Position numbers and translations under genes: made by a program
Notes under the pieces: generated by a model
Told to the model about the DNA's origin: nothing
Seen by the model: only the letters and a program-made list of their open reading frames with translations
Database searches by the model: none
Shown: positions 1 to 64,000 of the stretch, one piece after another
How the letters are laid out: every line of letters begins with the position of its first letter
Position numbering within the stretch: the first letter of the stretch is position 1
Sequence record: NZ_CP017043.1
Direction: 5' to 3' (one strand)
Source: a plasmid
Length of the DNA: 64,000 bases

Positions 1-556
1 CGTTGCCATCAGAGAAGGGATGAATGTTCTCAAACTTCGCATGGAAGTATGCAGCGGCCGTAAAGATATGCTCGTTCGTACGAATAACATCCTGACGGAT
101 CTCCTCGAGTAAATCCTCAAGCTCCGTCTGCACGTCCTCGGGGGCGCTGCCGACCTCATAGCGTCCAGTGACATAATCATGTTTTTTGAATGTCCCCGGC
201 CGTTCACCGACCTGCCACCGCCGCGCATCATAGGTATTCTTTGTCAGCTCATAATGGAGCTGCAGGATAAACTCAGGCGTCAGCGGATCTTTGCGGTCAA
301 ATGCCTCAAAAAGAAGATTGCTGGCGTCTTTGGCGTTGCGTATCTCAAAGATTGTCCGAACATCTCCCGTGAAATTCGTGACCCCATCGCGGTCAAAGAT
401 TTCACGCGTATCATTGTAGGTGATATTCGGATTTTCAATCTTCCCAGAGTGATAGGCAAATTGAATGATATAGCCATTGAGCGCTGCCTCGAGTTCGGCA
501 GCGTTTTTGATGTCCAGATTCTGCCATGCAGAAAGAATCTCCCTGTGTTTATCCAT
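1..556 (-). CDS. Fic/DOC family protein, partial; the 3' end runs off the window start
   Basis: Own translation of the minus strand from the ATG at 556-554 gives MDKHREILSAWQNLDIKNAAELEAALNGYIIQFAYH...AAYFHAKFENIHPFSDGN. It ends in the Fic core motif HPFxDGN(GR) at the window edge. It is absent from the ORF track because no stop codon lies inside the window. Confidence 0.7.
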   Translation of the reverse strand, partial: MDKHREILSAWQNLDIKNAAELEAALNGYIIQFAYHSGKIENPNITYNDTREIFDRDGVTNFTGDVRTIFEIRNAKDASNLLFEAFDRKDPLTPEFILQLHYELTKNTYDARRWQVGERPGTFKKHDYVTGRYEVGSAPEDVQTELEDLLEEIRQDVIRTNEHIFTAAAYFHAKFENIHPFSDGN

Positions 557-600
557 ACCGTATACCTCATAGCATCATCTTCTCAGGACATTATACCACA

Positions 601-798
601 TTATTTGCGGGAAAAACGGTTTTTGACACCATCATAAAACCGATCCAGCCGTCTTTCTAGGCGCGGATCCTCCTCTGTGAAGATCATGGTATAGTCTTTT
701 CCCTTGTCTTTTTTGGCGAGAGCCGCAATAAAAAGCCCGATCCCTATGCCAAATACAACGCAAAGAACCCATGACAGCATGATTATCCCTCCTCTCAT
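601..798 (-). CDS. small membrane protein (65 aa)
   Basis: ORF track. One strongly hydrophobic segment (LSWVLCVVFGIGIGLFIAALA). The start overlaps the upstream giant gene by 4 nt. Confidence 0.4.
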   Translation of the reverse strand: MRGGIIMLSWVLCVVFGIGIGLFIAALAKKDKGKDYTMIFTEEDPRLERRLDRFYDGVKNRFSRK

Positions 799-3700
799 CG
801 AGACGCTGCTTCGGTTTGCTTTTCTTCGAGGTCTTTGGTCACGAGCTGATCTTCTTGTTTGTTCTGTTCCTCAATCAGCAGATTCACCTCGTTGTACCGC
901 AATGTCTTCTCCTGGAACTCGGCTTCCTTCGGGAAGGGCTTCCCGAGTCCCTCTTCACAGTCTTTGACTTCCTGCCGCAGCCGCTCCACCTCGGCTTCTG
1001 CCAGGGGGAGCCGGCCAAAGACGGTACGCGGTGCATTTTCCAGGCGTGCTGCGTTTTCCTCCGGCGTTGTGGCGCCGATGCGGAAGGTATTTGTAGTCAT
1101 ACCTGAGAATACGACCTCGATGTGATGATTTTCGTTCTGCACGACAGAAATTTTCATGCCGCAATACGTCCCGCGCGGTGTCTCCTTGAGTTTTCCGTCA
1201 TAGATTGCACGCGCGCAATCGGCCAACACTTCCCCGATCTCCTTCGGCGTATTGTACGCAACGCCTTGGAGGACGAAGGTCTTGTCATCTTGGTGCTGCT
1301 CAATCGTTTCAATATCTTTTTGCACATTTTTCAGATAGCACTCAGCACTCTTGATAAACGACGGAAGCCCGACATTCAGGCGATGGTTAAGCTTGGACTG
1401 ATCCTCCATATATTGTGCGCGCTCCGCACCAAGCTTTTGCAGCGCATTCCGAAGCTCGAACTGCTCCTTATAAAGCGGATTCCCCGTACAGGCCGCTTTC
1501 AGCTGCGCATAGGTCATCGTAAATTCGTCCACATCCTCCGCTTCGCGTACGGGCGTCCGATTCGTCATGACCTGCGAGATGAAGCGCTGCTTCGTCTCGT
1601 TCGTTTGCCACATGTAGGAATCGAAGGTCGCATCCGTCACATAACGGAAGACCTTGACCTTCTCATTCTCGTTCCCACGCCTGACGATACGGCCGAAGCG
1701 CTGCTCGATCTGGCTGGGCTTCCATGGGCAGTCCAGGTCATGCGAGGCAATGAGCTTATCCTGGATGTTTGTTCCGACGCCCAGCTTATCCGAAGACCCT
1801 AAGAGGACGCGAACCTCCCCTTTCCGGACGCGCGTGAACAGTGCCTCTTTCTTTTCCGGTGTGTCATAGTCATGAATAAAGGCAATCTGCTCTTTCGGTA
1901 CGCCTTTCTCCACGAGTTTTTCCCGAATATCGGCATATACCGTGAACGATGCTTTCGGGTTCGGCGTGGATTGGTCGCAGAAGATTACCTGAGTAGACTG
2001 CTTGTCCGAGGTCTCTTCATAAATCTTATACACGTTATTGACGCAAAGGTTGACCTTACCGTCCGGATTATCCGGGTAGCTTGGATCAATGATGCGGGGA
2101 TCCAGCGCGGCAGATTGTCCCTCCTTCACGACAACAAGCATATTATCCATGCCTTTACCGGTGGACTTATCTGCATCCGCACGCAGCTGAATCGGTTTGC
2201 GCTGCCGAATGAGTTTGGCGCGCTCGGCCAGCCGATCAACAATATCCTTCTGCAGCTGCGACGCCTCTGCCTTTACGATCTCAATTTCATACTCTGGGAC
2301 AGGCAGTTTCAAGCTGTCTGCGGTTTTCACATCCGCAAACTCCTTGAACATGCTCATGAGTTCCGGGATGTTGTTGAATCTTGCAAATCGCGTCTTGGCG
2401 CGGAACCCTTTTCCGGCCGGGTCGATTTCCATCGTTGTCGTTTCCTGACCGAACGCGCTCGCCCACGCATCGAAGTGGTAAAGTCCCTGCTTCTCCAGAC
2501 GGCTGGGGCGAAGATAACGCTGCATTGTGTAAAGTTCTGCCATGGAGTTTGAGAGCGGTGTCCCCGTCGCGAAGACAACGCCGCGCTCATTTGTGACCTC
2601 ATTCAAATATTGAATCTTTGCCAGCAGATCCGTGGATTTTTCTGCGCCCGCAGAGTTGAGCCCCTGAATTTTCGTCGTAAAGGACAAATTCTTGTAAAAA
2701 TGCGCTTCATCAACGTACAGGCGGTCGATACCAAGCTGCTCAAACGTAATGGTCGCGTCTTGACGGCTTTGATACGCCTCCATAATCGCCTCGTACTGCT
2801 TTGTCAGCTTCTTGATCTGCTTCTCCATCTGTTTGACGGAGAATCCTCTGCCCTCCTTCGCTATTCTCATAGCCTCGAGAGAGTCTGTCAGCTCCTGTAT
2901 CTCGCGCTTTAGGAATTGCTCCTGCCGTTCGAGCGACAGCGGGATCTTCCCGAACTGTTCATAGCTCATGATAACGGCATCCCAGTCCTGTCCCGTGATC
3001 TTTGCACAGAACTCTGCCCGCTTGTCCTTCTGGAAATCCTTGGGCGTTGCAACGAGGATCTTCGCGTTCGGATAAAGCCGCAGAAACTCTGCCCCGAACT
3101 GTTCCGTCAGATGCCCCGGCATAATCATGAGCGACTTTTTGCAGAGTCCGATCCGCTTTGATTCCATCGCCGACGCCTGCATTTCAAAGGTCTTGCCGGC
3201 GCCGACAACATGAGCAAGAAGGGTATTGCCACCATATAGCGTATGTGCAACAGCGTCCTTTTGATGCTTCTTCAGCTGAATTTCCGGATTCATCCCCGGA
3301 AAGCTGAGGCGGGATCCATCAAACTCACGCGGCACAATATTGTTGAAATGTCTGTTGTAGTAACTCACCAGACGATTTTTGCGCTCTTCATCCCGGTACA
3401 CCCATTTCAAGAACTCATCTCGCAGATTGTCCATCTTCTGCGCAACAAGAAGAGACGCATCCTCAATCACCACGCCTTTGTCGTTCCGTATGCGGATCTG
3501 CCGATGATTAAGCGCAGCCTCGAGAATGGCCAAGGCGTTTGCATCTTTCGTCCCAAAGGTCGAATACATCTTGACCTTATTCGACCGATGAGTATCCATC
3601 TTGCTCTCTACCTTCCACTCTCCTGTGGAGGCTGCATACTGGACGAGTCTATTTGTTCCGCGATATTCCAGCACGTCCTTGATAAATTGTTCAATATCCT

Positions 3701-6700
3701 CCGTCGGGATCCATGTTGCTCCCAGGTTGATTTTGATCTCATCGGCAGTCAGATCCTTCGGTTTCACCTTCTCCAAAGCTGCAAGATTTTTATTCGCGCG
3801 ATGAATCTCACTGTGCAGATAGGAAACGAGCGGATTGCCGCCTCCGTTTTTCACCGCATCAATTTTCTCGTCATACGTCTGCAAGTGCTCCTGCAGGGCA
3901 GACGCCAATCTTTCCGGCTCCAGCACCTCTGGATGCGCCCCGCTCTCATAATCCGAAAACGTCTTGAAGAGAAAGCCCATCGTCTTGGTGTCAACTGTTC
4001 CATTTGTGACCTGCCACGCGTCAATCCCCAATGCCGTGATAGTATCCGAGAAGATGCGGTGTGCTTCGTTGATCTCAAAATTGAACATGACATTGTTGCG
4101 CAAACACTCCAGATAAAACAGCGGATCGTGCAGGGCAGCAGTCATTTCGGGCGCAGACTTCTCCAGAAAGTCGAAATACCTTATTTGTAACTCATCAGAA
4201 GAATGATCCATGGCATAATAAAATGCCCCTCTGTTTTCTTCCAAAAACAGATCTTTCTTCTGTTCATTCGAAAGTAATCTAATGCCGTTCCATACGGTCA
4301 GTTTTTCAGTGGATATATTGCTGCATGACCTCTGCCGCTGAAACAGTTTCGGAACAGGAAATACCTGCTCTTCTGCAATCCCCTGCATTTCTTGCTGCCA
4401 TTTTTGAATCTGTCGCTCCAAGTTCTCCATGCGTGCACGAACATCACCGGACAGATATTCGTCTGCCGGAAGGTACGAATTTGTTTCCATGTCTTCAAAG
4501 ATGCTGGTGTACTCCAGATCCTCAACGACCTCTTCGGCAGACAATCCTGTGAGTTTGGCCATGTAAGGAATATCAACACGCCCTTTTTCCTGCATGGAGA
4601 TCATCAATGCCTCACCCGGCGTATCTGCATGATCCGGCGGGGTATAAGCATGGATGGTGCGCTTGGAGAATATATCGGATTTCCCGACAAATTCTCCGTT
4701 CTCAACAATTTCCAGAGAGAGCAGCAATGGATAGGATGCGTCCTTGGAAAAGTTTTGCCGAAGCTTGTTATCCTCATAAATACGCCCGTATTTTTTCATA
4801 TATTCGTCATAGAGCTCATTCAGCGTCGCTTGATATTGTGTCAGTTCTGTGTCGCTGCAATCACGCAGCTCGGCATCATACATTGCCCAGATCTGGTCGC
4901 GAATCTGTATGGCCAAAAGGATCTTTTGTTCCGTCTTTTTGTCGAAGGCCACCGTCTCGATTGTCCCCTGCGGCGTGTAATATACGAGGGTTCCATTCTG
5001 CTCGTAGAGACCAAAAGGCTGATTATGTGACGGCGCCTCGACTTCCTGCGGAATGGGAAGCGCATCCGGGAGCGGCTGATATGAATTGGCCGGAATGGAC
5101 GCAAGAACCGCACTCAGCTCATCTGCCAGGGCTTTGCCGCTGTGTCCTTCAACGTAAGGCTCTATCCCAAATGCCATATTACGCATGGAGAGCGTTCCGA
5201 GTATGTCGGACGGATGCTCTATGAAGTAGCGATTCAGATGATAGCCATCTTCGATGCGCTTGCTGCCGTCAAAGTGAACTACTTCCTGCCAATCAGCATT
5301 CACCCATGCGGGCAGTTCAGCATCCGGTGCAAGCTCCTTTTCCCGTTTCCGGAAAATCAGGAGATCGGAAAGGACATTCGTGCCCGCAGCTTCAAACAGC
5401 TGGTTCGGCAGCCGGACGGCACGAATCAGTTCGCCCTTTTGAGCAAGCTCTCTCCGGAGCGAATCATCCTTCTTGTCCATTGTGCCGTGACTTGTGATCG
5501 CAACGACAAGACCGCCCGGCCGGACTTGATCCATCATCTTCTTCAAGAAATAGTCGTGAACAAAATAATTCCTGTCATAGTTGGAATCCGTGATGATATA
5601 GTTTCCGAACGGAACATTGGAAATCGCTAGATCAAAGGAGTTCTGCGGGAAACGTATGCGCTCGAACCCCTTATTCAGTATAGTTGCGCCATCGGCTGCA
5701 TATTGTGCAACCTTTGCCGTGAGCATATCGAGCTCGACGCCGACCCTGCGGCTCTGCTCTTTCATGCTGCTCGGCATATGGTGTAGGAAGCGGCCTGTTC
5801 CGGTCGATGGATCAAGTATGGTTCCCTGCTGAAATCCAGCTTGTTCAAGGCCGCTGTAAATTGCCTGGACAATCTCCGGCGGCGTATAAAACGCATCCAA
5901 TGTGGAGGCACGCGCGGACATATACTCAGGCTCCGTCATGATTTCTTTCGCCTGTTGGTGTTCGCTGTGCCAAGCTGTATTGCGTGCGTCAAACGCCTCA
6001 GAGAGGCCGCCGAATCCTGAATAGGCACGCAGAACTTCCAGCTCCCCTTCATTGGGGAGGTTTCCCGTGCGATCCAGATGATTGGCAATCTGCACGGCTG
6101 CGAGATTTCGCTGAAATACAGCGCGCTTCCCTGCTGTCGTGGACATATCGGCAGAAAGATCCAGTGTAGAAAGATCTACCTCCGCAAATTCTGCGTCAAT
6201 GATGGGAGGCGCGTCCGTCTCGGCATGATCTTCCGCTGCCGGTAGATCAATCGTCTGCGGGTCGATTATCTCAGCTTCGTAAACCGGCCGCACGGTTTCG
6301 GAATCTGTGGCCGCCTCGTCCGCTTCAACAGGAGCCGCTGCAGGTTCTGCATCCGCTTCTGCCGCTGTATCCTCATGCTCGTCTGTCAACGTCTCCGCAC
6401 GGTCCAATACAGGCTCAGGAGCCGCAGTATTTATCCATGAACTCAAAATATCATCGTAGGAGCGCCCGGACAGCTCTGTAAGCTGCACGAATAAATTTTC
6501 CCGCATATCGCTGGAATCAATGCCGGCATACTCATAGAGGGCGCTGCCCATGGGAAGCGCATCCGAAAGCTCCTGGAACGTAATATCCTTCAGATAATTC
6601 CCGCTCGAATCATCGGAATATTTTTCCAAATACCACTCCTTGATTGAGGAATTCATGGATAAAGCAGGTTTTTCTGCCTCAACCGAATCAGTCCCTGGAG

Positions 6701-8006
6701 CAGATTCCTCTAGGGCATTCACGGCAGCCTCTGATTTTTCCGCTGGATGAAGCTCCTGTGCTGCTGCGGGAGTGGCATACGTCGCAGCCAGCTCATAGTA
6801 GGCTCGCCCGATCAGAGCGTTCTGCGCCTCCGACGAAAGCGTCTCTGCAGACATGAGTGCACGCACGAAAGAAAGGTACATTTCACGGGATTGTACGCCC
6901 GTAATATGACCTTCATTTCGTGCAGTTTGAACGTCTTCGAAGAATTTGTTTGCAGATTCCTCCTGCAAAACATCAGGAATGCGGATCGAAAATTCGTCTA
7001 CACGAACGCTTCCTGGGGCTCCGGCATGATCTCCGCCGCCAGGCGTTCCCGCACCTCGGCGAGAACGCTGTTGTAGCTCTGAATCCACTGCATCACGTCG
7101 CGCTTCTTGAGGTCTTCCGTCACGCCGTCCCGCTTGCAGATCGCTGCTGTCAGCGCCTCCGACTGTTCGAACATCATGTCCTCGTAGTCTCTCAGATACT
7201 GATCCAGCGTCCCTGCGTCCAGCATCCGCTTCCACTCCTCCGGCTGGGTTCTGTGCAAATAATCCCGCCTCATGTCGCCCCAAATCCCATAGAGAGATTT
7301 CAGGATCACTTCTTCGGTCATTTGAATCTGCCTCCTTCTGCTTTGCAGCATTTGCTCTGTTCGCCGCAGTAATTGCATTGCCGAGCGAATCCAGAATCGT
7401 ACGCGAAACCTGATTGACCTCTCCCAGAACCACCGCAATATGGACATCTTGCGGAATAGAAAGCTCCGCCGGAAAGGTGTTTTGATTGGAAAGCCCCAGC
7501 CGCGACCGCACAACATATTCTACGCTCGCCGTTAAAAAATCAGCATGCTCCGAGTTCTGCGCCGCGGCAAGCTCTGCGGCCTTCGCTCGGATTGCCTCAT
7601 CCAGCGATCCGTCGCTCCCAAGCGTGCGCAGCACAAGTGCTTCGTGTGCAGGGGTAAACTGCCATGGAATCCCTTGTACCGCTGCATCCCCGTTTTGAAA
7701 AGCAATCGTATCCCGAATGTCATAGACATATCGAACGGTGTACTGATCATCGGGCTCCGATACCAGGAGCGGGATCGCGGCAGCACCATCACGCAATGTT
7801 GTTCGGAAAGAGTTTCGCCAAACATGATCCGGAGCAACGGCGCTTGCCTCAGCTGAGGCACGGTAATGCAGATTGATCTGCTCCATGATGGAATACTTAT
7901 GGAATTTGGCGATGGTATCAAGAAAAGCCCTATATTCTTGGGTACTATTGCTGACCTTAGTGAGATGGTCTCTTATTTCGAGCTGCAGCTGTTCTTTCTC
8001 TTCCAT
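795..8006 (-). CDS. giant fusion protein (2403 aa): N6-adenine DNA methyltransferase plus SNF2/DEAD-like helicase
   Basis: Methyltransferase motif I (ILDPSTGTGRFL) and motif IV (ISNVPFGNY, NPPF-like). Helicase motif I (LLAHVVGAGKTFEM), motif II (LYVDEAHFYKN), motif III (FATGTPLSNSMAELY) and motif VI (GSSDKLGVGTNIQDK). An RG/RD-rich low-complexity linker lies near aa 250-330. A GGAGG RBS precedes the ATG. Confidence 0.85.
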   Translation of the reverse strand: MEEKEQLQLEIRDHLTKVSNSTQEYRAFLDTIAKFHKYSIMEQINLHYRASAEASAVAPDHVWRNSFRTTLRDGAAAIPLLVSEPDDQYTVRYVYDIRDTIAFQNGDAAVQGIPWQFTPAHEALVLRTLGSDGSLDEAIRAKAAELAAAQNSEHADFLTASVEYVVRSRLGLSNQNTFPAELSIPQDVHIAVVLGEVNQVSRTILDSLGNAITAANRANAAKQKEADSNDRRSDPEISLWDLGRHEAGLFAQNPAGGVEADAGRRDAGSVSERLRGHDVRTVGGADSSDLQAGRRDGRPQEARRDAVDSELQQRSRRGAGTPGGGDHAGAPGSVRVDEFSIRIPDVLQEESANKFFEDVQTARNEGHITGVQSREMYLSFVRALMSAETLSSEAQNALIGRAYYELAATYATPAAAQELHPAEKSEAAVNALEESAPGTDSVEAEKPALSMNSSIKEWYLEKYSDDSSGNYLKDITFQELSDALPMGSALYEYAGIDSSDMRENLFVQLTELSGRSYDDILSSWINTAAPEPVLDRAETLTDEHEDTAAEADAEPAAAPVEADEAATDSETVRPVYEAEIIDPQTIDLPAAEDHAETDAPPIIDAEFAEVDLSTLDLSADMSTTAGKRAVFQRNLAAVQIANHLDRTGNLPNEGELEVLRAYSGFGGLSEAFDARNTAWHSEHQQAKEIMTEPEYMSARASTLDAFYTPPEIVQAIYSGLEQAGFQQGTILDPSTGTGRFLHHMPSSMKEQSRRVGVELDMLTAKVAQYAADGATILNKGFERIRFPQNSFDLAISNVPFGNYIITDSNYDRNYFVHDYFLKKMMDQVRPGGLVVAITSHGTMDKKDDSLRRELAQKGELIRAVRLPNQLFEAAGTNVLSDLLIFRKREKELAPDAELPAWVNADWQEVVHFDGSKRIEDGYHLNRYFIEHPSDILGTLSMRNMAFGIEPYVEGHSGKALADELSAVLASIPANSYQPLPDALPIPQEVEAPSHNQPFGLYEQNGTLVYYTPQGTIETVAFDKKTEQKILLAIQIRDQIWAMYDAELRDCSDTELTQYQATLNELYDEYMKKYGRIYEDNKLRQNFSKDASYPLLLSLEIVENGEFVGKSDIFSKRTIHAYTPPDHADTPGEALMISMQEKGRVDIPYMAKLTGLSAEEVVEDLEYTSIFEDMETNSYLPADEYLSGDVRARMENLERQIQKWQQEMQGIAEEQVFPVPKLFQRQRSCSNISTEKLTVWNGIRLLSNEQKKDLFLEENRGAFYYAMDHSSDELQIRYFDFLEKSAPEMTAALHDPLFYLECLRNNVMFNFEINEAHRIFSDTITALGIDAWQVTNGTVDTKTMGFLFKTFSDYESGAHPEVLEPERLASALQEHLQTYDEKIDAVKNGGGNPLVSYLHSEIHRANKNLAALEKVKPKDLTADEIKINLGATWIPTEDIEQFIKDVLEYRGTNRLVQYAASTGEWKVESKMDTHRSNKVKMYSTFGTKDANALAILEAALNHRQIRIRNDKGVVIEDASLLVAQKMDNLRDEFLKWVYRDEERKNRLVSYYNRHFNNIVPREFDGSRLSFPGMNPEIQLKKHQKDAVAHTLYGGNTLLAHVVGAGKTFEMQASAMESKRIGLCKKSLMIMPGHLTEQFGAEFLRLYPNAKILVATPKDFQKDKRAEFCAKITGQDWDAVIMSYEQFGKIPLSLERQEQFLKREIQELTDSLEAMRIAKEGRGFSVKQMEKQIKKLTKQYEAIMEAYQSRQDATITFEQLGIDRLYVDEAHFYKNLSFTTKIQGLNSAGAEKSTDLLAKIQYLNEVTNERGVVFATGTPLSNSMAELYTMQRYLRPSRLEKQGLYHFDAWASAFGQETTTMEIDPAGKGFRAKTRFARFNNIPELMSMFKEFADVKTADSLKLPVPEYEIEIVKAEASQLQKDIVDRLAERAKLIRQRKPIQLRADADKSTGKGMDNMLVVVKEGQSAALDPRIIDPSYPDNPDGKVNLCVNNVYKIYEETSDKQSTQVIFCDQSTPNPKASFTVYADIREKLVEKGVPKEQIAFIHDYDTPEKKEALFTRVRKGEVRVLLGSSDKLGVGTNIQDKLIASHDLDCPWKPSQIEQRFGRIVRRGNENEKVKVFRYVTDATFDSYMWQTNETKQRFISQVMTNRTPVREAEDVDEFTMTYAQLKAACTGNPLYKEQFELRNALQKLGAERAQYMEDQSKLNHRLNVGLPSFIKSAECYLKNVQKDIETIEQHQDDKTFVLQGVAYNTPKEIGEVLADCARAIYDGKLKETPRGTYCGMKISVVQNENHHIEVVFSGMTTNTFRIGATTPEENAARLENAPRTVFGRLPLAEAEVERLRQEVKDCEEGLGKPFPKEAEFQEKTLRYNEVNLLIEEQNKQEDQLVTKDLEEKQTEAASR

Positions 8007-8018
8007 GCTATTGCCTCC

Positions 8019-8044
8019 TATGAGAGCGTTATACCGCTCTCATA
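8019..8044. promoter_or_regulatory. perfect 10-bp inverted repeat abutting the RBS of the giant methyltransferase-helicase gene
   Basis: tatgagagcg-ttatac-cgctctcata lies directly 5' of the GGAGG RBS on the minus-strand mRNA. Operator-like. Confidence 0.4.
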
Positions 8045-8404
8045 GTAGCCCAAAAACACGGCTGCAAAATCCTATGATTTCACAGTGAGAAACATTTCTC
8101 AAGGTCATTATAGCATTCTGCTTTCGTAAGTGCAACTATATTTAGTTACACAAATAAATAAAAAGAAAGGAACAGTAATTTCTCAGGGTTATCATTTTCT
8201 TTTCGCTCCGCGTTGCTTCATTCGCTGCACGCTCATTCCCGCGCTGCTCCGCTCTCAAGAAAAACATAACCTTCTGCTCATTCACTGTTCCCAAGATTTA
8301 TGGCTTTCGCAGAATGCGTCATCCGTCACACGTTCCGGACAGCGCATACTGCTACCGCCTCCCCGCCCGCCTCCTCATGGGGCGTTGCCCCCTGCACCCC
8401 CGAT

Positions 8405-10093
8405 TCAAGCAGAGGTATCACTCGTTTTATTTGTTGTCCGTTGCCGCACAATGCTCTGCTCTTGTGCTGCCCTCTTCTCCCGTTCTTCCTTTTCGGCCTT
8501 CTGAACGACGTAGGAGCCATAAGGGGTATTCGGATGATCCCGATCCCAATTCTGTGGCTTATACCGGGAGAGCATTGGCGATAGGTTTCTTGATTCTACG
8601 CCGTCATTCAGGAGCGCCTTTACAATCTTAGTGTCCATCGTGATGTTATACGGGAGCCGGATGCGCCCTTCCATCTTACGTCGTTGGTATTGGTACTCTG
8701 CTTCGAAGTCTTCTCGCATCTCGGTACGAGGTATCACAACATAGCGGCTCAGTTTTTCATTTTCTCTTACAAGCTCCTGGTCTGCAAGCTTCTGGATATA
8801 TGCGAAATAATCCGCGCCGCCGAATATTTGATTGGGCGAATGATTCATCATTGCCTCCCTGATCTGATCCGGCGTATACTGGCCGCCCAGCACAAGCTCT
8901 TTCATGGCCGCAATGTCCATGTCCGGATTCACAAAGTCTTTCTCTATGTACTGACGGTGCATTGCATCCATATATGCAGCTGCGCAGGAACCTAGATCAT
9001 TCACATCAAACATCGCGATTGCATCTTCTCTTGAAAGTGCCTCCTGCGCCTGTGCCAAGATCAACGCTGCGTATTCGGTGGAATCCGGAAGTGCAGCAGC
9101 AATCGCCAGAGCGATCAGATACCGTTTCACAATATCTGTACGAACACGGCTCCGCAGCATTCTGGCCGCCGTGCGGCCGTCTGGAGAACGAGACTGTCCT
9201 TTGATATTGGTATACGCATCATCGTCTCGCTGATGCAGCCCAAGGCTCTCACACGCACAGAGGAAAGTTTCGTCAAGGTAGGTCTCTCTGCTGCGCCCGG
9301 GTTCGATATAAAGGGGAGACGCCTGAGCAATGGACTTTCGGAGAATCGGCTGCACCTGCTCCTTGAGTAAAAACATCATACGCGCTGGATCTTTCTGATA
9401 AGCAGTCCGCTCGTCCTGAAGACGGCGCATATAGTCCCGATAGATCGCCTCGATGATCTTCTGCTCATCGTCAATGGTGAGCACAGTTGTATTTGTCCTC
9501 TCCATATACTCCCTGGCGAATTTTCGGTAAACATCTGCTTCGCTGCTCATGACACCGCCGGCATACGCCATGATTGCAGCATAGCGATTGTGTCCATCGG
9601 ACAGCGCAGAAAAAAGCGTCTGAAAATAGGATTCATCGGCCTTCCGCTCGTTGGCAGACTGCCGAATTACCTGATTCACAACAGCGATCGGAAAGCCGTC
9701 TTTCAAGATCATGGCCATGCCAATACGATAATCCCGCTGAAGTCCCGCAGCTTCTGATTCTGCCGCTGCGCGCCGCCGATAACTTTCCGCCGCTTCGAGA
9801 TATGTACGCGATGCACGCTCCGCCCACGCTTCATTGATGTTCTCCATGACTTTTCCGGTATAAAGCGCCATTGCGCGTACATCCGGAAGCAGTTTGGTCA
9901 TGGGCGATTTTTCGCAGATCACAGATCTCACGGCATCGACATCATATCCGCTTTCCAAAAGCCGGATTGCGGCCGTCAGATCGTTCTCGTAGTTCTCTGC
10001 CTGTTGATTGGGAAATTCGGCAGTATTCTCCTTTTTGCGCTCAACCATTGTTTGTCCGAGCACATCAAGATATGCAACTGTAATATTTTTCAT
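8405..10093 (-). CDS. hypothetical protein (about 562 aa) with internal repeated helical modules
   Basis: ORF track. The likely start is MKNITVAYL, preceded by a GAGAGAG RBS. The segments DVDAVRSVICEKSP, EDAIAMFDVNDLGS and DQIREAMMNHSPN recur. There is no catalytic motif I can name. Confidence 0.6.
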   Translation of the reverse strand: MKNITVAYLDVLGQTMVERKKENTAEFPNQQAENYENDLTAAIRLLESGYDVDAVRSVICEKSPMTKLLPDVRAMALYTGKVMENINEAWAERASRTYLEAAESYRRRAAAESEAAGLQRDYRIGMAMILKDGFPIAVVNQVIRQSANERKADESYFQTLFSALSDGHNRYAAIMAYAGGVMSSEADVYRKFAREYMERTNTTVLTIDDEQKIIEAIYRDYMRRLQDERTAYQKDPARMMFLLKEQVQPILRKSIAQASPLYIEPGRSRETYLDETFLCACESLGLHQRDDDAYTNIKGQSRSPDGRTAARMLRSRVRTDIVKRYLIALAIAAALPDSTEYAALILAQAQEALSREDAIAMFDVNDLGSCAAAYMDAMHRQYIEKDFVNPDMDIAAMKELVLGGQYTPDQIREAMMNHSPNQIFGGADYFAYIQKLADQELVRENEKLSRYVVIPRTEMREDFEAEYQYQRRKMEGRIRLPYNITMDTKIVKALLNDGVESRNLSPMLSRYKPQNWDRDHPNTPYGSYVVQKAEKEEREKRAAQEQSIVRQRTTNKTSDTSA

Positions 10094-10361
10094 TCGTTGC
10101 TCTCTCTCGTATTTCTGTGGCAGCTTGTAGCATAACGGCATGTGCGCGCCGTGTAGTTTCATCAGCAGCGCTCGAACGAGGCTTTATTCTCGGAATAGAT
10201 GCCATCGTATTTCGATAGAGGCGTTCTACTATCTTTGCATCTTTTCCCTGTGCCAAACGAATACATTCTTCTATGCGGTTGATGTGATGATAAACGAACC
10301 ACAATGCAACAATCAGCAAAAGCGCTGGCATGCTGGCAAAAAACTCGATGGAGAACGACAT
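10065..10361 (-). CDS. small membrane protein (98 aa)
   Basis: ORF track. N-terminal TM segment MPALLLIVALWFVYHHI. Confidence 0.45.
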   Translation of the reverse strand: MSFSIEFFASMPALLLIVALWFVYHHINRIEECIRLAQGKDAKIVERLYRNTMASIPRIKPRSSAADETTRRAHAVMLQAATEIRERATNEKYYSCIS

Positions 10362-10424
10362 ATAATACTCCTTTCCAGTAAAATTGCCCCTTTGGTGAAG
10401 AGGTCAAGATATGCGACAGTAATA

Positions 10425-10667
10425 TCATTCTCTATGCGCCCCTAACTCCAAGGACTCCTTCAAAACAACGCGCGTTTCTTGTATCATCGTCTCTGTGGAG
10501 GCCTTAACATCATGCACGGAAGAAATGACGTGCTCCAGCACTTCTTTGTTTTTCTCTTCCATTTCGAGAAAACGCTTCTCCATGCTCTTCACACGGCAGA
10601 AAAGCTGCAGCGTAACAATCAACAAAACAACTGTTGCGCTGGTCAAAAGTTCAACGAGCAACGTCAT
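10425..10667 (-). CDS. small membrane protein (80 aa)
   Basis: ORF track. N-terminal TM segment LLVELLTSATVVLLIVTLQLF followed by a coiled-coil-like tail. Confidence 0.45.
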   Translation of the reverse strand: MTLLVELLTSATVVLLIVTLQLFCRVKSMEKRFLEMEEKNKEVLEHVISSVHDVKASTETMIQETRVVLKESLELGAHRE

Positions 10668-10690
10668 AATATCACGCCTTTCCTCGAAAC

Positions 10691-13141
10691 TTACGGAGCA
10701 GCAACTTCTTCCGCCGGATCGGAGGATTTATCCTCAATGATGTTGCAGCGGATCAGCCAGCGACGGTTGAACTCTTCAACGCCGTGTTCGCGAACGATCT
10801 CCTTCGCATCATTGACGCCTTTGGTATTGACGGCAACGTAGGCCAGCGAAACGGGACAAGCATCCAAGGCCAGCTGGAAGAGGCGCGAGCCATAAGGCGA
10901 CACATAGTAGTAGTCCATCTTCTTCGTTGCTGATGCGAGAATTTCAATCTGCCGACGGTTCAGCCCAAACAAGGCATAATTCTCGGCCGTTTTTTCTTCC
11001 AGAGCATCATTGTTGGGCAGAAATACGCGGCTGGGACAAGATTCGAGAACAGTGTGGAAAATGGGGCTGTTGACAATATCGGTGATGGATTGTGTCGCAA
11101 AGATAACGGAGGCATTTGCCTTACGGAGAACCTTGAGCCATTCGCGGATCTTCGCTGCAAACTGTTCGTTGTCAAAGAAGACCCAGCACTCATCCAAAAC
11201 AATGATGGTCGGCTCCCCTTTCAGGCTTTGCTCGATCCGATGGAAAATATACATGAGCGTTGTTCCCACAATCTGCGGCGTGCTCATGAGTTTCTCCATT
11301 TCGAACGTCTGCCAGGAGCCGAGCTGGAGGCTGTCTACATCCGAATCGAAAATACGTCCATAGGGACCGCCGGAGCAGAGCGGCGCCAGGGCTTTTTTCA
11401 GTTCTTCGGACTGGATCGCATTCACGAGGTTTGTCATGCGACGCAGACGCTTGTTCTCACCAACGTATGAAGTGGCGATGGCTTCCAGCGCATCCCAGAT
11501 CAGCTGCTTGCGCTCCGGCGTGATTTCAAGATTCTCCTGCCGCACATAGTCACAAATCCATTCAAGCGCCCACTGACGCTCTTTATCATCATCAATCTTT
11601 GCCAACGGCTGGAAGGAAAGTGCCCCCGTTTCCTCATTTCCGAGATCGAAAAAAGTTCCTCCGACGCCCCGTGTGAGGACATAGCTCGATGCCCCCTTAT
11701 CAAACACAAAGACACGGGCATCTTTATATTTGCGGAACGAGGACTCTACCATATTCAAGAAGACTGATTTTCCCGCTCCAGTGGGACCGACTACGAGCGT
11801 ATGCCCAACATCACCGACATGCAGCGTGAGCCGAAACGGCGTATTCCCAGAGGTCTGTGTATAAATAAGCGGCGGTCCCTGCAGGTGCTTATTGCGGGAG
11901 GCTCCTGCCCATATGGTAGAAAGCGGCATCATATGAATGAGATTGGCGCAAGATACCAAATGGCGTCGCACATTGCGGCCAACATTGCCGGGAAGAGAGC
12001 CCATCCAAGCATCTACACTGTTGAGATCTTCGACTTTCGCCTTAAAGCCGATGTTGTTGATTGTCTGAACAACGGCTTTTGCGCGCGTATCTGCTTCATC
12101 CGGCGAATCGCCTAAAACTACAATGCTGGACGTGTAATAGCCGTAAGAGGTAATATCCGACTCGATCAACGTCTCTGCAGCCTTTGCTTGCTGATATTTT
12201 GTAACGGCCGTCTGGTTGAGGTTACTGTTATCCTCCTGGCCACTTGCGAATTCACGCATCATGTCTGTCAGACCCTTGAATTTGGCTTTCCATTCCTTCT
12301 TTTTCTTGCCGACTTCATTCAAGGCATCCAGTTTCCCAAGACAATAGTAGCGCGAGACCCACCGATACGAGAAATTTTGCAGATTCAGGTGATCGAATAT
12401 CCCAAAGATGGTGTTATCCATATACCCGATGATCGTGATAACGCGCATATGTTTACTGCCCAGACGGGGTTCCAATCCGCCGGAAAGCGAAGAATCGCAA
12501 AGGAACTGATCCAGCAGCATCGGATGTTTCGGAAGCTTTAGTTTGCGCCGTTTCATGGATATTGTAGAGTAGAGATATGTGACCATCTCGTCTGCAGATA
12601 GAATTTCACAGGGAATTTGACATGCGAAAAACATATTATATACATCATTCACGACCGTGCGAAAGGCAACGAGATAGTCATCTTCCGTCAGCCCCTTCTG
12701 CTTCTTTCCCTCTACAACAAAGGAGCGCAGTCGCCCCTCATGGTCATTCGGAGGCATCCAGTAGAGCGTGGCGTAATAATCCGACTCAAAATGAGAATCC
12801 CCGCCGCTGAAAAACTCTTTGCGTTCATCGTCCATGATCTTGGTAATCGGATCGGGGAAATAGGAATCTGTCGGATAATCCGTCGAAGGAACGCGCTGAG
12901 ACTCAAAAAACATAACCCAGCCCGTATCCATGGACGTGAAAGCAGAATTCAGCTTTTGCGTAATGACGGAAAGCTGCTCCTTGATGGCCGAATCCAAATC
13001 CGGTCCCCGATAGCTGAATGTCGTCTGCATGGAGCCGTCTTTATTCAGCACAATGGTCGGTGATCCTGGAATAATGCGTGCCCACGGCAACGTATATTTC
13101 AGAGGCTCACTTTTTACCAAGAAACGATCCAAACGATACAT
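10691..13141 (-). CDS. virB4: type IV secretion ATPase VirB4/TrbE
   Basis: Walker A LVVGPTGAGKSVFL, Walker B IIVLDECW, and the VirB4 signature VIFATQSITDI. The 816-aa length matches TrbE/VirB4. Confidence 0.92.
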   Translation of the reverse strand: MYRLDRFLVKSEPLKYTLPWARIIPGSPTIVLNKDGSMQTTFSYRGPDLDSAIKEQLSVITQKLNSAFTSMDTGWVMFFESQRVPSTDYPTDSYFPDPITKIMDDERKEFFSGGDSHFESDYYATLYWMPPNDHEGRLRSFVVEGKKQKGLTEDDYLVAFRTVVNDVYNMFFACQIPCEILSADEMVTYLYSTISMKRRKLKLPKHPMLLDQFLCDSSLSGGLEPRLGSKHMRVITIIGYMDNTIFGIFDHLNLQNFSYRWVSRYYCLGKLDALNEVGKKKKEWKAKFKGLTDMMREFASGQEDNSNLNQTAVTKYQQAKAAETLIESDITSYGYYTSSIVVLGDSPDEADTRAKAVVQTINNIGFKAKVEDLNSVDAWMGSLPGNVGRNVRRHLVSCANLIHMMPLSTIWAGASRNKHLQGPPLIYTQTSGNTPFRLTLHVGDVGHTLVVGPTGAGKSVFLNMVESSFRKYKDARVFVFDKGASSYVLTRGVGGTFFDLGNEETGALSFQPLAKIDDDKERQWALEWICDYVRQENLEITPERKQLIWDALEAIATSYVGENKRLRRMTNLVNAIQSEELKKALAPLCSGGPYGRIFDSDVDSLQLGSWQTFEMEKLMSTPQIVGTTLMYIFHRIEQSLKGEPTIIVLDECWVFFDNEQFAAKIREWLKVLRKANASVIFATQSITDIVNSPIFHTVLESCPSRVFLPNNDALEEKTAENYALFGLNRRQIEILASATKKMDYYYVSPYGSRLFQLALDACPVSLAYVAVNTKGVNDAKEIVREHGVEEFNRRWLIRCNIIEDKSSDPAEEVAAP

Positions 13142-14242
13142 TTACACCTCTCCTCCTTCATGGCCGCGATCTTCAATATACTCGTTCACGTCGACACTTA
13201 CTTCAACCAAACTGTTCTGCGCTTTCTCCAAGATGTCCTCCGTCTCTTTCTTGACTTCGATATGTGCATGAAGGAACTCGGAAAGGTCTTGAAAGCCAAT
13301 GACCGTAGGATCTGCGTTTGCGAGATAAAGCCCAGGGAGGCTTCCCCAAAACACCTTTTTCAGATTGAATTCCTCAACGATATAGGGAACGCATTCCCGA
13401 TCCAGCATATCCGTGAAAAAAGCACGGAACGGCTCGTCATTTGCTTGATCCAGGTGAAAGAGAAAGGTATCCGTATAATAGCCGTTATACACACTGATGA
13501 TGTCTTCTGTGGCCATACGCCGCAGAACCGATCGTGTTGGAAACCATCGCCCCGTATACCGCAGAAAATCTCTCTTGGCCTCTTTTTCATTGAACAGAAG
13601 GAGTCTGCGCGTATGACGATAGGTCATATGCTCCAATCGGCTGTAAATCTCATCCAGCTCATACGGAATCAGCATGGAGACGGCACATACCCGCTTGCCG
13701 TTGATGAAAATGTCGTTGCCGCCAAACTCAAAGTCTATGTCCTGCGAGAGCAGCGCGTCCATGTAGAGCGGGCAATCGGGAAGCTCTTGACGATCTTCTC
13801 CCATGGAGAGCGAAAATGAGAGAACATCCATGATCTCCTGATATTCCAAAACCCTTGCCGCTGTTATCTTCTGGAACTCCTCTAAAAAGGCCTGAACCTC
13901 TTTTTCAAAGTAATCTACGGTTTCATGGATTGAGACGCCTGGGTGCAGCGCATTTTCGACGGAGGTCTTTCCGGCCGCATAGAACGGATTCCAGCCGATG
14001 ATCAGATAATCCTGCGCTGGGACGTCTGCGACGTGCTGATGCTCATTCCAAATGACCCAGCCGCGCCGAAACGCCCAAGGCGGGAGTGTTGTCGAAAGAT
14101 CTGTTGTATATGGGGTGTAGGTGATGATGCTGAACATAGAGCCATTTTTTTGTTTCATAACGGACGGGCGAACGATCCCACCCCACGGGATCCATTCTTC
14201 GATTGCAGTAGACTGCAATCCAAATTCATTCAGTGATGCCAT
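13142..14242 (-). CDS. VirB4 N-terminal-domain paralog (366 aa, no ATPase domain)
   Basis: Colinear similarity to the N-terminus of the adjacent VirB4. IPWGGIVRPSVMKQKNGSMFSIITYTPYTTDLS matches LPWARIIPGSPTIVLNKDGSMQTTFSYRGPDLDS, GWVIWNE matches GWVMFFE, and the LPDCPLYMDALL...GKRVCAVSMLIPY block also aligns. There is no P-loop. Its stop abuts the VirB4 ATG. Confidence 0.7.
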   Translation of the reverse strand: MASLNEFGLQSTAIEEWIPWGGIVRPSVMKQKNGSMFSIITYTPYTTDLSTTLPPWAFRRGWVIWNEHQHVADVPAQDYLIIGWNPFYAAGKTSVENALHPGVSIHETVDYFEKEVQAFLEEFQKITAARVLEYQEIMDVLSFSLSMGEDRQELPDCPLYMDALLSQDIDFEFGGNDIFINGKRVCAVSMLIPYELDEIYSRLEHMTYRHTRRLLLFNEKEAKRDFLRYTGRWFPTRSVLRRMATEDIISVYNGYYTDTFLFHLDQANDEPFRAFFTDMLDRECVPYIVEEFNLKKVFWGSLPGLYLANADPTVIGFQDLSEFLHAHIEVKKETEDILEKAQNSLVEVSVDVNEYIEDRGHEGGEV

Positions 14243-14360
14243 ATTTTACGTTGCCGCGCAGATGTGAATTTTACGCGGCGTTCTCCTTTCTCCCTTGTTA
14301 ATCTGAGTATAAAGCAAAAAAATGCGCGGGATTCCTGTCTTTTTTCAAGAACAGGTCAAC

Positions 14361-14391
14361 AAAAAACGGAAACGGGAATCGCCCGCTTCCG
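14361..14391 (-). terminator. hairpin plus T-run on the minus strand between the VirB3 and VirB4-N genes
   Basis: The minus-strand RNA reads cggaagcgggcgauucccguuuccg followed by uuuuuu. 10-bp stem with one mismatch. Confidence 0.45.
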
Positions 14392-14405
14392 CCAAATGCA
14401 GCCCA

Positions 14406-14678
14406 TCAGGTGTTATAATATCGTTTCTTGTTCATGTATGACTTAATACAGTCAAAAAATTGAACGTCGCCTTTGCAGACATAGATCGCCAAAAAATGCA
14501 AAAGGAACGTGAAAATCAGGATGTAAAAGAACCCAAAGTTCATAATCAGGAACACGGCGAACATTGCATTCCAGATCAGTACGGGCTTAGGCACTCCGGC
14601 GAGCAAAGCTGGCTCCATCAGTCCTCTGAAGAAGTCAACATTATACCAGGAGCGAAGCTCTTCCTCTTTATCTGCCAT
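14406..14678 (-). CDS. virB3: VirB3/TrbD-like small inner-membrane T4SS protein
   Basis: 90 aa with two hydrophobic helices (PKPVLIWNAMFAVFLIMNFGFFYILIFTFLLHFLAIYV). It sits between the pilin and VirB4 genes, as in trbC-trbD-trbE. Confidence 0.7.
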   Translation of the reverse strand: MADKEEELRSWYNVDFFRGLMEPALLAGVPKPVLIWNAMFAVFLIMNFGFFYILIFTFLLHFLAIYVCKGDVQFFDCIKSYMNKKRYYNT

Positions 14679-14694
14679 AAGAAATCAGCTCGTT

Positions 14695-15051
14695 TCAAAA
14701 GAGGAACGCAGAACCGAGCTTCGAGACCACAGTTGCGCCGCCGAGCGCAAGGCCGACACCGCCAACGCCCTGGATGCCGCGCTTGGCGATCTGATTCTCG
14801 AAGTTCATCGTGACCGAAAGCCCCAAAAGGCCGGCTCCTGCTGTGCCGATCGCCGTTGCAATGGGACCGGTGATCGTTTTCTGGAGCTTTTCGAGCGGGT
14901 TTGTCACGACCGCAAAGGTTTCATCTGCGGATGAAGCAAGGGACACTTCGTTGGTAATCAGGACAGCGCCCATCATGCCGAGCTGGAGCATCAGGAGCTT
15001 ATTCTCTTTCGCAAACTTCCCGGCAGCCTTGATCTTTTTCTTGAAATCCAT
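14695..15051 (-). CDS. virB2: VirB2/TrbC-like T4SS pilin
   Basis: 118 aa. Basic N-terminus, a long leader, then two Gly/Ala-rich hydrophobic segments (GPIATAIGTAGAGLLGLSV, GVGGVGLALGGATVV). It lies immediately downstream of VirB11, as in trbB-trbC. Confidence 0.7.
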   Translation of the reverse strand: MDFKKKIKAAGKFAKENKLLMLQLGMMGAVLITNEVSLASSADETFAVVTNPLEKLQKTITGPIATAIGTAGAGLLGLSVTMNFENQIAKRGIQGVGGVGLALGGATVVSKLGSAFLF

Positions 15052-15154
15052 AATAAATCATACCTCCTTGACGATATTCCCTACAAACACTTCTATCTTA
15101 CTTCAAAAAAAGTGCCCGAATTTCCTATGTTTTTTCATTCGCAGACTTTTTTCC

Positions 15155-16114
15155 TCAAGTTACTTCATGATAAATGTACTTTTTCGAGGCCGGATCCCAG
15201 CGCTCAAGTTCGAGTATTTCCTGCACTTTTCGCGTCTTCCCAATGTATTTGAGATAGACGATATAGTGTACCGCCTGGGCGATCGTTGCCTGCTGCGGGT
15301 TCCGAGAGACACGCGCCGTCATGTTCTCAAGGCGAAGAAGCGTATCCACGGCAGAATTGCTGTGAACCGTTGAGCAGCCTCCCCCATGCCCCGTAGACCA
15401 GGCATCGAGGAGCGCCAACGCTTCACCAGAACGAACTTCTCCAACCACAATGCGATCCGGCGTCATACGCAGCACCTGCTTGAGGCAATCCTCCATGGAA
15501 AATGTTGGTGTTGCACGCATCTGCACGCAGTCAACGGCGCTGCATTGCAGCTCTGGGGTATCCTCAATCAGGATGACACGATCATCCAGCTTGGAGATCT
15601 CGGCCAAGATGGCATTGAGAAATGTTGTCTTGCCGGATTTTGTTCCCCCGGCCGCAATGATATTCTTCTTGTGATGGATAGCGTCGATCAGGAAATCATA
15701 TTGTTTTTCCGTCAGCGTCCCCTGTTCAACATAGTTCTCCAGCGAAAATATGGTCTCAGGGTGCTTCCGAATATTGAGGGTTGGTGCAGAAACGATATTG
15801 GGAAGATTCCCTTCAAAGCGGCATTTGGGGAAAAACGAGTTGGACGGAATGTCCGCATCAAGGGCAGGACGCTCCGATACGACCAGCTGCCCTGTCAGCG
15901 CAGCCACATTGAGAATGATCCCGCGCGTATCTTCCGGGGAAATATTTTTCCCCGTATAAGCTCTCCCCTTGCCAAGACTGTCCGTCCAGATCTTGCCGTC
16001 CGGATTCACATATACCTCGAAGACGTTTTTATCCTGCATAAACGGCATGATCGCTTTCATCGAGGTAATGAGCGCATCCATTGTGATGTTATACCGCTCA
16101 CTATTGCTGTTCAT
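15155..16114 (-). CDS. virB11: VirB11/TrbB family secretion ATPase
   Basis: Walker A AAGGTKSGKTTFLNA, Asp box RVILIEDTPEL, His-box region RIVVGEVRSGEA, and GHGGGCSTVHSNSA. Confidence 0.9.
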   Translation of the reverse strand: MNSNSERYNITMDALITSMKAIMPFMQDKNVFEVYVNPDGKIWTDSLGKGRAYTGKNISPEDTRGIILNVAALTGQLVVSERPALDADIPSNSFFPKCRFEGNLPNIVSAPTLNIRKHPETIFSLENYVEQGTLTEKQYDFLIDAIHHKKNIIAAGGTKSGKTTFLNAILAEISKLDDRVILIEDTPELQCSAVDCVQMRATPTFSMEDCLKQVLRMTPDRIVVGEVRSGEALALLDAWSTGHGGGCSTVHSNSAVDTLLRLENMTARVSRNPQQATIAQAVHYIVYLKYIGKTRKVQEILELERWDPASKKYIYHEVT

Positions 16115-19014
16115 TCTTCGTTACGCTCCTTGTTCATTGTCCCTAAAAAGGCATCCAAGCCTAACAGTGGGCTGCTGCCGTTGGTCGTATCCCCCGCTTC
16201 TTCGGTGTCTGCATCGAAAAGATCAAGATCATCGTCCATATCCAGCTCCTCCGGCGCAGCCTCGTCAAAGTCCTCCTGATCGCCAAAAAGGAAATTGGAA
16301 AGCTGTATGTCGCTGTTCTCCCCTTCTGAGGCCGCAGCTTCCTCTGCGTCCGCATTGACGGCAAGAATGGAGGCATCCAGATCAATGAGATCTGATACGG
16401 CATCTGCGGGAGACGGCGTTTCTTCATGCACCTGCAGGATGTTCATACGCCTTTTTGCCTTGCTCTCCATCTCTTCCTGGATGGCCGATTGATGAGTGTC
16501 TTCAACCGCTGCCTGATACCGACGATTTTCGGGGTCTACCTCTTGCGGACTTTCTGTCCGTGTCCGATGATCGGCGGCTGCTTCACTTTCGATATTTTCG
16601 GGCTGGCCGACAGGTTCTTCTTGCCCTGCTGCTGCAATCCCTGCGCTGGAGATCTCTTGCTCATTCAGCTCCTCCTCGGGGTGTTCCCCTGTAATGCGGA
16701 AAATCACATCCTTTTCGTATTGCGCCTTCTCCGCCTCGAGTTTTTGGACATAATCCTTATACGACATTCCGGCTTTGTTCGCCTGATCCTCAAGAACCCG
16801 CTTCCGATCATCCTCTTTCGCGGCCTGATCGGCTGCATGGACATCGAACAGCTCCTTGAAATTCGTGACGCGTGTCACGGTATCACTCACCGCCGGACAT
16901 TTTATCTGTGTCCGTTTGATGAGGAACGGATACTCATAATAACGCAGCTTGTCTCCAAAGATGGCTTTATGCCCGGCCACAAAGACGAGTTCTTTCTCTG
17001 AACTCATCTGGGCGACTTCATCCGGCGTCAAGAGTTCTCGGCCGGTCTGCGACGTAGAGTTTGAGCCCTTGAAAAAGCCGCCGCCCCCGTCGCTGTGCGA
17101 GATGGTCGATATTGTGCGTTTGCCAAGCGTCTTTGAAATTGCCTCGGCCGTTGCACCGCCGGAGTCGATATTAGGGGTAAAATAGATATGCACATGACAG
17201 TTTGAGCCGATGGAGTTGTCTTTGGTGTACTCCTTGTTGAGCTGGTTGACATCCTGGCAGACGATGCAGACTTTGATTCCATAGCCCGCACAGATGGCAA
17301 GCGCAAGCTCTATGCACTTCATATTGCCTAACTGCGGAAACTCATCCAACATGAGCAGAAGGCGCTGCTTCTTTGGCGCGGGTTTATTGGGATCCGTGTC
17401 AAATTTCATGTCCCGTATGAGCTTCGAACAGATCATCTGGATGAAGAGACGTGCAATCGGCTTGACGGCCGCAATATCTTTGACCTCCATGCAGAGATAC
17501 AGCGATACTTCCTGCTGCGGATCGAGCAGGTCGCGAATCGCAAAATCCGATACGCTTGTGTTGTTTTGCACGACCGGATCCTGATAGATCGCCAAAGAGG
17601 TTTGTGCGGTCTGCATAATCGAGGCCGTAGTCTGCTGCGCACCATTCAGAATGTTGGCCGCGCATTCGGCCACCTTCGGATGGGACAACAGCAGATGATA
17701 TGGCGCATTGGTTGGCAGCCCCGTCTGATCTACTGCCTCCCACTGGATTTTCTCCCCTTTTTTGATCTTCTGCTGCAGCGCAACGCGGATCTCATCAATG
17801 GATTTTACCTTGGTATCGAGTGCCTGGGCAAAGGGGCGAAAATCCTTGATATATTCCCCGTAGATTTCCTTGAGCGGATTCTTTTTGCGTTTCACAATCC
17901 CATTTTCATCAAGAATGGGCTTCCCGTCGGCGCCGATCTCTTCCACTTCCAGGAATTCATCCGGGCTGATATGCGGATAATCACGCATATCCGTAAAAAG
18001 CTCTTCCGTTGACTTATCCGGACTGGAGAGAAATGACATAATGTCCGTCGGACACGGGAGCGGCCGCTCCTCTCTATCATGTTTATAAAGCAAGTGCAGG
18101 ATAACGCCGTTCAGGAGAGCTGCAGCCGAGTTCGGCCAAAACTCATCGCCGCCCTTTGATTCTCCATCCGGGCGCACCATGACCGAAACGATAGACTGAA
18201 CGTCCGATAACTCCTCGCTCGTACGATAATTGACCTCGGCCAGTGGGTTCCACCGTGCTGCGGATCCATCCGTGCAGAGCGGCTGAAACTTGAGTACCTT
18301 CTGCTTCAGGACGTTCTTCCGATAGCCGCTGGTCAGGCTCCAGAGTTCGCCCTTCGGATCGAAAAAGAAGATACTGTGCTTCCAGATCAATCCCGTGGGG
18401 ATGATCGTGCAGACGCCCTTACCGCTGCGGGTCGGAGCCATGAGAAGCATATGCTCCACGCCGTCATGCAGCATGAGCTTATGGGTATATGGATTGATAC
18501 CGACAACAACGCCGGAATCCTTGATGATCTTCTCCTTTTTGGTGTAAGGGATCAATCCAAGGAATCTCTTCTTTGTTTTCCTATACTCGTATACGCCCCC
18601 GTTTTTCGAGACGTAAGCGCCGAGATCCGATTTTTCGATGTCCTTGCTCGACGCAAAAGAAGCGCTGCCATGTGATGTCTGCACCAAAAACGCCTTTTTG
18701 AGGAAATACATGCAGACCATGGAGAGCAGCAAAACCAGCTGGGCAAATGACGAGTACGCATCGAGAATATCCGGAATTGCCTTACTGATATGCTCATCAT
18801 ATGACCACACCAGGTAATCATACGGAGGATAAATTTTACTGCCGCCGAGCTCTATATAACTTCCGAGCAAGGGATGATAGTCACACTCCTCTGCTACCGC
18901 CTGTGTCGCATACCATTGCGTTATCAGCATCAAAACAGCGAAAATGAGCACCGTATAAAGAAACGCCTTCTTTTGTGCTGTACGATGAATCTCTTCATCT
19001 ATCATCTCAATCAC
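16111..19014 (-). CDS. virD4: type IV coupling protein VirD4/TraG family
   Basis: N-terminal TMs, Walker A LLMAPTRSGKGV, Walker B LLLMLDEFPQLG. The long acidic C-terminal tail ends in DMDDDLDLFDADTEE. Confidence 0.9.
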   Translation of the reverse strand: MIEMIDEEIHRTAQKKAFLYTVLIFAVLMLITQWYATQAVAEECDYHPLLGSYIELGGSKIYPPYDYLVWSYDEHISKAIPDILDAYSSFAQLVLLLSMVCMYFLKKAFLVQTSHGSASFASSKDIEKSDLGAYVSKNGGVYEYRKTKKRFLGLIPYTKKEKIIKDSGVVVGINPYTHKLMLHDGVEHMLLMAPTRSGKGVCTIIPTGLIWKHSIFFFDPKGELWSLTSGYRKNVLKQKVLKFQPLCTDGSAARWNPLAEVNYRTSEELSDVQSIVSVMVRPDGESKGGDEFWPNSAAALLNGVILHLLYKHDREERPLPCPTDIMSFLSSPDKSTEELFTDMRDYPHISPDEFLEVEEIGADGKPILDENGIVKRKKNPLKEIYGEYIKDFRPFAQALDTKVKSIDEIRVALQQKIKKGEKIQWEAVDQTGLPTNAPYHLLLSHPKVAECAANILNGAQQTTASIMQTAQTSLAIYQDPVVQNNTSVSDFAIRDLLDPQQEVSLYLCMEVKDIAAVKPIARLFIQMICSKLIRDMKFDTDPNKPAPKKQRLLLMLDEFPQLGNMKCIELALAICAGYGIKVCIVCQDVNQLNKEYTKDNSIGSNCHVHIYFTPNIDSGGATAEAISKTLGKRTISTISHSDGGGGFFKGSNSTSQTGRELLTPDEVAQMSSEKELVFVAGHKAIFGDKLRYYEYPFLIKRTQIKCPAVSDTVTRVTNFKELFDVHAADQAAKEDDRKRVLEDQANKAGMSYKDYVQKLEAEKAQYEKDVIFRITGEHPEEELNEQEISSAGIAAAGQEEPVGQPENIESEAAADHRTRTESPQEVDPENRRYQAAVEDTHQSAIQEEMESKAKRRMNILQVHEETPSPADAVSDLIDLDASILAVNADAEEAAASEGENSDIQLSNFLFGDQEDFDEAAPEELDMDDDLDLFDADTEEAGDTTNGSSPLLGLDAFLGTMNKERNEE

Positions 19015-19275
19015 CTTCCCTTGTATGCCATTATATCCATAAAAAACTGCGGTTTTTCTTGTCTTTTATCTACCTGACGTAATTTCTTTTTTTGCCATCA
19101 TCAGCCTACCACCTGCGACTCCAAAAGCAAGTGTAAAGCCTCCGGCCGCTTTGCGCACTTGCTTTTCTCGTCTCCGGCGGTATTCGATGGCTGTCAAAAA
19201 AAGACAATGCAGGGGAGTACGGCTCACAAGAGCAGTAAGATTCCTCACGGTCAGGTATCAAATGGAGGTAATGAA

Positions 19276-19539
19276 ATGAAATTCACAGAAGCAGACAAAG
19301 CCTATCTCATCCGGATCGGCAACGGAGAACAGCACTTGCCGCAAATCGAGGAAGCGACACAGGTGGTACGGCTCACCAAGAACGGCCGTAAAATCTCATC
19401 CAAACGTGCTATCGAGGAGATCGGTCGCAACGAGTTCTTGAGCGCAATGTCTCGCTGCGCATACCATCAAACCGCATCGAGGAGAACTCCTACAGAAGAA
19501 ACCATTGAGTTTGTGGTTCCGGACAGCTTTTGGAAGTAA
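19276..19539 (+). CDS. hypothetical protein (about 87 aa)
   Basis: ATG at 19276 preceded by AATGGAGG. It is the only plus-strand ORF in this block and sits in the gap between the T4CP and VirB10 blocks. Confidence 0.4.
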   Translation: MKFTEADKAYLIRIGNGEQHLPQIEEATQVVRLTKNGRKISSKRAIEEIGRNEFLSAMSRCAYHQTASRRTPTEETIEFVVPDSFWK

Positions 19540-19598
19540 AATACGTCCAATCTCATAAAAATAGCCCCTTGTCTCAATGGATAAGGGGCTGATTCCTG

Positions 19599-20102
19599 TC
19601 AAGGAGCCACAGGTGCTTGTATTTTCTTCAAGATATTCTCTCGTACCGAAGTCGATAGAAATGACCATCGACCGCTCTGGTCAACTTCAAGCAGATACGC
19701 AGCCGGATCGTAATGAATCATGCTCATCACATCTTCCGGCTCCTGCGTGCCTTCTGGAGGCACAACGGAGACTACAACGCCGCCGGAGGTCGAACTGACC
19801 AGATAGTGCATGTGCTCCGTATCATCGAAATACACCTGATAGATGAAATATTTGTCACTCGGCAGCACAGCATTTTCGGCGACGCCTATGACCGGCATAT
19901 GACGCAGTTCTTCCGTTTGACGATCCAGGACGAAATCAAACACGACGCCGCCGATCAGTGCCATTCCCGCGAATCCGATCAGAATACACATGATGATTCT
20001 GTGCCACATTGCTGGATTCCCAGCCTTTAATCCGCCGGTGACGGCCTCATATGTTTCCGAGAGCTTCTTCCCCTTTTTTTCGTCCATCATCGTCTTCCTC
20101 AA
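19599..20102 (-). CDS. membrane-anchored T4SS-associated protein (167 aa)
   Basis: TM segment WHRIIMCILIGFAGMALIGGVVF. It overlaps the VirB10 stop by 4 nt, implying an operon. Confidence 0.5.
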   Translation of the reverse strand: MRKTMMDEKKGKKLSETYEAVTGGLKAGNPAMWHRIIMCILIGFAGMALIGGVVFDFVLDRQTEELRHMPVIGVAENAVLPSDKYFIYQVYFDDTEHMHYLVSSTSGGVVVSVVPPEGTQEPEDVMSMIHYDPAAYLLEVDQSGRWSFLSTSVRENILKKIQAPVAP

Positions 20103-21415
20103 AACGCAATGTTTTGCGTCACATAGATATTAAAGGTGTAGCCCGGCGCAACTGTCGCAGTCGGTGCCTGTATCTCCGTGAGCGCCGTGAACGCAGACGA
20201 ATCCAGCGTGACGCGATCCACCGCGACCGTAGAAAGCGCCGTTAAAGCACTGTTGAACAAGCCTTTCATGAAGTTGCTCCCCGTATGACGATGGAGCTTC
20301 CCTTGAACGCCCGAATAACCAACACCGTCAACGGCCATCATAGCGTTTCCAATGTTCCATGATCCACCGTTTGGCAGAACTACGGTGTCGAAAGAAAGCC
20401 CAATGCGGCTCGATACGTTTCTGCTGCCGCTGCCGCCTTCCACCTTTCCGATTGTGCCAAGGACACGGCTGCCGGCCGGGATGATCAGATTGAGGCCGTT
20501 TACGTCATACACATCTGCCATCACCTGTGCAATAACCGGTCCCGGTGCATCCGTATTGATCCCCGTCAAGAGCATGGCCGGGATAAGCGTACCGGCCATT
20601 ACGGTACGTTCTGACGGCTCGCTGTAAGTGGGAGATGAACTGCGCTGCGCAGTATTGATGACTCTTCCGCTTGCACTTCCGTCACCTGCAGCCGCAGGGT
20701 CTCCCCCACCAACGCCTGTATCAGATGATTTCCCGCCTCCATCAAAAGCAAAGGCGATCGCAGATCTTAATTGCTCCTTGAAACGATCTGCTGCAGCACG
20801 CTCCTCCTCGATGCGTGCCTGGTCTTGTGACGGCAACGCGTAATTCTGGCTGTATGCGCCGCCGGGAGGAGGCATAACAACCGATGTCCGTGGGACATCG
20901 GCATAGCCCGAATAGCCTGGCTGCTGCGGAATTGCCTGAATTCCTTCCGTTGACTGAGGCGGCACGCCGTTCGGATATTGCTCCTGGGGAATATCCGCAT
21001 TTTTATGCGGGTCTTGCTGCTGGCGATTCCTTGATGCGTTCGCTCGTTCAAGCGCCCCGTAATCATCGGACAGTCTGCTTGTACTTCCTCCCTGGACGCG
21101 TGCAGAGTCCGCAATATCTTCGACGCGGGCGCTCTTTTTCTCCGTATGCTCGCCATCATCGCTCGCTGCGTAGAAAAATGCCAAACCAAAGACGAGAAAG
21201 AAAAACACCACAATCCCTGTAACAACAGGCTTTGAGAGGCCAAAGATCGTATCATGCTCTCCTTTGAGCATGGACTTATTGCCCTCTGGTGTCTTAATAT
21301 CCATCCCCTTATCCAACTCTTCGTCCGGAATGGCAAGCCCTTCTTCATCCTTCTTCATTTTCAATTTTCGCCCAGCGACTTCCGAGAGATTGCCTATGAT
21401 CTCTTTCAGTTTCAA
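20099..21415 (-). CDS. virB10: VirB10/TrbI-like T4SS protein
   Basis: N-terminal TM (VVTGIVVFFFLVFGLAFFYAA), a Pro-rich linker and a C-terminal beta domain (VLGTIGKVEGGSGSRNVSSRIGLSFDTVVLPNGG...GVGYSGVQGKLHRH), which is the VirB10 topology. Confidence 0.8.
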   Translation of the reverse strand: MKLKEIIGNLSEVAGRKLKMKKDEEGLAIPDEELDKGMDIKTPEGNKSMLKGEHDTIFGLSKPVVTGIVVFFFLVFGLAFFYAASDDGEHTEKKSARVEDIADSARVQGGSTSRLSDDYGALERANASRNRQQQDPHKNADIPQEQYPNGVPPQSTEGIQAIPQQPGYSGYADVPRTSVVMPPPGGAYSQNYALPSQDQARIEEERAAADRFKEQLRSAIAFAFDGGGKSSDTGVGGGDPAAAGDGSASGRVINTAQRSSSPTYSEPSERTVMAGTLIPAMLLTGINTDAPGPVIAQVMADVYDVNGLNLIIPAGSRVLGTIGKVEGGSGSRNVSSRIGLSFDTVVLPNGGSWNIGNAMMAVDGVGYSGVQGKLHRHTGSNFMKGLFNSALTALSTVAVDRVTLDSSAFTALTEIQAPTATVAPGYTFNIYVTQNIAF

Positions 21416-21437
21416 TGAAGTCAGCTCCTTTCAAGGG

Positions 21438-22568
21438 TTATTTCTTGCGCTCAATCCTGACAATATCACTTTCTCCATACCGCAGTTCCGCGCGGTCGAT
21501 AATTCGGTCGATGATATAGCAGTTGTCTTTTGTCTTGAAGTTCGCCAGGCTGAGATCCTTTTTCCCAGGCTCGCGGATGAACAATGCGGGCAAACGCTTC
21601 ACGCCTTTGTTCACACGGATGATGGTTTTCTCCCCATCGTCGAAAACCATCTCCGGCTTATAGCTGTCATTTCCTTTCACGGAGACCTTGTAGGAAAAAT
21701 TCAGTTTGTCAACGCCGGTCACACTCATATCCGCCGTAATGGTCTGCTCATCCTTTGCGTTTTGCAGGATCGCAGTCTGGGCGTCCTCGAGGCCGTAGCT
21801 CCACCGCACCATGGGATTATACCAATCACTCACAGTGAGGATCAGCTGATAGCTCCTCTTATTCGTGGTGATGATCAGGTTTGTCGTACTGGACTGCACG
21901 ACCGGTTTGACGTAGATGTGCGGCACACCAGCCACGGTCGTAGCATTGACTGCCCACGAACTGGTGTCGCCCCCGCCCACAAAGGAGATCTGCTCGCCCT
22001 TTTTCAGCTCAATATCCGTGAGGTATCCTGTACGGCAGTAAATTTTGTAGAGCTGATCGGGCGCATACGAAAAGGTCATCGTGCTGTTTCCCTGTGCGTT
22101 GGCAGCATCCTGCGTGTAGGAGACAGTATTCCCGCCGTATGGCACTGGATTGATGAGTGCCCGCCTGGAAGAATTGTCATCATAATCGTTGTATGACGCT
22201 CTGTACCTGCTCTCCAGGAGCTGCATCAGCTCCATCTGCAGATCGGACTGAGCTCTAAGCTCTGCCTCGAGATCTGCCAGTCGCTCAGAAATCGTGCGGA
22301 TCAGGTCTTCGTTTCCGCTGTTTTTCTGATCCTTCAGCGACTCGAGTTGTCCGGTCAAGCTGTCCAATTCGTTTTGAAGCTGTTCGCTGTGCCGCATCGC
22401 ACTTTCTGCTGCACCGCTGATTTCAGGATCGGCCTCCTGCTCCACGGGCGCATATTTTGCTCGGAATTCCGAAAGCGTGGCCGCATTGACCGTCCCTGAA
22501 CCCCATACGCTGGAGCACAGGAGCGAGCAGCAAACAAGCAGTTTGAGATTAGCTTTGTTCAGTTTCAT
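21438..22568 (-). CDS. virB9: VirB9/TrbG-like T4SS protein
   Basis: Signal peptide MKLNKANLKLLVCCSLLCSSVWGSGTVNA. The N-terminal VirB9/CagX pattern is present: YLTDIELKKGEQISFVGGGDTSSWAVN...IYVKPVV...TNLIITTNKRSYQLIL. Confidence 0.8.
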   Translation of the reverse strand: MKLNKANLKLLVCCSLLCSSVWGSGTVNAATLSEFRAKYAPVEQEADPEISGAAESAMRHSEQLQNELDSLTGQLESLKDQKNSGNEDLIRTISERLADLEAELRAQSDLQMELMQLLESRYRASYNDYDDNSSRRALINPVPYGGNTVSYTQDAANAQGNSTMTFSYAPDQLYKIYCRTGYLTDIELKKGEQISFVGGGDTSSWAVNATTVAGVPHIYVKPVVQSSTTNLIITTNKRSYQLILTVSDWYNPMVRWSYGLEDAQTAILQNAKDEQTITADMSVTGVDKLNFSYKVSVKGNDSYKPEMVFDDGEKTIIRVNKGVKRLPALFIREPGKKDLSLANFKTKDNCYIIDRIIDRAELRYGESDIVRIERKK

Positions 22569-22587
22569 TCTTCATTCTCCTCTTCTT

Positions 22588-23358
22588 TTATGGCTTGGTC
22601 GTCTGAGTTGCCTGTGCAGTCTGTGGCGCATTCGGCTCCTGGGTAGCCTTCGTTTCAGTATCCCGCTCCCAGCGCAGATCCTTGATGTAGATACCCAGAG
22701 GGTTGACGGCGAGTTTCTCCTTGTCGTCCGTCTTGATGATTTCAACGGTGAATAGTCCTGTATACGGCGTAACTTCACGTCGGCTGGCACCAGCCCGGTA
22801 TTCAACCTCTGACCAGCGCACCTGATAGCTTTTACCGCCCTCCATGGGAATAACGCTGTTGATCGTGACCTGAACGGTCGCATTATGCATCTTCTGCACA
22901 CGATTCTCCGCTTCCATGCGCGACGTGAGGATATTCGCACCATCTTTGGTTAAGAAGCTATAAGCTGTGCTCAGCTGCTTATTGTAAACGACCTCATCCA
23001 AAGGAACGCTGCGAATATCCTGGACAAACTGACGGATAAAGTAACTATACACCTCATCGCTCGGCGTATAGTTGGCCATGGAATTTGCTGTCCCGACGTT
23101 GCGAACCTCCCCTGTCTTGATGTCCGTTTCGACTACATAGACAAGCGTGTTCTCGGTGATTGCTTTGTAGCACAGAGCCCCGGCCAGCGCCACGATGACA
23201 ATGACAAGCCCCAATAAAAGCCGCCGCAGATTGTAATTCTGCTCAATGATCTCTCCCTCGCGGGCGTCCCACTTGCGGCTGGCTTTCTCAGCCGGACTTT
23301 GCGAAGTCGTCGGCGGCGTAAAATGCTCCGCGCGATGAAACAGTTGATCAATCTTCAA
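22588..23358 (-). CDS. virB8: VirB8/TrbF-like T4SS protein
   Basis: Cytoplasmic N-terminus, one TM (LLLGLVIVIVALAGALCY), a periplasmic NTF2-like region, and the conserved NPLGIYIKDL motif. Confidence 0.8.
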   Translation of the reverse strand: MKIDQLFHRAEHFTPPTTSQSPAEKASRKWDAREGEIIEQNYNLRRLLLGLVIVIVALAGALCYKAITENTLVYVVETDIKTGEVRNVGTANSMANYTPSDEVYSYFIRQFVQDIRSVPLDEVVYNKQLSTAYSFLTKDGANILTSRMEAENRVQKMHNATVQVTINSVIPMEGGKSYQVRWSEVEYRAGASRREVTPYTGLFTVEIIKTDDKEKLAVNPLGIYIKDLRWERDTETKATQEPNAPQTAQATQTTKP

Positions 23359-24014
23359 GAAAATACCTCCCTGACATTCTTTGTTGATAAAGACTTTATG
23401 CCAATGCCGTATCGGATGAGATGACCGATCAGCATAGAAATAAGGGAAACGAGTGGGTTGCAGAGACCGAACAAGACGCCGTAGAAGATCCCTTTGCGTC
23501 TGTCTCCTTTGAAGTGACTCCTAAGAAAAAGAGCTGCCATACTGACAGAGACGATTTCAACGCCAAAAATCCGCATAGTTTGCTCTTCCAGAGGAAGAAA
23601 CGCCAACTGATATAACCAGTGCGGCATGGGCAGAGCAAGCAAATAATAGAGGAGTACAAGGATAAGCCCGGCGAGATCGTATGGGATATATGTCTCCGTA
23701 TGCTGATTCTGTTCTGCGCGGTGGAAACGGCAGAACACGTAAAACGCTGCTGCGCCCATACCGCATAGGAGAAAATATATCAGTACCGCTTTTTCATAGA
23801 TAAACGCGCCGGCGAGAAACAGCAGAAAGAGAAGCTTTACATCCATCCCTATGCCGGATAAATCCGCACAGGAGATGTGCCATAAGAGAAACGAAAGAAA
23901 AAGCACATATAAGGGATTTTCCGGCTTCGTAAAGTAGATCAGCAGGACATCCAGCACAAATATCCCGGCCAGATGCTTCCATATCACATAGAACACCTCC
24001 AACCCAAATTTCAT
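23355..24014 (-). CDS. polytopic membrane protein with an A24 prepilin-peptidase-like motif (GMDVKLL)
   Basis: About six TM helices. GIGMDVKLLFLLFLAGA resembles the GxGDxKLL second-Asp box of TadV/CpaA/PilD peptidases. A possible first-Asp region is FVLDVLLIYFTKPENP. It overlaps the VirB8 gene by 4 nt. Confidence 0.4.
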   Translation of the reverse strand: MKFGLEVFYVIWKHLAGIFVLDVLLIYFTKPENPLYVLFLSFLLWHISCADLSGIGMDVKLLFLLFLAGAFIYEKAVLIYFLLCGMGAAAFYVFCRFHRAEQNQHTETYIPYDLAGLILVLLYYLLALPMPHWLYQLAFLPLEEQTMRIFGVEIVSVSMAALFLRSHFKGDRRKGIFYGVLFGLCNPLVSLISMLIGHLIRYGIGIKSLSTKNVREVFS

Positions 24015-24063
24015 TTTATCTAAAAAAAGCTGCTGAAATTCCTGTCATTTGTCAGCAGCGTCG

Positions 24064-24582
24064 TTACTCTTTCGATTTCTCGCTGTCTGATGAAAAACGG
24101 CTTCCTTCGCCGCCGTAGTAAGTAATTGCGTCAGACGGCTGCGTGCTTCCGTTTCCGCTCTGGATGAAGGCGATTGGATCTGAATATTTGCGTTCCCGTG
24201 CTTCGCTGTGTGATGCGGAAGCATTTTCTGCAGCGCCCTGCATAGCTTCTTGTGGAAGTGTTACCGGGCGCGCTGTAATGACGGGAATATTCGGCCTTGG
24301 GAAGTTGATGTTGGGAATGCTCGGCAGCGCTCTTCCTGGGTGTGTATTTGCCCCGTCCTTATGCGCAGCAGCAGAGAACGCAATGAAGGGGCTAAGCTCA
24401 CGTATGGTCTCATGGAATATGGGGACTGCCTGTGGCAGATTCACATCTGCAGCAGGTGTAATCTGCATAAAACTGTCCCGTATCTTCGTATCTGTGGTAT
24501 ATGCGGATCCCATGACAGCACCATAGAGAGCGGTCACAAGCAATGCTCCCAGGATCTTCCCCTTTTTCTGTATCATCAGCAT
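24064..24582 (-). CDS. secreted or membrane-anchored hypothetical protein
   Basis: Likely start MLMIQKKGKILGALLVTALYGAVMG (signal/TM), with a GGAGG RBS 6 nt upstream. Pro-rich middle. Confidence 0.5.
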   Translation of the reverse strand: MLMIQKKGKILGALLVTALYGAVMGSAYTTDTKIRDSFMQITPAADVNLPQAVPIFHETIRELSPFIAFSAAAHKDGANTHPGRALPSIPNINFPRPNIPVITARPVTLPQEAMQGAAENASASHSEARERKYSDPIAFIQSGNGSTQPSDAITYYGGEGSRFSSDSEKSKE

Positions 24583-24592
24583 AGGCAGCCTC

Positions 24593-25084
24593 CTACTTTG
24601 TATAAATACGGCAGCGTAAATCTGTCTGCACATATCCGTCTACTGGATACATCTTGATAGACATGATGGATACGAGCGCATCCTTTGCACGAAAGTCCTC
24701 TAAAAACGTGATATTGTTTGCATACGCTCCTTTGACCGACAACGTGAATGTTTGAAACGGCGCTTCTTCCTCGCCGCTGGAATGCAGGGATTGATAAGAA
24801 ATAAGTTCCAGCTGATGCGCCTGGACTGCAAAAAGAATATCCGACGATACTGCCTCTATTTGCTCCGGAAGAACCGGGCGATAGGTTTGATTGTTGATAA
24901 AACCAGCCTGTTCCTGCCACTCTGTCATTGTTGCACGGATCTCGGCCGCTTGCTGATAAAGAGTGCTGAGTTTGCCAAGACTGAGAAAAAGCGCTGCCGT
25001 CATGCAACATCCACCGATGAGCAGCAATAAAAGCAGACCAGCACGTATATAGCTTTGAGGATTCAATCGTCCGCACATATTCAC
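24593..25084 (-). CDS. membrane-anchored periplasmic protein (163 aa), PilO/GspM-like architecture
   Basis: N-terminal TM (LLLLLLIGGCCMTAALFLSLG), then a coiled coil plus an alpha/beta domain. Chosen over the overlapping 24576..25094 frame, which translates to low-complexity junk. Confidence 0.5.
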   Translation of the reverse strand: MNMCGRLNPQSYIRAGLLLLLLIGGCCMTAALFLSLGKLSTLYQQAAEIRATMTEWQEQAGFINNQTYRPVLPEQIEAVSSDILFAVQAHQLELISYQSLHSSGEEEAPFQTFTLSVKGAYANNITFLEDFRAKDALVSIMSIKMYPVDGYVQTDLRCRIYTK

Positions 25085-25554
25085 GGCTGCACACTCCTTA
25101 TCGAGAGTCTCACAACTCTGCGCCCCTCGGCGTCCTGGTATATGCTGTCAATAGAGGAGTCTCTAAGCATGGGGCTGCGGTTTATGTTTTCACGGAAGGC
25201 TTGCAGCGCGCCATCATTCTCCGGCATAAAGGTCACATACGCATATGGCAGCGCATTCCCATCTGCATCATAGAGATCACCAACGGCGACCTCCAGCAAG
25301 TGACAGCCATCGGGTCTTGCCATCAGCAACTCGTTGAGTCCCTGTCGAACATGGGGATCTTCTTTTTCCGCAAGCTGAATGCTCTGCATTTCGCGCCGCA
25401 TCTGAACAAGATCTTTGTTTGCCTGATCGTAGTCGGACAGCTGCGCCTGGGAAAAATGAATGGTCGAGCTATAAATAACGACCGTCGCTTCCATGCAGAA
25501 CAGGATCAGCAGACAGATCACGGTCATTTTGTGTTTCCTCAGCTTTTCATTCAC
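25081..25554 (-). CDS. membrane-anchored protein (157 aa), PilN-like architecture
   Basis: TM (MTVICLLILFCMEATVVIY) followed by a coiled coil. ATGA overlap with the downstream gene. Confidence 0.5.
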   Translation of the reverse strand: MNEKLRKHKMTVICLLILFCMEATVVIYSSTIHFSQAQLSDYDQANKDLVQMRREMQSIQLAEKEDPHVRQGLNELLMARPDGCHLLEVAVGDLYDADGNALPYAYVTFMPENDGALQAFRENINRSPMLRDSSIDSIYQDAEGRRVVRLSIRSVQP

Positions 25555-25585
25555 CGAGCAATCAACTCCTTTGGGCGAATAAAAT

Positions 25586-26098
25586 TCATAAGATAACGCC
25601 GTCTTTCTTTACGAAGAATCTCGGGACAAGGGTTCCGATGCGCGTTTCTATGATGTCATCGGGCTGCATTGATCTCCTTGCAACCATCGTGACCGATTGT
25701 CCATGCGCATCCATATAGAGATATGCGCAGCCTGTGAGCATACGCCATATCCCTGCACCGGAATTTTTCTGCTTGGCATACGCGCTCCAATCCATCTCTC
25801 TTATAGCAGGATCGTCCGACAGTCTCTTCAACGTCTGCCGGAAAGCGCAAACATCAAATTCCTTCGTTGCTGCTGTAACGGTCACGGCAATATCGTGCGT
25901 CATAATGCGCAGCGTGATCAAAATAGGCGAACTGTGTTCACCTATGGAATACTCTGCAGCGTTGGCTACTGCCGCCTCGATGGCTTCCAGGAAAGTATGG
26001 TCGTTATAAAAAAAAGACCGATACAAGATGCCGTAAATTTGTTCTTGCATTTCAGCGTACTCGTCAAGCCCAGAGCATTGAAATTGGTGGTGTTGCAT
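25586..26098 (-). CDS. hypothetical cytoplasmic protein (170 aa), weak GHKL/anti-sigma-like pattern
   Basis: ORF track. AIEAAVANAAEYS...ILITLRI...DIAVTVT...NSGAGIWRM loosely resembles SpoIIAB/RsbW-type HATPase boxes. Confidence 0.35.
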   Translation of the reverse strand: MQHHQFQCSGLDEYAEMQEQIYGILYRSFFYNDHTFLEAIEAAVANAAEYSIGEHSSPILITLRIMTHDIAVTVTAATKEFDVCAFRQTLKRLSDDPAIREMDWSAYAKQKNSGAGIWRMLTGCAYLYMDAHGQSVTMVARRSMQPDDIIETRIGTLVPRFFVKKDGVIL

Positions 26099-26111
26099 TG
26101 CACATCCTCAT

Positions 26112-26627
26112 CTATTTTGTCAATAAAGGTATGACGCGGCTATATATCCGATCTGTCGAGATCGTGCCGGTATAGCGCCCATCATAACTCCTTGCCGCGT
26201 ATGTATATGGCAGGAACTGTCCCTGCTCAATCTCGTAGAACCCGCAGCGCGGCGTCATTGTGTGTCCCTTCCCATCGCCGGTCATAGCGTATCCGATCAG
26301 CTTTCCATTGACGCTGAACCGAAGATCTGGATCGACCTCATAGAAACCGCCCTCTATCGCTGCGTATTTGATGAACGCAGGATCAGCATCGTTCGGCAGC
26401 CAACCATTATGACGAACGGTCTCCATAACATCTTCATCCTGTTCATAAGCAACAATATCCCCATCTCGAACCGCAAAGCCGGGAATCGCAAGGTAGAGCC
26501 CAATAGGGAGACTGGCCGTTGTATTCATGTAAATCAATGTGGGCATCTGCAGATGAAGCGGATTGACCACGAGAAATACATATAACCACAATGCAGACCA
26601 GATATAGAAACGCCTTGTTATGCGCAT
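26112..26627 (-). CDS. traF: TraF-like conjugative signal peptidase (S26 family) for pilin maturation
   Basis: Start MRITRRFYIW with a GGAGGAG RBS. N-terminal TM. NTTASLPIGLY matches the TraF SxPxGxY box. RSYDGRYTG matches the S26 box D (SxDSRYxG). Confidence 0.7.
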   Translation of the reverse strand: MRITRRFYIWSALWLYVFLVVNPLHLQMPTLIYMNTTASLPIGLYLAIPGFAVRDGDIVAYEQDEDVMETVRHNGWLPNDADPAFIKYAAIEGGFYEVDPDLRFSVNGKLIGYAMTGDGKGHTMTPRCGFYEIEQGQFLPYTYAARSYDGRYTGTISTDRIYSRVIPLLTK

Positions 26628-26727
26628 ATGATCTCCTCCGACATTATTGTATATCAGAGAAAATCCCCATTTTTCCTGTCTTTTGAACAAAAAAGATCTG
26701 TTCGTTTTGAACAGATCAAAGGCCTTT

Positions 26728-27441
26728 TCAAAAGATATAGCTTTTCACTTCATCTTGAAAGTTTCGTACATACCGGCCGAAGCTGCCGGAGTTCAGCCCG
26801 CATTTATCCGCAAGGACGATATTGGAATCATACGGACTCTCCACTATGGTTGCAACAGCAATATTCATGCGGCTATCCTGGTGTAAAATACACTCATCAA
26901 TCCTCTCGAGGAGCTGGCTGTATTGGTCATAATATTGCACAAGCGAGTGAAACCAAAATTCGTCAATGATCTTAAACTCGGGATCCAACTCTTCTTTTGC
27001 GGCAATGATGGTCGCCAGTACCTCCAACATGTTTATGATTTTTGTCCGGAGAAAAACATCGTTGACGGTCAAACGATACTGCAAAGCGTTGAGCACATTG
27101 AGTTTAATCGCTGAATTCCATATGCCTAACTGAGATGAGGATACATGCAGCAGCTCCGTCTGCTTGACAATCGTCTCCTTACGTCTGTATTTCAGATCAA
27201 CGAAGGCCTGCCAGTCCTGCGGGAGAGACTGGATCACCATATCGACCAAGATATAATTCGTTTCCTGCTTCATGATGCGAAACAGAATTTTCCCCCACAT
27301 CGCAGAATCTTTGGCCGAGAGTTCTCGGACAAAGTGTTTTAATTCTGCCAACTCGGTTCGTTTCTTTTGTGCCTTGAAATGCTCATTGAGCATTGTCTCG
27401 GCCAAGTACATTCCCATGATCGGCTTATTGTAGTACAGCAT
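26728..27441 (-). CDS. hypothetical regulatory protein (237 aa)
   Basis: ORF track. All-helical with a possible C-terminal HTH (LADKCGLNSGSFGRYVR). It sits between the T4SS and replication modules. Confidence 0.35.
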   Translation of the reverse strand: MLYYNKPIMGMYLAETMLNEHFKAQKKRTELAELKHFVRELSAKDSAMWGKILFRIMKQETNYILVDMVIQSLPQDWQAFVDLKYRRKETIVKQTELLHVSSSQLGIWNSAIKLNVLNALQYRLTVNDVFLRTKIINMLEVLATIIAAKEELDPEFKIIDEFWFHSLVQYYDQYSQLLERIDECILHQDSRMNIAVATIVESPYDSNIVLADKCGLNSGSFGRYVRNFQDEVKSYIF

Positions 27442-27456
27442 ATGACCTCCGTTGTC

Positions 27457-27867
27457 TTATTCATGGGCAAGGCTCGGATAAGCCAAGCTTCGGCAAAAAG
27501 TATTCAATCGATCATAGTCTATGGTATATGCTTTTGTGTGATCGAAAGATTTTTTCCCTTCAGCCTTGATTGTAAGGATGAAATCCTGTTGTACAAGAGA
27601 ATGAACAATCCTCTTGATAGTGCTTTCAGACCAGAAAGGGAATTCCCCATGCTGCCAGTCTGCGATTGTTTTGCATACCCATTTGCGCTCATTCTCATGG
27701 AGGCATAGCTCCGTCGTAAGAAGTTGGTCAAGTCGATGGAGAAATATCGCCTCGTTCATGCCGATCACGACTGCAAGCTCTGCTCCAAAAGAAATGATGT
27801 TCTCTCCACCGCACACGGGCGTAGATACGATGTCCATGATGTACCTCCTTGCATAATACGTCATCAC
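27457..27867 (-). CDS. RepA_N-like winged-helix protein (short paralog, 136 aa)
   Basis: Shares GMNEAIFLHRLDQLL...KWVCKTIADWQHGEFPFWSESTIKRIVHSLVQQDFI...KAYTIDYDRL with the N-terminus of the adjacent 381-aa protein. Firmicute RepA_N pattern (S.STIKR.I.SL, YTI.Y). Confidence 0.6.
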   Translation of the reverse strand: MMTYYARRYIMDIVSTPVCGGENIISFGAELAVVIGMNEAIFLHRLDQLLTTELCLHENERKWVCKTIADWQHGEFPFWSESTIKRIVHSLVQQDFILTIKAEGKKSFDHTKAYTIDYDRLNTFCRSLAYPSLAHE

Positions 27868-27935
27868 TCATTCAGTATAACCGAATGCAGAATTAAAATA
27901 CTGCACGTTTTTCTGAATGCGAAGACCGTATTTCG

Positions 27936-29081
27936 TCAAGGACTCGCCCGTCCATCCACAATTCCATGTCTTCGCAGAAACTCCTGGGCAAACACAGATC
28001 CCTCACCGTCGGCAGCTGCCTGGCGTGTGAGAAACTCGTGCAGGTTTTGTCGGTGTTCTTGTTTTTGCTCTTTTGGGGCAGGAGGCGGTACAGGTGGAAC
28101 ATAACTGCCAGGGGGCTGTGTTTGGGTTGGAGTTGATTCTTGCCGTGGAGTAACAGGCGCAAATGTATAGTTTTCTTTGAGCGCAGCATGAAGCCAGCCC
28201 GTCGGATTCCGGATGATCTTCGTCTGCATGGCGATCTCCAAAAGTCGGGCTTTGTCGCGCACTTTCTCCTCTCCGTAGCGACGAATAAACTGCTCCAGCG
28301 ATGATGTGGATACCCCCAGTGCAGCACAAAGGCCGCGAACGTCGCCTGTTGTTGTTTCACGTATTCTATGCGTGTTCTCTGTTGTAGTCTCTGTTACGCG
28401 CGCGCGCGAGGAGGGTGCCCAAACCCGCGCCGTTACTGGGGTTTCAGCACCTTCCGTCCGTGGTGTCAAATTGACCTCTGTACGTGGTTCATCTTGCTCC
28501 CCATGTGGTGTCATTTTGACACTTATGCGTGGTTCACCTGATTTGACCTTTTGACCTTCTATGTTATCTTCCGATATATCAGCGGCCTCATGTTCTGGTT
28601 GTGTGTCCTCGGGAGCATGGACGTCTTCGACATATTCCATCTGCTCTCGCATCGGTGGAGGCGCAGAAATACGCCGGTCGACACTTTCTACGCTCTCCTG
28701 AAATTGCTTATGTACGATTTTTTCACTAAGCTCTTCGATCAACTCATAGTTAATGGTGTAGGCCTTCGTCTTGTTGTAGGAATTTCCGATTACCGTCGAT
28801 AACATCACCTCTTGATCTTCAAGAGACTTGATGGTGCGTTTAATCGTGCTCTCCGACCAAAACGGAAATTGGACATTCCATTGCTTGACGGTATTATAAA
28901 TCCAACGGCGTCCGTATTCGTCGCAGATGCCCGCCTCACGGCTGATCCAGTATTGCAGCTGCTGCAGAAATATCGCCTCATTCAGGCCGATGAGAACGGC
29001 AAGGTTCGGCTGAACGGTAAGCGGGGATTCTTGGATCAGAAGACTTGACGCTGCCATCGTTCTCCACCTTCCTATTGCCAT
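27936..29081 (-). CDS. repA: replication initiator, RepA_N family
   Basis: N-terminal RepA_N-like domain (LIGLNEAIFLQQLQYWISREAGICDEYGRRWIYNTVKQW..FPFWSESTIKRTIKSLEDQEVM...KAYTINYELI), an acidic/Pro-rich linker, and a helical C-terminal domain. Confidence 0.6.
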   Translation of the reverse strand: MAIGRWRTMAASSLLIQESPLTVQPNLAVLIGLNEAIFLQQLQYWISREAGICDEYGRRWIYNTVKQWNVQFPFWSESTIKRTIKSLEDQEVMLSTVIGNSYNKTKAYTINYELIEELSEKIVHKQFQESVESVDRRISAPPPMREQMEYVEDVHAPEDTQPEHEAADISEDNIEGQKVKSGEPRISVKMTPHGEQDEPRTEVNLTPRTEGAETPVTARVWAPSSRARVTETTTENTHRIRETTTGDVRGLCAALGVSTSSLEQFIRRYGEEKVRDKARLLEIAMQTKIIRNPTGWLHAALKENYTFAPVTPRQESTPTQTQPPGSYVPPVPPPAPKEQKQEHRQNLHEFLTRQAAADGEGSVFAQEFLRRHGIVDGRASP

Positions 29082-29545
29082 AAAACGAGCGGATCGACAT
29101 ACATATAATTCCCATCCGCCCCTCGAATAATGTACTCGAGGTGCAGATGAGGTCCGGTCACGCGTCCCGTTGCACCAACAAGACCGATAATCGTGCCCTG
29201 TCCCACATACTCATCGACTCTGACATCAACCTCGGACATATGAGCATAGCGTGTATATCCATCAAATAACGGATGATAGAGAAGCACTTGATTACCATAA
29301 CCGTCCGCATAGTCGCCGGCTTGTATGACAACGCCGTCGAATAATGCGGGGATAGGCGTTCCTGCCGGATACCCTAGGTCGACACCTGCGTGGAAAGACC
29401 ATTCTCCTGAGATCGGATGGTAACGCCATCCGAACGCAGACGTGACAGGAAGATCCGAAGCGTATGCCTGTGCTGACAGGAAAACTAAAAGCCCCATTAG
29501 AGCCGCAGAAAAAAACGCTTCTCGTATTCTGCCCACATTATCCAC
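29072..29545 (-). CDS. secreted M23 (LytM) family peptidase
   Basis: Signal peptide AALMGLLVFLSAQAYA. HAGVDLGYPAGTPI...GYGNQVLLYH...YAHMSEV...GLVGATGRVTGPHLHLEY gives the HxxxD and HxH zinc-site motifs. Confidence 0.85.
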   Translation of the reverse strand: MDNVGRIREAFFSAALMGLLVFLSAQAYASDLPVTSAFGWRYHPISGEWSFHAGVDLGYPAGTPIPALFDGVVIQAGDYADGYGNQVLLYHPLFDGYTRYAHMSEVDVRVDEYVGQGTIIGLVGATGRVTGPHLHLEYIIRGADGNYMYVDPLVLWQ

Positions 29546-29568
29546 TCCCCCAAAAACAACATTATGTT

Positions 29569-30129
29569 TTATTCGAGCTCTATTTCTCTTGACTTCGCAA
29601 TGGACTTCATTTCCTTAAAGTAATCTATAAGAGCAAAATATTTCCTTCGCATCAGTCGTTTGTCTACCGAATCTGCTGGGTAACGCTCATCAATATGCGA
29701 CATGAAATCTTCCAGAGATCTTTCAACACCGTCTCCACATTGAACAATATTGCGATCTACAAAATAGCGTATGTCTGACGGAAGGCCTGCATATCCAAGA
29801 GATATAATTTGTACGATGTTTTCGCTTGAATTTGTTAAATCATTTAAGTCAGCATGATGTAATATTGCTCCATCGAGCTTTGCATTTGATATATCCGCAC
29901 CTCGAAGATCTGCATAGGATAAATCTGCATCACGTAAGTCGGCAAATTGTAATTGAGCACCATATAAATCTGCTCCGCCGAGATCCGCGCGCCGCAAATC
30001 TATGCCGCGAAGTTTAGCATGACGTAAGCAAGCTCCACCAAGAAATGCGTTCTGCAGGTTACAGTGCGATAAATTCACCCTTTCCAAATCTGCACGTTGC
30101 CCCCTTCTTCCGAGAAAGCCCATTTCCAA
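29569..30129 (-). CDS. pentapeptide-repeat protein (186 aa)
   Basis: Tandem A(D/N)LxG pentapeptides: ADLRGADLGGADLYGAQLQFADLRDADLSYADLRGADISNAKL. Confidence 0.85.
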   Translation of the reverse strand: MEMGFLGRRGQRADLERVNLSHCNLQNAFLGGACLRHAKLRGIDLRRADLGGADLYGAQLQFADLRDADLSYADLRGADISNAKLDGAILHHADLNDLTNSSENIVQIISLGYAGLPSDIRYFVDRNIVQCGDGVERSLEDFMSHIDERYPADSVDKRLMRRKYFALIDYFKEMKSIAKSREIELE

Positions 30130-30387
30130 TGCAAGTCAAGAATATTTTTCAGTTGATCTTGTGTCAGCTTTCTTCCTTTTCTAAAAGATGGCTTTTTATT
30201 TCTCATCACAATGCTCCTCCTAAACGAGAGAGAAAACGGTCATCCTTCTGATATTTAACGCCGGATATATAAACAGACGTATCATCTTTACTGCCTCGAC
30301 TTTAGAAGAAACATCATTCCCCAGCCCATGATGCCAAGCAAAGCAACAACGACACGAGGGGCGGTGGACTCCACCCAAGCATTCAGA

Positions 30388-30594
30388 TCAACAACAATCA
30401 TCACAGGATTCTCCTAAGTCCTCGACCACCTGAATTTCCATAAAATCAGATTCAAAACAGGAACAGGATTGTTCCACAAGTTCATGGAGATTATCAAGAT
30501 TCTCCACCTTCTCACGCGCCTCATCTTCATCCTCCGCCTCGATCACGATCTCACCGGACAGATCATAAGAAAACGCAACCATGAATTTTCTCAT
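30388..30594 (-). CDS. small acidic Cys-rich protein (68 aa)
   Basis: Start MRKFMVAFSY with a GGAGG RBS 5 nt upstream. Very acidic, with a C-terminal CSCF...CDDCC. Confidence 0.4.
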   Translation of the reverse strand: MRKFMVAFSYDLSGEIVIEAEDEDEAREKVENLDNLHELVEQSCSCFESDFMEIQVVEDLGESCDDCC

Positions 30595-30669
30595 ACGATG
30601 ACCTCCTCTCGTGGTTCGTATATGATTTCCTTGCCAAGTTGTGCTCCCAGTTTTGGAGTACATAGATGG

Positions 30670-30745
30670 CATCCGCTTCGCGTCATCGCCGTTGTGATGC
30701 GAAGATACGCATCCCATTCCAGACCGCTCTACAAGAAACTCTATA
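30670..30745. repeat. 76-bp perfect direct repeat, copy 1
   Basis: catccgcttcgcgtcatcgccgttgtgatgcgaagatacgcatcccattccagaccgctctacaagaaactctata is identical to 32268-32343. It contains an imperfect hairpin cttcgcgtcatc..gatgcgaag. Confidence 0.9.
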
Positions 30746-30898
30746 ATGCTTTGTGTGCGGGTGATTGGCGCGGTGCATTACAATCGCTGCGGGATCATGG
30801 TCTATGGCGACATCGACGCTCCGTCCGACGGCACACGCAATACCGCTTGAAGCACCGCCGCCACCCGCAAAAACATCAACGATGATCTCATTCAGCAT
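30746..30898 (-). pseudogene. C5-cytosine DNA methyltransferase (dcm-like) N-terminal fragment, truncated after about 50 codons
   Basis: MLNEIIVDVFAGGGGASSGIACAVGRSVDVAIDHDPAAIVMHRANHP carries Dcm motif I (FxGxGG) and the following IDxD region. The frame then reads through the 76-bp repeat into nonsense and stops. No downstream methyltransferase motifs are present. Confidence 0.65.
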
Positions 30899-31256
30899 TT
30901 TCTAATTCCTCGAAATAGAACCTGATCGGCCGGTGCGCTTTATCGGTCTCTGTGATTACCCCATATTGCATGGCTATGTGAAAGATAAAAACCTTCTCCA
31001 GACGCTCCAATACGGTTCCGACATATTCGCGAAACTGCTCAATATCAAGCGTGCTTTTATAGTAATTGCATTTCCTGCACGCAGGTTTGTAGTTGGAGAG
31101 AGCGTTCTCTCCCCCTTTACGCAAAGGATAGACATGATCTACCCGCATTTTTTGGATGTTATCAATCTTTCTCCCACAGTACGCGCAGCGTCCCCCATAC
31201 ATTTCATAAACTTGACAGCGTACCTGCTGAGAAATGCGTTTTCTCTTCGTCTGCAT
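30888..31256 (-). CDS. HNH endonuclease
   Basis: CAYCGRKIDN...VDHVYPLRKGGENALSNYKPACRKCNYYK is the HNH/zinc-finger core. Confidence 0.8.
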   Translation of the reverse strand: MQTKRKRISQQVRCQVYEMYGGRCAYCGRKIDNIQKMRVDHVYPLRKGGENALSNYKPACRKCNYYKSTLDIEQFREYVGTVLERLEKVFIFHIAMQYGVITETDKAHRPIRFYFEELENAE

Positions 31257-31307
31257 TTCAACGCCTCCAAATCGACAACAACAGCAGTCTCAATCGCCGC
31301 TGTGGCG

Positions 31308-32216
31308 CTACGCAATATAATCCTCAAAGCGATCGCAGCTACGGAAGATGATTTTATTATTCACCCATCTCTGCAAACGTCGAGCGGTCACAGGAGCGTT
31401 GGGTTTATCGTAGACCATAATATATGGATCATACGCATGATCTTTGAGCCAGTAGACGCGCGCCAGGTCTTCCTCGTGCGTGCTCCAATAATTGACAAGC
31501 ACATATACGCGCCTCTTCCGGAAATCTGTGACAGATGTGCGTTTTGCAAAGGCAGATAACGCTCTAGGAACGCTCCAATCCTTTGGATTATCCCATGCAA
31601 AATGCAGCATTTTCACTTTACAGGCGCTGAGGAGATCCATATTTTCCGGTGTGAACAGTCGCGCGTCGAGACCTTGCGTAAAATCAATCCATGCGCCGCT
31701 ATGAGCAAGCTGTTCTAAAAGTTCCATATGCTCTTTTGCCGCCAAAATATTGGGATCAAGCAGCTTGATTATGCGTTCCCCATGCCAAAATTCATTGAGA
31801 TCCGCGACTTTGTGACTTTCATAACCTTCTTTCCAGCCAACGATGCAAAAGGGACATGCACGCGGGCAACCTCTCGTCAGAAAGCCATAAGCAATTCCTT
31901 GAATGTTATAGAGCGAATAATCCGGACGCATATGTTCAATATGCGCCGGAAGCTGTGCGGCGCTGGTAGTTCCCGTCCCTCCGATTTCTGCACCAATCTC
32001 CGCAAGGCGTATGGAAAGCCCTTGATTCTGCGTAAACACACAGGCTGCATAAAGTTTTTCATATGGCTGAAACAAATTATTCCCCAACAGGACATCTTCA
32101 GGATAAAGCAGATGAACCTGGTCGCCCTGTTTCTTATGCCACGCCGACAGCTTCATCAGGCACAAATTGGGGAATTTCCCACCATCTACGTCAATAAGGC
32201 CAATAGTCATCGCCAT
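31308..32216 (-). CDS. radical SAM domain protein with an N-terminal extension of about 110 aa
   Basis: CxxxCxxC cluster in FLTRGCPRACPFCIV at about aa 117. The N-terminal segment IGLIDVDGGKFPNLCLMKLSAWHKKQGDQV is an extra domain ahead of the radical-SAM core. Confidence 0.6.
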   Translation of the reverse strand: MAMTIGLIDVDGGKFPNLCLMKLSAWHKKQGDQVHLLYPEDVLLGNNLFQPYEKLYAACVFTQNQGLSIRLAEIGAEIGGTGTTSAAQLPAHIEHMRPDYSLYNIQGIAYGFLTRGCPRACPFCIVGWKEGYESHKVADLNEFWHGERIIKLLDPNILAAKEHMELLEQLAHSGAWIDFTQGLDARLFTPENMDLLSACKVKMLHFAWDNPKDWSVPRALSAFAKRTSVTDFRKRRVYVLVNYWSTHEEDLARVYWLKDHAYDPYIMVYDKPNAPVTARRLQRWVNNKIIFRSCDRFEDYIA

Positions 32217-32267
32217 CTTTCACTTCTTCCACACTCTGAACTTCTATGAACGATGAAGAAAAACAGA

Positions 32268-32343
32268 CATCCGCTTCGCGTCATCGCCGTTGTGATGCGA
32301 AGATACGCATCCCATTCCAGACCGCTCTACAAGAAACTCTATA
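32268..32343. repeat. 76-bp perfect direct repeat, copy 2
   Basis: Identical to 30670-30745. It overlaps the 3' end and stop of the 117-aa wHTH gene. Confidence 0.9.
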
Positions 32344-32692
32344 CCTCAGAATTGATCTCGTAGATGTTTCGGTAAAAATTGTTATTCTCGTCCCGTGTTT
32401 GAATTCGGGTAATATATCCACAATCCACCAGCTGCTTCATATACTTCGCATAGGTATTCTTGTTGATGTTAAGGTCATAGCAAATCTGATCTCTGGGGAG
32501 ACAATCCGTATCGCCATATGCGCAGAGATAAGAGTAAATTGTCTTTGCAATCACATGTAAGTTTGGATCCTGCATGACAGATGTGCCGACTATGCCAGCA
32601 CCGTGTTCAAGCACATTTCTGGGATGTTGTCTGATACGTTCTTCCGTCACCTGCATATTAGAGTCTTGTATGTTGCTCATGATGACCTCCAA
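32339..32692 (-). CDS. winged-helix DNA-binding protein, RepA_N-like (117 aa)
   Basis: AKTIYSYLCAYGDTDCLPRDQICYDLNINKNTYAKYMKQLVDCGYITRIQTRDENNNFYRNIYEI follows the RepA_N consensus shape. Its last codons and stop lie inside repeat copy 2. Confidence 0.55.
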   Translation of the reverse strand: MEVIMSNIQDSNMQVTEERIRQHPRNVLEHGAGIVGTSVMQDPNLHVIAKTIYSYLCAYGDTDCLPRDQICYDLNINKNTYAKYMKQLVDCGYITRIQTRDENNNFYRNIYEINSEV

Positions 32693-32742
32693 AAACTAAT
32701 AATCACGCACTTTCATGCTCTTCAACGTGCGCAAAATAACAG

Positions 32743-32997
32743 CTACTCGTTCATCGCATCTACAAGCCATTGAGGAGCAAGAACATTTTTTCCATCATGG
32801 TCAAATAAGACTTGATATGTTACAAAGAATTCTTCTGCCGCCTCTTCAGTGTAATGTTCTTCTGCCAACTCTCCATCTTCAGGACAAAGCGTTTTCCAAA
32901 AAGAACTTTCGAGAAGTTGTTTTATGGCAGTGTCTCTTGCCCCAAAGCCAATACGATAATACGGATAAAGCACGCGAGCATTTCCCATAACGTTCAC
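32743..32997 (-). CDS. hypothetical protein (84 aa)
   Basis: ORF track. Acidic, no TM. Confidence 0.35.
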   Translation of the reverse strand: MNVMGNARVLYPYYRIGFGARDTAIKQLLESSFWKTLCPEDGELAEEHYTEEAAEEFFVTYQVLFDHDGKNVLAPQWLVDAMNE

Positions 32998-33045
32998 CGC
33001 TTTCTCGATTTATCAATCATCTGCCGTAAAAACATTTTTACCTTT

Positions 33046-34656
33046 TTAGATACTATGACCATGAATGATCTCACTTCGCTCAGGAGCTTCATACATGCGC
33101 GAGAGAAAATAATCGTTCTCCTGATATTGAACACCAGCCACATCAACACTTCGGGTATCCATAATAATCGAGTATTTGTTCTTTTTACCGAGGATAGAAA
33201 TCACCTGCATATCTGTCTTGCATCCATAAAATTTACAAGTCTGTAACAGCTCATCAAACAAAACAGCCTTCATCCCGCATAAAGAAATATAATTCAGCCC
33301 AGGGTATTCAAATATATTTAGGCGACCTAAAGACGTACACTCATCCATTAGAATCAAGCATCTGTATCTCCCTTTCATTGGCTCTCCCTTATATCCAAAT
33401 ATCCAGAGCATTTCCAAGAACACACGAAAAATTTGGGATGGTTGGCAAGAATTACCCGGTGGAGTCACCAGATACAAAGATACGGGCTGCGTGTGATTCA
33501 TAAGATCTTTTATACAGAAATCACTTCTTTCCGTATGGTGTCTAAGCACTGGATCAAGATAATCTTTGAGTGCTGCATTTATGATGGACAGAATATAACA
33601 CGCCTGATTATTCGGTATTGACACGATTCCGTGAAGTTTATGGTCAATAATTTTTTGTACCTTTTCCGGTTCCTCTAAAGATATATATGGATACTCCAAG
33701 GGTGTATCATATATTTTCCAATCCAAAGGCATCCAGGCATAAACAGGAGCTCCGTCTTTATCGACCATTCCAACCGTATGATCCTGTATATATTGAGCAA
33801 CATCATAAAGAGATAGAGACTTTGGATGCCGATCTTGATCAGCGTGATATGTATTTTTGAGATGCAGGATGATTTTCGTAAGAACATCGGCAACTTCTTC
33901 TACAACGTCATCACATACCATCATTTTCCCCATCCGGATCAAGGCCGACGAAAGCGTCTTTGCTACAAATAGCTTGTCAGGGCTGTCCATCCGTATCTCG
34001 TCAAGAGGATTCCAGCACGCAGATGTATCATCTGTTGCTGTCGGCTCGAATTTGATTATCGTGTTCCCGAGCCGCTTTCGATAACCTGCGGTGACTTCCC
34101 AGTATTCGCCTTTAATATCATGCACGACTACACTAGATTTCCAACCGTCAAGGAGCGTCGGGATGATAAATCGATCGCTTCGTCTGTGATTCGACTCACC
34201 CTCAATCAATATATGATTACTGGAATTATCTCGTAAATATAGGGGCATAGGGTTCATGTGGCGTTCGACAAACCAATTATATGCTGCTGTCCTTTTATCC
34301 GCAGGAAGTATCTTAGTTAATGGGGGCACTACGCCACTAAGAATTGTGTCATACTGGCCAATTACAACACCTTCATCAGAGATCAGTCCCATCTTGGCAT
34401 ATTTTTTATAACTTCCCTGCTTATTCCCGTCCTCATATTTTTTACAGAAATGTATAAGTATCGCAGTCAATAAACTAAACGCAACAAATGGTGTAATTAG
34501 ACCGATCAAGGCAACATCTTCTGATACTGTAAAATTAAGAATCAGCACTACAATGCTGCAAAACGTCAATCCCAAGACGCTGAGCTTAACGGTAAACACA
34601 GCCGTTATAAGCATGAGAAAAAAGCAGAAAACAGTCCATAAATCAATATGTATCAT
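33046..34656 (-). CDS. VirD4/TraG-family coupling-protein paralog with a degenerate Walker A
   Basis: N-terminal TMs. HILIEGESNHRRSDRFIIPTLLDGWKSSVVVHDIKGEYWEVTAGYRKRLGNTIIKFEPTATDDTSACWNPLDEIR aligns to the 967-aa T4CP (HMLLMAPTRSGKGVCTIIPTGL...DPKGELWSLTSGYRKN...LKFQPLCTDGSAARWNPLAEVN). The P-loop lysine and glycines are replaced by RRSD. Walker B LILMDECTSLG is retained. Confidence 0.75.
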   Translation of the reverse strand: MIHIDLWTVFCFFLMLITAVFTVKLSVLGLTFCSIVVLILNFTVSEDVALIGLITPFVAFSLLTAILIHFCKKYEDGNKQGSYKKYAKMGLISDEGVVIGQYDTILSGVVPPLTKILPADKRTAAYNWFVERHMNPMPLYLRDNSSNHILIEGESNHRRSDRFIIPTLLDGWKSSVVVHDIKGEYWEVTAGYRKRLGNTIIKFEPTATDDTSACWNPLDEIRMDSPDKLFVAKTLSSALIRMGKMMVCDDVVEEVADVLTKIILHLKNTYHADQDRHPKSLSLYDVAQYIQDHTVGMVDKDGAPVYAWMPLDWKIYDTPLEYPYISLEEPEKVQKIIDHKLHGIVSIPNNQACYILSIINAALKDYLDPVLRHHTERSDFCIKDLMNHTQPVSLYLVTPPGNSCQPSQIFRVFLEMLWIFGYKGEPMKGRYRCLILMDECTSLGRLNIFEYPGLNYISLCGMKAVLFDELLQTCKFYGCKTDMQVISILGKKNKYSIIMDTRSVDVAGVQYQENDYFLSRMYEAPERSEIIHGHSI

Positions 34657-35009
34657 ACGATCACTACCTCTCTCGGCTCATATATAATCTCCTTTCCAAG
34701 CTGCTCTGCAAGAGCAAGTTCCTCCCGAACGCCTCTGCTGTTCTCCCAGTTCTGCAGCACATAGATGGCATCGGCGCAGCGCACCATCTCCTTGGTGATC
34801 TGCAAATAGGCCTCCCATTCCATTCCCCACGGCAATACCGCAGGGTTCAGAACGATACTGTCTTGCTCTTGCAGCCGCTGTTCTGCCACGGCAAATATCT
34901 GCTTATAGTCAGCAATACCAGTGATTGCCCCAGCAATGAAAACAATTTTTCCCTCAAGATTCATTTTTACTGTCCTCCATGTCGAAATGGTCTCCAAATC
35001 TACAATCAC
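34653..35009 (-). CDS. DUF4406-like protein (nucleoside 2-deoxyribosyltransferase-like fold)
   Basis: KIVFIAGAITG...VLNPAVLP...ADAIYVLQNWENSRGVREELALAEQLGKEIIY matches the DUF4406 pattern. ATGA overlap with the upstream gene. Confidence 0.55.
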   Translation of the reverse strand: MIVDLETISTWRTVKMNLEGKIVFIAGAITGIADYKQIFAVAEQRLQEQDSIVLNPAVLPWGMEWEAYLQITKEMVRCADAIYVLQNWENSRGVREELALAEQLGKEIIYEPREVVIV

Positions 35010-35512
35010 TGCAAATAATAGGCGCCTGATTCTATATCGCCGTATTGAAATTCATCATGATCTGTAATCTCAACAAGATCTGCTCCAAAAAAATGAGAGC
35101 CGTCTATATAAAATTTCCCAGCACGATATATTCCTGTCTCTATCATTTCCTCTCTCACTCGATATACGGGCTTTCCGTTTTCCAGGAGCACGACAACTTG
35201 ACTTCCCTTCTCCCAATTTGCCATAGATGCTAGGGCATCCTTTTTATGCAGGTAGAGCACCCCTTCACGAACGAGTTTTGCTTTATCGACGCCATCTGAG
35301 ATCGTGCAGCCTGTTGTTAGTACAGATTCACTGTCTGTTGATCGGATTTCACGTTCGTAAATTACCGCTCGATAAGCGACGAAAGTCTCTCCGGGATCTA
35401 CTGGAGATGTAAAAATATTTATGGCCGTAATGATGCCTCCAAACACAACCATTAGTACCATACTGGCGATTATTATGAACAAGAATTCGTCATCGTCTCT
35501 CATATCCAACAC
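35006..35512 (-). CDS. membrane-anchored hypothetical protein (168 aa)
   Basis: TM FIIIASMVLMVVFGGIITAINIF followed by an extracytoplasmic domain. It heads the operon with the two downstream genes. Confidence 0.5.
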   Translation of the reverse strand: MLDMRDDDEFLFIIIASMVLMVVFGGIITAINIFTSPVDPGETFVAYRAVIYEREIRSTDSESVLTTGCTISDGVDKAKLVREGVLYLHKKDALASMANWEKGSQVVVLLENGKPVYRVREEMIETGIYRAGKFYIDGSHFFGADLVEITDHDEFQYGDIESGAYYLQ

Positions 35513-35651
35513 CTTTCTAAACGCTCGTTAAATTCTCTTGCCTCGGATATAATCAGGTAGGTGACTGTAAATCACGATAAAAGACTTTTCTCAGCAACAA
35601 AAAATTGGTACAATAAACGCAAAATTTTTCGTTCCACGAAGGGGACTGACA

Positions 35652-35963
35652 ATGACAATGAAAATATCAGACTGCCTACGGAAAACCAGAAAACAACAAG
35701 GGTTATCACAGGCAGAAATGGCTGAGAAGCTACGGATAAACATGCGTACTTACCAAAACTACGAACGCGGAATAACAAAGTTTCCGGCCGAGGAGCTATA
35801 TAAGCTGGTGCTCATCTTTGGCATATCAGCAGATGATTTCTTCGAAATAGAGCGACATGATGCGCCTGTGCAGCAAGCACTCGATAATCTCAGAGCAGAG
35901 ATGAAACGCCAGCATAAGGAAATCCGGGAGCTCCTCGCTGCATGCCTTCCTGATAAAGGTTGA
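35652..35963 (+). CDS. XRE-family HTH transcriptional regulator
   Basis: LRKTRKQQGLSQAEMAEKLRINMRTYQNYERG is an HTH_3 motif. Confidence 0.8.
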   Translation: MTMKISDCLRKTRKQQGLSQAEMAEKLRINMRTYQNYERGITKFPAEELYKLVLIFGISADDFFEIERHDAPVQQALDNLRAEMKRQHKEIRELLAACLPDKG

Positions 35964-35969
35964 CGCAGC

Positions 35970-36164
35970 CTAATTCCACCAGTATGTGAGGTCAACCCCT
36001 AGTGCCTGACTCAAAACTTCAAGTGTAGCAATGTTTTTGGGGCGCATCCGATCACGTTCCCAGTTATAAATAGAACGGCGTGTGAAGCCGGTAATCCCTG
36101 CAAGATCCGTCTGTGAAAAGCCTCGTTCCTCTCGTAAGTTCCGAAGCCTTTCCCCGAACGTCAT
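35970..36164 (-). CDS. XRE-family HTH transcriptional regulator (64 aa)
   Basis: LRNLREERGFSQTDLAGITGFTRRSIYNWERD. Confidence 0.8.
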   Translation of the reverse strand: MTFGERLRNLREERGFSQTDLAGITGFTRRSIYNWERDRMRPKNIATLEVLSQALGVDLTYWWN

Positions 36165-36733
36165 GGCTCTCCATTGACAGTTTCAAAATACCTGCCAATG
36201 ACCTCGATTACCTGGAGCAGCGTCTGATGAAGCTCTTCCAGGCGCAATTCCTCGATTTTGTAAAAATTCGTTTTACAAGACAGCATTTTGTTGATTCGAC
36301 AGATGTCTGACTCGAGTTTACGATAGATGGGATGTACTACCCATTTTCCCTCTGTGTGCATGGAGATGAATGAATCAAACTCCTGCTGAACGCCAGTGAT
36401 ATAATCTGTAAGATGAATGATCTGCTGGATGTGGATCTTATCAAAATTGGAGATGTGGATCTCAGCCGAAATTTTTTTCAGCTGCTTTTTGCTCATGTCG
36501 ATGTACTGATCTATCAGTAGTGATAGCTCTGATACACCGCCCACAGCTAATATCTGCCGATATTTCCGTATCTGTTGCTCCAACTTGCGATTCTCACGCT
36601 TCAAGCTCTCGTAGTCTGCCGGAGTAATCTTAACAATACGTTCAATCTTGGGCTCACGGGATTCCAGCGCTTGAATTTTCTCCTCGAGTTCACGGATATA
36701 TTCCGCTCTATTTTTCTCGATCTCGACTGACAT
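36161..36733 (-). CDS. coiled-coil hypothetical protein (190 aa)
   Basis: ORF track. Heptad-rich N-terminal half. 4-nt overlap with the downstream XRE gene. Confidence 0.5.
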   Translation of the reverse strand: MSVEIEKNRAEYIRELEEKIQALESREPKIERIVKITPADYESLKRENRKLEQQIRKYRQILAVGGVSELSLLIDQYIDMSKKQLKKISAEIHISNFDKIHIQQIIHLTDYITGVQQEFDSFISMHTEGKWVVHPIYRKLESDICRINKMLSCKTNFYKIEELRLEELHQTLLQVIEVIGRYFETVNGEP

Positions 36734-36968
36734 AGTATGCCTCCCTCTAAGCCCTTGTATAATGCCTCTTGTGCCTCCTTTTGATATTTGCTATAATCAA
36801 AATGGAGTTTGCACGATGAAGATTGACTGTGGATAGTCTTGTATCAGCATGGCGCAGATTCTGTTTCACATATCCGTACCGTCCCATCGGTACGGATATT
36901 TTTTTGAACGGCATGATAATCCACCATCTTTCTGAAACTCGCCAAAGGTATGGGGTCTACGAATATTC

Positions 36969-37265
36969 CTAGATGACGTAATATCTCATCATGCGCGAAA
37001 AATCATATCCATTCGTCCCACGGTATTCAGAGAGGCGGATCAGGTTCTCGTTTTGCTCAGCCTGTTCGGCCTCGTCATACATATATTTGACTTCGATCAG
37101 CTGCGCATCAATGCGCTGCGCAAATCTACGCACAAGGTCACGGAAAGTACGCGTTGACATATTTACATCACTGACCAGCCACTTCTGTCCACTATCAAGC
37201 CTTGCAAGACATTTTCGATAGTTTCCGCAAGCAAACTTGACATCATGGATCTTCCATTCGATCAT
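36969..37265 (-). CDS. hypothetical protein (98 aa)
   Basis: ORF track. No recognisable motif. Confidence 0.4.
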   Translation of the reverse strand: MIEWKIHDVKFACGNYRKCLARLDSGQKWLVSDVNMSTRTFRDLVRRFAQRIDAQLIEVKYMYDEAEQAEQNENLIRLSEYRGTNGYDFSRMMRYYVI

Positions 37266-37285
37266 GATCTCTTGCCCCCTGCGGC

Positions 37286-37483
37286 TTAAACTTCAAGATA
37301 TTGCTCTTCAAAAAAACGACGGTTTGTCTTGCCGCGAATCGTAAATTTACCGCGTTTCCGCAGCTCTTCATTGAGTTCAGCAATGATCTTATACGCCTTG
37401 GACATAGAGATTGCACAAATCTCCGAAACCTCTGCGGGTGTAATGAAGTTGCTCGTGGATTTTTTATATTGCATACTCTTCAC
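37286..37483 (-). CDS. xis: excisionase/MerR-like small HTH DNA-binding protein
   Basis: 65 aa. ITPAEVSEICAISMSKAYKIIAELNEELRKRGKFTIRGK is a typical Xis-type HTH. It lies next to the integrase module. Confidence 0.6.
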   Translation of the reverse strand: MKSMQYKKSTSNFITPAEVSEICAISMSKAYKIIAELNEELRKRGKFTIRGKTNRRFFEEQYLEV

Positions 37484-37489
37484 ATCCTC

Positions 37490-37720
37490 TCAGCCCGCAT
37501 TCGCGGGCTTTTTATTTCCCTGCTCCCCACCAACCTCAAGCAATCTATACCACTCGTTTGAAAACCCCAAAACAGCAGCAATGCGCTTTGCCACTTCTGG
37601 AGAAGGACGGCGGGTTCCTTTTTCGATAAAGTTATAATATTGCCGGCTGATGGCGCATTTCTTTGCGACATCCACCTGCGACAGATTCCCTTTGATGCGC
37701 ATTTCTGTCAACCATTTCAT
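37490..37720 (-). CDS. XRE-family HTH regulator (76 aa)
   Basis: LTEMRIKGNLSQVDVAKKCAISRQYYNFIEKG. Confidence 0.8.
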   Translation of the reverse strand: MKWLTEMRIKGNLSQVDVAKKCAISRQYYNFIEKGTRRPSPEVAKRIAAVLGFSNEWYRLLEVGGEQGNKKPANAG

Positions 37721-37874
37721 TTTTTCACCACCTAATTGCTACATTCTGTTGACAAGAAGATAATACGTCATATTTTCCTTCCTGTCAACATAGTGTAGCT
37801 AATTATTTCGAATAGCTATATTCTGTTGCATCCATTGATGTTGCTACAAATAGTTGACATAATGTAACAGGGGG

Positions 37875-38234
37875 TTGCAGATGAACAGAATGAAATTATT
37901 GCGTGAGCAACACAACCTGAGTCAAACAGATCTAGCTAAAAAGTTAAATATAAGCCGACAGTCATATAATTTCTACGAAAATGAAAAGCGGGATCCAGAT
38001 ACCGCAATGCTAGTTCGAATAGCCGATTTCTTTAATGTCAGCCTGGATTATCTGCTTGGTCGAACAAACGACCCTTCACCGATCGTAAAAGAAATGACTC
38101 CCTCCTATCAGGAGGAAGTCATACAGGATCTTGAGGATATTACACCAGATATGGCCAGCGAAATACGTCAGTATATCAGCTATCTAAAACACAAAAAAGG
38201 AGCTGCTGAAATGGGTATTACGAAAAAAAAGTAG
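37875..38234 (+). CDS. XRE-family HTH regulator (119 aa)
   Basis: LLREQHNLSQTDLAKKLNISRQSYNFYENEKR. Divergent to the minus-strand XRE gene, giving a switch-like arrangement. Confidence 0.8.
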   Translation: MQMNRMKLLREQHNLSQTDLAKKLNISRQSYNFYENEKRDPDTAMLVRIADFFNVSLDYLLGRTNDPSPIVKEMTPSYQEEVIQDLEDITPDMASEIRQYISYLKHKKGAAEMGITKKK

Positions 38235-38337
38235 TACCTTTTTATCCCGTGATCTCAGGATTTACATAAAGCTTTTCAAAAAATGAAGTCTTTGTGCTTC
38301 TATTACAGAAACAGCACTTGAGAAAGGCGATGATCTC

Positions 38338-39423
38338 TTGTCCGTCCATAAAGACACAAAGCGCGGAACATGGTACGTAAAGATCAAATACACCGACTGG
38401 ACAGGCGAAAAGAGGGAAACGACCCGCAGAGGATTCGCAAAGAAAAAAGACGCGCAGCTATTTGAGCAGGATTTTCACCGGCAGAAACAAGGCGCTCATT
38501 CCATGACCTTCAAGGCATTATATGATCTATACATGGAGGACATAAAACCACGCATAAGACCTACAACATATCGAAGCAAGGAATATATGTTCACCTCAAA
38601 GGTGTTGCCGTTCTTCGCAAATTTGCCTTGCGACCAGATTACTCCTGCAAAAATACGGCAGTGGCAAAACGAACTTGTCAAAGGCGATTATCAAGAGACA
38701 TACCTCCGTACTATCAACAACCAAGTTGCAGCCATCTTCAACTTTGCGGTAAATTATTATGGTCTACCAACTAACCCCGCAAAACGAGCAGGGATGATCG
38801 GAAAGAGTCATGCCGATGCAATGAGATTCTGGACGGTTGATGATTTTCAAAAATTTATCAATCACACCACTACTCCACTATACAGAATTTCTTTTTTAAT
38901 CCTTTTCTGGACAGGGATGCGTGTTGGAGAGTTTTTGGCACTGACCTTGGAGGACTTTGATTTTGACAAAAATTTGATACACATAACCAAAAGCTACGCA
39001 CGGCTAGATAACAAGACTATAATCGGCCCGCCTAAGACACCAAAGAGCCGCCGTGATGTCAGCATCCCTGCATTTCTTGTCGATGAAGTCCAGCAGTTTA
39101 TCCAAGCGCAGCATTCAATCAATCCAAATGCACGATTATTTGAAACCGGTAAACATGGATTATCTTATGAAATGAAGCGTGTAGCTGCACAGGTTGGCAT
39201 AGAGAAAATTCGCCTTCATGATCTTAGGCACTCTCATGCCTCCTATCTCATTCACCGAGGAATACCGATCATAGCGATTTCACAACGCCTCGGTCATGAA
39301 AAAATCGAGACTACACTACAAACCTACGCTCACCTATATCCACAAGAGCGCGATATGATTATTGCTGCCATCGAAAGCGATCCGGCAACAAAAGGAGGGT
39401 CAAACGGGGGTCACGGAAAATAA
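38338..39423 (+). CDS. int: tyrosine site-specific recombinase (integrase)
   Basis: Core-binding N-terminal domain. Catalytic region with TGMRVGEFLALT (Arg I), LHDLRHSHASYL (His/Arg II) and TTLQTYAHL (Tyr). Confidence 0.9.
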   Translation: MSVHKDTKRGTWYVKIKYTDWTGEKRETTRRGFAKKKDAQLFEQDFHRQKQGAHSMTFKALYDLYMEDIKPRIRPTTYRSKEYMFTSKVLPFFANLPCDQITPAKIRQWQNELVKGDYQETYLRTINNQVAAIFNFAVNYYGLPTNPAKRAGMIGKSHADAMRFWTVDDFQKFINHTTTPLYRISFLILFWTGMRVGEFLALTLEDFDFDKNLIHITKSYARLDNKTIIGPPKTPKSRRDVSIPAFLVDEVQQFIQAQHSINPNARLFETGKHGLSYEMKRVAAQVGIEKIRLHDLRHSHASYLIHRGIPIIAISQRLGHEKIETTLQTYAHLYPQERDMIIAAIESDPATKGGSNGGHGK

Positions 39424-39470
39424 ATAAGCGCAGATACCCTTGATATACAAGGCGCTCTGCGCTTATTTCT
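39422..39470 (+). terminator. hairpin overlapping the integrase stop codon
   Basis: aaataagcgcag...22-nt loop...ctgcgcttattt is a perfect 12-bp stem. The trailing U-run is weak. Confidence 0.4.
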
Positions 39471-39616
39471 ACTATTCGAGTTCAACTATACCACATTAAC
39501 ATTGTTTTGCAACCCCTGTATTTCAGCCCTTTTCATTCTCTCTATTCTACGGATTCTCCATATTCTACATCTTTTTCGAGTTTTTCGGGGTCAAATGAGG
39601 GTCAGAGGATTCCTCA

Positions 39617-40072
39617 TCAAAAAGGAATATCGTCATCATCAGCAGACATGACCTGCTGGAAAAGCGATTCGTCACTCTGATCCTCCTCCGGGATCGGCTG
39701 CTGGCTTTCCGGATCTGCCATCGAGTTGAGGGCGTTCGCCGAGACCATAGTCGCCTGTTTCGGCGTCAAGAACTCAATGTTGTTCGCCACAACCATCGTT
39801 GCATATCTTTTCTGACCGTTTTTTTCATAGGTATTTACGTCCAGCCGACCGATCACGTTGACAAGATGTCCTTTGGACAGTGATTTTTTGCAGGATTCGG
39901 CCAGCGCATTCCACGCCTCGATGTAGAAATAATTGACGGGATACCGTCCCCTCTCGTCTTTTTTGAATCCCTTGCGTACAGCAAGAGGAAAATGAATGAC
40001 AAGGTGCCCTGCCTGTGTGGTGTACTCGCTGATCTTGGCTGCGAGGCGGCCGCTTAATACAACCTGATTCAT
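39617..40072 (-). CDS. ssb: single-stranded DNA-binding protein
   Basis: OB-fold N-terminus and an acidic C-terminal tail ending DDDIPF. Confidence 0.85.
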   Translation of the reverse strand: MNQVVLSGRLAAKISEYTTQAGHLVIHFPLAVRKGFKKDERGRYPVNYFYIEAWNALAESCKKSLSKGHLVNVIGRLDVNTYEKNGQKRYATMVVANNIEFLTPKQATMVSANALNSMADPESQQPIPEEDQSDESLFQQVMSADDDDIPF

Positions 40073-40382
40073 ATTTATCCCTCCTATGAGTTATTTATGA
40101 TGTGTTCTTATATCTTTATGAATTGGGGAAAGGTTTAAGATGTGGTTATGAACATTTTAGTATGAAATATGATGGGTTTGCCATTCGTTCATAGCCCGTT
40201 AGGAAATCATCTGATATTTTTCAGAATATCTCTTAACAGGCTATGAACCTAGATACCTCATTTCGTCTGTGCGCCACACTTATCGCACGCACCTGGATGA
40301 TCCTGACGATTCCCGCAGCTGGGGCATTCAAACGTAGCCATATGTACCATTCTTCTCACCTCCTCACGGTTCATCATCCATA

Positions 40383-42665
40383 TCATGAAAGATTGGGAAG
40401 GCCATCTTTGTCCCAAACAGGAGCAGCTCCGCAGCGGTCAGAGCAATACCAATAGTATACCCCCTTCTTCTTTTTGCTCTCAGCTCGTTTCAGATACCCC
40501 TTGCCGCATTCGGGACACACAACAATCACAGGTTTATCTTTATGATCTGAAAATGCAGCATTGCAGACCTCTCGATCTTCGCACGACCAAAATGTTCCGA
40601 ACTTCCCCTTGACTTGACGCAGCACCTTTCCGCAGCGCGGACATTTGTCTGTGCGTTTATCTTCCTTTTTGGCCGCGAAGTCCGGCTTTCCCTTTTTATC
40701 GGGCGCCATCGTTTTGCAGTCGGGGTAGCCGGAGCATCCCCAAAAAGCACCAAACTTTCCTTTACGCAGCCGCATTGGCTTCCCGCAATTCGGGCACGTC
40801 GGAAGATCCTTGTTGGTCTGCAGCTGCACATTCTTCGCATCAGCAAGCAGCTCATTGAGAATATCAACTTGTTTCGTCAAAAAGGAATCCAGAGGAATGG
40901 ATCCGTCTGCGATCCGATCCAGATCGGCTTCCCACAACGCCGTTGTGTCCGGATATGTGATTTTGTCCGGCAGCATGGATATGACCATACGCCCCAGCTC
41001 AGTAGGAACAAGATATTTCTTCTCCGTGGCGACGGAGCGCGCTTTTTTCAATCCCTCGATAATCCCGGCTCGTGTAGCCTCTGTCCCGATTCCTTTGCAC
41101 TCCTTGAGACTTGCGGCAAGCTCCTTATCCTTGACATATTTATGGATTTCTTTCATTGCCTGGAGCAGCGTGGCGTCGGTAAAGCGCTTTGGCGGTGTTG
41201 TAACTTTCTCTTTGACCACTCCGTGGTCATATCGTATGACATCACCTTCTGCGACTGCTGGAAGCACAGGAGCTTCTTCACCGTCTTCATCCGGATCCTT
41301 TTTATCCTTCTGGTAAATTTCCTTCCAGCCCATTGTCAGGATCGTTTTTCCGTTCCCGACGAATTCCTCATCCGCACACGAGATGATGACTTTGGTCGCC
41401 TGGTATGTATGGATGGGATAGAACTGGGCAAGATAGGCTTTTACCACGAGCAAATAGAGTTTCTTTTGCTCATCAGATAACTTTGTCAGATCTGCTGGGA
41501 CTGTTGTTGGAATCAGCGCGTGATGCGCCGAGATCTTCGCATCGTTCCATGCACGAGACACAATCTTCACATCAGCCCGCGCAGCGAATTCATCCAGGTG
41601 CTCCTCTGAGATGCCTTCTATATTCCTTATAACTGCTGCTGCATCGCTCAGCTGGTTGGTTGGCAAATACTCACAATCGGAACGCGGATACGTTGTCAGC
41701 TTCATCTCATAGAGCGACTGCATGGCATCGAGCACCTGCTGCGGCGACAGGCCGAATCTTCGTCCGGCTTCCACCTGCAGCGTAGACAGGCTGTAAGGAA
41801 GGCGCTGTCCTTCCTGCTTTTTCTTCTGCTCAACAGCAATAATTTGAGCGCCGTCTCCATGATTGGCCGCAGACTCTATTTTGGAAAGCAACCCCTCCGC
41901 AATTTCTTTTGAAAGCAGCCGATTTTCAGAATCAAGTCCTTCCATATCGGGCTTGCATTTCCATGCTGTTGGTATGCTGCCGTTTTCGTGCTGCCATGTC
42001 ACCTGCAGCACATAATGCGTTGTCGGTCTAAATTGACGAATCTCCTCTTCACGCCTCACAACGAGTGCGAGCGTCGGCGTTTGGACACGACCGACATGGA
42101 CAACGGAATCATATCCTGCGTCTCTGCTCTTGATCGTATAAGCGCGAGAGAGATTCATCCCGACGAGCCAATCTGCCTGGCTGCGTGCGAGAGCGCTGTC
42201 CCGAAGACCTGTATAGTCTTTATTATCCCGCAAGTCTCCGAGCGCCTGAACCACGCTTTTCTGATCCAGTGCATTCAGAAGGATCCGCTTCACCGGCTTC
42301 TTGTTGCTAATATAGAGCAAAACCTCATCAATCAGCAGCTGACCCTCGCGATCTGGGTCTCCTGCATTGATGATATAGTCTGCTTTTTTTGCAAGCTCCT
42401 TGATAATCTTGAACTGCTTCGCTGCGTCTTTCTTGACCTTCAGCTTCCATTCATCAGGGACGATGGGAAGATCGTCCATCGCCCATTTTTTATAGCGCTC
42501 GTCATATTCACCCGGATCGTATTGCTCCAGCACATGGCCAAAACACCAAGTAACGATGTCCTGGCCATTGTTAATCTCAATGCAGCCGTCTTTGGAAGTG
42601 CCCTTCCCTAGATTTTCTGCAATCGCTCGGCCTAAACTTGGCTTTTCAGCGATAAATAAGCGCAT
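40383..42665 (-). CDS. topB: DNA topoisomerase III (type IA) with C-terminal zinc ribbons
   Basis: TOPRIM start MRLFIAEKPSLGRAIA. 760 aa. Three C-terminal C4 zinc-ribbon repeats (CPNCGKPMRLRKGKFGAFWGCSGYPDC, CPRCGKVLRQVKGKFGTFWSC, CPECGKGYL...YYWYCSDRC). Confidence 0.9.
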   Translation of the reverse strand: MRLFIAEKPSLGRAIAENLGKGTSKDGCIEINNGQDIVTWCFGHVLEQYDPGEYDERYKKWAMDDLPIVPDEWKLKVKKDAAKQFKIIKELAKKADYIINAGDPDREGQLLIDEVLLYISNKKPVKRILLNALDQKSVVQALGDLRDNKDYTGLRDSALARSQADWLVGMNLSRAYTIKSRDAGYDSVVHVGRVQTPTLALVVRREEEIRQFRPTTHYVLQVTWQHENGSIPTAWKCKPDMEGLDSENRLLSKEIAEGLLSKIESAANHGDGAQIIAVEQKKKQEGQRLPYSLSTLQVEAGRRFGLSPQQVLDAMQSLYEMKLTTYPRSDCEYLPTNQLSDAAAVIRNIEGISEEHLDEFAARADVKIVSRAWNDAKISAHHALIPTTVPADLTKLSDEQKKLYLLVVKAYLAQFYPIHTYQATKVIISCADEEFVGNGKTILTMGWKEIYQKDKKDPDEDGEEAPVLPAVAEGDVIRYDHGVVKEKVTTPPKRFTDATLLQAMKEIHKYVKDKELAASLKECKGIGTEATRAGIIEGLKKARSVATEKKYLVPTELGRMVISMLPDKITYPDTTALWEADLDRIADGSIPLDSFLTKQVDILNELLADAKNVQLQTNKDLPTCPNCGKPMRLRKGKFGAFWGCSGYPDCKTMAPDKKGKPDFAAKKEDKRTDKCPRCGKVLRQVKGKFGTFWSCEDREVCNAAFSDHKDKPVIVVCPECGKGYLKRAESKKKKGVYYWYCSDRCGAAPVWDKDGLPNLS

Positions 42666-42733
42666 ATAGCAAGCCCCCTTTCAGGATAAGTATATCCCGA
42701 AAAGGGGCTTGAAATTCCTATCATTTTTCAAAA

Positions 42734-43084
42734 CTAGATCAGGTTGTACTCTTTCAATTTCTCCATTCCTATACTTTGATCAATATAGTGGCTCTCGTCA
42801 TAGTCAAGCGGACGTGATTTTTGTGCCTCAAAGACACGGACATCATTTGAGTCGTCTCCCTCTTCCCCTATGTGAGATTTTATAAATTCGGAAGTCGGTA
42901 CATCTAAAGCTCTGGCGATTTCCCCTAACAACAAGGAATCCCTTGTAGGACCGCCCTCGCTCATGAGACGAATAAAAAGATCGTGCTTTGTCCTCGTATG
43001 GCACTCAGCTTCGACTTCCTCAATAGTCATCCCGCGCATTCTGATAAAATTGTTCAGCCTCTTTGCATCTACCCAGTACAACAT
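42734..43084 (-). CDS. HTH-domain protein (116 aa)
   Basis: IRMRGMTIEEVEAECHTRTKHDLFIRLMSEGGPTRDSLLLGEIARALDVPTSEF is an XRE-like HTH. Confidence 0.55.
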   Translation of the reverse strand: MLYWVDAKRLNNFIRMRGMTIEEVEAECHTRTKHDLFIRLMSEGGPTRDSLLLGEIARALDVPTSEFIKSHIGEEGDDSNDVRVFEAQKSRPLDYDESHYIDQSIGMEKLKEYNLI

Positions 43085-43098
43085 ATCAATGCCTCCTA

Positions 43099-44022
43099 CT
43101 ATCTGATATTATCATTGCTCTTTCTATACTTGTCGCACGCTTCTTGGAACGTCTTTCCCATTGTAATCAGAATATCTTTAAGCGCTCTCTGCGCTTCACT
43201 GGATACGCGAGTCGCAGAAATTTCTTTCATGAAATCATCTATCCTCATTGAAGGTTTATCGTCAATAACATCTCTGCTGATAATTGTACGCAATCCCAAA
43301 TCACAAGCAAGGTGAATAGTATCTCCGTTGTCCGGAATAAATTGAACCTGCATAAAGCGGTTTTGCAGGTCAGATTGTCGAAAATGGCATTTTTCAATAT
43401 AGCTATCCAAAAACCCACTGTGTGTAAAGTCACATTTCTTAAAAGTGGCTTCATCAAAAGTACATTGTATAAAGGCTACATTCAAAAACTTGTTATCGGT
43501 AAATACAGACGTAGAAAAATCGGCACAAACCGGATTTACCGCCAAAAAACGATTCCCTTCGAGATGACAATTTTTTTCAAGCCAGACATGGTTGAGATTT
43601 GCTTCACGAAACACATTATCCGAAAATCGACACTGGTTGAATTTTGATTTTCCCAACATTGTGTTCTGCAGATCACATTGATTGATTCTACATACAGACA
43701 TAGTTGTTTGTAGAATTTTGGCATTTAAGAAATTGCAACTTTCAAAAGTAACGTCAGATATATTTGCATTGCTTAATTGTGCATCAGTGAAATCACAATC
43801 CTTAAAATGCAGACGTTCCATGGAAACGCCCGACAAGTCCGCTCCACGAAAAATCATGGAGTGAAACGGATGGATTTCGTTTGAGGAGCAAAAATCAAAA
43901 CCCCGTAAATCACAATTTGTAAAATCTGCTTGTCTGCCGGATTCGTGATTCGTTTGCATCCATCGGTCATGATCGCTTAGAATCCGGCGCACCTCATCCG
44001 AAGAAACCTGCCGTCTATCCAT
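43099..44022 (-). CDS. pentapeptide-repeat protein (307 aa)
   Basis: Long run of A(D/N)LxG-type pentapeptides: CDLRGFDF...FRGADLSGVSMERLHFKDCDFTDAQLSNANISDVTFESCNFLNAKIL... Confidence 0.85.
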   Translation of the reverse strand: MDRRQVSSDEVRRILSDHDRWMQTNHESGRQADFTNCDLRGFDFCSSNEIHPFHSMIFRGADLSGVSMERLHFKDCDFTDAQLSNANISDVTFESCNFLNAKILQTTMSVCRINQCDLQNTMLGKSKFNQCRFSDNVFREANLNHVWLEKNCHLEGNRFLAVNPVCADFSTSVFTDNKFLNVAFIQCTFDEATFKKCDFTHSGFLDSYIEKCHFRQSDLQNRFMQVQFIPDNGDTIHLACDLGLRTIISRDVIDDKPSMRIDDFMKEISATRVSSEAQRALKDILITMGKTFQEACDKYRKSNDNIR

Positions 44023-44055
44023 ATACTATCACCCTCGCCGCATCCATGTCAAAAG

Positions 44056-44439
44056 CTATTGCATTGTATTTTCGGATTCGTAAGCATTCTCCTGCGGAGT
44101 GGTCTCAATATCCTCCGTGGAAGGATTTTCCTCGGACGTTCCTCCCGAGGATTCTTCCACAGGAGCTTCTTGTGTTGCTATCGGCGTCAGCTCGTTCGAT
44201 CGTGACTGCAGCCACGCCAGCACATCCTCGACAGGAATGCGTGAAAGGTCAATCGAGCCTCCATTTTTATTCAGTGCAGCTTGCAGCGCATCTGTCCATT
44301 TTTTATTTCGCGCGTTGTTGATCGCGCTCATTTCTTTTCGTACTTGCTGGATGCGCTTCTCCGTCGCCTTTTGCTTCGACAGCAGATCATCCAGTTTTTC
44401 TTGCTTCTTGGCAAGACGATCCATTGCACTTTTCGCCAT
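44056..44439 (-). CDS. coiled-coil hypothetical protein (127 aa)
   Basis: ORF track. Helical N-terminus with an acidic S/T-rich tail. Confidence 0.45.
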   Translation of the reverse strand: MAKSAMDRLAKKQEKLDDLLSKQKATEKRIQQVRKEMSAINNARNKKWTDALQAALNKNGGSIDLSRIPVEDVLAWLQSRSNELTPIATQEAPVEESSGGTSEENPSTEDIETTPQENAYESENTMQ

Positions 44440-44467
44440 TGCAGAATCATGTCCTTTCCGTCTCTGA

Positions 44468-44770
44468 TTATCCTAAATTGTTCATGGAGGCAAAACCGCC
44501 GGATGCAGCAGCTTTTCCGTGCTGGCACAGATACTCGCGGTTCATCACAAACAGCAGATATAGATCGTTCTCATTGTAGGAATCCAGAATACCGGCTTCC
44601 TCTGCAATGAGCCCGACACGCAAAAGCTTCTCATATCGAATTCTTTTGCGCTCCTTATCCATATCTGCTGAGACCGCATCCATCTGCTTTTTGGTTTCAA
44701 CCAGCTGCCGCTTTAAGCGTGCCAGTCTCTGCTGATTGCTCTCCACTGCCGCCACATCCTCCGCCGCCAA
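44468..44770 (-). CDS. hypothetical protein (100 aa)
   Basis: ORF track. Coiled-coil N-terminus. Its 5' side flanks the oriT candidate. Confidence 0.45.
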   Translation of the reverse strand: MAAEDVAAVESNQQRLARLKRQLVETKKQMDAVSADMDKERKRIRYEKLLRVGLIAEEAGILDSYNENDLYLLFVMNREYLCQHGKAAASGGFASMNNLG

Positions 44771-45077
44771 TGTTACGATTCAAGCAGAGTATACCATGCA
44801 CGCTCCCATTTTTCCCAAAATGGGAATCAAGTTTCCCGTTTGTTTCCCACTTTATTGTTCCCGTTTTGCTAGAATGGGAGTAACTGAAGTTACTCTAAGC
44901 TCACTTATGCATTTCAGCAGGCTGAAACGCCGTTCGACCCAATTCTTACGCCGCTTCGCGGGCGAATTTTTTTGTCGGTCGCCTACGCTCCCTGAACCTG
45001 CCGTTGGCAGTTTGGCGCTATCGCTTATCGTCGCTCCGCGCCGCAGATTTTTACGATCAACTTAGAAGAGAAAACGC
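44771..45077. other. candidate origin of transfer (oriT) upstream of the relaxase
   Basis: 307-bp non-coding stretch. Inverted repeats cccatttttcccaaaatggg (44805-44824) and gagtaactgaagttactc (44878-44895), and direct ttcccgtt/ttcccact iterons. It sits immediately 5' of the MOBQ relaxase gene. Confidence 0.45.
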
Positions 45078-48056
45078 ATGGCTTTATATCATTTTACGGT
45101 CAAAAATGACAAGCGCCCCAAGACAAAGACACAGATTCCGGCCGTCGAACATTCCGACTATATTAACCGCGAGGGAAAATATAAAAATGCAGATGAACGC
45201 CAGCCGCAAAGCATGGATAATGTTATATCCTCAAATCGCAAACTGGATGCGATCGACGGACGAACCGTTTTGCTTTATTCCAGTCCATATGGAAAAATCA
45301 CCAATACGGAAAAAGGGATTGCAGTCACGGATGATCCATCCTATGACACAATCTCAATGGCGCTCATGGTAGCAAAAGAGACCATGGACGAGCCTCTGAG
45401 CGTGAATGGCAGTCTTGCCTTCAAAGCAAAATGTATCCATGCTGCTGTTTTGGCCGATCTGCCAATTACCTTCAAAGATTCAAATATGCAGAGCGTCCTC
45501 GACAAGAAGCGAAAGGAGAAACAGGATGAGCGAGAACGATTTAGAGAACAAGGTGGACGAGTTATCATCCGCAAGAACATTCCAAAGCCCGACATTGACG
45601 AAAATCAGCGTGGAAATGCCGAGACTGTTACCATCGGAACCTTACCCACAATGCGTCAACTGCCCAAACTCCCTGTGGATGGCACTCGATCAGAGGACGC
45701 TGCGTTGCTGGTGTCAAGTGATGAGAGTGGTCAGCTGGGACACGACGGAGACACACGCAATCCCCCTGTGCGATGGGATCTATCTGACGGACGAGAACAG
45801 TACGCTCGAAGAACCGCAAGACGAATCCTAGACAACATCGAAAGCAACATGGATGCGATATACGCACAGCGCCATGTTGAGTACATCAACCGAGAAAAAG
45901 CATTTTCGGAGCGCGGCGATTGCGTCTATAAGCAGCACCATCTTCCCAAATGGGCGAAGGATTCGCCCAGCGTCTTTTTTCGAGCAGCAGACCGTTACTC
46001 TCCAAAAAACGCAGCACGATATAAGGAGCTCGAATTTGCTCTGCAAAACGAATTGACCTTGGAGCAAAACCTAGAGATTGTGAATAGATTCATCCAAGAG
46101 AACCTGCCGGATCATTACTATACGCTCGCCGTACATGATAAAATCGGCGCGATGTCTGACGGGACACATAATCTTCATGTTCATCTGGTGTTCTCCACCC
46201 GTCTGATTGACGAAGTAGAAAAAAAGAAAGAGCGGAAGCGATCCGCTTACTTTCGCTATCCGCTGCGTGATAATGTAAAGGAAAAAACCGAAGATGCGAT
46301 GCGCAGCCATGGAGCGCCTATCGACCGCAAATGGTCAGATCGCACCTACGTCCCACATTTGCGGGCATCTTATGAAGAAATCGTAAACTCTGTACTAGAG
46401 AGATATGGATACAGCGCAAGAATAGACCATCGCAGCCTAAAAGCGCAAGAACAGGAAGCCCGCATGAATGGGGATATTGTTCTTGCCAATCTCTTGCACC
46501 GTATCCCGGAGGAGCACATCAGCAAGCACGGTGTGCTTGAGGAGAGCAATCCGCAGGTGCAGCGGATTAAGAAATACCGCATCCACAAGAAAGAGTATCA
46601 AGATTTACTGTTTGCGGCCGAACTTGTCGCCCACGGCATAGAGGAGGATGAGCGAAAAGAGAAGACGGGACGGCTCAAGAAAAATATCAAAGCGGTCGTA
46701 TCATCGAACGAGTTCATCGAAAGTGAAAACGACGCCAATTCACATATTGGCGAACTCCGAGACAGCTTCGTTGAAGCCGTCCATGCACATGAGCACTTAC
46801 AGCGGATGCTGGTGTCTGCCGAGGATGCACGCGAAAACGCAAAACTCGAGTATATGACGCCGGAGGAGAAAGAAACCTATCAAGCGTATAAGAAGCTTCT
46901 GTCGGACATCCAGCGTTGGACAGATTTTAAGGAAAACCTGTCAGAACCTAAAAATCCGACAAACGAAGAGCTAGCTGCATATCGGCAGCTATTGCCCGCG
47001 CTCGATGAAAAGCTGTCGAACCTCCAGCAGGAAAAAGCCCTGCTTCAGGACAAAATAGATGAACTGGAAATTCGATTGCAGAATACAGATATACAGAAAC
47101 AGATTCAGCTCATCACGCACAAGACGCTGCAGGCCAATGTCAAAATACGCAAAGAGCTGGCGAAGGCCGAGCAAAACCTGGAAATATCCATACGCGCGCT
47201 GGAGCAAGGCTTATTCTCGGAAACACACGCTGAAAATCAGCAAGACACCTATACAACGCATCAGCTCTATTCCATCATACGAAAGCGATTTTACGGCTAT
47301 AAGAAGGAAGTGGAGCGACTGCAAAAACAGCTGGACGCAGCAAAAAAGAAGGTCTTGTCTATGGATCGCGCATTACAGATGGCAAGCAACATCTACACAA
47401 AGGGCGGTCTGAAAAAACTGCGCGAGGATCTGCGCAGCCTGAAAAAGAAGGAAGGCTACCTGCAAAGCGATCAGGCGAAACTAGAGCAAGACATCGCAGC
47501 GTTTCGCAAGCTGCCGACGCCGCCCTCTACGGATCGCGACCTGTACGCAGAATATCAAGAACGGTACAGCGCCCTCGCCTCACGGCGTGACGAGCTGAAT
47601 CAACGGATCCATGACCTGGCAAATCAAAAAATCGAGCTGGAGCAGCGGAAGAAACGACTGGCCGCTCAGATCGACTCGCCGCAAGGGAAGGCCAAAATCA
47701 AAGATATTGCGCTTGGTATCATGAAGAAAAATGCTCCCTATCAAGAGCAATATGATACGCTGCAGGGACGCCTGGAACGAGCAACAGGAAAAATGAACCG
47801 TGCAAAGGTGCAAATGGAGGCGCTGGCCAAAGCGGTACAAAAAGATAAGGGCAACACACAGCGTTATAAAGTAGCTGCACCCGTAAAAGCCAAAGACATG
47901 CCTAGCATTATCGCCGAAGCAGTGTCCGGAAACTCACACTATGCGAGTTTGGTCGCAACGATGCGGGATGATAATAGGGCGCTAAAGACGTGGACGCTCA
48001 TGTCCGAGGCTGCCAAGGCAGAAGAGGCAAATAAAAGATACTACCAAGATCTATAA
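45078..48056 (+). CDS. mobA: conjugative relaxase, MobA/MobL (MOBQ) family, with a long C-terminal coiled-coil domain
   Basis: N-terminus MALYHFTVKNDKRPKTKTQIPAVEHSDYINREGKY (MobA_MobL motif I with catalytic Tyr). His triad HNLHVHLVFSTR. 992 aa with a heptad-rich C-terminal half. Confidence 0.85.
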   Translation: MALYHFTVKNDKRPKTKTQIPAVEHSDYINREGKYKNADERQPQSMDNVISSNRKLDAIDGRTVLLYSSPYGKITNTEKGIAVTDDPSYDTISMALMVAKETMDEPLSVNGSLAFKAKCIHAAVLADLPITFKDSNMQSVLDKKRKEKQDERERFREQGGRVIIRKNIPKPDIDENQRGNAETVTIGTLPTMRQLPKLPVDGTRSEDAALLVSSDESGQLGHDGDTRNPPVRWDLSDGREQYARRTARRILDNIESNMDAIYAQRHVEYINREKAFSERGDCVYKQHHLPKWAKDSPSVFFRAADRYSPKNAARYKELEFALQNELTLEQNLEIVNRFIQENLPDHYYTLAVHDKIGAMSDGTHNLHVHLVFSTRLIDEVEKKKERKRSAYFRYPLRDNVKEKTEDAMRSHGAPIDRKWSDRTYVPHLRASYEEIVNSVLERYGYSARIDHRSLKAQEQEARMNGDIVLANLLHRIPEEHISKHGVLEESNPQVQRIKKYRIHKKEYQDLLFAAELVAHGIEEDERKEKTGRLKKNIKAVVSSNEFIESENDANSHIGELRDSFVEAVHAHEHLQRMLVSAEDARENAKLEYMTPEEKETYQAYKKLLSDIQRWTDFKENLSEPKNPTNEELAAYRQLLPALDEKLSNLQQEKALLQDKIDELEIRLQNTDIQKQIQLITHKTLQANVKIRKELAKAEQNLEISIRALEQGLFSETHAENQQDTYTTHQLYSIIRKRFYGYKKEVERLQKQLDAAKKKVLSMDRALQMASNIYTKGGLKKLREDLRSLKKKEGYLQSDQAKLEQDIAAFRKLPTPPSTDRDLYAEYQERYSALASRRDELNQRIHDLANQKIELEQRKKRLAAQIDSPQGKAKIKDIALGIMKKNAPYQEQYDTLQGRLERATGKMNRAKVQMEALAKAVQKDKGNTQRYKVAAPVKAKDMPSIIAEAVSGNSHYASLVATMRDDNRALKTWTLMSEAAKAEEANKRYYQDL

Positions 48057-48064
48057 GCGAACAC

Positions 48065-48097
48065 AAAAAGAAGCTCTCCATCGAAGAGCTTCTTTTT
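48065..48097. terminator. bidirectional rho-independent terminator
   Basis: aaaaagaagctct-ccatcg-agagcttcttttt is a perfect 13-bp stem flanked by A and T runs, between convergent genes. Confidence 0.6.
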
Positions 48098-48138
48098 ATA
48101 TCCAGCAATACGTAAGCTATGCTTTGTGTAATGAAATT

Positions 48139-57358: not shown

Positions 57359-59311
57359 TCATGTACCCGGCAAGAACTTGAAGCCATTGCTTGTGCAAAA
57401 TTGCTTGATAATCAGCTGCGACAGCTTATCTCCCATGTATACGAACAGGATGCAGATCATGGCCAGTTTCAGCAGTATAACGATCTGCAGGGTGTGCTGC
57501 GTCTTCTGGATGGAATCCGAGGCTGTAACGACTTTTTTCCAATATCCCCCGCTGCGGTCGCCGTTCCATGCTCCGGCAGCCTTTTCCCAGCTCCCGTTTG
57601 CATCAAACAGTTCGAGCAGATGATGCTTCGCAACGGCTGTCTGTACGTTCTCAGGCCAAGGAGTAGTCGCTGGAGGGAATTTGTCTTCCCATGATCCGCT
57701 GTACGGTTTGGACTGATAACCGGGACTTGCCCACGCCTCTGAATCGTCGCCCCAGGGCATAGGCGGCGGCTCGAAGCCGGCGCGCTGACACCATACATCC
57801 CAGTATTCATAACTGATCTGATATGCGCCGTATCCCCATCCATCCTGCGAGGGTGTCTGAAACGGATGCTCCTGCCCGCCGGTCTCTACGCGGCGAATTG
57901 CCTCGACAACCATATCAATGCCATCTCGGCCGCCGAAGTTGCCGTTGGGATTGCCGACAGCCTCCTGAATCGGAACCGTCTTTACGCGGATCAGATCATC
58001 TACCACCATTGTTGTCATAACGGACTGCAGCATGGCCGCAAAGAAACAGAAGAAAAAGAGCTTTATGGATGCGCTGAAAATCCCGTTCATTCCATTTTCT
58101 GCATAGCGCCGCGACCATTTAACACCGGCAAACATAAAGTTGGCAAAACTGAACACGGCAATGAGGTAGAACTCGAGATATGCCATGATAATCTCAAGGG
58201 CAAAGAGGACGAACGATCCAAAAATGATGATGAGGAAAATGACTGCAACAGCACCGGAGGCAATCTTGGCCAGCCAGTCCAGTCCTCCTGCATCGGTTTC
58301 ATTCAGCACGGTGAATATCGGCTCGATGATCTGCGCGCCCTTTGTAACAAGTGACGTTGGATCAACAAGCATCTGTTTTGTCTGCGCTATATCCAGACCG
58401 CTGGTTGACGCTCCGAAGCTGACAAACAGATCTCTCGTTCCGTTGATAATGAAGCCGCCCCAAGCCGTAATGACGTAGAAAAGCATCACATACACCAATA
58501 TCTTCAGCGTCAGCAGCTTGAAAATGCTGAAATTCGGATCTTGCCCCTTTTCGCGGTCTACCGCAATCAAAAGATACGTCATGGCAAGGTCTATTGTCAT
58601 CAGGATTGCGATTGTGTATTTGATGATTCCTTTGAGAAGATCAACTGCTTTCGTACAGGCCAAAGCGACTGTATCAATCGCTTTTTTAACCGGATCCATA
58701 AAGGCAAAGGCCGCATCCCAGACCATGCCCTTACTCTTTCGGCTCATATCAAGTCCTTCTACCGTCGCATTTGCAGGGAGCCACGGAGCATAGGGGTGAT
58801 AAAGCGCAGGACTAATAGGAGAATCGTTGATGCGCACCTCAAAATGCAAATGGGATCCGCGTGATACAGCTGTTTCTTCCGGTCCAGAATAACCAATCAA
58901 CTGCCCACGTCGTACGTGATTTTCTACACTCTGCATAATTGCACGGGCTGGAAGAAAGCCGTCATTCGGATCTAAATCACCATACCATGTTTCAAACTTA
59001 CTTCCATCTGGCGCGGTATGTTCGATAACCACAAATCCATCAAAAGAAGAGTCATTTTTTGCAAGAATGACCGTTCCGTCCGCAACAGCATAAATGGGTT
59101 CATGTACTTCAGTACCGATGTCTATACCGTTATGCGGCTGTACTCTACCAGTAATAGGGTGCGTACGGCGCGGGTTGAAAGGACTTGACACGATGATTTC
59201 ATGTCCGTGCAGCGGCGCATCCATCATCACAAGACTAGAAGCGCATACCAGCGACGCATATCCTTGTAAAAACAACACAATCAATAACAGGAAAAAGTAT
59301 TTTGATCTCAT
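57359..59311 (-). CDS. cell-wall hydrolase fusion: M23 peptidase, polytopic membrane domain and a lytic-transglycosylase-like domain
   Basis: Start MRSKYFFLLLIVLFLQGYASLVCA. M23 motifs (HNGIDIG...SRGSHLHFEV). About six TM helices in the middle (aa 250-450). C-terminal ETGGQEHPF...GWGYGAYQISYEYW resembles the SLT/VirB1 catalytic Glu plus GLMQI-type box. Confidence 0.65.
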   Translation of the reverse strand: MRSKYFFLLLIVLFLQGYASLVCASSLVMMDAPLHGHEIIVSSPFNPRRTHPITGRVQPHNGIDIGTEVHEPIYAVADGTVILAKNDSSFDGFVVIEHTAPDGSKFETWYGDLDPNDGFLPARAIMQSVENHVRRGQLIGYSGPEETAVSRGSHLHFEVRINDSPISPALYHPYAPWLPANATVEGLDMSRKSKGMVWDAAFAFMDPVKKAIDTVALACTKAVDLLKGIIKYTIAILMTIDLAMTYLLIAVDREKGQDPNFSIFKLLTLKILVYVMLFYVITAWGGFIINGTRDLFVSFGASTSGLDIAQTKQMLVDPTSLVTKGAQIIEPIFTVLNETDAGGLDWLAKIASGAVAVIFLIIIFGSFVLFALEIIMAYLEFYLIAVFSFANFMFAGVKWSRRYAENGMNGIFSASIKLFFFCFFAAMLQSVMTTMVVDDLIRVKTVPIQEAVGNPNGNFGGRDGIDMVVEAIRRVETGGQEHPFQTPSQDGWGYGAYQISYEYWDVWCQRAGFEPPPMPWGDDSEAWASPGYQSKPYSGSWEDKFPPATTPWPENVQTAVAKHHLLELFDANGSWEKAAGAWNGDRSGGYWKKVVTASDSIQKTQHTLQIVILLKLAMICILFVYMGDKLSQLIIKQFCTSNGFKFLPGT

Positions 59312-59459
59312 GCCCGCAATCCTCTCGTAATTATATGCTCCTATCCTACCGCGAAATATCTGCTTAAAATTCCTATCATTTGTCACTCAGAAATGGCAAC
59401 TAAATATAGTTGCTTAATTGAAAAAAATCCTGTAAAATAAAAAAGGATGGAGGTGGGCG

Positions 59460-59822
59460 ATGAAGAATATTCTACGGTACAAGGAATACATCGGATCTGT
59501 GGAGATCTCCGAGGCAGAGGGCTTCCTCTATGGCAGGGTTCTCGGCATACAGGAGAAAATCGACTATCAGGCAGTCAGAGCCGATGAGCTGGTCAAACAT
59601 TTTCATCAAGCGGTTGATATGTACCTTGACCGATGCAGAAAAGACGGCGTTTCTCCGGAAATCCCCTACAAGGGCAGCTTCAATGTTCGCATTGCCCCTG
59701 CGCTGCATCGCAGACTTGCCGTCCATGCAGTGCAAAATGGCGTAAACCTCAACCGCCTGGTCGAGACGATCCTCGCCTCCTACGAGCCTCTCTATGCTCC
59801 GGAAAAGGACGTGTTATCATGA
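59460..59822 (+). CDS. hicB: HicB-family antitoxin-like protein
   Basis: YKEYIGSVEISEAEGFLYGRVLGIQEKIDYQA...LVKHFHQAVDMYLDRCRKDGVSPEIPYKGSFNVRIAPALHRRLAVHAVQNGVNLNRLV shows the HicB fold followed by an RHH-like DNA-binding tail. Confidence 0.7.
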   Translation: MKNILRYKEYIGSVEISEAEGFLYGRVLGIQEKIDYQAVRADELVKHFHQAVDMYLDRCRKDGVSPEIPYKGSFNVRIAPALHRRLAVHAVQNGVNLNRLVETILASYEPLYAPEKDVLS

Positions 59823-60973
59823 AGATTACGCTGATGAACAAAAACACGCCCCTCATGTCGCTTGACATCGACATCAAGACCAGCTACGTCAAAGAGATTT
59901 TGAAAATCCACAACGCAGAGCCCATGCCGATCTCCGTATACAGCGACGATGAGACAACGCTCGGCGAGAATTTTACGCAGTGGTGGAACGGCCGCAGCAT
60001 TCCCGCCTCCAGGCGTCAGCTGCGCGAGCGGCTGCAGGAGCTGCATGTGTCGGCGATGGCAGAGATCATCAACAAATCCTTCGGTCTCAGTCTCTCCGAT
60101 CAGTATTGGATCAAGCCGCTCGGAACGGACATTGCGTGGAAGGACATCAACTTCTTTACAAACGAGTTCTCCACGGACATGGGCGAGTTTCTCATTGACA
60201 ACAGGTTCAACGGGGAGCTTGATATGCACTCGCCCGACAACACCTCCGACGGCCTGATCCAGAAGAAATGGATCATCGAGGACGGAATCCGCTGCCTGAT
60301 GAAGACAGGGACTCCCCCGTTTGTCCAGGAACCGTTCAACGAAGTGATCGGCTCGCGCATCCTTGCCTGTATGTCTGTCCCCTATGCAGCATATACACTG
60401 GCAGAGGACGATCAGAGGTTTTACAGCAAGTGCAGCAACTTCATTGACGAAGATCATGAGTATGTCTCTGCATACTATCTCTGCAAGTCCATGCCCCCCA
60501 AGGAGGGCATGGAAAAGGAAGAGCAGCTCAGGCAAGCGATGGAGCACCATCAGATACGCGACGGCGAAGTCTTTATTCAGCAAATGCTCTGCCTTGACTT
60601 CATCATTATGAATGTGGACAGGCATTGGGGAAACTTCGGCTTCATCCGCAACGTCAATACGCTGAAGGTTGAACGTCCTGCGCCGATCTTCGACAACGGG
60701 AACAGCCTCTGGTATGATATGGCGCATATTCCGGAGCACTTCGATCAGGCGAAGACCTTTCGGAAGAAGCATAGAACGCAGATCAAACTCGTAAGGGACT
60801 TCTCCGGCATCGACTTTGCTGCGCTGGAGAGTGTTCCGGCACAGGCGCAGGAGATTTTGCGGGCGAATCCGAATCTGCCGGGCGACCGCGCAGAAAAAAT
60901 CGCGCAGCGCATACAGGAACGCATCCAGATGCTTGCGCGGATCAGGGAACAAAAGAGGGATTCTTTTGTATGA
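59819..60973 (+). CDS. HipA-like Ser/Thr kinase (385 aa)
   Basis: Start MKITLMNKNTP, overlapping the hicB stop (ATGA). CLDFIIMNVDRHWGNFGFIRNVNTLKVERPAPIFDNGNSLWYD is the HipA catalytic-loop motif. Confidence 0.7.
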   Translation: MKITLMNKNTPLMSLDIDIKTSYVKEILKIHNAEPMPISVYSDDETTLGENFTQWWNGRSIPASRRQLRERLQELHVSAMAEIINKSFGLSLSDQYWIKPLGTDIAWKDINFFTNEFSTDMGEFLIDNRFNGELDMHSPDNTSDGLIQKKWIIEDGIRCLMKTGTPPFVQEPFNEVIGSRILACMSVPYAAYTLAEDDQRFYSKCSNFIDEDHEYVSAYYLCKSMPPKEGMEKEEQLRQAMEHHQIRDGEVFIQQMLCLDFIIMNVDRHWGNFGFIRNVNTLKVERPAPIFDNGNSLWYDMAHIPEHFDQAKTFRKKHRTQIKLVRDFSGIDFAALESVPAQAQEILRANPNLPGDRAEKIAQRIQERIQMLARIREQKRDSFV

Positions 60974-60990
60974 TAAGGAGAGTGATTCAT

Positions 60991-61374
60991 GTGGGAATCC
61001 TATCTTCACTAAACACTTGGATTGACGAAGGTGCAAAGGAGCAAGAAAGAATTCGTATTGCAAGGCGTGAAGAAAAAAAGAAAAAAATCGACGAATTTGT
61101 CCATAAGGAGTATACTGGAAAAGTTTTTGGAACAAAGCCCTTAATGGACTTGTTTGGAACACACAACCTTGATGAAGCTTTCAAAGGGAACGCCCCCTTG
61201 CTTACAATGATGTTGGAGGAGATATATCTAAATCAAAAACAAGTATCACGTATGCAAGAATTAGAAGGACGGTATGCGGAGCTCAAAGAACGCTATGATG
61301 AACTGAAAAAAGAGTATGATAAACAAAACGAGCTGATTGCAGAAATCGCCAAAAAATCTGCGCTAACAAGATAA
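60991..61374 (+). CDS. coiled-coil protein (about 128 aa), third gene of the HicB/HipA-like operon
   Basis: AAGGAGAG RBS, then an in-frame GTG at 60991 (alternative ATG at 60970 overlapping the kinase stop). Lys/Glu-rich coiled coil. Confidence 0.5.
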   Translation: MGILSSLNTWIDEGAKEQERIRIARREEKKKKIDEFVHKEYTGKVFGTKPLMDLFGTHNLDEAFKGNAPLLTMMLEEIYLNQKQVSRMQELEGRYAELKERYDELKKEYDKQNELIAEIAKKSALTR

Positions 61375-61376
61375 AT

Positions 61377-61422
61377 AAGGCTTCTCGATCCTATATGCGG
61401 ATTGAGAAGCCTTATTTTATTT
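61377..61422. terminator. bidirectional rho-independent terminator
   Basis: aaggcttctcgatcc-tatatgc-ggattgagaagcctt followed by attttatttg, between convergent genes. Confidence 0.6.
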
Positions 61423-63111
61423 GATGGGTGAGTATTTTGAAATATCTCTTGCCACATCCTTTGCAACAGAGGCTACATTATGTGCTCCTGTTGCAATGCC
61501 TTTACCTATATTTTGTGCGCCTGTTTTAATCCCCATCGCGCCATTCATCATCATGCCAGTAGCGGTTGCCCCACCTGCGCCACCAAATATTTTTTGGGCA
61601 CTTTCTTTTCCAGCATTAACAGCTCGTCCGACAAAATTCCCCTCACTTGCATATTTAGAAAGCCCTTGACCTGCTGCACTCATCATCATGCCAGCTCCAC
61701 TATTCATTGCACTTGCGCCAGCACGAGCCAGTCCGGCAATTCCGCCGCCGCCTTGAGCATATCCCCCTGCTGCAGCCTGTGCCATGTTTCCTGCAACGCT
61801 CGCGCCGCCGGATGCGACGGCTGCACCTGCGGCAACTGCGGTCGATGTCACATTCTTCGCGGTCTGTGTCATGCTTGCACTGGAGAGCGATGGAGAACCG
61901 CTGAGAAGCCCCTGCACGAGCTCCGGGATCTTTTTGATGAGAAGGTAGAGCAGGAAGCTCACCACCACCATCTGGATCAGCACCGGCATATTGCCGATGA
62001 TGCCCCCGGAGCTTTCATCCGTGGCGATCTTGGCAAACTCCTCACAGTAATCTGTGAGGATCTTGCTGGTCATGGCCGCCAGGAATGAAATGACCGATAC
62101 TTTGACGGCCAGATTAAACATCGCACCCAGCGCCCGTTCAAAGAGAAATTTTGTCTGTGGAAGCGCAACAAAGGGGATCAGCGGAATAGTAATCATGGCC
62201 ATCGTAAAAAACTCGATCTTCGCCATGAGAAGCTCAAGACCTGCAAGAAGGAGCAGGATGAACATGACAACCAAACAGAGTATGGTCACAAGGGAAGAAA
62301 TCGGTGACCAGATGGAAAAAGCCTTTTCTGCTGCGCCATAACCGAGCGAGAACATCGCCACGGCGTTTTCGATGAGAGAGTTGCCGCGCACGCCATCGGT
62401 CGAAGTATATCCCCCAGCATGATAACCGAGGGATTCAAACCCGTTGCACAGACTGCCCATGATGTCGATTCCGTGACCGTACCAGTTCAGGATAAGGAAG
62501 AGGTAGAGCCCCGTCTCGAAGAGCGTCTGAACAAGGAATTTCATCTTGTCGCCGCTGATGAGATCCAGCGAGATTTTGATGGATGCTGAGATCGCAGTCA
62601 GGACGATGAGCAGCTTGCCCGCAATCGGGATGATAGCGACAGCCCCGGATTTCGTATAATCAATATATGTCCTAGTGAAGGGCTGCAGGAAATCATACCA
62701 TTTACTGTTTTTGTCCGCATCGACGTGCATTTTATACTCGAATGCCGCCTGATCGCCGCCGGCGCCAACGTATCCGCCGTATGCGGCCATGAGGACGGTG
62801 CCGAAGTTCAGCGCAAGGCCGATGCCGAGGATAATATTCCACGTTGTCTTATTCGCAGATTCGACATTGAAGACGATCATGAGACCTGCGAGGGCGATCA
62901 TGATGGTTGAAATAATCCGCGCGACCACAAACATTCCGTTGGTGATGGTCGTGAGATTGTTCTGAAAGGAACCGTCTCCCGCTTTCAGCCCTATATCTGA
63001 GCTGAACGCTGCATATGCCGTAGAACTATCAGCAAACAGGAAAATGGCGAGCATGAGCGCGGCACCGATCGGCAGATAGGAATATAACGCTCCAATCCTT
63101 TGATTCATCAT
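61417..63111 (-). CDS. virB6: TrbL/VirB6-like polytopic T4SS membrane protein
   Basis: Signal/TM N-terminus and at least six TM helices. The Gly/Ala/Met-rich C-terminal tail (AVAAGAAVASGGASVAGNMAQAAAGGYAQGGGG...) is typical of TrbL. Confidence 0.75.
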   Translation of the reverse strand: MMNQRIGALYSYLPIGAALMLAIFLFADSSTAYAAFSSDIGLKAGDGSFQNNLTTITNGMFVVARIISTIMIALAGLMIVFNVESANKTTWNIILGIGLALNFGTVLMAAYGGYVGAGGDQAAFEYKMHVDADKNSKWYDFLQPFTRTYIDYTKSGAVAIIPIAGKLLIVLTAISASIKISLDLISGDKMKFLVQTLFETGLYLFLILNWYGHGIDIMGSLCNGFESLGYHAGGYTSTDGVRGNSLIENAVAMFSLGYGAAEKAFSIWSPISSLVTILCLVVMFILLLLAGLELLMAKIEFFTMAMITIPLIPFVALPQTKFLFERALGAMFNLAVKVSVISFLAAMTSKILTDYCEEFAKIATDESSGGIIGNMPVLIQMVVVSFLLYLLIKKIPELVQGLLSGSPSLSSASMTQTAKNVTSTAVAAGAAVASGGASVAGNMAQAAAGGYAQGGGGIAGLARAGASAMNSGAGMMMSAAGQGLSKYASEGNFVGRAVNAGKESAQKIFGGAGGATATGMMMNGAMGIKTGAQNIGKGIATGAHNVASVAKDVARDISKYSPIK

Positions 63112-63122
63112 TCACGCTCCCG

Positions 63123-63917
63123 TCATTTTTTAGACTTGATGCTGTCAAGAGCAGCCTGTCCGGCAGCAATATTCCGCGCAGAGGATTTCTGCTGATTGGC
63201 CTCCACTGTTGCCCGGCGAATGTTCTCCGCCTGATAGTGTGCTGCTTCGGCAGCAACGGCATTGCTATACATCTTGGTCATCTGCAGCAGCGCCATCACG
63301 CTATTTGCGTTGATCGCATTGCCCGCCTGCATGACCTGCATGGTTCCCTCCGCCTTGTTGGAGTTCTCCAGCGCCGTCTGCGTGGCCTTGGCGATTTCCA
63401 TATTGCTCTGCTGCGTATTCTGCGCAGACTTCGCCGCATCCTTGAATGTGTCGCTGAGGGTCTCCTGACGCCGGCGCTCATTCATAATGCCGTCATACAC
63501 TGTGGTATTGCCGTTGATGATGGACTGCAGGTCGCCGATACGGTCACGCCATGCGGCATCCAGCGGATCTGCGTTGGGGTTCTTCGTTGCATTGCTCCAT
63601 ATATGTCCAAGGACGCCGTTCTGTCCCATTTTCTCATCCAGCATCTGTTTCTGTTGCCCAAGCTGGCTATCGACGATTTTCTGAATCTCTGCGGGACCGA
63701 TTTTCTTGGCGTTGAGGATCATCAGCGCCAGCTCCTTTTCCTGCGTCGTGAGAATCTTCGCCGTCTGGATGGCTGTCTTGATCGCTTCCTCGATGTTCTT
63801 CTGGTCGATGACGGCGATCGCAGCTTCGGATCGGTGACTGGATGGAATCATGGCGAGAAAAGAGGCAGCAATGCCGAATGCAACGCCGACAGCCACCGCA
63901 GCTTTTTGGGATTTCAT
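63123..63917 (-). CDS. virB5: TrbJ/VirB5-like secreted helical T4SS protein
   Basis: Signal peptide (AAVAVGVAFGIAASFLAMIPSSHRSEA). All-helical, Gln/Ala-rich. It lies immediately upstream of the TrbL-like gene, as in trbJ-trbL. Confidence 0.6.
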   Translation of the reverse strand: MKSQKAAVAVGVAFGIAASFLAMIPSSHRSEAAIAVIDQKNIEEAIKTAIQTAKILTTQEKELALMILNAKKIGPAEIQKIVDSQLGQQKQMLDEKMGQNGVLGHIWSNATKNPNADPLDAAWRDRIGDLQSIINGNTTVYDGIMNERRRQETLSDTFKDAAKSAQNTQQSNMEIAKATQTALENSNKAEGTMQVMQAGNAINANSVMALLQMTKMYSNAVAAEAAHYQAENIRRATVEANQQKSSARNIAAGQAALDSIKSKK

Positions 63918-64000
63918 AGGTCAAACACACTCCTTCTTTAGTTTAGTCTCCCCTAATGTATATCCTACCGAAAAAAATAGGCTCTGAATTCCGATGTTTT

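Follow-up and report, generated by a model that had tools for sequence, protein, structure and literature searches.

Type IV secretion systems (T4SSs) have a signature ATPase, VirB4. In the stretch of plasmid DNA analyzed here (64,000 nucleotides of sequence record NZ_CP017043.1, hereafter the window), the gene for a full-length VirB4/TrbE ATPase (816 aa, 10691..13141, minus strand), which has a complete N-terminal domain (NTD) of its own, is directly preceded by an intact open reading frame of 366 codons (13142..14242 including the TAA stop codon, minus strand) that encodes only the N-terminal VirB4/TrbE domain and that we call TrbE-N. The locus raises the question of what a separate, motor-less copy of this domain does next to the complete ATPase. 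The TrbE of the window was matched by the NCBIfam profile NF010447 with an E of 1.9e-278 over residues 2-800 (profile positions 2-793 of 815) and by the Pfam families P-loop_TraG, AAA_10, and CagE_TrbE_VirB, and carries the Walker A motif GPTGAGKS and the Walker B motif VLDECW. The two genes abut, as the preliminary description had noticed: the TAA of TrbE-N (13144-13142) is followed without a gap by the ATG of trbE (13141-13139). The 3' end of TrbE-N reads GAA GGA GGA GAG GTG TAA ATG, so that a strong Shine-Dalgarno-like run for trbE, AAGGAGGAGAGG (13148..13159, minus strand), lies within the last codons of TrbE-N, a few bases before the trbE start.

The element is large and conjugative, and the genes surrounding the pair constitute a complete Trb-type T4SS. 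Upstream of the gene pair are encoded a VirB8/TrbF homologue (ORF 22588..23358, minus strand; Pfam VirB8, E 2.2e-31), CagX/TrbG, TrbI, TraG/VirD4, TrbB, the TrbC pilin, and, directly upstream of TrbE-N, the 90-aa TrbD/VirB3 (14406..14678, minus strand; Pfam VirB3, E 4.9e-10). Downstream of trbE lie a gene for a large RepB_primase_C protein (8405-10162, minus strand) and then one for a 2403-aa protein combining an N6-methylase and an SNF2 helicase (795-8006, minus strand), while two small ORFs (80 and 88 aa; 10162-10667) between trbE and the primase-like gene are without a family match. Large RepB_primase_C proteins were also seen downstream of trbE in loci L002, L035, and L039, and BLASTP relatives of the protein occupy this position in L003, L004, L015, L017, and L031. 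Elsewhere the window encodes an integrase, a MobA/MobL relaxase, a topoisomerase, a second, shorter VirD4-like protein, and two TrbL/VirB6 paralogs (33046-34656, 57359-59386, and 61417-63111 for the last three, all minus strand); one of the two paralogs is fused to an M23 peptidase domain, and a separate M23 peptidase is found at 29072-29545. Pentapeptide-repeat proteins, which may be DNA-mimic anti-restriction factors, recur on such elements (29569-30129 and 43099-44022 in the window, both minus strand, and L039:4129-5406), the one in L039 having a faint RepB_primase_C match as well.

The preliminary description had taken the 366-aa product for a separately encoded paralog of the VirB4 N-domain, colinear with roughly the first 350 residues of its neighbor. 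BLASTP aligned TrbE-N colinearly with the window TrbE at 20% identity (residues 1-304 versus 1-385, E 4e-6), and its identity to every TrbE NTD lies between 20 and 25%. Similarity to the NCBIfam TrbE profile NF010447 was clear (E 6e-13, 47.5 bits; cut-off 1020), and that to Pfam CagE_TrbE_VirB (PF03135) was weak and sub-threshold (E 0.17, 12.3 bits versus a cut-off of 21). Because the PF03135 score stays below threshold, database members carry no domain annotation: among the 50 stand-alone relatives retrieved by homology search, no precomputed Pfam domain was present and the only name given was "hypothetical protein". We found no curated Pfam or NCBIfam family for TrbE-N. When the 45-member TrbE-N family (A1) was compared with 19 cognate TrbEs by hhalign, the two matched with a probability of 99.05% (E 1.9e-18), and residues 1-323 of TrbE-N corresponded to residues 1-407 of TrbE. 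The paralogy was borne out by these searches and the colinearity stands, whereas the extent has to be revised, TrbE-N being the entire N-terminal domain (~400 TrbE residues) minus ~90 deleted residues. An AlphaFold2 model built on the 45-member alignment was confident (pLDDT 85.5, pTM 0.82), and a fold search with it agreed on the VirB4 N-domain fold.

TrbE-N contains the N-terminal VirB4/TrbE domain (PF27097/PF03135 region) and ends at the linker between the N- and C-terminal domains. In keeping with the preliminary description, no P-loop domain was detected in it by Pfam or by a check for Walker A and B motifs; a "GKT" at residues 91-93, considered as a Walker A candidate, does not fit the pattern and is unconserved in the family. 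Two motifs stand out in the family alignment. An N-terminal beta-hairpin motif, PWGGIVRPSVMKQKN (codons 19-33; 14144..14188, minus strand), is the counterpart of residues 21-35 of TrwK, the VirB4 of R388, where they touch the VirB8 tails; W20, G21, and K32 are invariant and G22 and P26 nearly so. The most conserved motif of the family, LPDCPLYMDALLSQD (codons 154-168; 13739..13783, minus strand), is the counterpart of TrwK 209-214 (ICRDRF), a further VirB8-tail contact of TrwK; within it, P155, P158, D162, and L165 show little or no variation. Beyond the domain boundary follows an acidic, variable C-terminal tail without a TrbE counterpart (codons 324-366; 13145..13273, minus strand), where the hhalign match has stopped (at residue 323), pLDDT falls to 40-61, and the alignment columns are variable; this tail is nearly absent in some members, e.g., P0045 and P0047. 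The gene product is a conserved protein consisting of the VirB4/TrbE N-terminal domain only. Comparison of the family profile with PDB sequences returned only chance matches to STING (E ~1). EccE of mycobacterial type VII secretion resembles part of the TrbE-N domain in structure only, has no sequence similarity to it, and is itself membrane-anchored; homology between the two is not established, and no link between EccE and the VirB4 N-domain was found in the literature searched.

The 50 relatives measure 209-410 aa and range from 99% down to 32% identity, the shortest being a fragment with 70% identity over a short stretch. Across 45 family proteins, with identities as low as 32%, 26 columns of the alignment do not vary. 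When 1.84 billion representative sequences were searched with the family profile, 75 clusters of stand-alone proteins scored E<=1e-30; most of these proteins are full-length (~310-400 aa), and the others are shorter fragments. Full-length VirB4s began only at E 5e-29, matching via their residues ~115-300. Four longer proteins (P0164, P0173, P0188, and P0161; 418-477 aa) were rejected as stand-alone copies since they overrun the domain boundary and look out of frame, as expected of full-length VirB4s that have been truncated or frameshifted. Scanning the species genomes of GTDB yielded 32 loci, nearly all in Selenomonadales (Selenomonas, Centipeda, Mitsuokella, Megamonas, and Pectinatus), the closest relative being that of S. 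infelix ATCC 43532 (86%). Among the PLSDB plasmids, tblastn detected no orthologue of TrbE-N, only matches of 22-25% to the N-termini of full-length TrbE.

Related Trb-type clusters share the arrangement: the order TrbB-TrbC-TrbD-[TrbE-N]-TrbE was found in every locus long enough to judge, TrbE-N lying between trbD and trbE in all intact ones. At the TrbE-N/trbE junction of 18 intact loci, the genes are separated by 0-11 nt or overlap by 8, 14, or 23 nt, and all three relative frames occur. Relative to S. infelix, the dN/dS of TrbE-N is 0.054 and that of the two TrbE halves ~0.035, with dS near saturation. Across loci TrbE-N diverges 1.65 times faster than the TrbE N-domain and in step with it (r 0.93). 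In the decayed loci L001, L030, L032, and L034, trbE is truncated or in pieces, and every broken copy of TrbE-N lies beside a trbE that is itself truncated, interrupted, or fragmented (L030, L032, and L034); in L012 trbE carries an insertion of ~2.4 kb and the TrbE-N ORF is still intact. An intact TrbE paired with a broken TrbE-N did not occur among the loci compared. TrbE-N originated by duplication of the 5' half of trbE, is under purifying selection, as the preliminary description had proposed, and has become a fixed part of the conjugative Trb-type T4SSs of one clade, which spans Selenomonadales and several other low-GC organisms.

These other organisms were recognized through more distant members of the family. 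Three of them, P0117 (L035), P0115 (L038), and P0104 (L039), lie directly upstream of a full-length VirB4, and the position of P0129 (L036) looks alike on a contig of 1.6 kb. The contigs have a GC content of 25-40%, compared with 48.5% for the window, which indicates that the hosts are other organisms. Their VirB4s are 47-52% identical to the TrbE of the window, and their stand-alone N-domains 21-25% identical to its TrbE-N. A further protein of 371 aa, P0141 (L037:8001-9116; ENA ERZ27252164 k141_384123), lies 11 nt upstream of a 791-aa VirB4 (9128-11503) on a contig of 30% GC with a different T4SS gene order. P0141 is 37% identical (E 6e-84) to the N-domain of the neighboring VirB4 and only 22% identical to family A1, and therefore derives from an independent, younger duplication; a homology search with it returned a singleton without a family. 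Beside this gene pair are encoded an FHA/sigma-54 activator, a PP2C phosphatase, and a large Ser/Thr kinase. That an N-domain duplicate arose independently upstream of another VirB4 suggests that this architecture has been favored repeatedly.

A joint L-INS-i alignment of five stand-alone proteins (those of the window, L035, L038, and L039, and P0141) with TrbE revealed which parts of the domain were lost. All five, P0141 included, lack the conserved TrbE segment 85-115 and stop at, or just beyond, one common domain boundary. The four proteins of the main clade additionally lack approximately TrbE 297-333, and those of the window, L035, and L038 also approximately TrbE 47-60. The three large deletions of the window protein (TrbE 47-59, 85-115, and 305-333) were recovered by L-INS-i independently. 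The C-terminal tail is present neither in P0141 nor in the L035 and L038 proteins. Segment 85-115 (window ~12797-12889, minus strand) corresponds to the conserved VirB4 stretch STDYPTDSYFPDPITKIMDDERKEFFSGG, aligns to TrwK 89-114, and is absent from both the VirB3 and the VirB8 contact lists described below.

The 163-nt spacer between trbD and TrbE-N (14243..14405, minus strand), which was examined by terminator scan and RNA folding, is also conserved, being 89% identical to that of S. infelix though the dS of the flanking genes is ~1.5, near saturation. Right after the trbD stop codon, the scan detected a 12-bp terminator-like hairpin (14365-14393) followed by a T-run. A second hairpin lies between the Shine-Dalgarno-like GGGAGAAAGGAG and the ATG ~40 nt beyond, and shows one compensatory change from G-C to A-T. 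Rfam returned no match for the spacer, which may set the levels of TrbE-N and TrbE, either as an attenuator or by controlling translation.

Structural work on R388 offers a frame for the possible role of the protein. There, each VirB4 dimer is held together solely by contacts between the NTDs of its two subunits; VirB3 binds and wraps the central subunit only, and the VirB8 tails bind the outside subunit only. In DotO, likewise, the NTD provides receptor binding and dimerization and the C-terminal domain (CTD) oligomerization (PMC11474061). From these domain roles it follows that an NTD-only protein could dimerize with TrbE and bind a membrane receptor, and would not join the ATPase ring. The residues of TrwK in contact or co-evolving with its partners were taken from the co-evolution and distance tables in the supplement of Macé 2022 and transferred by hhalign from TrwK to TrbE (98.8%) and from TrbE to TrbE-N. 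Both alignments are remote (17% and 22% identity, respectively), and the positions are clustered and non-independent. All 18 of the mappable VirB8-tail contact positions are present in TrbE-N, and their conservation, as far as a remote alignment allows, exceeds the background (z 3.0, p 0.0014). They are located in the PWGG hairpin, where TrwK S23-N35 map within the beta-hairpin motif, and in the PxxPLYMDALL motif. In contrast, TrbE-N has lost 14 of the 42 VirB3-contact positions (Fisher p 0.006 compared with the VirB8 set), an enrichment that is weak when set against the rest of the domain (p 0.08), and the remaining ones show background conservation (z 0.02). The VirB8-contact positions of the cognate TrbEs tend, if at all, toward relaxation, although not significantly so (z -1.4). 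The two conserved motifs are also general VirB4 motifs and may be kept for folding.

The retention of VirB8-contact positions together with the loss of VirB3-contact positions fits a division of labor in which TrbE is the central motor and TrbE-N an outside subunit that docks VirB8. By analogy with R388, TrbE-N would be a motor-less structural subunit of the T4SS inner-membrane complex, forming an NTD-to-NTD heterodimer with TrbE in which it takes the outside place of the VirB4 hexamer of dimers. In that position it would dock the cytoplasmic tails of VirB8/TrbF, the N-terminal tail of TrbF being the predicted ligand, whereas TrbE would form the central, VirB3-bound ATPase hexamer; through coupled translation, the two would be made at ~1:1. 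A VirB8 homologue is encoded in the same system, which speaks for this assignment, and against it TrbE could still form an outer ring of its own. Judged from sequence comparison and analogy, we give the motor-less outside subunit that pairs with TrbE and docks VirB8 tails a chance of being right that comes near to even but falls short of it.

Other explanations have to be weighed against this one. That TrbE-N is non-functional, either a decaying duplicate or part of a single trbE split by a frameshift or an assembly error, would agree with its low pairwise identity to TrbE and with the lack of a Pfam match above threshold, yet it is so improbable that it can practically be dismissed. The downstream TrbE is complete from residue 2, so the two ORFs are not halves of one gene; rather than complementing each other, both align to the same N-domain, the downstream one covering nearly the whole TrbE profile as given above, and the frameshift split against which the preliminary description had argued is thereby excluded. 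The low dN/dS, a frame that is intact in dozens of species down to ~30% identity, and junctions that fall in different relative frames argue in the same direction, and the "duplicated remnant" that had been offered among the possible roles is rejected by purifying selection and wide conservation. A different kind of proposal accepts the protein as functional and gives it a newly specialized task: the NTD would stay anchored at the T4SS base and recruit another partner, perhaps via the C-terminal tail, with the downstream RepB-primase-C protein, the coupling protein, TrbB/VirB11, or a substrate as candidates. Such an adaptor is suggested by the strong divergence from every TrbE NTD, by residues 324-366 without a VirB4 counterpart, and by the large RepB_primase_C protein whose gene follows trbE in the window, L002, L035, and L039. 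However, the tail is the least conserved part of the protein, nearly missing from P0045 and P0047 and not shared by the independent duplicate or by L035 and L038, and conservation is centered on the canonical NTD motifs, all of which makes an adaptor improbable in our judgment.

An assembly chaperone or a negative regulator appears less far-fetched, though we still consider it unlikely. TrbE-N would here cap the dimerization surface of TrbE without belonging stably to the completed machine. It would either keep TrbE soluble or monomeric until it is docked or restrain pilus biogenesis and transfer in a dominant-negative manner. The VirB4 NTD fold, with probably the same binding surface, would suit such a cap, as would the absence of the ATPase and of the oligomerizing CTD; the variable acidic tail could be regulatory, and the terminator-like hairpin and the conserved leader could permit separate control. 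The 1.65-fold faster evolution of TrbE-N relative to the TrbE NTD can be added, which would also be expected of a regulator or of a newly specialized protein. On the other hand, TrbE-N is encoded on the same message and translated just before trbE, with an abutting or overlapping junction (18 intact loci), which implies a near-constant ratio that would be odd for a switch. A simple cap would not need the VirB8-contact positions that are selectively conserved, and an inhibitor would more likely be lost from working systems, a loss that none of the loci displays. Among the roles offered by the preliminary description, we infer that an assembly factor or structural partner is favored over a dominant regulator.

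Departures from the canonical VirB4 gene have several forms. The trbE gene may be split into N- and C-terminal ORFs, e.g., trbEa/trbEb on pNGR234a. Fusions of VirB3 and VirB4 exist as well (PMC12624023). In both cases one set of domains is redistributed; here, by contrast, two copies of the N-domain are encoded, one of them within a complete downstream gene. Closest among known cases comes RvhB4-II of Rickettsiales, a paralog that accompanies a canonical VirB4, is conserved, evolves faster than that copy, and has neither working ATPase sites nor a known role (PMC4676284). TrbE-N is likewise a conserved VirB4 paralog beside a canonical VirB4, evolves faster, and is without an ATPase. Nevertheless, RvhB4-II is full-length with mutated ATPase sites and is encoded far from rvhB4-I, whereas TrbE-N lacks the ATPase domain altogether and is adjacent and coupled to trbE; their lineages are also unrelated, the hosts of TrbE-N being Selenomonadales (Negativicutes) and other low-GC organisms. 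With the outside VirB4 subunit described in other systems (TrwK of R388; DotO, TraC, TraB), TrbE-N shares the VirB4 N-domain fold. In R388 this subunit is held by NTD-NTD contacts only and binds VirB8 tails and not VirB3, which may be paralleled by the putative VirB8-contact equivalents kept in TrbE-N and the many putative VirB3-contact segments lost from it. In all systems described, however, the outside subunit is a second copy of the full-length ATPase, while TrbE-N is the product of a separate N-domain gene, ~90 residues shorter than the domain and with an extra tail. The preliminary description knew of no T4SS with a free-standing VirB4 N-domain, and none was found in the literature searched.

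A VirB4 paralog reduced to its N-domain has been conserved in one T4SS clade and has arisen once more, independently, outside it. A "hexamer of dimers" has been described as a defining feature of the VirB4 family (PMC11474061), and structural papers have called the role of the outer six subunits unclear. A natural separate gene for the dimerizing and receptor-binding domain makes the need for an ATPase at the outer position directly testable, and bears on whether VirB4 dimers can universally rearrange into two barrels, as has been proposed. At a more practical level, TrbE-N provides an identity for ~75 clusters (50% identity) of unannotated "hypothetical proteins" encoded by conjugative elements in Selenomonadales of the mouth and rumen, and an added marker gene for its T4SS clade. 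With more reserve than for the role of the single protein, and as a conjecture that could well fail, we propose that the outer VirB4 ring in this clade is built from a dedicated N-domain-only, ATPase-less subunit, and that the split evolved at least twice, via stepwise loss of the VirB3-binding segments and of TrbE 85-115. If this is true, the outside VirB4 subunits would be purely structural docks for VirB8, and their ATPase domains would be dispensable.

Follow-up and report, generated by a model that had tools for sequence, protein, structure and literature searches.

Gene content of the element

The window, that is, the whole 64,000-nucleotide stretch of DNA analysed, holds a conjugative ICE of oral Selenomonas, approximately 64 kb in size, which carries two unrelated genes for pentapeptide-repeat proteins (PRPs). 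T4SS genes, a relaxase, ssb, topB, an M23 peptidase and an HNH gene are all found in the window, and a HipA-type kinase is also encoded on the element. No near-identical plasmid was found in PLSDB. The nearest relative of the relaxase is that of S. ruminantium pSRC6, which has neither a PRP nor topB. The features that matter here are:

29072-29545: M23 peptidase
29569-30206, minus strand: PRP212 gene, frameshifted; the 186-aa open reading frame (29569-30129) is its downstream frame
30100-30104, minus strand: G5 homopolymer, site of a one-base deletion (G6 to G5) that breaks the PRP212 frame
30888-31256: HNH gene
31308-32216: 302-aa open reading frame for a phage-type radical SAM protein (phrog_9298, E 6e-90)
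38338-39423, plus strand: tyrosine integrase (precomputed Pfam Phage_integrase), belonging to the opposite end of the element
39397-39604, minus strand: junction region with two direct copies of TGACCCNNNTTTGACCC at its flanks (39397-39413 and 39588-39604)
39617-40072, minus strand: ssb (Pfam SSB, E 2e-22), last gene before the element end
40383-42665, minus strand: topB, DNA topoisomerase III of 760 aa, separated by 68 bp from the partner gene upstream
42734-43084, minus strand: gene for the 116-aa partner, separated by 14 bp from PRP307 upstream
42850-43800, unstranded: variable cassette of ~950 bp, covering PRP307 codons ~75-307 and partner codons ~1-78
43099-44022, minus strand: PRP307, an intact 307-aa PRP
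44056-44770, minus strand: two small coiled-coil genes of 127 aa (44056-44439) and 100 aa (44468-44770), at the start of the operon beside the presumed oriT
44771-45077, unstranded: presumed oriT, intergenic DNA that separates the PRP307 operon from the relaxase gene
45078-48056, plus strand: relaxase, 992 aa, MobA/MobL with LPD7, MOBQ-like (NCBIfam MobQ E 1e-20; precomputed Pfam MobA_MobL and LPD7)

The ends of the element can be recognised by comparison with related loci. Homology among elements stops ~135 bp past the ssb stop codon, and in five loci (L004, L005, L006, L007 and L008) unrelated chromosomal genes come after ssb. The integrase adjoins guaA-recX-recA in L015 and L016, and ssb in L014. 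In the window it abuts the ssb end, which is thus a circular or tandem junction. The repeat TGACCCNNNTTTGACCC that flanks this junction has exactly two matches in the window, against zero expected.

The presumed oriT was placed by its five inverted repeats and a 52-bp conserved core (44963-45014). The core is 90% identical in a related locus (L064), while its flanks are ~72% identical. The coiled-coil gene pair beside it is conserved in position and synteny. The two products have no family match and, judged from their sequences, are probably relaxosome accessory proteins; we take them, on our own reading, to resemble accessory proteins of the TraD type.

An earlier, sequence-only reading of this DNA had placed the shorter PRP between an M23 hydrolase and a dcm/HNH region. 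The peptidase and the HNH gene are both present. There is no dcm gene here, the frame at this place being that of the radical SAM protein; a C5-methylase occupies the equivalent position in a single relative (L014).

Two pentapeptide-repeat families

The two open reading frames on which the sequence-only reading rested, 29569-30129 and 43099-44022 on the minus strand, exist, and both match pentapeptide-repeat Pfam families strongly. The 186-aa frame matches PF00805 (E 1e-28, 98.7 bits, cut-off 20.2), and PRP307 matches PF13599 (E 2e-21, 76.3 bits, cut-off 38) and PF00805 (E 3e-19, 68.5 bits). The right-handed quadrilateral beta-helix predicted for them (Pfam PF00805/Rfr fold) is confirmed. They had also been described as almost entirely repeats, which overstates the case: 18 units make up 42% of PRP212, and ~38 units make up 63% of PRP307. 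Both proteins carry an N-terminal helix and a non-repeat C-terminal domain of ~85 aa.

In PRP307, a cap helix at the N-terminus (aa 8-23) is followed by ~38 pentapeptides that form the beta-helix (aa ~31-225) and by an orphan C-terminal domain of the alpha/beta type (aa ~223-306). Its repeats are degenerate and F-centred (mostly F or L); ten residues at aa 46-55 are irregular, and a single-residue bulge occurs near aa 156. Among solved structures, the closest folds are those of gyrase-binding PRPs, which have the same helix length, and PRP307 superposes on MfpA over its full length.

The shorter protein had been taken to be 186 aa long, which is not its native form: this frame is the tail of a frameshifted 212-aa gene. 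PRP212 starts at ATG 30206, with AGGAGG 9 nt upstream, and alignments with homologues of 212/213 aa give 212 aa for the intact product. The homopolymer is an intact G6 in 12 of 13 related loci (L001-L003, L031-L037, L039 and L040) and a G5 in the window and in L038. Because L038, an independent assembly, carries the same lesion together with a P14L change, the frameshift is a lineage trait and not an error of a single assembly. The layout of PRP212 is an N-terminal cap helix, 18 ADLxx repeats (~aa 37-125 of 212; the centre residue is L in 16 units) and a C-terminal beta/alpha domain. Its fold was predicted with AlphaFold2 for the intact homologue P0035 (pLDDT 78).

Relatives of PRP212 that cover at least 80% of the query occur in 53 phage records. 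Full-length relatives lie in the early regions of Listeria phages, as in phage LP-101, where the gene is near DNA methyltransferases, Gam and Sak4; another, on a 175-kb phage-like contig, is near Lar- and Tad2-like genes. The phage early PRPs (LP-101 gp48; vB_LmoM_AG20 gp014/lmo2312-like) align along their full length with PRP212 at 33-36% identity and 86-95% coverage, and share its cap helix, ADLxx repeats and CGCF...YP C-terminal domain. A further early-operon PRP, mentioned here as such only, is orf232 of the P22-like phages L and ST64T (PMC8022706).

In both window PRPs, the cap helix and the initial repeats match phrog_7713 and phrog_923, and PHROGs gives neither protein a functional label. 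Their C-terminal domains are similar in secondary structure (strands, then two helices), but homology between them is not supported, with an hhalign probability of only 0.15%, a difference that also separates PRP307 from the phage early-region PRPs of PHROG 7713 and 923. Searches of PDB sequence profiles with both C-terminal domains returned nothing below E 0.02. A profile of the PRP307 C-terminal domain, run against 1.84 billion cluster representatives, recovered only family members and spurious ankyrin-repeat proteins. No full-length relative of PRP307 was found on plasmids; a PRP on a P. amygdali plasmid adjoins an ABC ATPase and is unrelated.

PRP212 and PRP307 therefore belong to different families, which have only the N-terminal cap and the repeats in common. 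Sequence comparison identifies PRP212 as a phage-type early-gene PRP separate from PRP307 and predicts that the frameshift has inactivated it in this copy. The idea that two distinct copies imply two targets is undercut, because the families differ and the short gene is broken; recognising that gene as a frameshifted member of a phage early family guards against over-reading the presence of two copies.

A linked partner gene and an exchanged cassette

PRP307 had been placed two genes from topB, whereas a single gene separates them, encoding the 116-aa partner. Two motifs of the partner are conserved: GGPTR and, at its C-terminus, the acidic PLDYDESHY. It has no match in Pfam, NCBIfam, PHROG, PADLOC or PDB, the sole Pfam hit up to E 10 being DUF6290 at E 0.014. 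A helix-turn-helix, suggested by visual impression only, was not detected: neither Pfam nor the PDB sequence search gave a match, and hhalign gives 0.2% against two Xre proteins of the window. The topB product has the Pfam domains Topoisom_bac (E 9e-109), Toprim and two Zn_ribbon_Top1.

Most of 55 metagenome loci, and also L044, L045, L095 and L098, have a homologue of the partner after a PRP307-like gene. The metagenome loci were found with the partner alone, and a PRP body lies directly upstream in ~39 of them and a PRP remnant in eight. This linkage extends to distant relatives. The PRP of L045 is 24% identical to PRP307, yet hhalign joins the two with 99.8% probability (E 7e-29) across 298 columns, including the C-terminal domain, and the partners of the two loci match at E 7e-18.

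Even where the PRPs are only 21-25% identical, a topB carried by the element usually comes after the pair. Three backgrounds have topB immediately after it (the Selenomonas ICE family, a Mitsuokella MAG and a third backbone), and topB is downstream in ~40 of the 55 metagenome loci. An integrase follows the pair in L098, there is no topB within 2.9 kb in L095, and a related Pectinatus element has kept relaxase, ssb and topB without a PRP. Eight decayed loci retain the partner next to a PRP cut to a 62-aa remnant. The apparent co-loss of PRP and topB in eight loci was considered as evidence of dependence and set aside as uninformative, because the three loci inspected are decayed element ends beside uppP and pth.

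Between copies of the element that are 97-100% identical on both sides, the PRP body and the N-terminal domain of the partner are exchanged together. Across this cassette, the window and L054 are 57-85% identical in 60-bp bins, mostly 57-77%, and their flanks are 95-100% identical. Within the PRP307 family, mean pairwise identity is 82% at aa 31-80 and 40-46% at aa 81-165, making the middle coils the most variable part of the protein. The PRP307 body is ~62% identical where topB is 97-100% identical, and the two thus do not co-vary. Such a cassette pattern is typical of conflict or specificity genes and argues against a conserved housekeeping target. The association of PRP and topB noted from the sequence alone is real but indirect: the 116-aa gene is the invariant partner of PRP307, and topB stays static while the PRP body is swapped.

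Joint replacement of the PRP body and partner N-domain as cognate parts, a gap of 14 bp, tight linkage and an acidic partner tail would also be expected of a toxin–antitoxin-like system or a device of inter-element competition. In HigBA-type modules, the large protein likewise comes first and the small one second. PRP307 would then inhibit a DNA enzyme such as gyrase, with toxic effects on growth, and the partner would neutralise it, stabilising the ICE or, by pairing in an allele-specific way, discriminating against related ICEs. Overproduction of some DNA-mimic and anti-restriction proteins, in a set that included McbG and QnrB, affected growth (PMC7261183). We nevertheless consider this very unlikely. 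There is no similarity to a known toxin or antitoxin family, the element already carries a HipA-type kinase, and the retention of the partner beside a 62-aa PRP remnant in the eight decayed loci is not the usual order of decay.

Comparison with known systems and possible function

PRPs are very common and, to our knowledge, the gyrase-binding group (Qnr, MfpA and AlbG) is the only one with an established mechanism. Membership of the Qnr/MfpA family had been proposed for both window proteins and does not hold, as they score 25-45 bits against cut-offs of 240-460, and no other curated PRP family accommodates them either. For Qnr (NCBIfam NF033086; cut-off 240, subfamilies 425-500), PRP307 scores 44.5 bits and the 186-aa frame 24.7; for MfpA (NCBIfam NF000349, cut-off 360), the PRPs score 33.1 and 34.8 bits. 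Proteins of the MfpA/Qnr type have a single dimerising C-terminal helix, and in Qnr two surface loops (A and B) break up the beta-helix. PRP307 differs from MfpA, Qnr (QnrB1, AhQnr and EfsQnr), AlbG and McbG in its cap helix and 85-aa alpha/beta C-terminal domain. It also differs from this type in its F-centred, degenerate repeats, its obligate small partner gene and its neighbouring topoisomerase, which is type IA and not gyrase. The context of AlbG and McbG, a biosynthetic cluster that makes a gyrase poison, is absent from the window open reading frames scanned with Pfam; the neighbours of the PRPs are conjugation and DNA-processing genes.

Anti-restriction DNA mimicry had also been proposed. 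PRP307 has a sequence-level net charge of -7 and a pI of 5.8. The range is -13 to +3 in its close family and 0 to -7 among distant paired relatives, and QnrB, represented by a QnrB10-like plasmid open reading frame read with an N-terminal extension, has -3 and pI 5.7. The charge is thus mild, not conserved and similar to that of QnrB, so that PRP307 does not belong with polyanionic mimics such as Ocr and ArdA. Both of these are strongly polyanionic: the surfaces of ArdA (Tn916, ColIb-P9) and Ocr (T7) have a very high density of Asp and Glu that mimics the phosphate backbone, and PRP307, judged by sequence-level charge, lacks this. Their folds are unrelated to that of PRP307, whose gene, on the assumed transfer geometry, would not face the way needed for the T-strand to be its template. 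What they have in common is carriage on mobile elements or phages, in early-entering or early-expressed regions, and a proposed action as a DNA-shaped decoy (PMC2731889, PMC7261183).

The fold, the QnrB-like charge and the gene order together raise the possibility that PRP307 and its partner bind the Topo III of the element, or host gyrase or Topo IV, in the way that MfpA, Qnr and AlbG bind gyrase. They could thereby adjust supercoiling or decatenation while the element is transferred and replicated, or shield the enzyme against poisons. The solved folds closest to PRP307, equal in helix length, are gyrase binders; the pair is directly upstream of topB in three backgrounds, with topB downstream in ~40 of 55 loci; and the conserved N-terminal coils (aa 31-80, 82%) could contact a conserved enzyme. 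We regard this as unlikely all the same, given that PRP307 is far below the Qnr and MfpA cut-offs, that the PRP body does not co-vary with topB, that L098 and L095 have the pair without topB and the Pectinatus element topB without the PRP, and that a housekeeping gyrase would not drive allelic diversification. We know of no PRP that acts on a type IA topoisomerase, and the literature search found no paper on a PRP gene adjoining, or a PRP acting on, topoisomerase III.

The position of the operon relative to the presumed oriT bears on a role in defence evasion. Anti-defence islands are enriched on the non-relaxase side of oriT together with ssb, in most MOB types including MOBQ (PMC11541004). 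Counting from the inferred oriT, PRP307 is the third open reading frame and ssb the sixth, on the side opposite the relaxase and within the ~30 open reading frames that define a leading region. The operon is, however, transcribed away from the presumed oriT and would not have the T-strand as its template. With 5'-first transfer geometry, which is our own assumption, the T-strand would be the coding strand, and expression from incoming ssDNA would therefore not be possible. No Frpo-like ssDNA promoter was detected, as neither the DNA preceding ssb nor the presumed oriT folds better than its shuffled versions (z -1.0 and -0.9).

Other systems offer partial parallels. HalA, the effector of the anti-phage system Hailong (NCBIfam NF051894), matches PRP307 with 60.6 bits against a cut-off of 250, over aa 25-101 only (profile positions 49-122 of 338), and no HalB-type partner gene was found among the neighbours scanned. 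As in acr-aca operons, a variable effector is followed by a small gene of conserved position, on a mobile element and with cassette-like replacement. The small gene of acr-aca operons encodes a helix-turn-helix regulator; for the PRP307 partner, neither Pfam, PDB nor hhalign supports such a fold. A reading of either PRP or the partner as a defence-system component was dropped, PADLOC (2023 library) having no match for PRP307, PRP212 or the 116-aa protein. SPO1 Gp44, considered as a PRP DNA mimic, was also discarded, because it is described as having an Xis-like domain and a disordered acidic region and no PRP (PMC8208478). In the searched literature, no PRP was shown to counter restriction in the setting where it naturally occurs, and QnrB and McbG do not inhibit BREX (PMC7261183).

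PRP307 might instead act as a scaffold without DNA mimicry. Its beta-helix would then present the orphan C-terminal domain or recruit proteins such as the relaxosome or the coupling protein, or PRP307 might be a translocated substrate, like the PRP-containing effectors PipB2, SopA and NleL. This account leaves unexplained both the placement with topB, ssb, HU and primase genes and the allelic replacement of the cassette, and we hold it to be doubtful.

The explanation that we favour, with a probability of roughly 35%, is that PRP307 and its partner form a two-protein decoy directed against a variable DNA-processing or defence enzyme. The two would be the cognate module of an oriT-proximal operon for DNA processing and establishment (accessory genes, PRP307, partner, topB and ssb). 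The beta-helix, of the same size as that of MfpA and Qnr, would serve as a rod-shaped, DNA-like decoy that occupies the DNA-binding site of an enzyme which would otherwise act on the incoming or replicating element in the recipient cell. A variable nuclease of host restriction or defence is the most plausible target. As for the partner, it would be a specificity, adaptor or regulatory subunit that touches the variable part of the PRP.

This decoy reading draws support from the swapping of the cassette and the linkage of the pair over a large evolutionary distance, from the location of the operon, with its ssb, across the presumed oriT from the relaxase, and from the occurrence of PRP212 relatives among phage early genes. 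It is weakened because the position upstream of topB fits a topoisomerase role equally well, because the charge is mild and not conserved, and because the orientation of the operon would rule out expression from incoming ssDNA and neither the DNA before ssb nor the presumed oriT forms an unusually stable ssDNA structure. The lack of a native anti-restriction precedent in the searched literature, the failure of QnrB and McbG to inhibit BREX, and the missing functional labels in PADLOC and PHROGs also count against it.

A more specific version is possible, though on the doubtful side. PRP307 and its partner may represent a new conflict module of conjugative elements, made of two components and diversified into alleles, in which the variable coils of the decoy and its cognate subunit set specificity against variable host defence nucleases or rival elements. 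The role of PRP212 is probably one of analogous interference with the host.

A PRP with the rod dimensions of the gyrase-binding group, paired with a small partner, located in a DNA-processing operon of a conjugative element and exchanged as a cassette, provides a concrete and testable system for studying the role of PRPs that mobile elements and phages carry. A topoisomerase target would extend regulation by PRPs beyond gyrase. If the target is a defence enzyme, PRP307 would represent a new structural class of anti-defence proteins and would help to explain the spread of this ICE among oral Negativicutes. Should the pair prove to be a conflict module, it would be the first anti-defence system based on pentapeptide repeats to be described in its natural gene neighbourhood, and the phage relatives of PRP212 would be its phage counterparts.

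Two families of pentapeptide-repeat protein

Both open reading frames encode genuine pentapeptide-repeat proteins (PRPs; Pfam E 1e-28 and 2e-21), and no departure from a quadrilateral beta helix arose in the predicted structures. The sequence-only reading had described them as almost entirely repeats, which was an overstatement: the repeat share is 42% in the 212-aa protein and 63% in its 307-aa counterpart. Its assignment to the Qnr/MfpA type also failed, as scores of 16–61 bits fell short of the cut-offs of 125–750 for Qnr, MfpA and all other curated PRP models.

The two proteins have in common a cap helix (L..H..W ... G.RADL) and the repeats, and through this part both match phrog_7713 and phrog_923. 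There is no detectable homology between their C-terminal domains (hhalign probability 0.15%), and they are different families. PDB sequences include no relative of either C-terminal domain. A profile of the PRP307 domain, searched against 1.84 billion cluster representatives, retrieved family members and ankyrin proteins only, the latter through a short IHLAC motif; this domain is an orphan. Selenomonas sp. oral taxon 920 has a protein that matches PRP307 at 100% identity, and among species genomes close full-length relatives of PRP307 (44–60% identity) were found in Selenomonas only.

The second protein had been read as 186 aa long, but this frame (29569–30129) is only the downstream part of a broken gene, PRP212 (29569–30206, minus strand). 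Its closest homologues are 212–213 aa long and begin with MRNKKPSFRKGRKPTQDQLKNILDLHWKWAFSEEGGQRADLE; the equivalent frame in the window opens at an ATG (30206) preceded by AGGAGG and runs into a premature stop. The break stems from a run of five G at 30100–30104, where 12 of 13 related loci have six. Since an independent assembly (L038) carries both the five-G run and an identical P14L change, the lesion is a real lineage trait.

The predicted structure of an intact PRP212 homologue (pLDDT 78) comprises a helix at aa 16–30, ADLxx units amounting to 18 coils, and a C-terminal domain of two strands followed by two helices, with Np275/276 and designed solenoids as best structural matches. This family is much wider than that of PRP307, with relatives at at least 80% query coverage in 53 records of a phage collection. 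Annotated neighbourhoods were read in two Listeria phages. In the virulent vB_LmoM_AG20 (Herelleviridae), the relative lies some 7 kb into the genome record, while in the temperate LP-101 it is flanked by DNA methyltransferases and by Gam and Sak4 genes. A metagenomic homologue sits on a 175-kb phage-like contig, close to Lar- and Tad2-like genes. PRP212 is a new member, broken in the window, of an uncharacterised PRP family of phages and mobile elements. An HNH gene lies ~700 bp upstream of it, and a separate small M23 peptidase gene (29072–29545) adjoins it.

The PRP–partner unit and its replacement

The 116-aa partner gene starts 14 bp past PRP307 and ends 68 bp short of topB, the topoisomerase III gene. 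Relatives at only 46% PRP identity, and likewise S. infelix, share one gene order with the window: accessory genes, PRP, small gene, topB, ssb. The comparison was widened to elements with topB at 66–70% identity, where two different backbones carry a PRP (314 or 365 aa), a small gene (112 or 100 aa) and topB in succession. The 314-aa PRP is a full-length PRP307 homologue (hhalign 99.8%, E 7e-29, 298 columns including the C-terminal domain), and the 365-aa PRP is homologous in the cap and repeats (hhalign 97.6%). The small proteins are also homologous (E 7e-18), with GGPTR and a C-terminal PLDYDESHY motif in common. A Pectinatus element with a 56% identical topB has relaxase, ssb and topB without a PRP.

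A metagenome scan with the partner protein as sole query gave 55 loci, whose neighbours were identified by tblastn. The PRP body lies immediately upstream of the partner in ~39 loci, is cut to its first ~62 codons in eight, and is absent from a further eight; topB lies downstream in ~40. In the eight remnant loci (L074, L077, L081, L083, L088, L091, L094 and L097), the partner is intact and sometimes duplicated, and topB is absent or a fragment. In the three whose ORFs were read (L074, L077 and L088), the decayed element ends beside chromosomal uppP and pth.

Two loci hold the pair without topB. In L098, the partner is followed by an integrase instead, and two PRPs (309 and 387 aa) flank an HNH gene (955–6411); this module is a distant relative of the PRP307 module. 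L095 has the pair and no topB inside 2.9 kb. Because the pair is found without topB, and PRP and partner are linked across loci, the two together are the constant unit, and topB is a frequent, non-obligatory neighbour. A role for PRP307 directed at topoisomerase would suit its fold relatives and the recurrence of topB, but it is unlikely given such pairs, the lack of co-variation between PRP and topB, and a literature search that found no precedent for type IA enzymes.

The window and a related locus, L054, are 97–100% identical across 8.6 kb, except for ~950 bp at 42850–43800, where identity in 60-bp bins is 57–85%, mostly 57–77%. This segment extends from about codon 75 of PRP307 to about codon 78 of the partner, and outside it the PRP N-terminus and the C-terminal tail of the partner are conserved. 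Several loci have topB 97–98% identical, yet PRP only 60–62% and partner 78–79%. Within the PRP family, conservation is highest at aa 31–80 (82% mean pairwise identity) and lowest at aa 81–165 (40–46%). The body of the PRP and the N-domain of its partner are thus replaced together, as one cognate allelic unit. Such behaviour, as seen in sequence comparisons, points to a physical or functional PRP–partner interaction, and to selection as in conflict or specificity systems. That the pair is a toxin–antitoxin-like or inter-element competition module seems improbable.

The conjugative element

The window is a nearly entire conjugative element, which includes the following features.

795–8006, minus strand: methylase-helicase fusion, 2403 aa (N6 DNA methylase domain and SNF2 helicase domains)
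16111–19014, minus strand: coupling protein, 967 aa
30888–31256: HNH endonuclease
31308–32216: phage-type radical SAM protein (phrog_9298, E 6e-90)
33046–34656: second, short coupling-protein-like gene, additional to the 967-aa coupling protein
34653–35009: DUF4406 / nucleoside 2-deoxyribosyltransferase-like protein
45078–48056, plus strand: relaxase, 992 aa, MobA/MobL (MOBQ-like)
49476–50396, minus strand: HipA-like (HipA_C) kinase, adjoining a resolvase gene
57359–59386 and 61417–63111, minus strand: two VirB6/TrbL paralogues
minus strand: VirB-type T4SS (VirB4, VirB11, VirB10/TrbI, VirB9/CagX, VirB8)
minus strand: primase-like protein
minus strand: ParM-like ATPase

Large methylase-helicase proteins of this kind are also present in other conjugative elements. 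The first VirB6/TrbL paralogue has an M23 peptidase domain fused at its N-terminus, and the HipA_C kinase gene has a hit (E 6e-30) to PDC-M03A, a candidate defence family in PADLOC. Between the two PRP genes lies a phage-like DNA-metabolism cluster (30888–35009), which may be DNA-modification or anti-defence cargo. The radical SAM gene in this cluster had been mistaken for dcm; a C5-methylase occupies its position in one relative only.

In other assemblies, the ssb end of the element borders chromosomal lytB, rpsA and der (e.g. L004) and the integrase end borders guaA-recX-recA (e.g. L015). The window and L014, a contig of 64,381 bp, have the two ends joined, int to ssb. The window therefore contains the circular or tandem junction of an integrative and conjugative element (ICE) of ~64 kb, with both PRP genes on one element. 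Homology between elements ends ~135 bp past the ssb stop codon. Stand-alone contigs of 62–67 kb recur in oral metagenomes. Together, the integrated, joined and stand-alone copies identify an ICE of ~64–66 kb for which assemblies often give a separate, probably circular molecule.

The 17-mer TGACCCNNNTTTGACCC has exactly two copies in the 64 kb (expected 0), at 39397–39413 and 39588–39604 (minus strand). The copies are in direct orientation and sit on either side of the point where the element ends meet, one inside the integrase gene at its 3' end, its twin right after the ssb stop codon. Probably these repeats bind integrase or are att-related. A 52-bp island (44963–45014) that lies upstream of the relaxase gene and contains the hairpin CTGCCGTTGGCAG is 90% identical in the related locus L064, against ~72% for its flanks, and is a probable oriT core. 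The topB–ssb intergenic region holds an imperfect palindrome of ~60 nt (~40185–40245), TTCATAGCCCGTTAGGAAATCATCTGATATTTTTCAGAATATCTCTTAACAGGCTATGAA, which may be an operator or terminator. When the 310-nt spacer is folded as ssDNA, this palindrome is the dominant predicted structure; the spacer as a whole is no stabler than shuffled sequence (z -1.0).

Possible function of the module

PRP307 resembles the MfpA/Qnr/AlbG group at least in looks. It is not a member, and is set apart by its cap helix, orphan C-terminal domain, obligate partner and allelic cassette behaviour. We favour a two-protein decoy, a function we infer at a probability of roughly one in three. The Qnr-sized PRP307 rod would sit where a variable DNA-processing or defence enzyme binds DNA, with the partner as a specificity or regulatory subunit. 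Several lines of evidence argue for this decoy: the fold, with the dimensions it has; the way PRP and partner are paired and have diversified; the second PRP family, set in phage early regions; and a location across the presumed oriT (44771–45077) from the relaxase, in the same operon as ssb. Anti-defence genes concentrate in that oriT-proximal region for most MOB types, MOBQ included (PMC11541004).

Other observations count against the decoy. Charge is mild and not conserved: PRP307 has a net charge of -7 (pI 5.8), its close family spans -13 to +3 and distant paired relatives 0 to -7, with -3 (pI 5.7) for a QnrB10-like ORF (plasmid-read, with an N-terminal extension). Unlike ArdA or Ocr, PRP307 is no polyanion. 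It could instead lack DNA mimicry and be a scaffold, or a protein that is translocated, which we consider doubtful. Also against the decoy, neither QnrB nor McbG inhibits BREX (PMC7261183), and PRPs in the cited study's supplementary table form one five-member family only. The operon is directed away from the presumed oriT, so that, under a 5'-first transfer geometry, it would not be transcribed from the incoming T-strand, and a search for stable ssDNA structure found none.

In the literature, we found no report that connects PRPs with topoisomerase III or with the establishment region of an ICE. The module of PRP307 and its partner, whose function we infer, is well defined and testable.

Follow-up and report, generated by a model that had tools for sequence, protein, structure and literature searches.

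A radical-SAM and HNH gene pair between perfect 76-bp direct repeats: a probable microhomology-mediated insertion into a DUF4406 pseudogene of a conjugative element

Background

Foreign DNA can be joined to a target by microhomology-mediated illegitimate recombination or template switching, a class known as homology-facilitated illegitimate recombination and MMBIR/FoSTeS. Genes can also spread by homing, as with the free-standing HNH homing genes of phages, which adjoin a conserved gene and cleave nearby in the allele that lacks the endonuclease. PAPS-reductase homologues of mobile elements have been discussed together with BrxP of BREX type 4 and DndC of Dnd (PMC11437467). The literature on DUF4406, or on modules of radical-SAM (rSAM), PAPS-reductase and C5-cytosine methyltransferase (dcm) genes, yielded only such background on mobile-element PAPS-reductases.

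The locus described here can be set against each of these systems. The window, by which we mean the whole 64,000-nt stretch of DNA analysed, contains an integrative conjugative element with a tyrosine integrase (38338-39423), a VirB4/VirB9/VirB10-type type IV secretion system and coupling proteins. A T4CP-like protein of the element had only Legionella matches, at about 30% identity, among GTDB genomes. A preliminary description had noted an rSAM gene, an HNH nuclease gene and a truncated dcm gene in a 1.52-kb segment between perfect repeats, and proposed that the segment was inserted or duplicated by a homing-like, homology-dependent mechanism.

The repeat pair

A repeat search of the window found two direct repeats, identical at 76 of 76 positions and with a spacing of 1598; by our own estimate, the chance expectation for such a pair in 64 kb is about 1e-36.

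30670-30745, minus strand: repeat copy 1; the right insertion junction, with the dcm fragment, lies at its upstream end, and its downstream continuation is native
32268-32343, minus strand: repeat copy 2; its upstream junction with the wHTH gene is native, and the left insertion junction lies at its downstream end

Ten loci scanned base by base (L001-L010) show the two copies and the entire arrangement unchanged, five more (L012, L015, L016, L018, L020) match both copies at 100% identity, and the gene order is constant in all 20 loci from L001 to L020. The collection index lists the exact rSAM protein in 103 blocks and the exact p68 protein, encoded downstream, in 161; every locus that was read has the same gene order. 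Exact-protein look-ups of these two proteins gave only this one arrangement, and the informative loci are diverged homologues. Short-read assembly is liable in general to collapse perfect repeats or to produce chimeras from them, and nothing else speaks for such an artefact. Twenty contigs of 57-239 kb share the structure; they represent different samples and bear names in styles typical of several assemblers, and a 76-bp repeat is shorter than typical reads. Samples with the element include ERZ27319082, ERZ21787670 and JGI 3300014025. Given that the repeats are identical in independent metagenome assemblies, the chance of an artefact is negligible, and the arrangement can be taken as fixed in many assemblies.

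Read on the minus strand, the repeat is made up of 16 nt from the 3' flank of wHTH (TATAGAGTTTCTTGTA) and then 60 nt of a DUF4406 pseudogene. From GAGCGG on, it shares 91-94% nucleotide identity with the intact DUF4406 gene of locus L100, and 75-86% with an intact paralogue elsewhere in the window. This paralogue was the reference that exposed the nature of the repeat (through repeat families D2 and D4 and by alignment), and the pseudogene was read from alignments to it and to the intact genes of L095-L099, L094 and L100. The repeat is assigned to a pseudogene because the frame is lost by 5' truncation, stops, and deletions of 2 nt and 37 nt; the 2-nt frameshift deletion is shared by both copies.

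The preliminary description had taken the repeat for the natural 3' end of the wHTH gene, but only the stop codon of that gene (TAG, 32341-32339) lies inside copy 2, and the repeat is mostly pseudogene. Nor does the hairpin that it reported in the repeat carry weight, since it is no better than those of shuffled sequence (z = -1.5 on the plus strand and -0.4 on the minus strand). A scan for promoters and terminators gave no signal above background. The best explanation is that the 76-bp repeat has no function of its own.

The target site

Every gene in the region from wHTH to p68 lies on the minus strand.

32339-32692, minus strand: wHTH gene; likely start ATG at 32680, giving 113 aa; Pfam HTH_36, E 8e-6
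30591-30669, minus strand: 3' remainder of the DUF4406 pseudogene, with a 37-nt internal deletion; its stop overlaps the next ATG (ATGA)
30388-30594, minus strand: p68 gene, 68 aa; natively preceded by intact DUF4406 in relatives
34653-35009, minus strand: intact DUF4406 paralogue, 118 aa; PF14359, E 1.4e-28; upstream of the T4CP-like gene

The wHTH protein corresponds to the DNA-binding N-terminus of a Rep-like protein that has 371 aa in relatives: it is 60% identical in amino acids to residues 1-110 of the 371-aa protein of L025, and the similarity ends at the repeat. Its profile matches are to PHROG replication-initiator and DnaD-like N-terminal families, and its Pfam match is HTH_36 rather than the RepA_N previously suggested.

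Beyond copy 1 comes the 3' end of DUF4406, directly adjoining p68, an order that the intact DUF4406-p68 pairs of L094-L097 and L099 also show. In these five loci, DUF4406 (103 aa), p68 and p38 follow one another with overlapping stop and start codons, and M23 comes next where the contig reaches it; L098 stands outside this set in that its contig ends inside the upstream gene.

The donor module

The 1,522 bp between the repeat copies comprise a 51-nt leader, the rSAM and HNH genes, and dcm codons 1-52.

32217-32267, minus strand: 51-nt leader with ribosome-binding site, which came with the cassette; the PAPS-reductase/rSAM intergenic region of the donor
31308-32216, minus strand: rSAM gene, 302 aa; predicted B12-binding-like Rossmann N-terminus and CxxxCxxC partial TIM barrel
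30888-31256, minus strand: HNH endonuclease gene, 122 aa; overlaps the dcm start by 11 nt
30746-30898, minus strand: 5' fragment of a dcm gene (C5-cytosine methyltransferase), codons 1-51/52; motif I (FAGGGG) kept, catalytic region gone

Window positions 32277-30743 match L100 (1918-3452) at 97.9% by blastn, and match the four loci L100, L162, L164 and L166 at 97.7-98.6% over 1,536 nt. L165 also covers this match; L163 matches only as far as 31234. The matching segment is preceded by a complete PAPS-reductase gene in L100 and L166, by a remnant of that gene in L164 and by a different upstream junction in L162. At its other end it continues into a full C5-methyltransferase gene in L162, L164 and L166, and in L100 the dcm frame stays open for 199 aa or more, until the contig ends. 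The full 446-aa methyltransferase of L166 matches PF00145 with E 4e-27, and the donor PAPS-reductase belongs to PF01507 and is BrxP-like (E 1e-21). These alignments identify the apparent donor as a PAPS-reductase/rSAM/HNH/C5-methyltransferase module of sister conjugative elements. The suggestion that the cassette resembles DNA-modification gene sets is thereby borne out for its neighbourhood: besides the two donor enzymes, a D12 Dam-type methyltransferase is encoded nearby in L165, and the window encodes a 2403-aa N6-methyltransferase/SNF2 protein.

Knowledge of the donor bears on one alternative, in which gene conversion made 76 bp identical in two independent old DUF4406 remnants, one natively 5' of rSAM and the other 5' of p68. 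DUF4406 does lie directly 5' of rSAM in L025-L027 and L168, and 5' of p68 in L094-L097 and L099, and three segments derived from DUF4406 occur in the window, all in direct orientation. However, the repeat opens with 16 nt of wHTH 3' flank rather than of DUF4406, and copy 2 is followed by the donor PAPS-reductase/rSAM leader at about 97% identity, again not by DUF4406. Both boundaries would also have to match two independent truncation points. Gene conversion of this kind is thus very improbable.

Unoccupied sites and junctions

An uninterrupted, single-copy order of wHTH, DUF4406 remnant and next gene is present in the diverged loci L165 and L168. When the cassette and one repeat copy are removed from the window in silico, the result is colinear with this uninterrupted stretch. 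The exact pattern of wHTH flank, repeat and copy-1 downstream flank had 0 matches among JGI metagenome contigs and GTDB genomes, and the unoccupied sites belong to elements diverged by about 5-25% in this stretch. Of the empty site that the preliminary description had proposed to look for, the version with identical flanks was therefore not found and a diverged version was. The diverged sites support the reading of the segment between the repeats as an insertion.

The first 16 nt of the repeat adjoin wHTH at the cassette-free sites of L165, L168, L102 and L170, and L102 encodes an identical 113-aa wHTH protein. This supports the view that the wHTH-side junction of copy 2 is the native one. The duplicated junction is then that of copy 1 with dcm, in agreement with the earlier proposal that copy 1 is a duplicated junction.

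Both insertion joints lie at microhomologies. The left junction has 9 of 10 nt in common (GAAGCKGATG): with a slash at the joint, the target reads GCGAAGCGGATG/CC, the donor GATGAAGCTGATG/TCTG and the window GCGAAGCGGATG/TCTG. The right junction has 2-3 nt in common (AT/TAT), where the donor reads GCATTAT/TGTG, the target GAGGTAT/AGAG and the window GCATTAT/AGAG. Apart from these short stretches, the flanks of the donor cassette are unrelated to the target. Rearrangements of a similar kind are found in the same region of relatives: in L163 a deletion runs through AGAGAAAACGTATA, in L168 the same wHTH/pseudogene site contains an independent duplication of 34 nt, and L167 and L237 have further microhomology-type junctions.

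The 1.52 kb contains no transposase gene and no terminal inverted repeats, which speaks against transposition. The target-site duplications known to us are all far shorter than 76 nt. Direct repeats that flank a segment exactly might instead be attL/attR-like, left by Campbell-type or site-specific integration of a circle that carried one 76-bp copy and recombined with the resident copy. The independent 34-nt duplication at the same site in L168 and the tyrosine integrase of the element fit this reading. The cassette itself has no recombinase, however, and the 76-bp unit is a piece of pseudogene without dyad or core-site features and without a significant hairpin. A search for a precise excision product by exact pattern in JGI metagenomes and GTDB genomes found none. 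Furthermore, the microhomology of the left joint is with the native upstream sequence of the donor, suggesting that the joint was made directly between target and donor contexts rather than via a repeat on a circle. Integration of a circle is therefore unlikely. Precise loss of the cassette between the repeats would read wHTH-R-CCATCTATG, where R is the repeat, and a circular or tandem form would read from the end of the dcm fragment through R to TCTGTTTTT.

The radical-SAM protein

The CxxxCxxC motif placed at about residue 117 by the preliminary description was confirmed, given that C117, C121 and C124 (C117-x3-C121-x2-C124) are invariant in 29 and in 37 homologues. The protein scores 19.2 bits against PF04055 (E 0.0014), below the cut-off of 29.5, and had no NCBIfam match and no Pfam family above cut-off. 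It has a partial TIM-barrel radical-SAM core fold. A fold search, with AprD4 as the top match, superposes the protein on TsrM, MgmA, CysS and TokK and on isolated B12-binding proteins. The N-terminal domain, which had been called unusual, is by its predicted fold a B12-binding-like Rossmann domain, as in AprD4, TsrM and MiaB-type radical-SAM enzymes. To our knowledge, AprD4 has the Rossmann domain but uses no cobalamin. Sequence and profile searches of the PDB gave only marginal matches, to MiaB and RimO (E 0.02-0.2).

The protein shares the CxxxCxxC cluster motif with AprD4, TsrM, MgmA, CysS, TokK, MiaB and RimO, but it has 302 aa against 417-658 aa in those enzymes and is just 10-16% identical to them. 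Unlike the methylthiotransferases MiaB and RimO, it ends at residue 302 without a TRAM or other C-terminal domain. It also appears to have no MiaB-type auxiliary cluster, since C59 is the single conserved cysteine of the N-terminal domain.

A closer likeness is to phage proteins. The rSAM protein matches phrog_9298, 'radical SAM domain protein', over its full length (E 6e-90) and is 52.5% identical in amino acids to gp19 of Clostridium phage phiCT453B, a member of that family, which also includes a protein of a Bacteroides LoVEphage. A location among early replication and DNA-modification genes is a further feature in common; the gene described here differs in being on a conjugative element and in a truncated module. 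There was no match to the PADLOC defence models. A protein search returned more than 8,000 homologues, and an orphan DNA methyltransferase gene lies within 4 kb of the rSAM gene in 36 of 100 loci. It would be reasonable to look in this family for a new nucleic-acid-modifying activity.

The HNH gene and the dcm remnant

That the second gene encodes an HNH nuclease, as first described, is supported by matches to PF01844 (41.4 bits, cut-off 21.4; E 1.6e-10), HNH_5 (37.9 bits, cut-off 27.5; E 1.6e-9) and phrog_2118 (E 1.7e-29). The gene is kept 3' of rSAM in L162, L164-L166 and L168-L170 and in the prophage loci L030, L031, L034 and L036.

All dcm similarity of the fragment that begins at 30898 is lost at 30743-30746, and blastn matches to annotated DNA cytosine methyltransferases stop at 30743-30759. 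The copy, whose ORF has 71 aa, loses dcm at codon 51/52, ahead of FSPDCKHFS, and so lacks a complete catalytic domain with the Pro-Cys motif downstream of motif I; full-length relatives have 446-600 aa. The fragment has no match to PF00145, and a DNA search of plasmid and phage collections gave a match limited to the conserved dcm 5' end, at about 70%. The truncation claimed before thus stands: no frameshifted continuation is present, and the missing 3' part, which it had been proposed to look for, is found nowhere in the window. The dcm piece is a dead, inert remnant.

The dcm gene is broken directly after AAGCATT in three different junctions, those of the window, L165 and L025. The idea that dcm codon 52 is a hotspot of truncation in general was rejected, in that 59 of 59 IMG/VR homologues read through it. 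The shared breakpoint is limited to this element family.

Such a breakpoint could mark a nuclease cut site, which brings in the homing proposal: the HNH enzyme would cut an allele that lacks the cassette, and rSAM, HNH and the dcm fragment would be copied in when the break was repaired from a donor that has it. The HNH gene within the cassette is intact, and in the wider rSAM family it is sporadic, being beside rSAM in 12 of 100 loci; dcm directly follows rSAM in L028, and HNH is also absent in L174 and L177. Homing, however, needs homology on both sides, and the donor flanks (the PAPS-reductase intergenic region and the dcm body) offer only the microhomologies given above. Nor would homing leave 76 nt of the target in two copies. 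In the conjugative-element subfamily, the HNH gene is constant, and the rSAM-HNH-dcm trio is conserved down to about 75% nucleotide identity (L168-L170). The putative cut sequence is unaltered in HNH-containing alleles, and an HNH gene is absent from the L025 family. An immunity-type sequence change at the putative HNH site was likewise tried as a candidate and rejected, HNH-containing and HNH-free alleles being identical there. The homing-like mechanism of the preliminary description is accordingly improbable, and HNH is better seen as a conserved member of the trio.

Proposed origin of the arrangement

We favour a different reading, which is probably correct: a 1.5-kb donor fragment would have been joined into the DUF4406 pseudogene by microhomology-mediated illegitimate recombination, duplicating 76 nt of the target. 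The accessory region would originally have held wHTH, a 5'-truncated and frameshifted DUF4406 pseudogene, and p68. A fragment of a sister-element module, with leader, rSAM, HNH and dcm codons 1-51/52, would then have entered the pseudogene. This might have occurred by a template switch during replication or, equivalently, by one or two unequal crossovers between related elements resident in the same cell; the sequence alone does not separate a template switch from successive crossovers. If the points of exit from and re-entry into the target were 76 nt apart, these 76 nt would flank the insert in two copies. The rSAM and HNH genes, which are intact, are presumably expressed with the other accessory genes of DNA-modification or anti-restriction type on the element.

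A duplication of 76 nt is long for simple end-joining. In L165 the same truncated dcm fragment has another partner at its joint, so that dcm may have been truncated before the event and the history may have had more than one step.

The arrangement is an ordinary mobile-element mosaic and its structure is routine. It documents well how conjugative elements of the gut and mouth rebuild their accessory regions, with short DUF4406-derived segments and microhomologies as the joints, and with modules exchanged among sister elements while dead gene fragments stay behind. Flanking direct repeats, in this case, indicate neither a mobile cassette nor homing.

A more speculative possibility, to which we give little credence, is that the conserved rSAM-HNH-C5-methyltransferase trio, often with PAPS-reductase, serves conjugative elements and temperate phages as an uncharacterised module for nucleic-acid hypermodification or anti-restriction. 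If true, rSAM would act on DNA, for instance on the product of the methyltransferase, and HNH would cut within dcm at codon 51/52, where a cut at AAGCATT/ATTGTGAGAG would explain the breakpoint common to the window, L165 and L025.

Comparison with known systems

The donor module, with its PAPS-reductase and C5-methyltransferase genes, is like the orphan-methyltransferase and anti-restriction clusters of conjugative elements and phages. The window differs from them in that it has no PAPS-reductase gene and its C5-methyltransferase gene is truncated.

Like a free-standing phage HNH homing gene, the HNH gene is a small ORF between two conserved genes, rSAM and dcm, and overlaps the dcm start; it is patchy across the rSAM family and is accompanied by a recurrent breakpoint 150 nt into dcm. 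Unlike those genes, it is conserved with its neighbours in the subfamily, and the insertion took place without flanking homology.

The closest parallel is with homology-facilitated illegitimate recombination and MMBIR/FoSTeS. The locus differs from a simple event of this type in that the 76-nt duplication and the dcm end shared with L165 suggest a possible multi-step history. As in these systems, foreign DNA appears to have been joined at microhomologies of 2-10 nt with duplication of the target, and several similar rearrangements are clustered in the same region of relatives.

Gene order and the repeat pair

The two copies of the repeat, at 30670-30745 (copy 1) and 32268-32343 (copy 2), are identical 76-bp direct repeats with a start-to-start distance of 1,598 bp, and the chance occurrence of such a perfect 76-mer pair in 64 kb is estimated at about 1e-36. 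All genes of the repeat region are carried by the minus strand.

Features of the repeat region
35009-34653, minus, intact DUF4406 gene
34656-33046, minus, T4SS coupling-protein-like gene
32997-32743, minus, p84, 84-aa gene
32692/32680-32339, minus, wHTH gene
32343-32268, minus, repeat copy 2
32267-32217, minus, 51-nt leader
32216-31308, minus, radical-SAM gene
31256-30888, minus, HNH gene
from 30898, minus, dcm 5' fragment
30745-30670, minus, repeat copy 1
30669-30591, minus, 79 nt, rest of the DUF4406 remnant
30594-30388, minus, p68, 68-aa gene
30129-29569, minus, pentapeptide-repeat gene
29545-29072, minus, M23 peptidase gene
29081-27936, minus, 381-aa Rep-like gene

The repeat structure is not an assembly artefact, given that the index of the assembly collection lists the exact radical-SAM (rSAM) protein in 103 blocks and the exact p68 protein in 161, that the gene order is the same in 20 of the 20 loci read, which come from different samples and have contig names in the styles of several assemblers, and that the repeat copies are 100% identical in every locus checked base by base.

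Identity of the repeat

Copy 2 had been taken for the natural wHTH 3' end, but only the stop codon TAG (32341-32339) falls inside it. Repeat families D2 and D4, together with alignments, show instead that the repeat and the 79 nt after copy 1 form the 3' portion of a DUF4406 gene that has degenerated. From GAGCGGTCTGG onward, the DUF4406 stretch of the repeat is 91-94% identical to the intact gene of L100, a human oral metagenome contig. The remnant contains in-frame stops, a 2-nt deletion present in both repeat copies and a 37-nt deletion just past copy 1. The initial 16 nt of the repeat on the minus strand, TATAGAGTTTCTTGTA, are not DUF4406 sequence; they are the wHTH 3' flank, and adjoin the wHTH 3' end in relatives with no cassette there (contigs L165 and L168, with degenerate versions in L102 and L170). 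An intact DUF4406 gene (103 aa) lies upstream of p68 in L094-L097 and L099, with an ATGA stop/start overlap; p38 comes after p68, and then M23 in contigs that extend far enough. These DUF4406-p68 pairs show that the remnant before p68 sits in its native place, and the native sides of the repeat are those upstream of copy 2 and downstream of copy 1. The stability of a hairpin reported in the repeat is not above that of shuffled sequence.

Source of the cassette and unoccupied sites

Five contigs (L100, L162, L164, L165 and L166) match the window from 32277 to 30743/30745, with 97.7-98.6% nt identity over about 1,535 nt. The gene order in L166 is DUF4406, p84, PAPS-reductase (PF01507, BrxP-like), rSAM, HNH, a complete 446-aa C5-cytosine methyltransferase (PF00145, E 4e-27), a second-type wHTH, M23 and Rep, and L100 has the same order up to the contig end inside dcm. 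The match to this module identifies the segment between the repeats as a fragment of it, made up of the final 51-60 nt of the spacer between PAPS-reductase and rSAM, then rSAM, HNH and dcm codons 1-51/52. The more diverged L168-L170 keep rSAM, HNH and full dcm, and next to dcm they have the wHTH that the window has; the trio is about 75% identical to the window at the nucleotide level and the wHTH 95-97% at the amino acid level. In L165 (233-1123), a D12-class N6-adenine methyltransferase is fused to a PAPS-reductase remnant.

An exact-pattern scan of JGI metagenome contigs and GTDB genomes for the precise empty site, in which one repeat is framed by the sequence upstream of copy 2 and that downstream of copy 1, gave 0 matches. 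Behind wHTH, L165 and L168 have a single copy of the repeat sequence, which continues without a break into a complete DUF4406 3' end and then the next gene, and the window is colinear with both contigs after removal of one repeat copy and the cassette. This uninterrupted single-copy arrangement in diverged loci bears out the proposal that the cassette is an insertion with a duplicated junction. The window's exact 113-aa wHTH protein (32680-32339) occurs in only one other contig, L102, which is without the cassette and has wHTH, a roughly 35-nt degenerate remnant and then M23 directly. The wHTH gene is slightly different in all cassette-bearing loci read, with 99.1-99.7% nt identity.

The dcm remnant and its breakpoint

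Homologues of the dcm N-terminus in IMG/VR continue beyond codon 52 as HYCESVWDVDP... in 59 of 59 cases, and the window contains no further dcm-like sequence in any frame. The dcm piece is a dead remnant rather than a frameshifted gene.

Three junctions share a break in dcm at one and the same nucleotide, after AAGCATT (codon 51/52).

Breakpoints of dcm and their partners
Window, 30743-30746, the 76-bp repeat
L165, about 2697, RBS of another DUF4406 copy
L025, about 3807, 520-nt module with a 152-aa gene

It is possible that AAGCATT is a nuclease hotspot, for example the cut site of the adjacent HNH; however, HNH-bearing alleles keep the identical sequence there, and the L025 family, which has only 74-80% identity, is without the HNH gene. 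Because L165 shares the truncated dcm end, joined to a different partner, the truncation may predate the duplication, and more than one step may have been involved. L165 also has an in-frame fusion ORF of 161 aa (2544-3029), with 52 aa of dcm joined to DUF4406.

The rSAM and HNH proteins

The C117-x3-C121-x2-C124 motif of the rSAM protein is invariant. The Pfam score is under the cut-off and there is no match in NCBIfam or PADLOC; phrog_9298, 'radical SAM domain protein', gives a full-length match. A confident AlphaFold model (pLDDT 88) predicts that the N-terminal domain, previously called unusual, is a cobalamin-binding-like Rossmann domain. A MiaB-type enzyme was rejected, because this domain has only one conserved Cys and there is no TRAM domain. 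The rSAM family is large, with >8,000 matches, and is present in cultured phages, such as in the early replication module of Clostridium phage phiCT453B (52.5% aa identity). Among 100 rSAM loci with enough flank, neighbours within 4 kb include a C5-methyltransferase (36), SNF2 helicase (15), HNH homologue (12), PAPS-reductase (about 10) and ParB (9); these counts place the enzyme in DNA-modification neighbourhoods and prove no function. The HNH protein is a standard small HNH nuclease by profile match. Compared with L100, the window's rSAM gene has 5 synonymous and 6 non-synonymous codon differences and the HNH gene 7 and 3, both too few for judging selection.

Element context

The window carries an integrative conjugative element.

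Components of the element
38338-39423, Tyr integrase
VirB4, CagX and TrbI homologues
16111-19014, coupling protein, full 967 aa, TraG-D_C domain
33046-34656, second coupling-protein-like gene, 536 aa, matching only profile positions 37-321 of T4SS-DNA_transf
795-8006, 2403-aa protein, N6 DNA methylase domain and SNF2 helicase

One element thus has two coupling-protein-like genes, at 33046-34656 and 16111-19014. A topoisomerase and a MobA/MobL relaxase are located beyond the integrase. The combination of N6 DNA methylase and SNF2 is typical of conjugative-element anti-restriction giants.

In related elements (window 34653-35009 and 30591-30745; L025, L168, L094-L100 and L166), DUF4406 lies directly upstream of four different genes: the coupling-protein-like gene and p68, each joined to it by an ATGA overlap, rSAM and p84. 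From these arrangements, DUF4406 seems to be a shared recombination anchor between modules. The pentapeptide-repeat gene (29569-30129) lies between p37 and the M23 peptidase gene; L094 and L097-L098, with their p68-p38-M23 backbone, lack it, as does L102. It is called as 212 aa in most sister loci vs 186 aa (TTG start) in the window, where it resembles the split gene of L006. The 381-aa Rep-like gene contains an imperfect 35-nt direct repeat (28460-28539; 77% identity, 45-nt spacing), which may be iteron-like or a coding repeat.

Across assemblies (L001-L020), the stretch from wHTH to the pentapeptide-repeat gene is 99.1-100% identical, and variation is 3-10% in backbone genes, p84 among them. 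The variable p84 region (32693-33045) beside this stretch indicates that the backbone recombined around a nearly invariant cassette region, and the pattern agrees with one event and later spread with recombination of the backbone.

Junctions and mechanism

The joints are given below for target, donor and window, with a slash at the joint.

Left: target ...GCGAAGCGGATG/CCATC; donor ...GATGAAGCTGATG/TCTGTTTTT; window ...GCGAAGCGGATG/TCTGTTTTT
Right: target GAGGTAT/AGAG; donor ...AAGCATTAT/TGTGAGAG; window ...AAGCATTAT/AGAGTTT

The left crossover lies inside a 10-nt stretch with 9 of 10 positions matching (GAAGCKGATG) and the right crossover inside 2-3 shared nt. The 1.52 kb contains no transposase, recombinase or terminal inverted repeats, and a promoter/terminator scan gave no signal above background. 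The structure is explained most simply by illegitimate joining of co-resident related elements through microhomology. By template switching, synthesis would exit the target past the 76 nt, copy 1.52 kb of the donor and re-enter the target 76 nt upstream. The same product would arise by unequal crossover between an element with wHTH joined to the repeat and one with the truncated dcm joined to it; the precise route is inferred.

Rearrangements in relatives show that the region is prone to microhomology events. In L163 (1700-1830), only the first 8 codons of HNH are left, joined to the M23 upstream region via a 14-nt microhomology, AGAGAAAACGTATA, a deletion that removed HNH, dcm and wHTH. L168 has an independent 34-nt perfect direct repeat, CTGAGGTGTAGAGTTTCTTGTAGAGCGGTCTGGA (4820-4853 and 5660-5693), at the same wHTH/DUF4406-pseudogene site, bracketing a DUF4406 3' remnant, p84 and a chimeric ORF, so that this site has been duplicated more than once. 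L167 and L237 have further microhomology joints.

The preliminary description stands at its core: a cassette was inserted, a junction was duplicated, and the setting is one of DNA modification. The homing-like mechanism it proposed does not stand, and the feature was likewise tested and rejected as a transposon or an att-site island. The feature is genuine yet ordinary, one more case of a known kind of mobile-element mosaicism, and mechanistically it resembles microhomology-mediated illegitimate recombination or template switching.

Follow-up and report, generated by a model that had tools for sequence, protein, structure and literature searches.

The 64,000-nucleotide stretch of plasmid sequence NZ_CP017043.1 analysed here (the window) encodes a canonical VirD4/TraG coupling protein (T4CP) and, on the same strand, a second, shorter T4CP-like protein in which the Walker A loop is replaced. 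The question raised by this locus was whether the shorter protein still functions as a coupling ATPase and, if it does not, what it does instead. Sequence comparison indicates that it is a catalytically dead, miniaturised VirD4/TraG derivative (i.e., a pseudo-ATPase), and its role is probably that of a decoy or of a modulator without enzymatic activity. The features of the locus are collected in Table 1; the three minus-strand ORFs reported in an earlier note on this DNA (536, 118 and 168 aa) were all recovered there.

Table 1. Positions of the T4CP-like gene, its neighbours and the canonical coupling protein in the window
Feature	Position	Strand	Basis
Predicted T4CP-derived pseudo-ATPase, 536 aa	33046-34656	-	ORF, PF02534, AF2 and Foldseek, exact-sequence look-up
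N-terminal membrane region, residues ~6-70, three contiguous hydrophobic helices	34447-34641	-	Hydropathy scan, AF2
Former Walker A loop, residues 153-161, GESNHRRSD replacing APTRSGKGV	34174-34200	-	Gap-free alignment
Walker B strand LILMDECTSLG, residues 434-444, retained	33325-33357	-	Alignments
DUF4406 protein, 103 aa from ATG 34964 (ORF 118 aa, to GTG 35009)	34653-34964 (ORF 34653-35009)	-	Pfam, PHROG, RBS, AF2
Single-pass membrane protein, 165 aa (ORF 168 aa)	35006-35503 (ORF 35006-35512)	-	TM at residues 3-35
Promoter-like site TTGTCA-17-AAAAAT, upstream of the membrane gene	35624-35652	-	Consensus match only
XRE-family HTH regulator, 103 aa, divergent, facing the gene array	35652-35963	+	ORF, position in relatives
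Conserved downstream neighbours: 84-aa protein (32743-32997) and HTH_36/DnaD-like protein (32339-32692)	32339-32997	-	ORFs, relatives
Canonical T4CP, 967-aa VirD4/TraG, Walker A and B intact, VirB10-VirD4-VirB11 position	16111-19014	-	Pfam, alignment

Identity and fold of the 536-aa protein

An exact-sequence look-up found the 536-aa protein under WP_069181639.1/AOH49117.1, which is encoded on a plasmid of Selenomonas sp. oral taxon 920. It matched PF02534 (E = 1.3e-35) over profile positions 37-321 of 468 only; the one other Pfam match was a weak match to NB-ARC, and TraG-D_C and TrwB_AAD_bind gave no detectable Pfam match. The best NCBIfam score, that of TraG, was 153.5 bits against a cut-off of 586. 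The AF2 model (pLDDT 73.7, pTM 0.73) was of low confidence at residues 296-338 of the all-alpha domain. Its best Foldseek matches were Cagbeta (E = 7e-14), DotL (2e-9) and TrwB (5e-9), and HerA proteins of the Sir2-HerA and DUF4297-HerA systems were found at lower rank. By the model and these matches, the protein has the three-dimensional T4CP fold of NBD and all-alpha domain. Of the RecA-like domain it retains the N-terminal half, and the Walker B strand, the C-terminal strands and an all-alpha domain of reduced length are also kept. The motifs PLYLRDNS, IIPTLL, DxKGExW, GYRK, KFEP, WNPLDE, SDFC and the Walker B MDE are common to the protein and VirD4/TraG T4CPs, and BLASTP against the co-resident VirD4 gave E = 1e-23 at 26% identity. 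These similarities far exceed chance and establish the 536-aa protein as a homologue of T4CPs; the earlier description of a second T4CP-like gene beside the canonical VirD4 was correct. Like the known VirD4/TraG T4CPs (PF02534; TrwB 1E9R, Cagbeta 8DOL, DotL 6SZ9), with which it is homologous in sequence and fold, it is encoded in a conjugative element; unlike them, its gene lies outside the VirB10-VirD4-VirB11 slot.

The sequence search of the PDB was empty, the megablast search of PLSDB plasmids gave no match, and the scan of genome contigs gave only distant Legionella T4CPs. The PADLOC search returned only PDC-S26 (13 bits, E = 0.008), which was not significant. A known anti-phage defence system was rejected, as none of the three proteins had a significant PADLOC match. 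No P-loop-less T4CP was described in the literature searched.

The earlier note had regarded the N-terminal TM helices as shared with VirD4, and this claim failed. The 967-aa and 796-aa T4CPs have two TM helices and a periplasmic loop of ~45 aa, whereas the hydropathy scan and the AF2 model of the 536-aa protein gave contiguous helices (residues 6-22, 25-42 and 47-76 in AF2) with no periplasmic loop. The two-TM-plus-periplasmic-loop membrane domain of T4CPs is hence absent, and the common 463-aa variants lack the whole N-terminal membrane region. An entry-exclusion factor is unlikely, given that no part of the protein is exposed to the periplasm and that variants without TM helices are common.

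Loss of Walker A and further deletions

GESNHRRSD was aligned with APTRSGKGV column for column without indels, and the spacing from the invariant H148 to I164 was exactly 15 residues in the short and full-length proteins. The P-loop was thus ablated at the homologous position, as had been proposed. The strand-loop-helix topology around the former Walker A persists in the AF2 model. The canonical Walker A was kept in 103 of 103 full-length hits. A relocated P-loop was rejected, since a regex search for [AG]xxxxGK[ST] found none anywhere in the 536-aa protein. The ALVRMGKT of some relatives was also rejected as a P-loop; this stretch ends a helix in the all-alpha domain, is not conserved and aligns with EGKGK in full-length proteins, which possess a P-loop of their own.

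The Walker B of the hhhhDE type was retained, and its D438 and E439 were invariant across short and full-length proteins. Hence, the earlier statement that Walker B is intact stood, but the P-loop was not the sole loss. Relative to its nearest full-length relatives, the protein is ~260 aa shorter, and the alignment revealed three deletions besides the P-loop change. The losses comprise the Gly, Lys and cis-Arg of Walker A, the sensor Gln after Walker B, a conserved segment of the C-terminal NBD, part of the all-alpha domain and the periplasmic loop. At the sensor position after the GMK-strand, full-length T4CPs have NQ, whereas the short family has DE, DD, GE or AT. The deleted NBD segment is TGRALMTADE (conserved motif TGRxLMTxDE), and a complete RecA-like NBD including its C-terminal half was recovered by none of Pfam, NCBIfam and alignment. 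In these respects, too (no Walker A, sensor Gln or detectable TraG-D_C), the protein departs from VirD4/TraG T4CPs.

The Walker A of Cagbeta is PTRSGK, and mutation of R241, K244 or E551 abolishes its ATPase activity, as exemplified by K244A (Walker A Lys) and R241A/K (cis-Arg) (PMC9886983). The Lys-to-Thr mutation K136T in the Walker A of TrwB is transfer-deficient (PMC7431656). Moreover, the Walker A loop of Cagbeta touches the neighbouring subunit (PMC9886983); therefore, the replacement of this loop in the 536-aa protein could also impair hexamer contacts.

Origin of the T4CP-like protein

The co-resident VirD4 carries the complete set of Pfam matches (PF02534, 4.9e-98; TraG-D_C, 2.7e-25; TrwB_AAD_bind, 8.4e-18) and the Walker A APTRSGKGV. 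The earlier note had called the short protein its paralog. However, the protein shares 35-45% identity with the ~795-aa T4CPs of another conjugative element that is abundant in Selenomonas, and every region was closer to these than to its own VirD4 (57% vs 37% for NBD-N, 39% vs 21% for AAD and 47% vs 29% for NBD-C). A recent duplication of the co-resident VirD4 was rejected on these grounds, and the term paralog was not upheld. As judged from these identities, the protein descends from the T4CP lineage of a different Selenomonas conjugative element and not from the co-resident VirD4. The ~795-aa T4CPs come from S. noxia, S. artemidis, S. sputigena and others and belong to a distinct ParB/ArdC/MobA_MobL/VirB element, which was found in 228 index blocks. 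The short-family and 795-type elements overlap at the level of genus or species. In the NJ tree, the short family formed a long branch that was sister to the whole clade of ~750-800 aa and was not nested in the Selenomonas 795-aa group.

Conservation and selection

The short T4CP-like family comprised 17 clusters with 61-99% identity, all of 522-537 or 463 aa. The motif [R/S]RSD was conserved in all 17 clusters and in 16 of 16 complete loci from non-BNJ assemblies, and the five residues before RSD differed between alleles. Conservation of the RRSD variant in homologous elements had been proposed beforehand as a test, and every family member examined carried the motif. Residues ~150-210 were the most constrained stretch of the protein. 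One cluster (P0017) has an altered C-terminus. Another degenerate T4CP-like protein, P0425, is known from a 2.2-kb contig.

The ORF was intact in the same 16 non-BNJ loci. The dN/dS values of the gene were 0.22-0.28 at dS 0.65-1.46, which is 3-5x those of VirB8, VirB9 and M23 of the same elements. In the neutral simulation at the family divergence, ~20 in-frame stops were expected and 0 of 2000 copies remained intact. Frameshifted copies (L046-48, L050 and L052) all came from BNJS/BNJU long-read assemblies, where the integrase, M23, p190 and DUF4406 genes were broken too; because every gene is broken there, the frameshifts are assembly artefacts. A pseudogene was rejected by the dN/dS, the intact ORFs and the stops expected under neutrality, indicating that the gene is under purifying selection. 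The two findings that were to overturn the earlier reading, a canonical P-loop elsewhere in the protein or decay in relatives, were thus both absent. The gene is accessory rather than core, and it is carried by one branch of the Selenomonas ICE/plasmid family.

Neighbouring genes and organisation of the locus

The DUF4406 protein matched PF14359 above the cut-off (E = 1.4e-28) and phrog_355, nucleoside 2-deoxyribosyltransferase (1.7e-28). Its AF2 model (pLDDT 91.4) had Foldseek matches to NDT (query TM-score 0.68-0.74), DNPH1 and BcmB, together with weak similarity to TIR/ThsB. By Pfam and predicted fold, which is NDT/DNPH1-like, it is a member of the DUF4406/nucleoside 2'-deoxyribosyltransferase-like superfamily, in agreement with the earlier assignment. 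The PDB sequence search gave only a non-significant match (E = 0.049), and a function of DUF4406 was not described in the literature searched. The dN/dS of the gene was 0.11-0.18. Its start is most likely the ATG that lies behind a GGAGGA RBS, in which case 41 nt separate it from the membrane gene. The junction with the T4CP-like gene is a 4-nt ATGA overlap that is conserved in every locus having the T4CP-like gene, and the two genes are translationally coupled by it.

The upstream protein is membrane-anchored by one N-terminal TM helix, as had been noted, and had no Pfam, NCBIfam, PADLOC or PHROG match above the thresholds used; PADLOC likewise had no match for the DUF4406 protein. The membrane protein shares 36-40% identity with its counterparts in L005 and L007, and the gene is missing from L008 and L057-59. 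It is fast-evolving and dispensable in relatives.

The T4CP-like gene is located just downstream of the divergent XRE-family gene and heads a same-strand array that runs on into the T4SS genes. A homologous divergent HTH_31/HTH_3 gene was found at the same position in L005 and L057-59, and the regulator might act as a switch of the transfer genes downstream. The HTH_36/DnaD-like protein has 117 aa here vs 358-366 aa in L007, L009 and L054-56. No terminator-like site was found after the T4CP-like gene; with the same-strand continuation into the T4SS, a self-contained three-gene operon, as claimed in the earlier note, is therefore not shown. What remained of this claim was the ATGA overlap between the DUF4406 and T4CP-like genes. 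The membrane gene is variable or absent, and the collinear S. artemidis-type backbone has DUF4406 in the same position without the T4CP-like gene; DUF4406 therefore does not depend on the T4CP-like gene. In L037, an intact DUF4406 copy lies apart from the T4CP-like gene, which follows a DUF4406 remnant only. A separate integrative mobilizable element with its own T4CP was rejected, as the gene lies inside a backbone that is collinear across relatives. In integrated relatives, the same ICE ends at the integrase, which lies at 38338-39423 in the window.

Proposed function and alternatives

The best explanation, which we hold tentatively and at somewhat less than an even chance, is that the T4CP-like protein is an accessory pseudo-ATPase acting by binding, most plausibly in a competitive or dominant-negative manner; we infer this mechanism by analogy. 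The protein would act through binding and not hydrolysis and would compete for T4CP partners, namely, T4CP protomers, the relaxosome or the docking site. This competition would modulate or block T4CP-dependent substrate recruitment. Most plausibly, the protein would be a dominant-negative or decoy against co-circulating elements with ~795-aa T4CPs, in other words, fertility inhibition by molecular mimicry. Among the roles suggested in the earlier note (receptor, exclusion factor or decoy), decoy or dominant-negative action fits best.

The fertility-inhibition factors PifC and Osa, the products of fast-moving accessory genes, target T4CPs (PMC5696584). The proposed likeness is that of a patchy accessory gene that would interfere with the coupling protein of co-resident rivals. 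The Pfam matches of the 536-aa protein (PF02534 and weak NB-ARC) gave no sign of a resemblance to PifC or Osa, and it would differ from them by mimicking its target. Factors of this kind, FipA among them, are defined by lowering the transfer of a co-resident element through its T4CP. Non-functional T4CP chimeras reduce transfer in dominance assays, which the authors attributed to hetero-oligomers or competition for the machinery (PMC7431656), and CagZ inhibits Cagbeta by blocking its hexamerisation (PMC9886983). Both cases indicate that T4CP activity needs hexamerisation, which partners or defective protomers can block (PMC9886983, PMC7431656). However, CagZ is a small protein unrelated to T4CPs, and the dominant-negative T4CPs were laboratory constructs rather than natural conserved genes (PMC7431656).

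Several points count against decoy action. With 35-45% identity between the protein and its putative target, it is uncertain that the two would co-assemble; a gene that heads the transfer-gene array of its own element could just as well serve the transfer of that element; and the invariant coupling to DUF4406 is not accounted for. The NJ placement outside the Selenomonas 795-aa group may also be set against the best explanation. A more specific form, a natural anti-coupling protein, is doubtful. The ICE family would have captured a rival Selenomonas T4CP and stripped it of the ATPase site, the periplasmic loop and part of the C-terminal NBD, and the resulting dominant-negative mimic would poison rival T4CP hexamers or sequester the relaxosome, possibly together with the coupled DUF4406 enzyme.

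A possible but less probable alternative is that the protein belongs to the coupling complex of the ICE itself, either as a non-catalytic adaptor or as a regulatory subunit. It would be co-expressed with the T4SS and would recruit a particular substrate (protein or second DNA) to the 967-aa VirD4 or the T4SS, or tune or brake the transfer of the ICE. The location of the gene, just downstream of the XRE-family regulator and running without a terminator-like site into the T4SS genes, is consistent with this role, as is the retention of the all-alpha domain, though shortened. A precedent is RvhB4-II, a VirB4 paralog of the Rickettsiales rvh T4SS, which is strictly conserved, faster-evolving and devoid of ATPase active-site residues, and whose role is presumed structural or regulatory (PMC4676284). 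The 536-aa protein resembles it as a conserved, faster-evolving duplicate of a T4SS ATPase without active-site residues. However, VirB4 is not a coupling protein, RvhB4-II roughly matches RvhB4-I and other VirB4 proteins in size, and it belongs to a chromosomal effector-secretion system of obligate intracellular bacteria, whereas the 536-aa gene is a mobile-element accessory from another element's lineage. The adaptor role is further weakened by the low identity to the own VirD4, which is of a different T4CP lineage, and by the collinear backbone that manages without the gene. Moreover, the periplasmic loop is absent and TM-less variants are many, while TrwB and PcfC mutants without the TMD are non-functional in transfer (PMC7431656).

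It is improbable that the DUF4406 and T4CP-like proteins form a two-protein module unrelated to substrate coupling, in which the NDT/DNPH1-like enzyme would be held in place or controlled by a ring-shaped scaffold associated with DNA or membrane and might serve nucleotide-pool or DNA-base manipulation, defence or anti-defence, loosely like HerA-effector systems. The conserved adjacency and overlap, the strong constraint on DUF4406, its fold matches and the lower-rank HerA matches point in this direction. Nevertheless, DUF4406 occurs without the T4CP-like gene in S. artemidis-type elements and apart from it in L037, and neither protein has a significant PADLOC match. The HerA partners in Sir2-HerA and DUF4297-HerA defence systems have canonical P-loops, whereas the P-loop is ablated here.

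A decaying remnant of a captured T4CP gene, without its own function and open by chance or through polar effects on downstream genes, is largely refuted: the large deletions, the lost catalytic residues, a dN/dS above that of the core T4SS genes, the truncated 463-aa forms and the altered P0017 C-terminus would agree with decay, but the dN/dS is far below 1, the non-BNJ ORFs are all intact at dS ~1, the motif replacing the P-loop is itself conserved, and frameshifts are limited to assemblies with all genes frameshifted. The least likely reading is an NTPase with a non-canonical site built from Arg158/Arg159, two basic residues at the former Gly-Lys positions, and the invariant D438/E439, given the lost P-loop-shaping Gly residues, sensor Gln and C-terminal NBD segment, the variable residues before RSD and the inactive Cagbeta mutants described above (PMC9886983).

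Significance

Coupling proteins are the gatekeepers of conjugation and have been proposed as targets against the spread of resistance genes. A naturally selected, ATPase-dead miniature T4CP reveals what is worth retaining of the fold when catalysis is gone, namely, the N-terminal NBD half, the Walker B strand, the C-terminal strands and the all-alpha domain. Should the protein serve its own element as a transfer adaptor, the enigmatic dead VirB4 paralogs of Rickettsiales would gain in it their first counterpart among T4CPs. If it is a true anti-coupling protein, it would represent a new class of fertility-inhibition factor based on molecular mimicry. As a true dominant-negative mimic of a rival T4CP, it would provide a ready-made template for protein inhibitors of conjugation and reveal a new mechanism of mobile-element competition in the human oral microbiome.

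Loss of the P-loop in a T4CP-derived protein

The three minus-strand open reading frames were present as described in the earlier note, and the homology of the 536-aa protein to VirD4/TraG-type coupling proteins (T4CPs) was confirmed by PF02534 (E = 1.3e-35) and by a BLASTP match to the co-resident 967-aa VirD4 (E = 1e-23, 26% identity). The proposed ablation of the P-loop was also borne out: GESNHRRSD (residues 153-161) was aligned to APTRSGKGV in both pairwise and multiple alignments. The ablated loop was preceded by the invariant H148 and followed by I164, P166 and T167 in an indel-free stretch of the alignment, and the strand-loop-helix topology at this site was retained in the AlphaFold model. 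No relocated P-loop ([AG]xxxxGK[ST]) was found elsewhere in the 536-aa protein. Walker B was retained as MDE, in which D438 and E439 were invariant. In Cagbeta, a VirD4-type ATPase with the Walker A sequence PTRSGK, mutation of R241, K244 or the Walker B glutamate abolishes ATPase activity (PMC9886983). The positions of R241 and K244 are occupied by N and R in the 536-aa protein, and the intervening glycine is also replaced by R. Judged from its sequence, a conventional ATPase function of the protein is excluded.

The PF02534 match stopped at position 321 of 468 in the profile, TraG-D_C was not detected by Pfam in the 536-aa protein, and the NCBIfam score (153.5 bits) was far below the cut-off of 586. 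In the short family formed by this protein and its close homologues, three segments present in the nearest full-length relatives were missing: the long insert after the membrane domain, approximately 50 residues of the all-alpha domain and the segment with the conserved TGRxLMTxDE motif. At the sensor position that follows the 'GMK' strand, NQ was replaced by DE, DD, GE or AT, depending on the family member. At the N-terminus of the 536-aa protein, residues 6-70 formed three contiguous hydrophobic helices, and a periplasmic loop was lacking; by contrast, the 967-aa and 796-aa T4CPs had two TM helices approximately 45 residues apart. The overall fold was predicted to be that of a T4CP (pLDDT 73.7, pTM 0.73), and the best Foldseek matches of the model were Cagbeta, DotL and TrwB. 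The fold and Walker B were thus kept, and Walker A, a complete NBD and the TMD architecture, which define a functional T4CP, were not. Hence, the protein is referred to as T4CP-derived rather than as a T4CP.

Conservation and selection

The protein search yielded 17 clusters in the short family (61-99% identity, full-length coverage, 522-537 or 463 aa), followed by a sharp drop to canonical T4CPs of ~750-800 aa at 29-45% identity. The family was tight, and all members with a named host were from Selenomonas; in a representative library of 1.84 billion proteins, it was reduced to one full-length representative and fragments. The variant motif was conserved in homologous elements, with [R/S]RSD replacing GKGV in every member, and the five preceding residues differed by allele (GESNH, GESNR, GESYY, GSAQY, VDESS and VDETS). 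Walker A was canonical in 103 of 103 full-length matches. Degenerate T4CP-like proteins outside the family were rare (two of 147 other representatives). One, P0425 (L060:454-2151), was a TM-less protein of 565 aa with 'GESRIYKKDG' at Walker A and 'LLDD' at Walker B; the other, P0337, was a tandem double T4CP-like protein of 1155 aa, in which the P-loops were truncated or carried K->Q and DE was changed to ND or DN.

The 536-aa protein family is conserved and maintained by selection. The ORFs were intact in 16 of 16 complete loci from non-BNJ metagenome assemblies, and the pairwise dN/dS of the T4CP-like gene was 0.22-0.28 at a dS of 0.65-1.46. Neutral simulation at these divergences gave approximately 20 expected in-frame stops, and none of 2000 trials remained intact. 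The constraint was strongest at residues ~150-210, directly after the former P-loop. In the same elements, the T4SS core genes VirB8, VirB9 and M23 were under tighter constraint than the T4CP-like gene, with dN/dS values of 0.045-0.11.

Apparent frameshifts at loci L046-L048, L050 and L052 could be read as pseudogenisation. This reading was rejected, as the integrase, M23, p190 and DUF4406 genes were broken there too, and the frameshifted copies are sequencing artefacts. Essentially every gene was frameshifted in these BNJS/BNJU contigs, which are from indel-rich assemblies and can be mistaken for decayed loci.

Origin of the gene and the host element

The 536-aa protein had been described as a paralog of the co-resident VirD4, and this relationship was not upheld. 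Its identity to the ~795-aa T4CPs was 57% in NBD-N, 39% in the all-alpha domain and 47% in NBD-C, whereas the corresponding values for the co-resident VirD4 were 37%, 21% and 29%. In the NJ tree, the short family formed a long stem branch beside the clade of ~750-800-aa T4CPs. Because of this placement and the closer similarity in every region, a recent duplication of the co-resident VirD4 was rejected as the source of the gene, which is a captured, remodelled copy from a foreign T4CP lineage circulating in Selenomonas. The ~795-aa T4CPs, for example WP_037349422.1, carry annotations from S. noxia, S. artemidis, S. sputigena and oral taxon 137. Their place is the VirB10-VirD4-VirB11 slot of another kind of element (795-type), which is very abundant and combines a compact VirB system with ParB, ArdC and MobA_MobL.

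The 536-aa protein was identical to WP_069181639.1/AOH49117.1 ('hypothetical protein BCS37_11470') from a plasmid of Selenomonas sp. oral taxon 920, and the window covered nearly all of this 65,821-bp 'plasmid'. All 64 kb of the window belong to a conjugative element, which encodes CagX/VirB9, TrbI/VirB10, VirD4, VirB11, VirB4 and two TrbL/VirB6 proteins together with a type IA topoisomerase, SSB and primase. In oral-metagenome Selenomonas (S. flueggei, the S. felix group and others), close relatives of the element were integrated into the chromosome as ICEs, and their integrase adjoins host genes such as guaA. The element in the window is an ICE captured while circular or else one that can live both as a plasmid and as an ICE. 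Fusions of the N6-methylase/SNF2 kind are characteristic of the large 'polyvalent' or anti-restriction proteins found in conjugative elements, and the two pentapeptide-repeat proteins may mimic DNA and act on gyrase or restriction systems.

Coordinates of selected features in the window
Feature	Coordinates	Strand	Remarks
N6-adenine methyltransferase/SNF2 helicase fusion	795-8006	-	2403 aa
VirD4	16111-19014		967 aa
VirB8 homologue	22588-23358		assigned only by alignment to VirB8-annotated genes of relatives
Pentapeptide-repeat protein	29569-30129	-	HetL/MfpA/Qnr-like
Radical-SAM protein and HNH endonuclease	30888-32216	-	302 aa (phrog_9298, E=6e-90); 122 aa (IscB/Cas9-type HNH similarity)
T4CP-like gene	33046-34656	-	536 aa
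DUF4406 gene	34653-34964	-	
XRE-family regulator	35652-35963		divergent, facing the gene array
Tyrosine integrase	38338-39423		
Pentapeptide-repeat protein	43099-44022	-	HetL/MfpA/Qnr-like
MobA/MobL relaxase	45078-48056	+	
HipA_C-domain protein	49476-50396	-	toxin kinase-like
ParM-like actin	51413-52651		one HipA_C protein lies near it and a resolvase
HipA_C-domain protein	59633-60973	+	toxin kinase-like

Gene neighbourhood

The three-gene operon with 4-nt overlaps proposed in the earlier note was upheld in part. The ATGA overlap between the DUF4406 and T4CP-like genes was secure and was conserved in all loci carrying the T4CP-like gene. The other junction was insecure: DUF4406 most likely starts at the ATG at 34964, which is preceded by a GGAGGA RBS and lies 41 nt past the membrane gene. 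No terminator-like site was found after the T4CP-like gene, and the same strand continued with an 84-aa protein, an HTH_36/DnaD-like protein and then T4SS genes. A promoter-like site was predicted at ~35624-35652, upstream of the membrane gene, whose product had no family match, was 36-40% identical between relatives, ranged from 165 to 207 aa and was missing in L008. The radical-SAM/HNH pair lay downstream of a shortened HTH_36 gene (117 aa, compared with 358-366 aa in L007, L009 and L054-56); the pair was present in L001-L004 and absent from L005 and L007.

A TM-less 463-aa form also directly followed DUF4406 with an ATGA overlap, and it was no less common than the form with TM helices (a cluster of 251 members; one sequence on 181 contigs). 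In the rearranged locus L037:3742-7365 (BNJV01002887.1), an inserted Dam-like DPPY methyltransferase (5034-5903) separated p81 and an intact copy of DUF4406 from a DUF4406 remnant, which was followed by the TM-less gene.

A more distant collinear backbone was found in L057-L059 (S. artemidis type), with the order p190-HTH-HTH(divergent)-DUF4406-M23 onward and 32-67% amino-acid identity to the window. DUF4406 was in the matching position (5001-5312 and flanks), and the membrane and T4CP-like genes were both absent. Hence, DUF4406 is independent of the T4CP-like protein, and the T4CP-like gene is an accessory acquisition rather than a core transfer component. The L057 element adjoined a CRISPR adaptation module and a serine recombinase.

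Possible mechanism

The 536-aa protein would work by binding, and competitive interference with T4CP-dependent recruitment is tentatively favoured as its role. The target would most plausibly be the 795-type elements that it resembles. This reading is made credible by several precedents. TrwB mutants in the Walker A lysine are transfer-deficient, and defective T4CP chimeras lower transfer in dominance assays, presumably via hetero-oligomers or competition for the machinery (PMC7431656). CagZ silences Cagbeta by blocking hexamerisation (PMC9886983). Moreover, the fertility-inhibition factors PifC and Osa are fast-moving accessory genes aimed at rival T4CPs (PMC5696584).

The main rival, a non-catalytic adaptor or brake of the element's own coupling complex, is somewhat unlikely. 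It is favoured by the gene position, and the precedent of RvhB4-II (PMC4676284) is consistent with it. It is weakened by how little the protein resembles the co-resident VirD4, by the loss of the periplasmic loop or TM region and by the collinear backbone that does without the gene. A two-protein module centred on DUF4406 is distinctly improbable. The DUF4406 model (pLDDT 91.4) showed a minimal nucleoside 2'-deoxyribosyltransferase/DNPH1-like domain, and the gene always took the first or almost the first place behind the regulatory switch. In Selenomonas, it occurred more widely than the T4CP-like gene (115 vs 17 clusters) and was under tighter constraint (dN/dS 0.11-0.18); no description of its role in conjugative elements was found in the searched literature. 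Residual NTPase activity and a decaying remnant are both very improbable.

The closest conceptual parallel to the 536-aa protein is RvhB4-II, an ATPase-dead VirB4 paralog, and the literature searches gave no account of a conserved coupling-protein homologue that lacks the P-loop. The T4CP-derived protein is real and conserved, and as a variant of such a familiar protein family it is moderately surprising.
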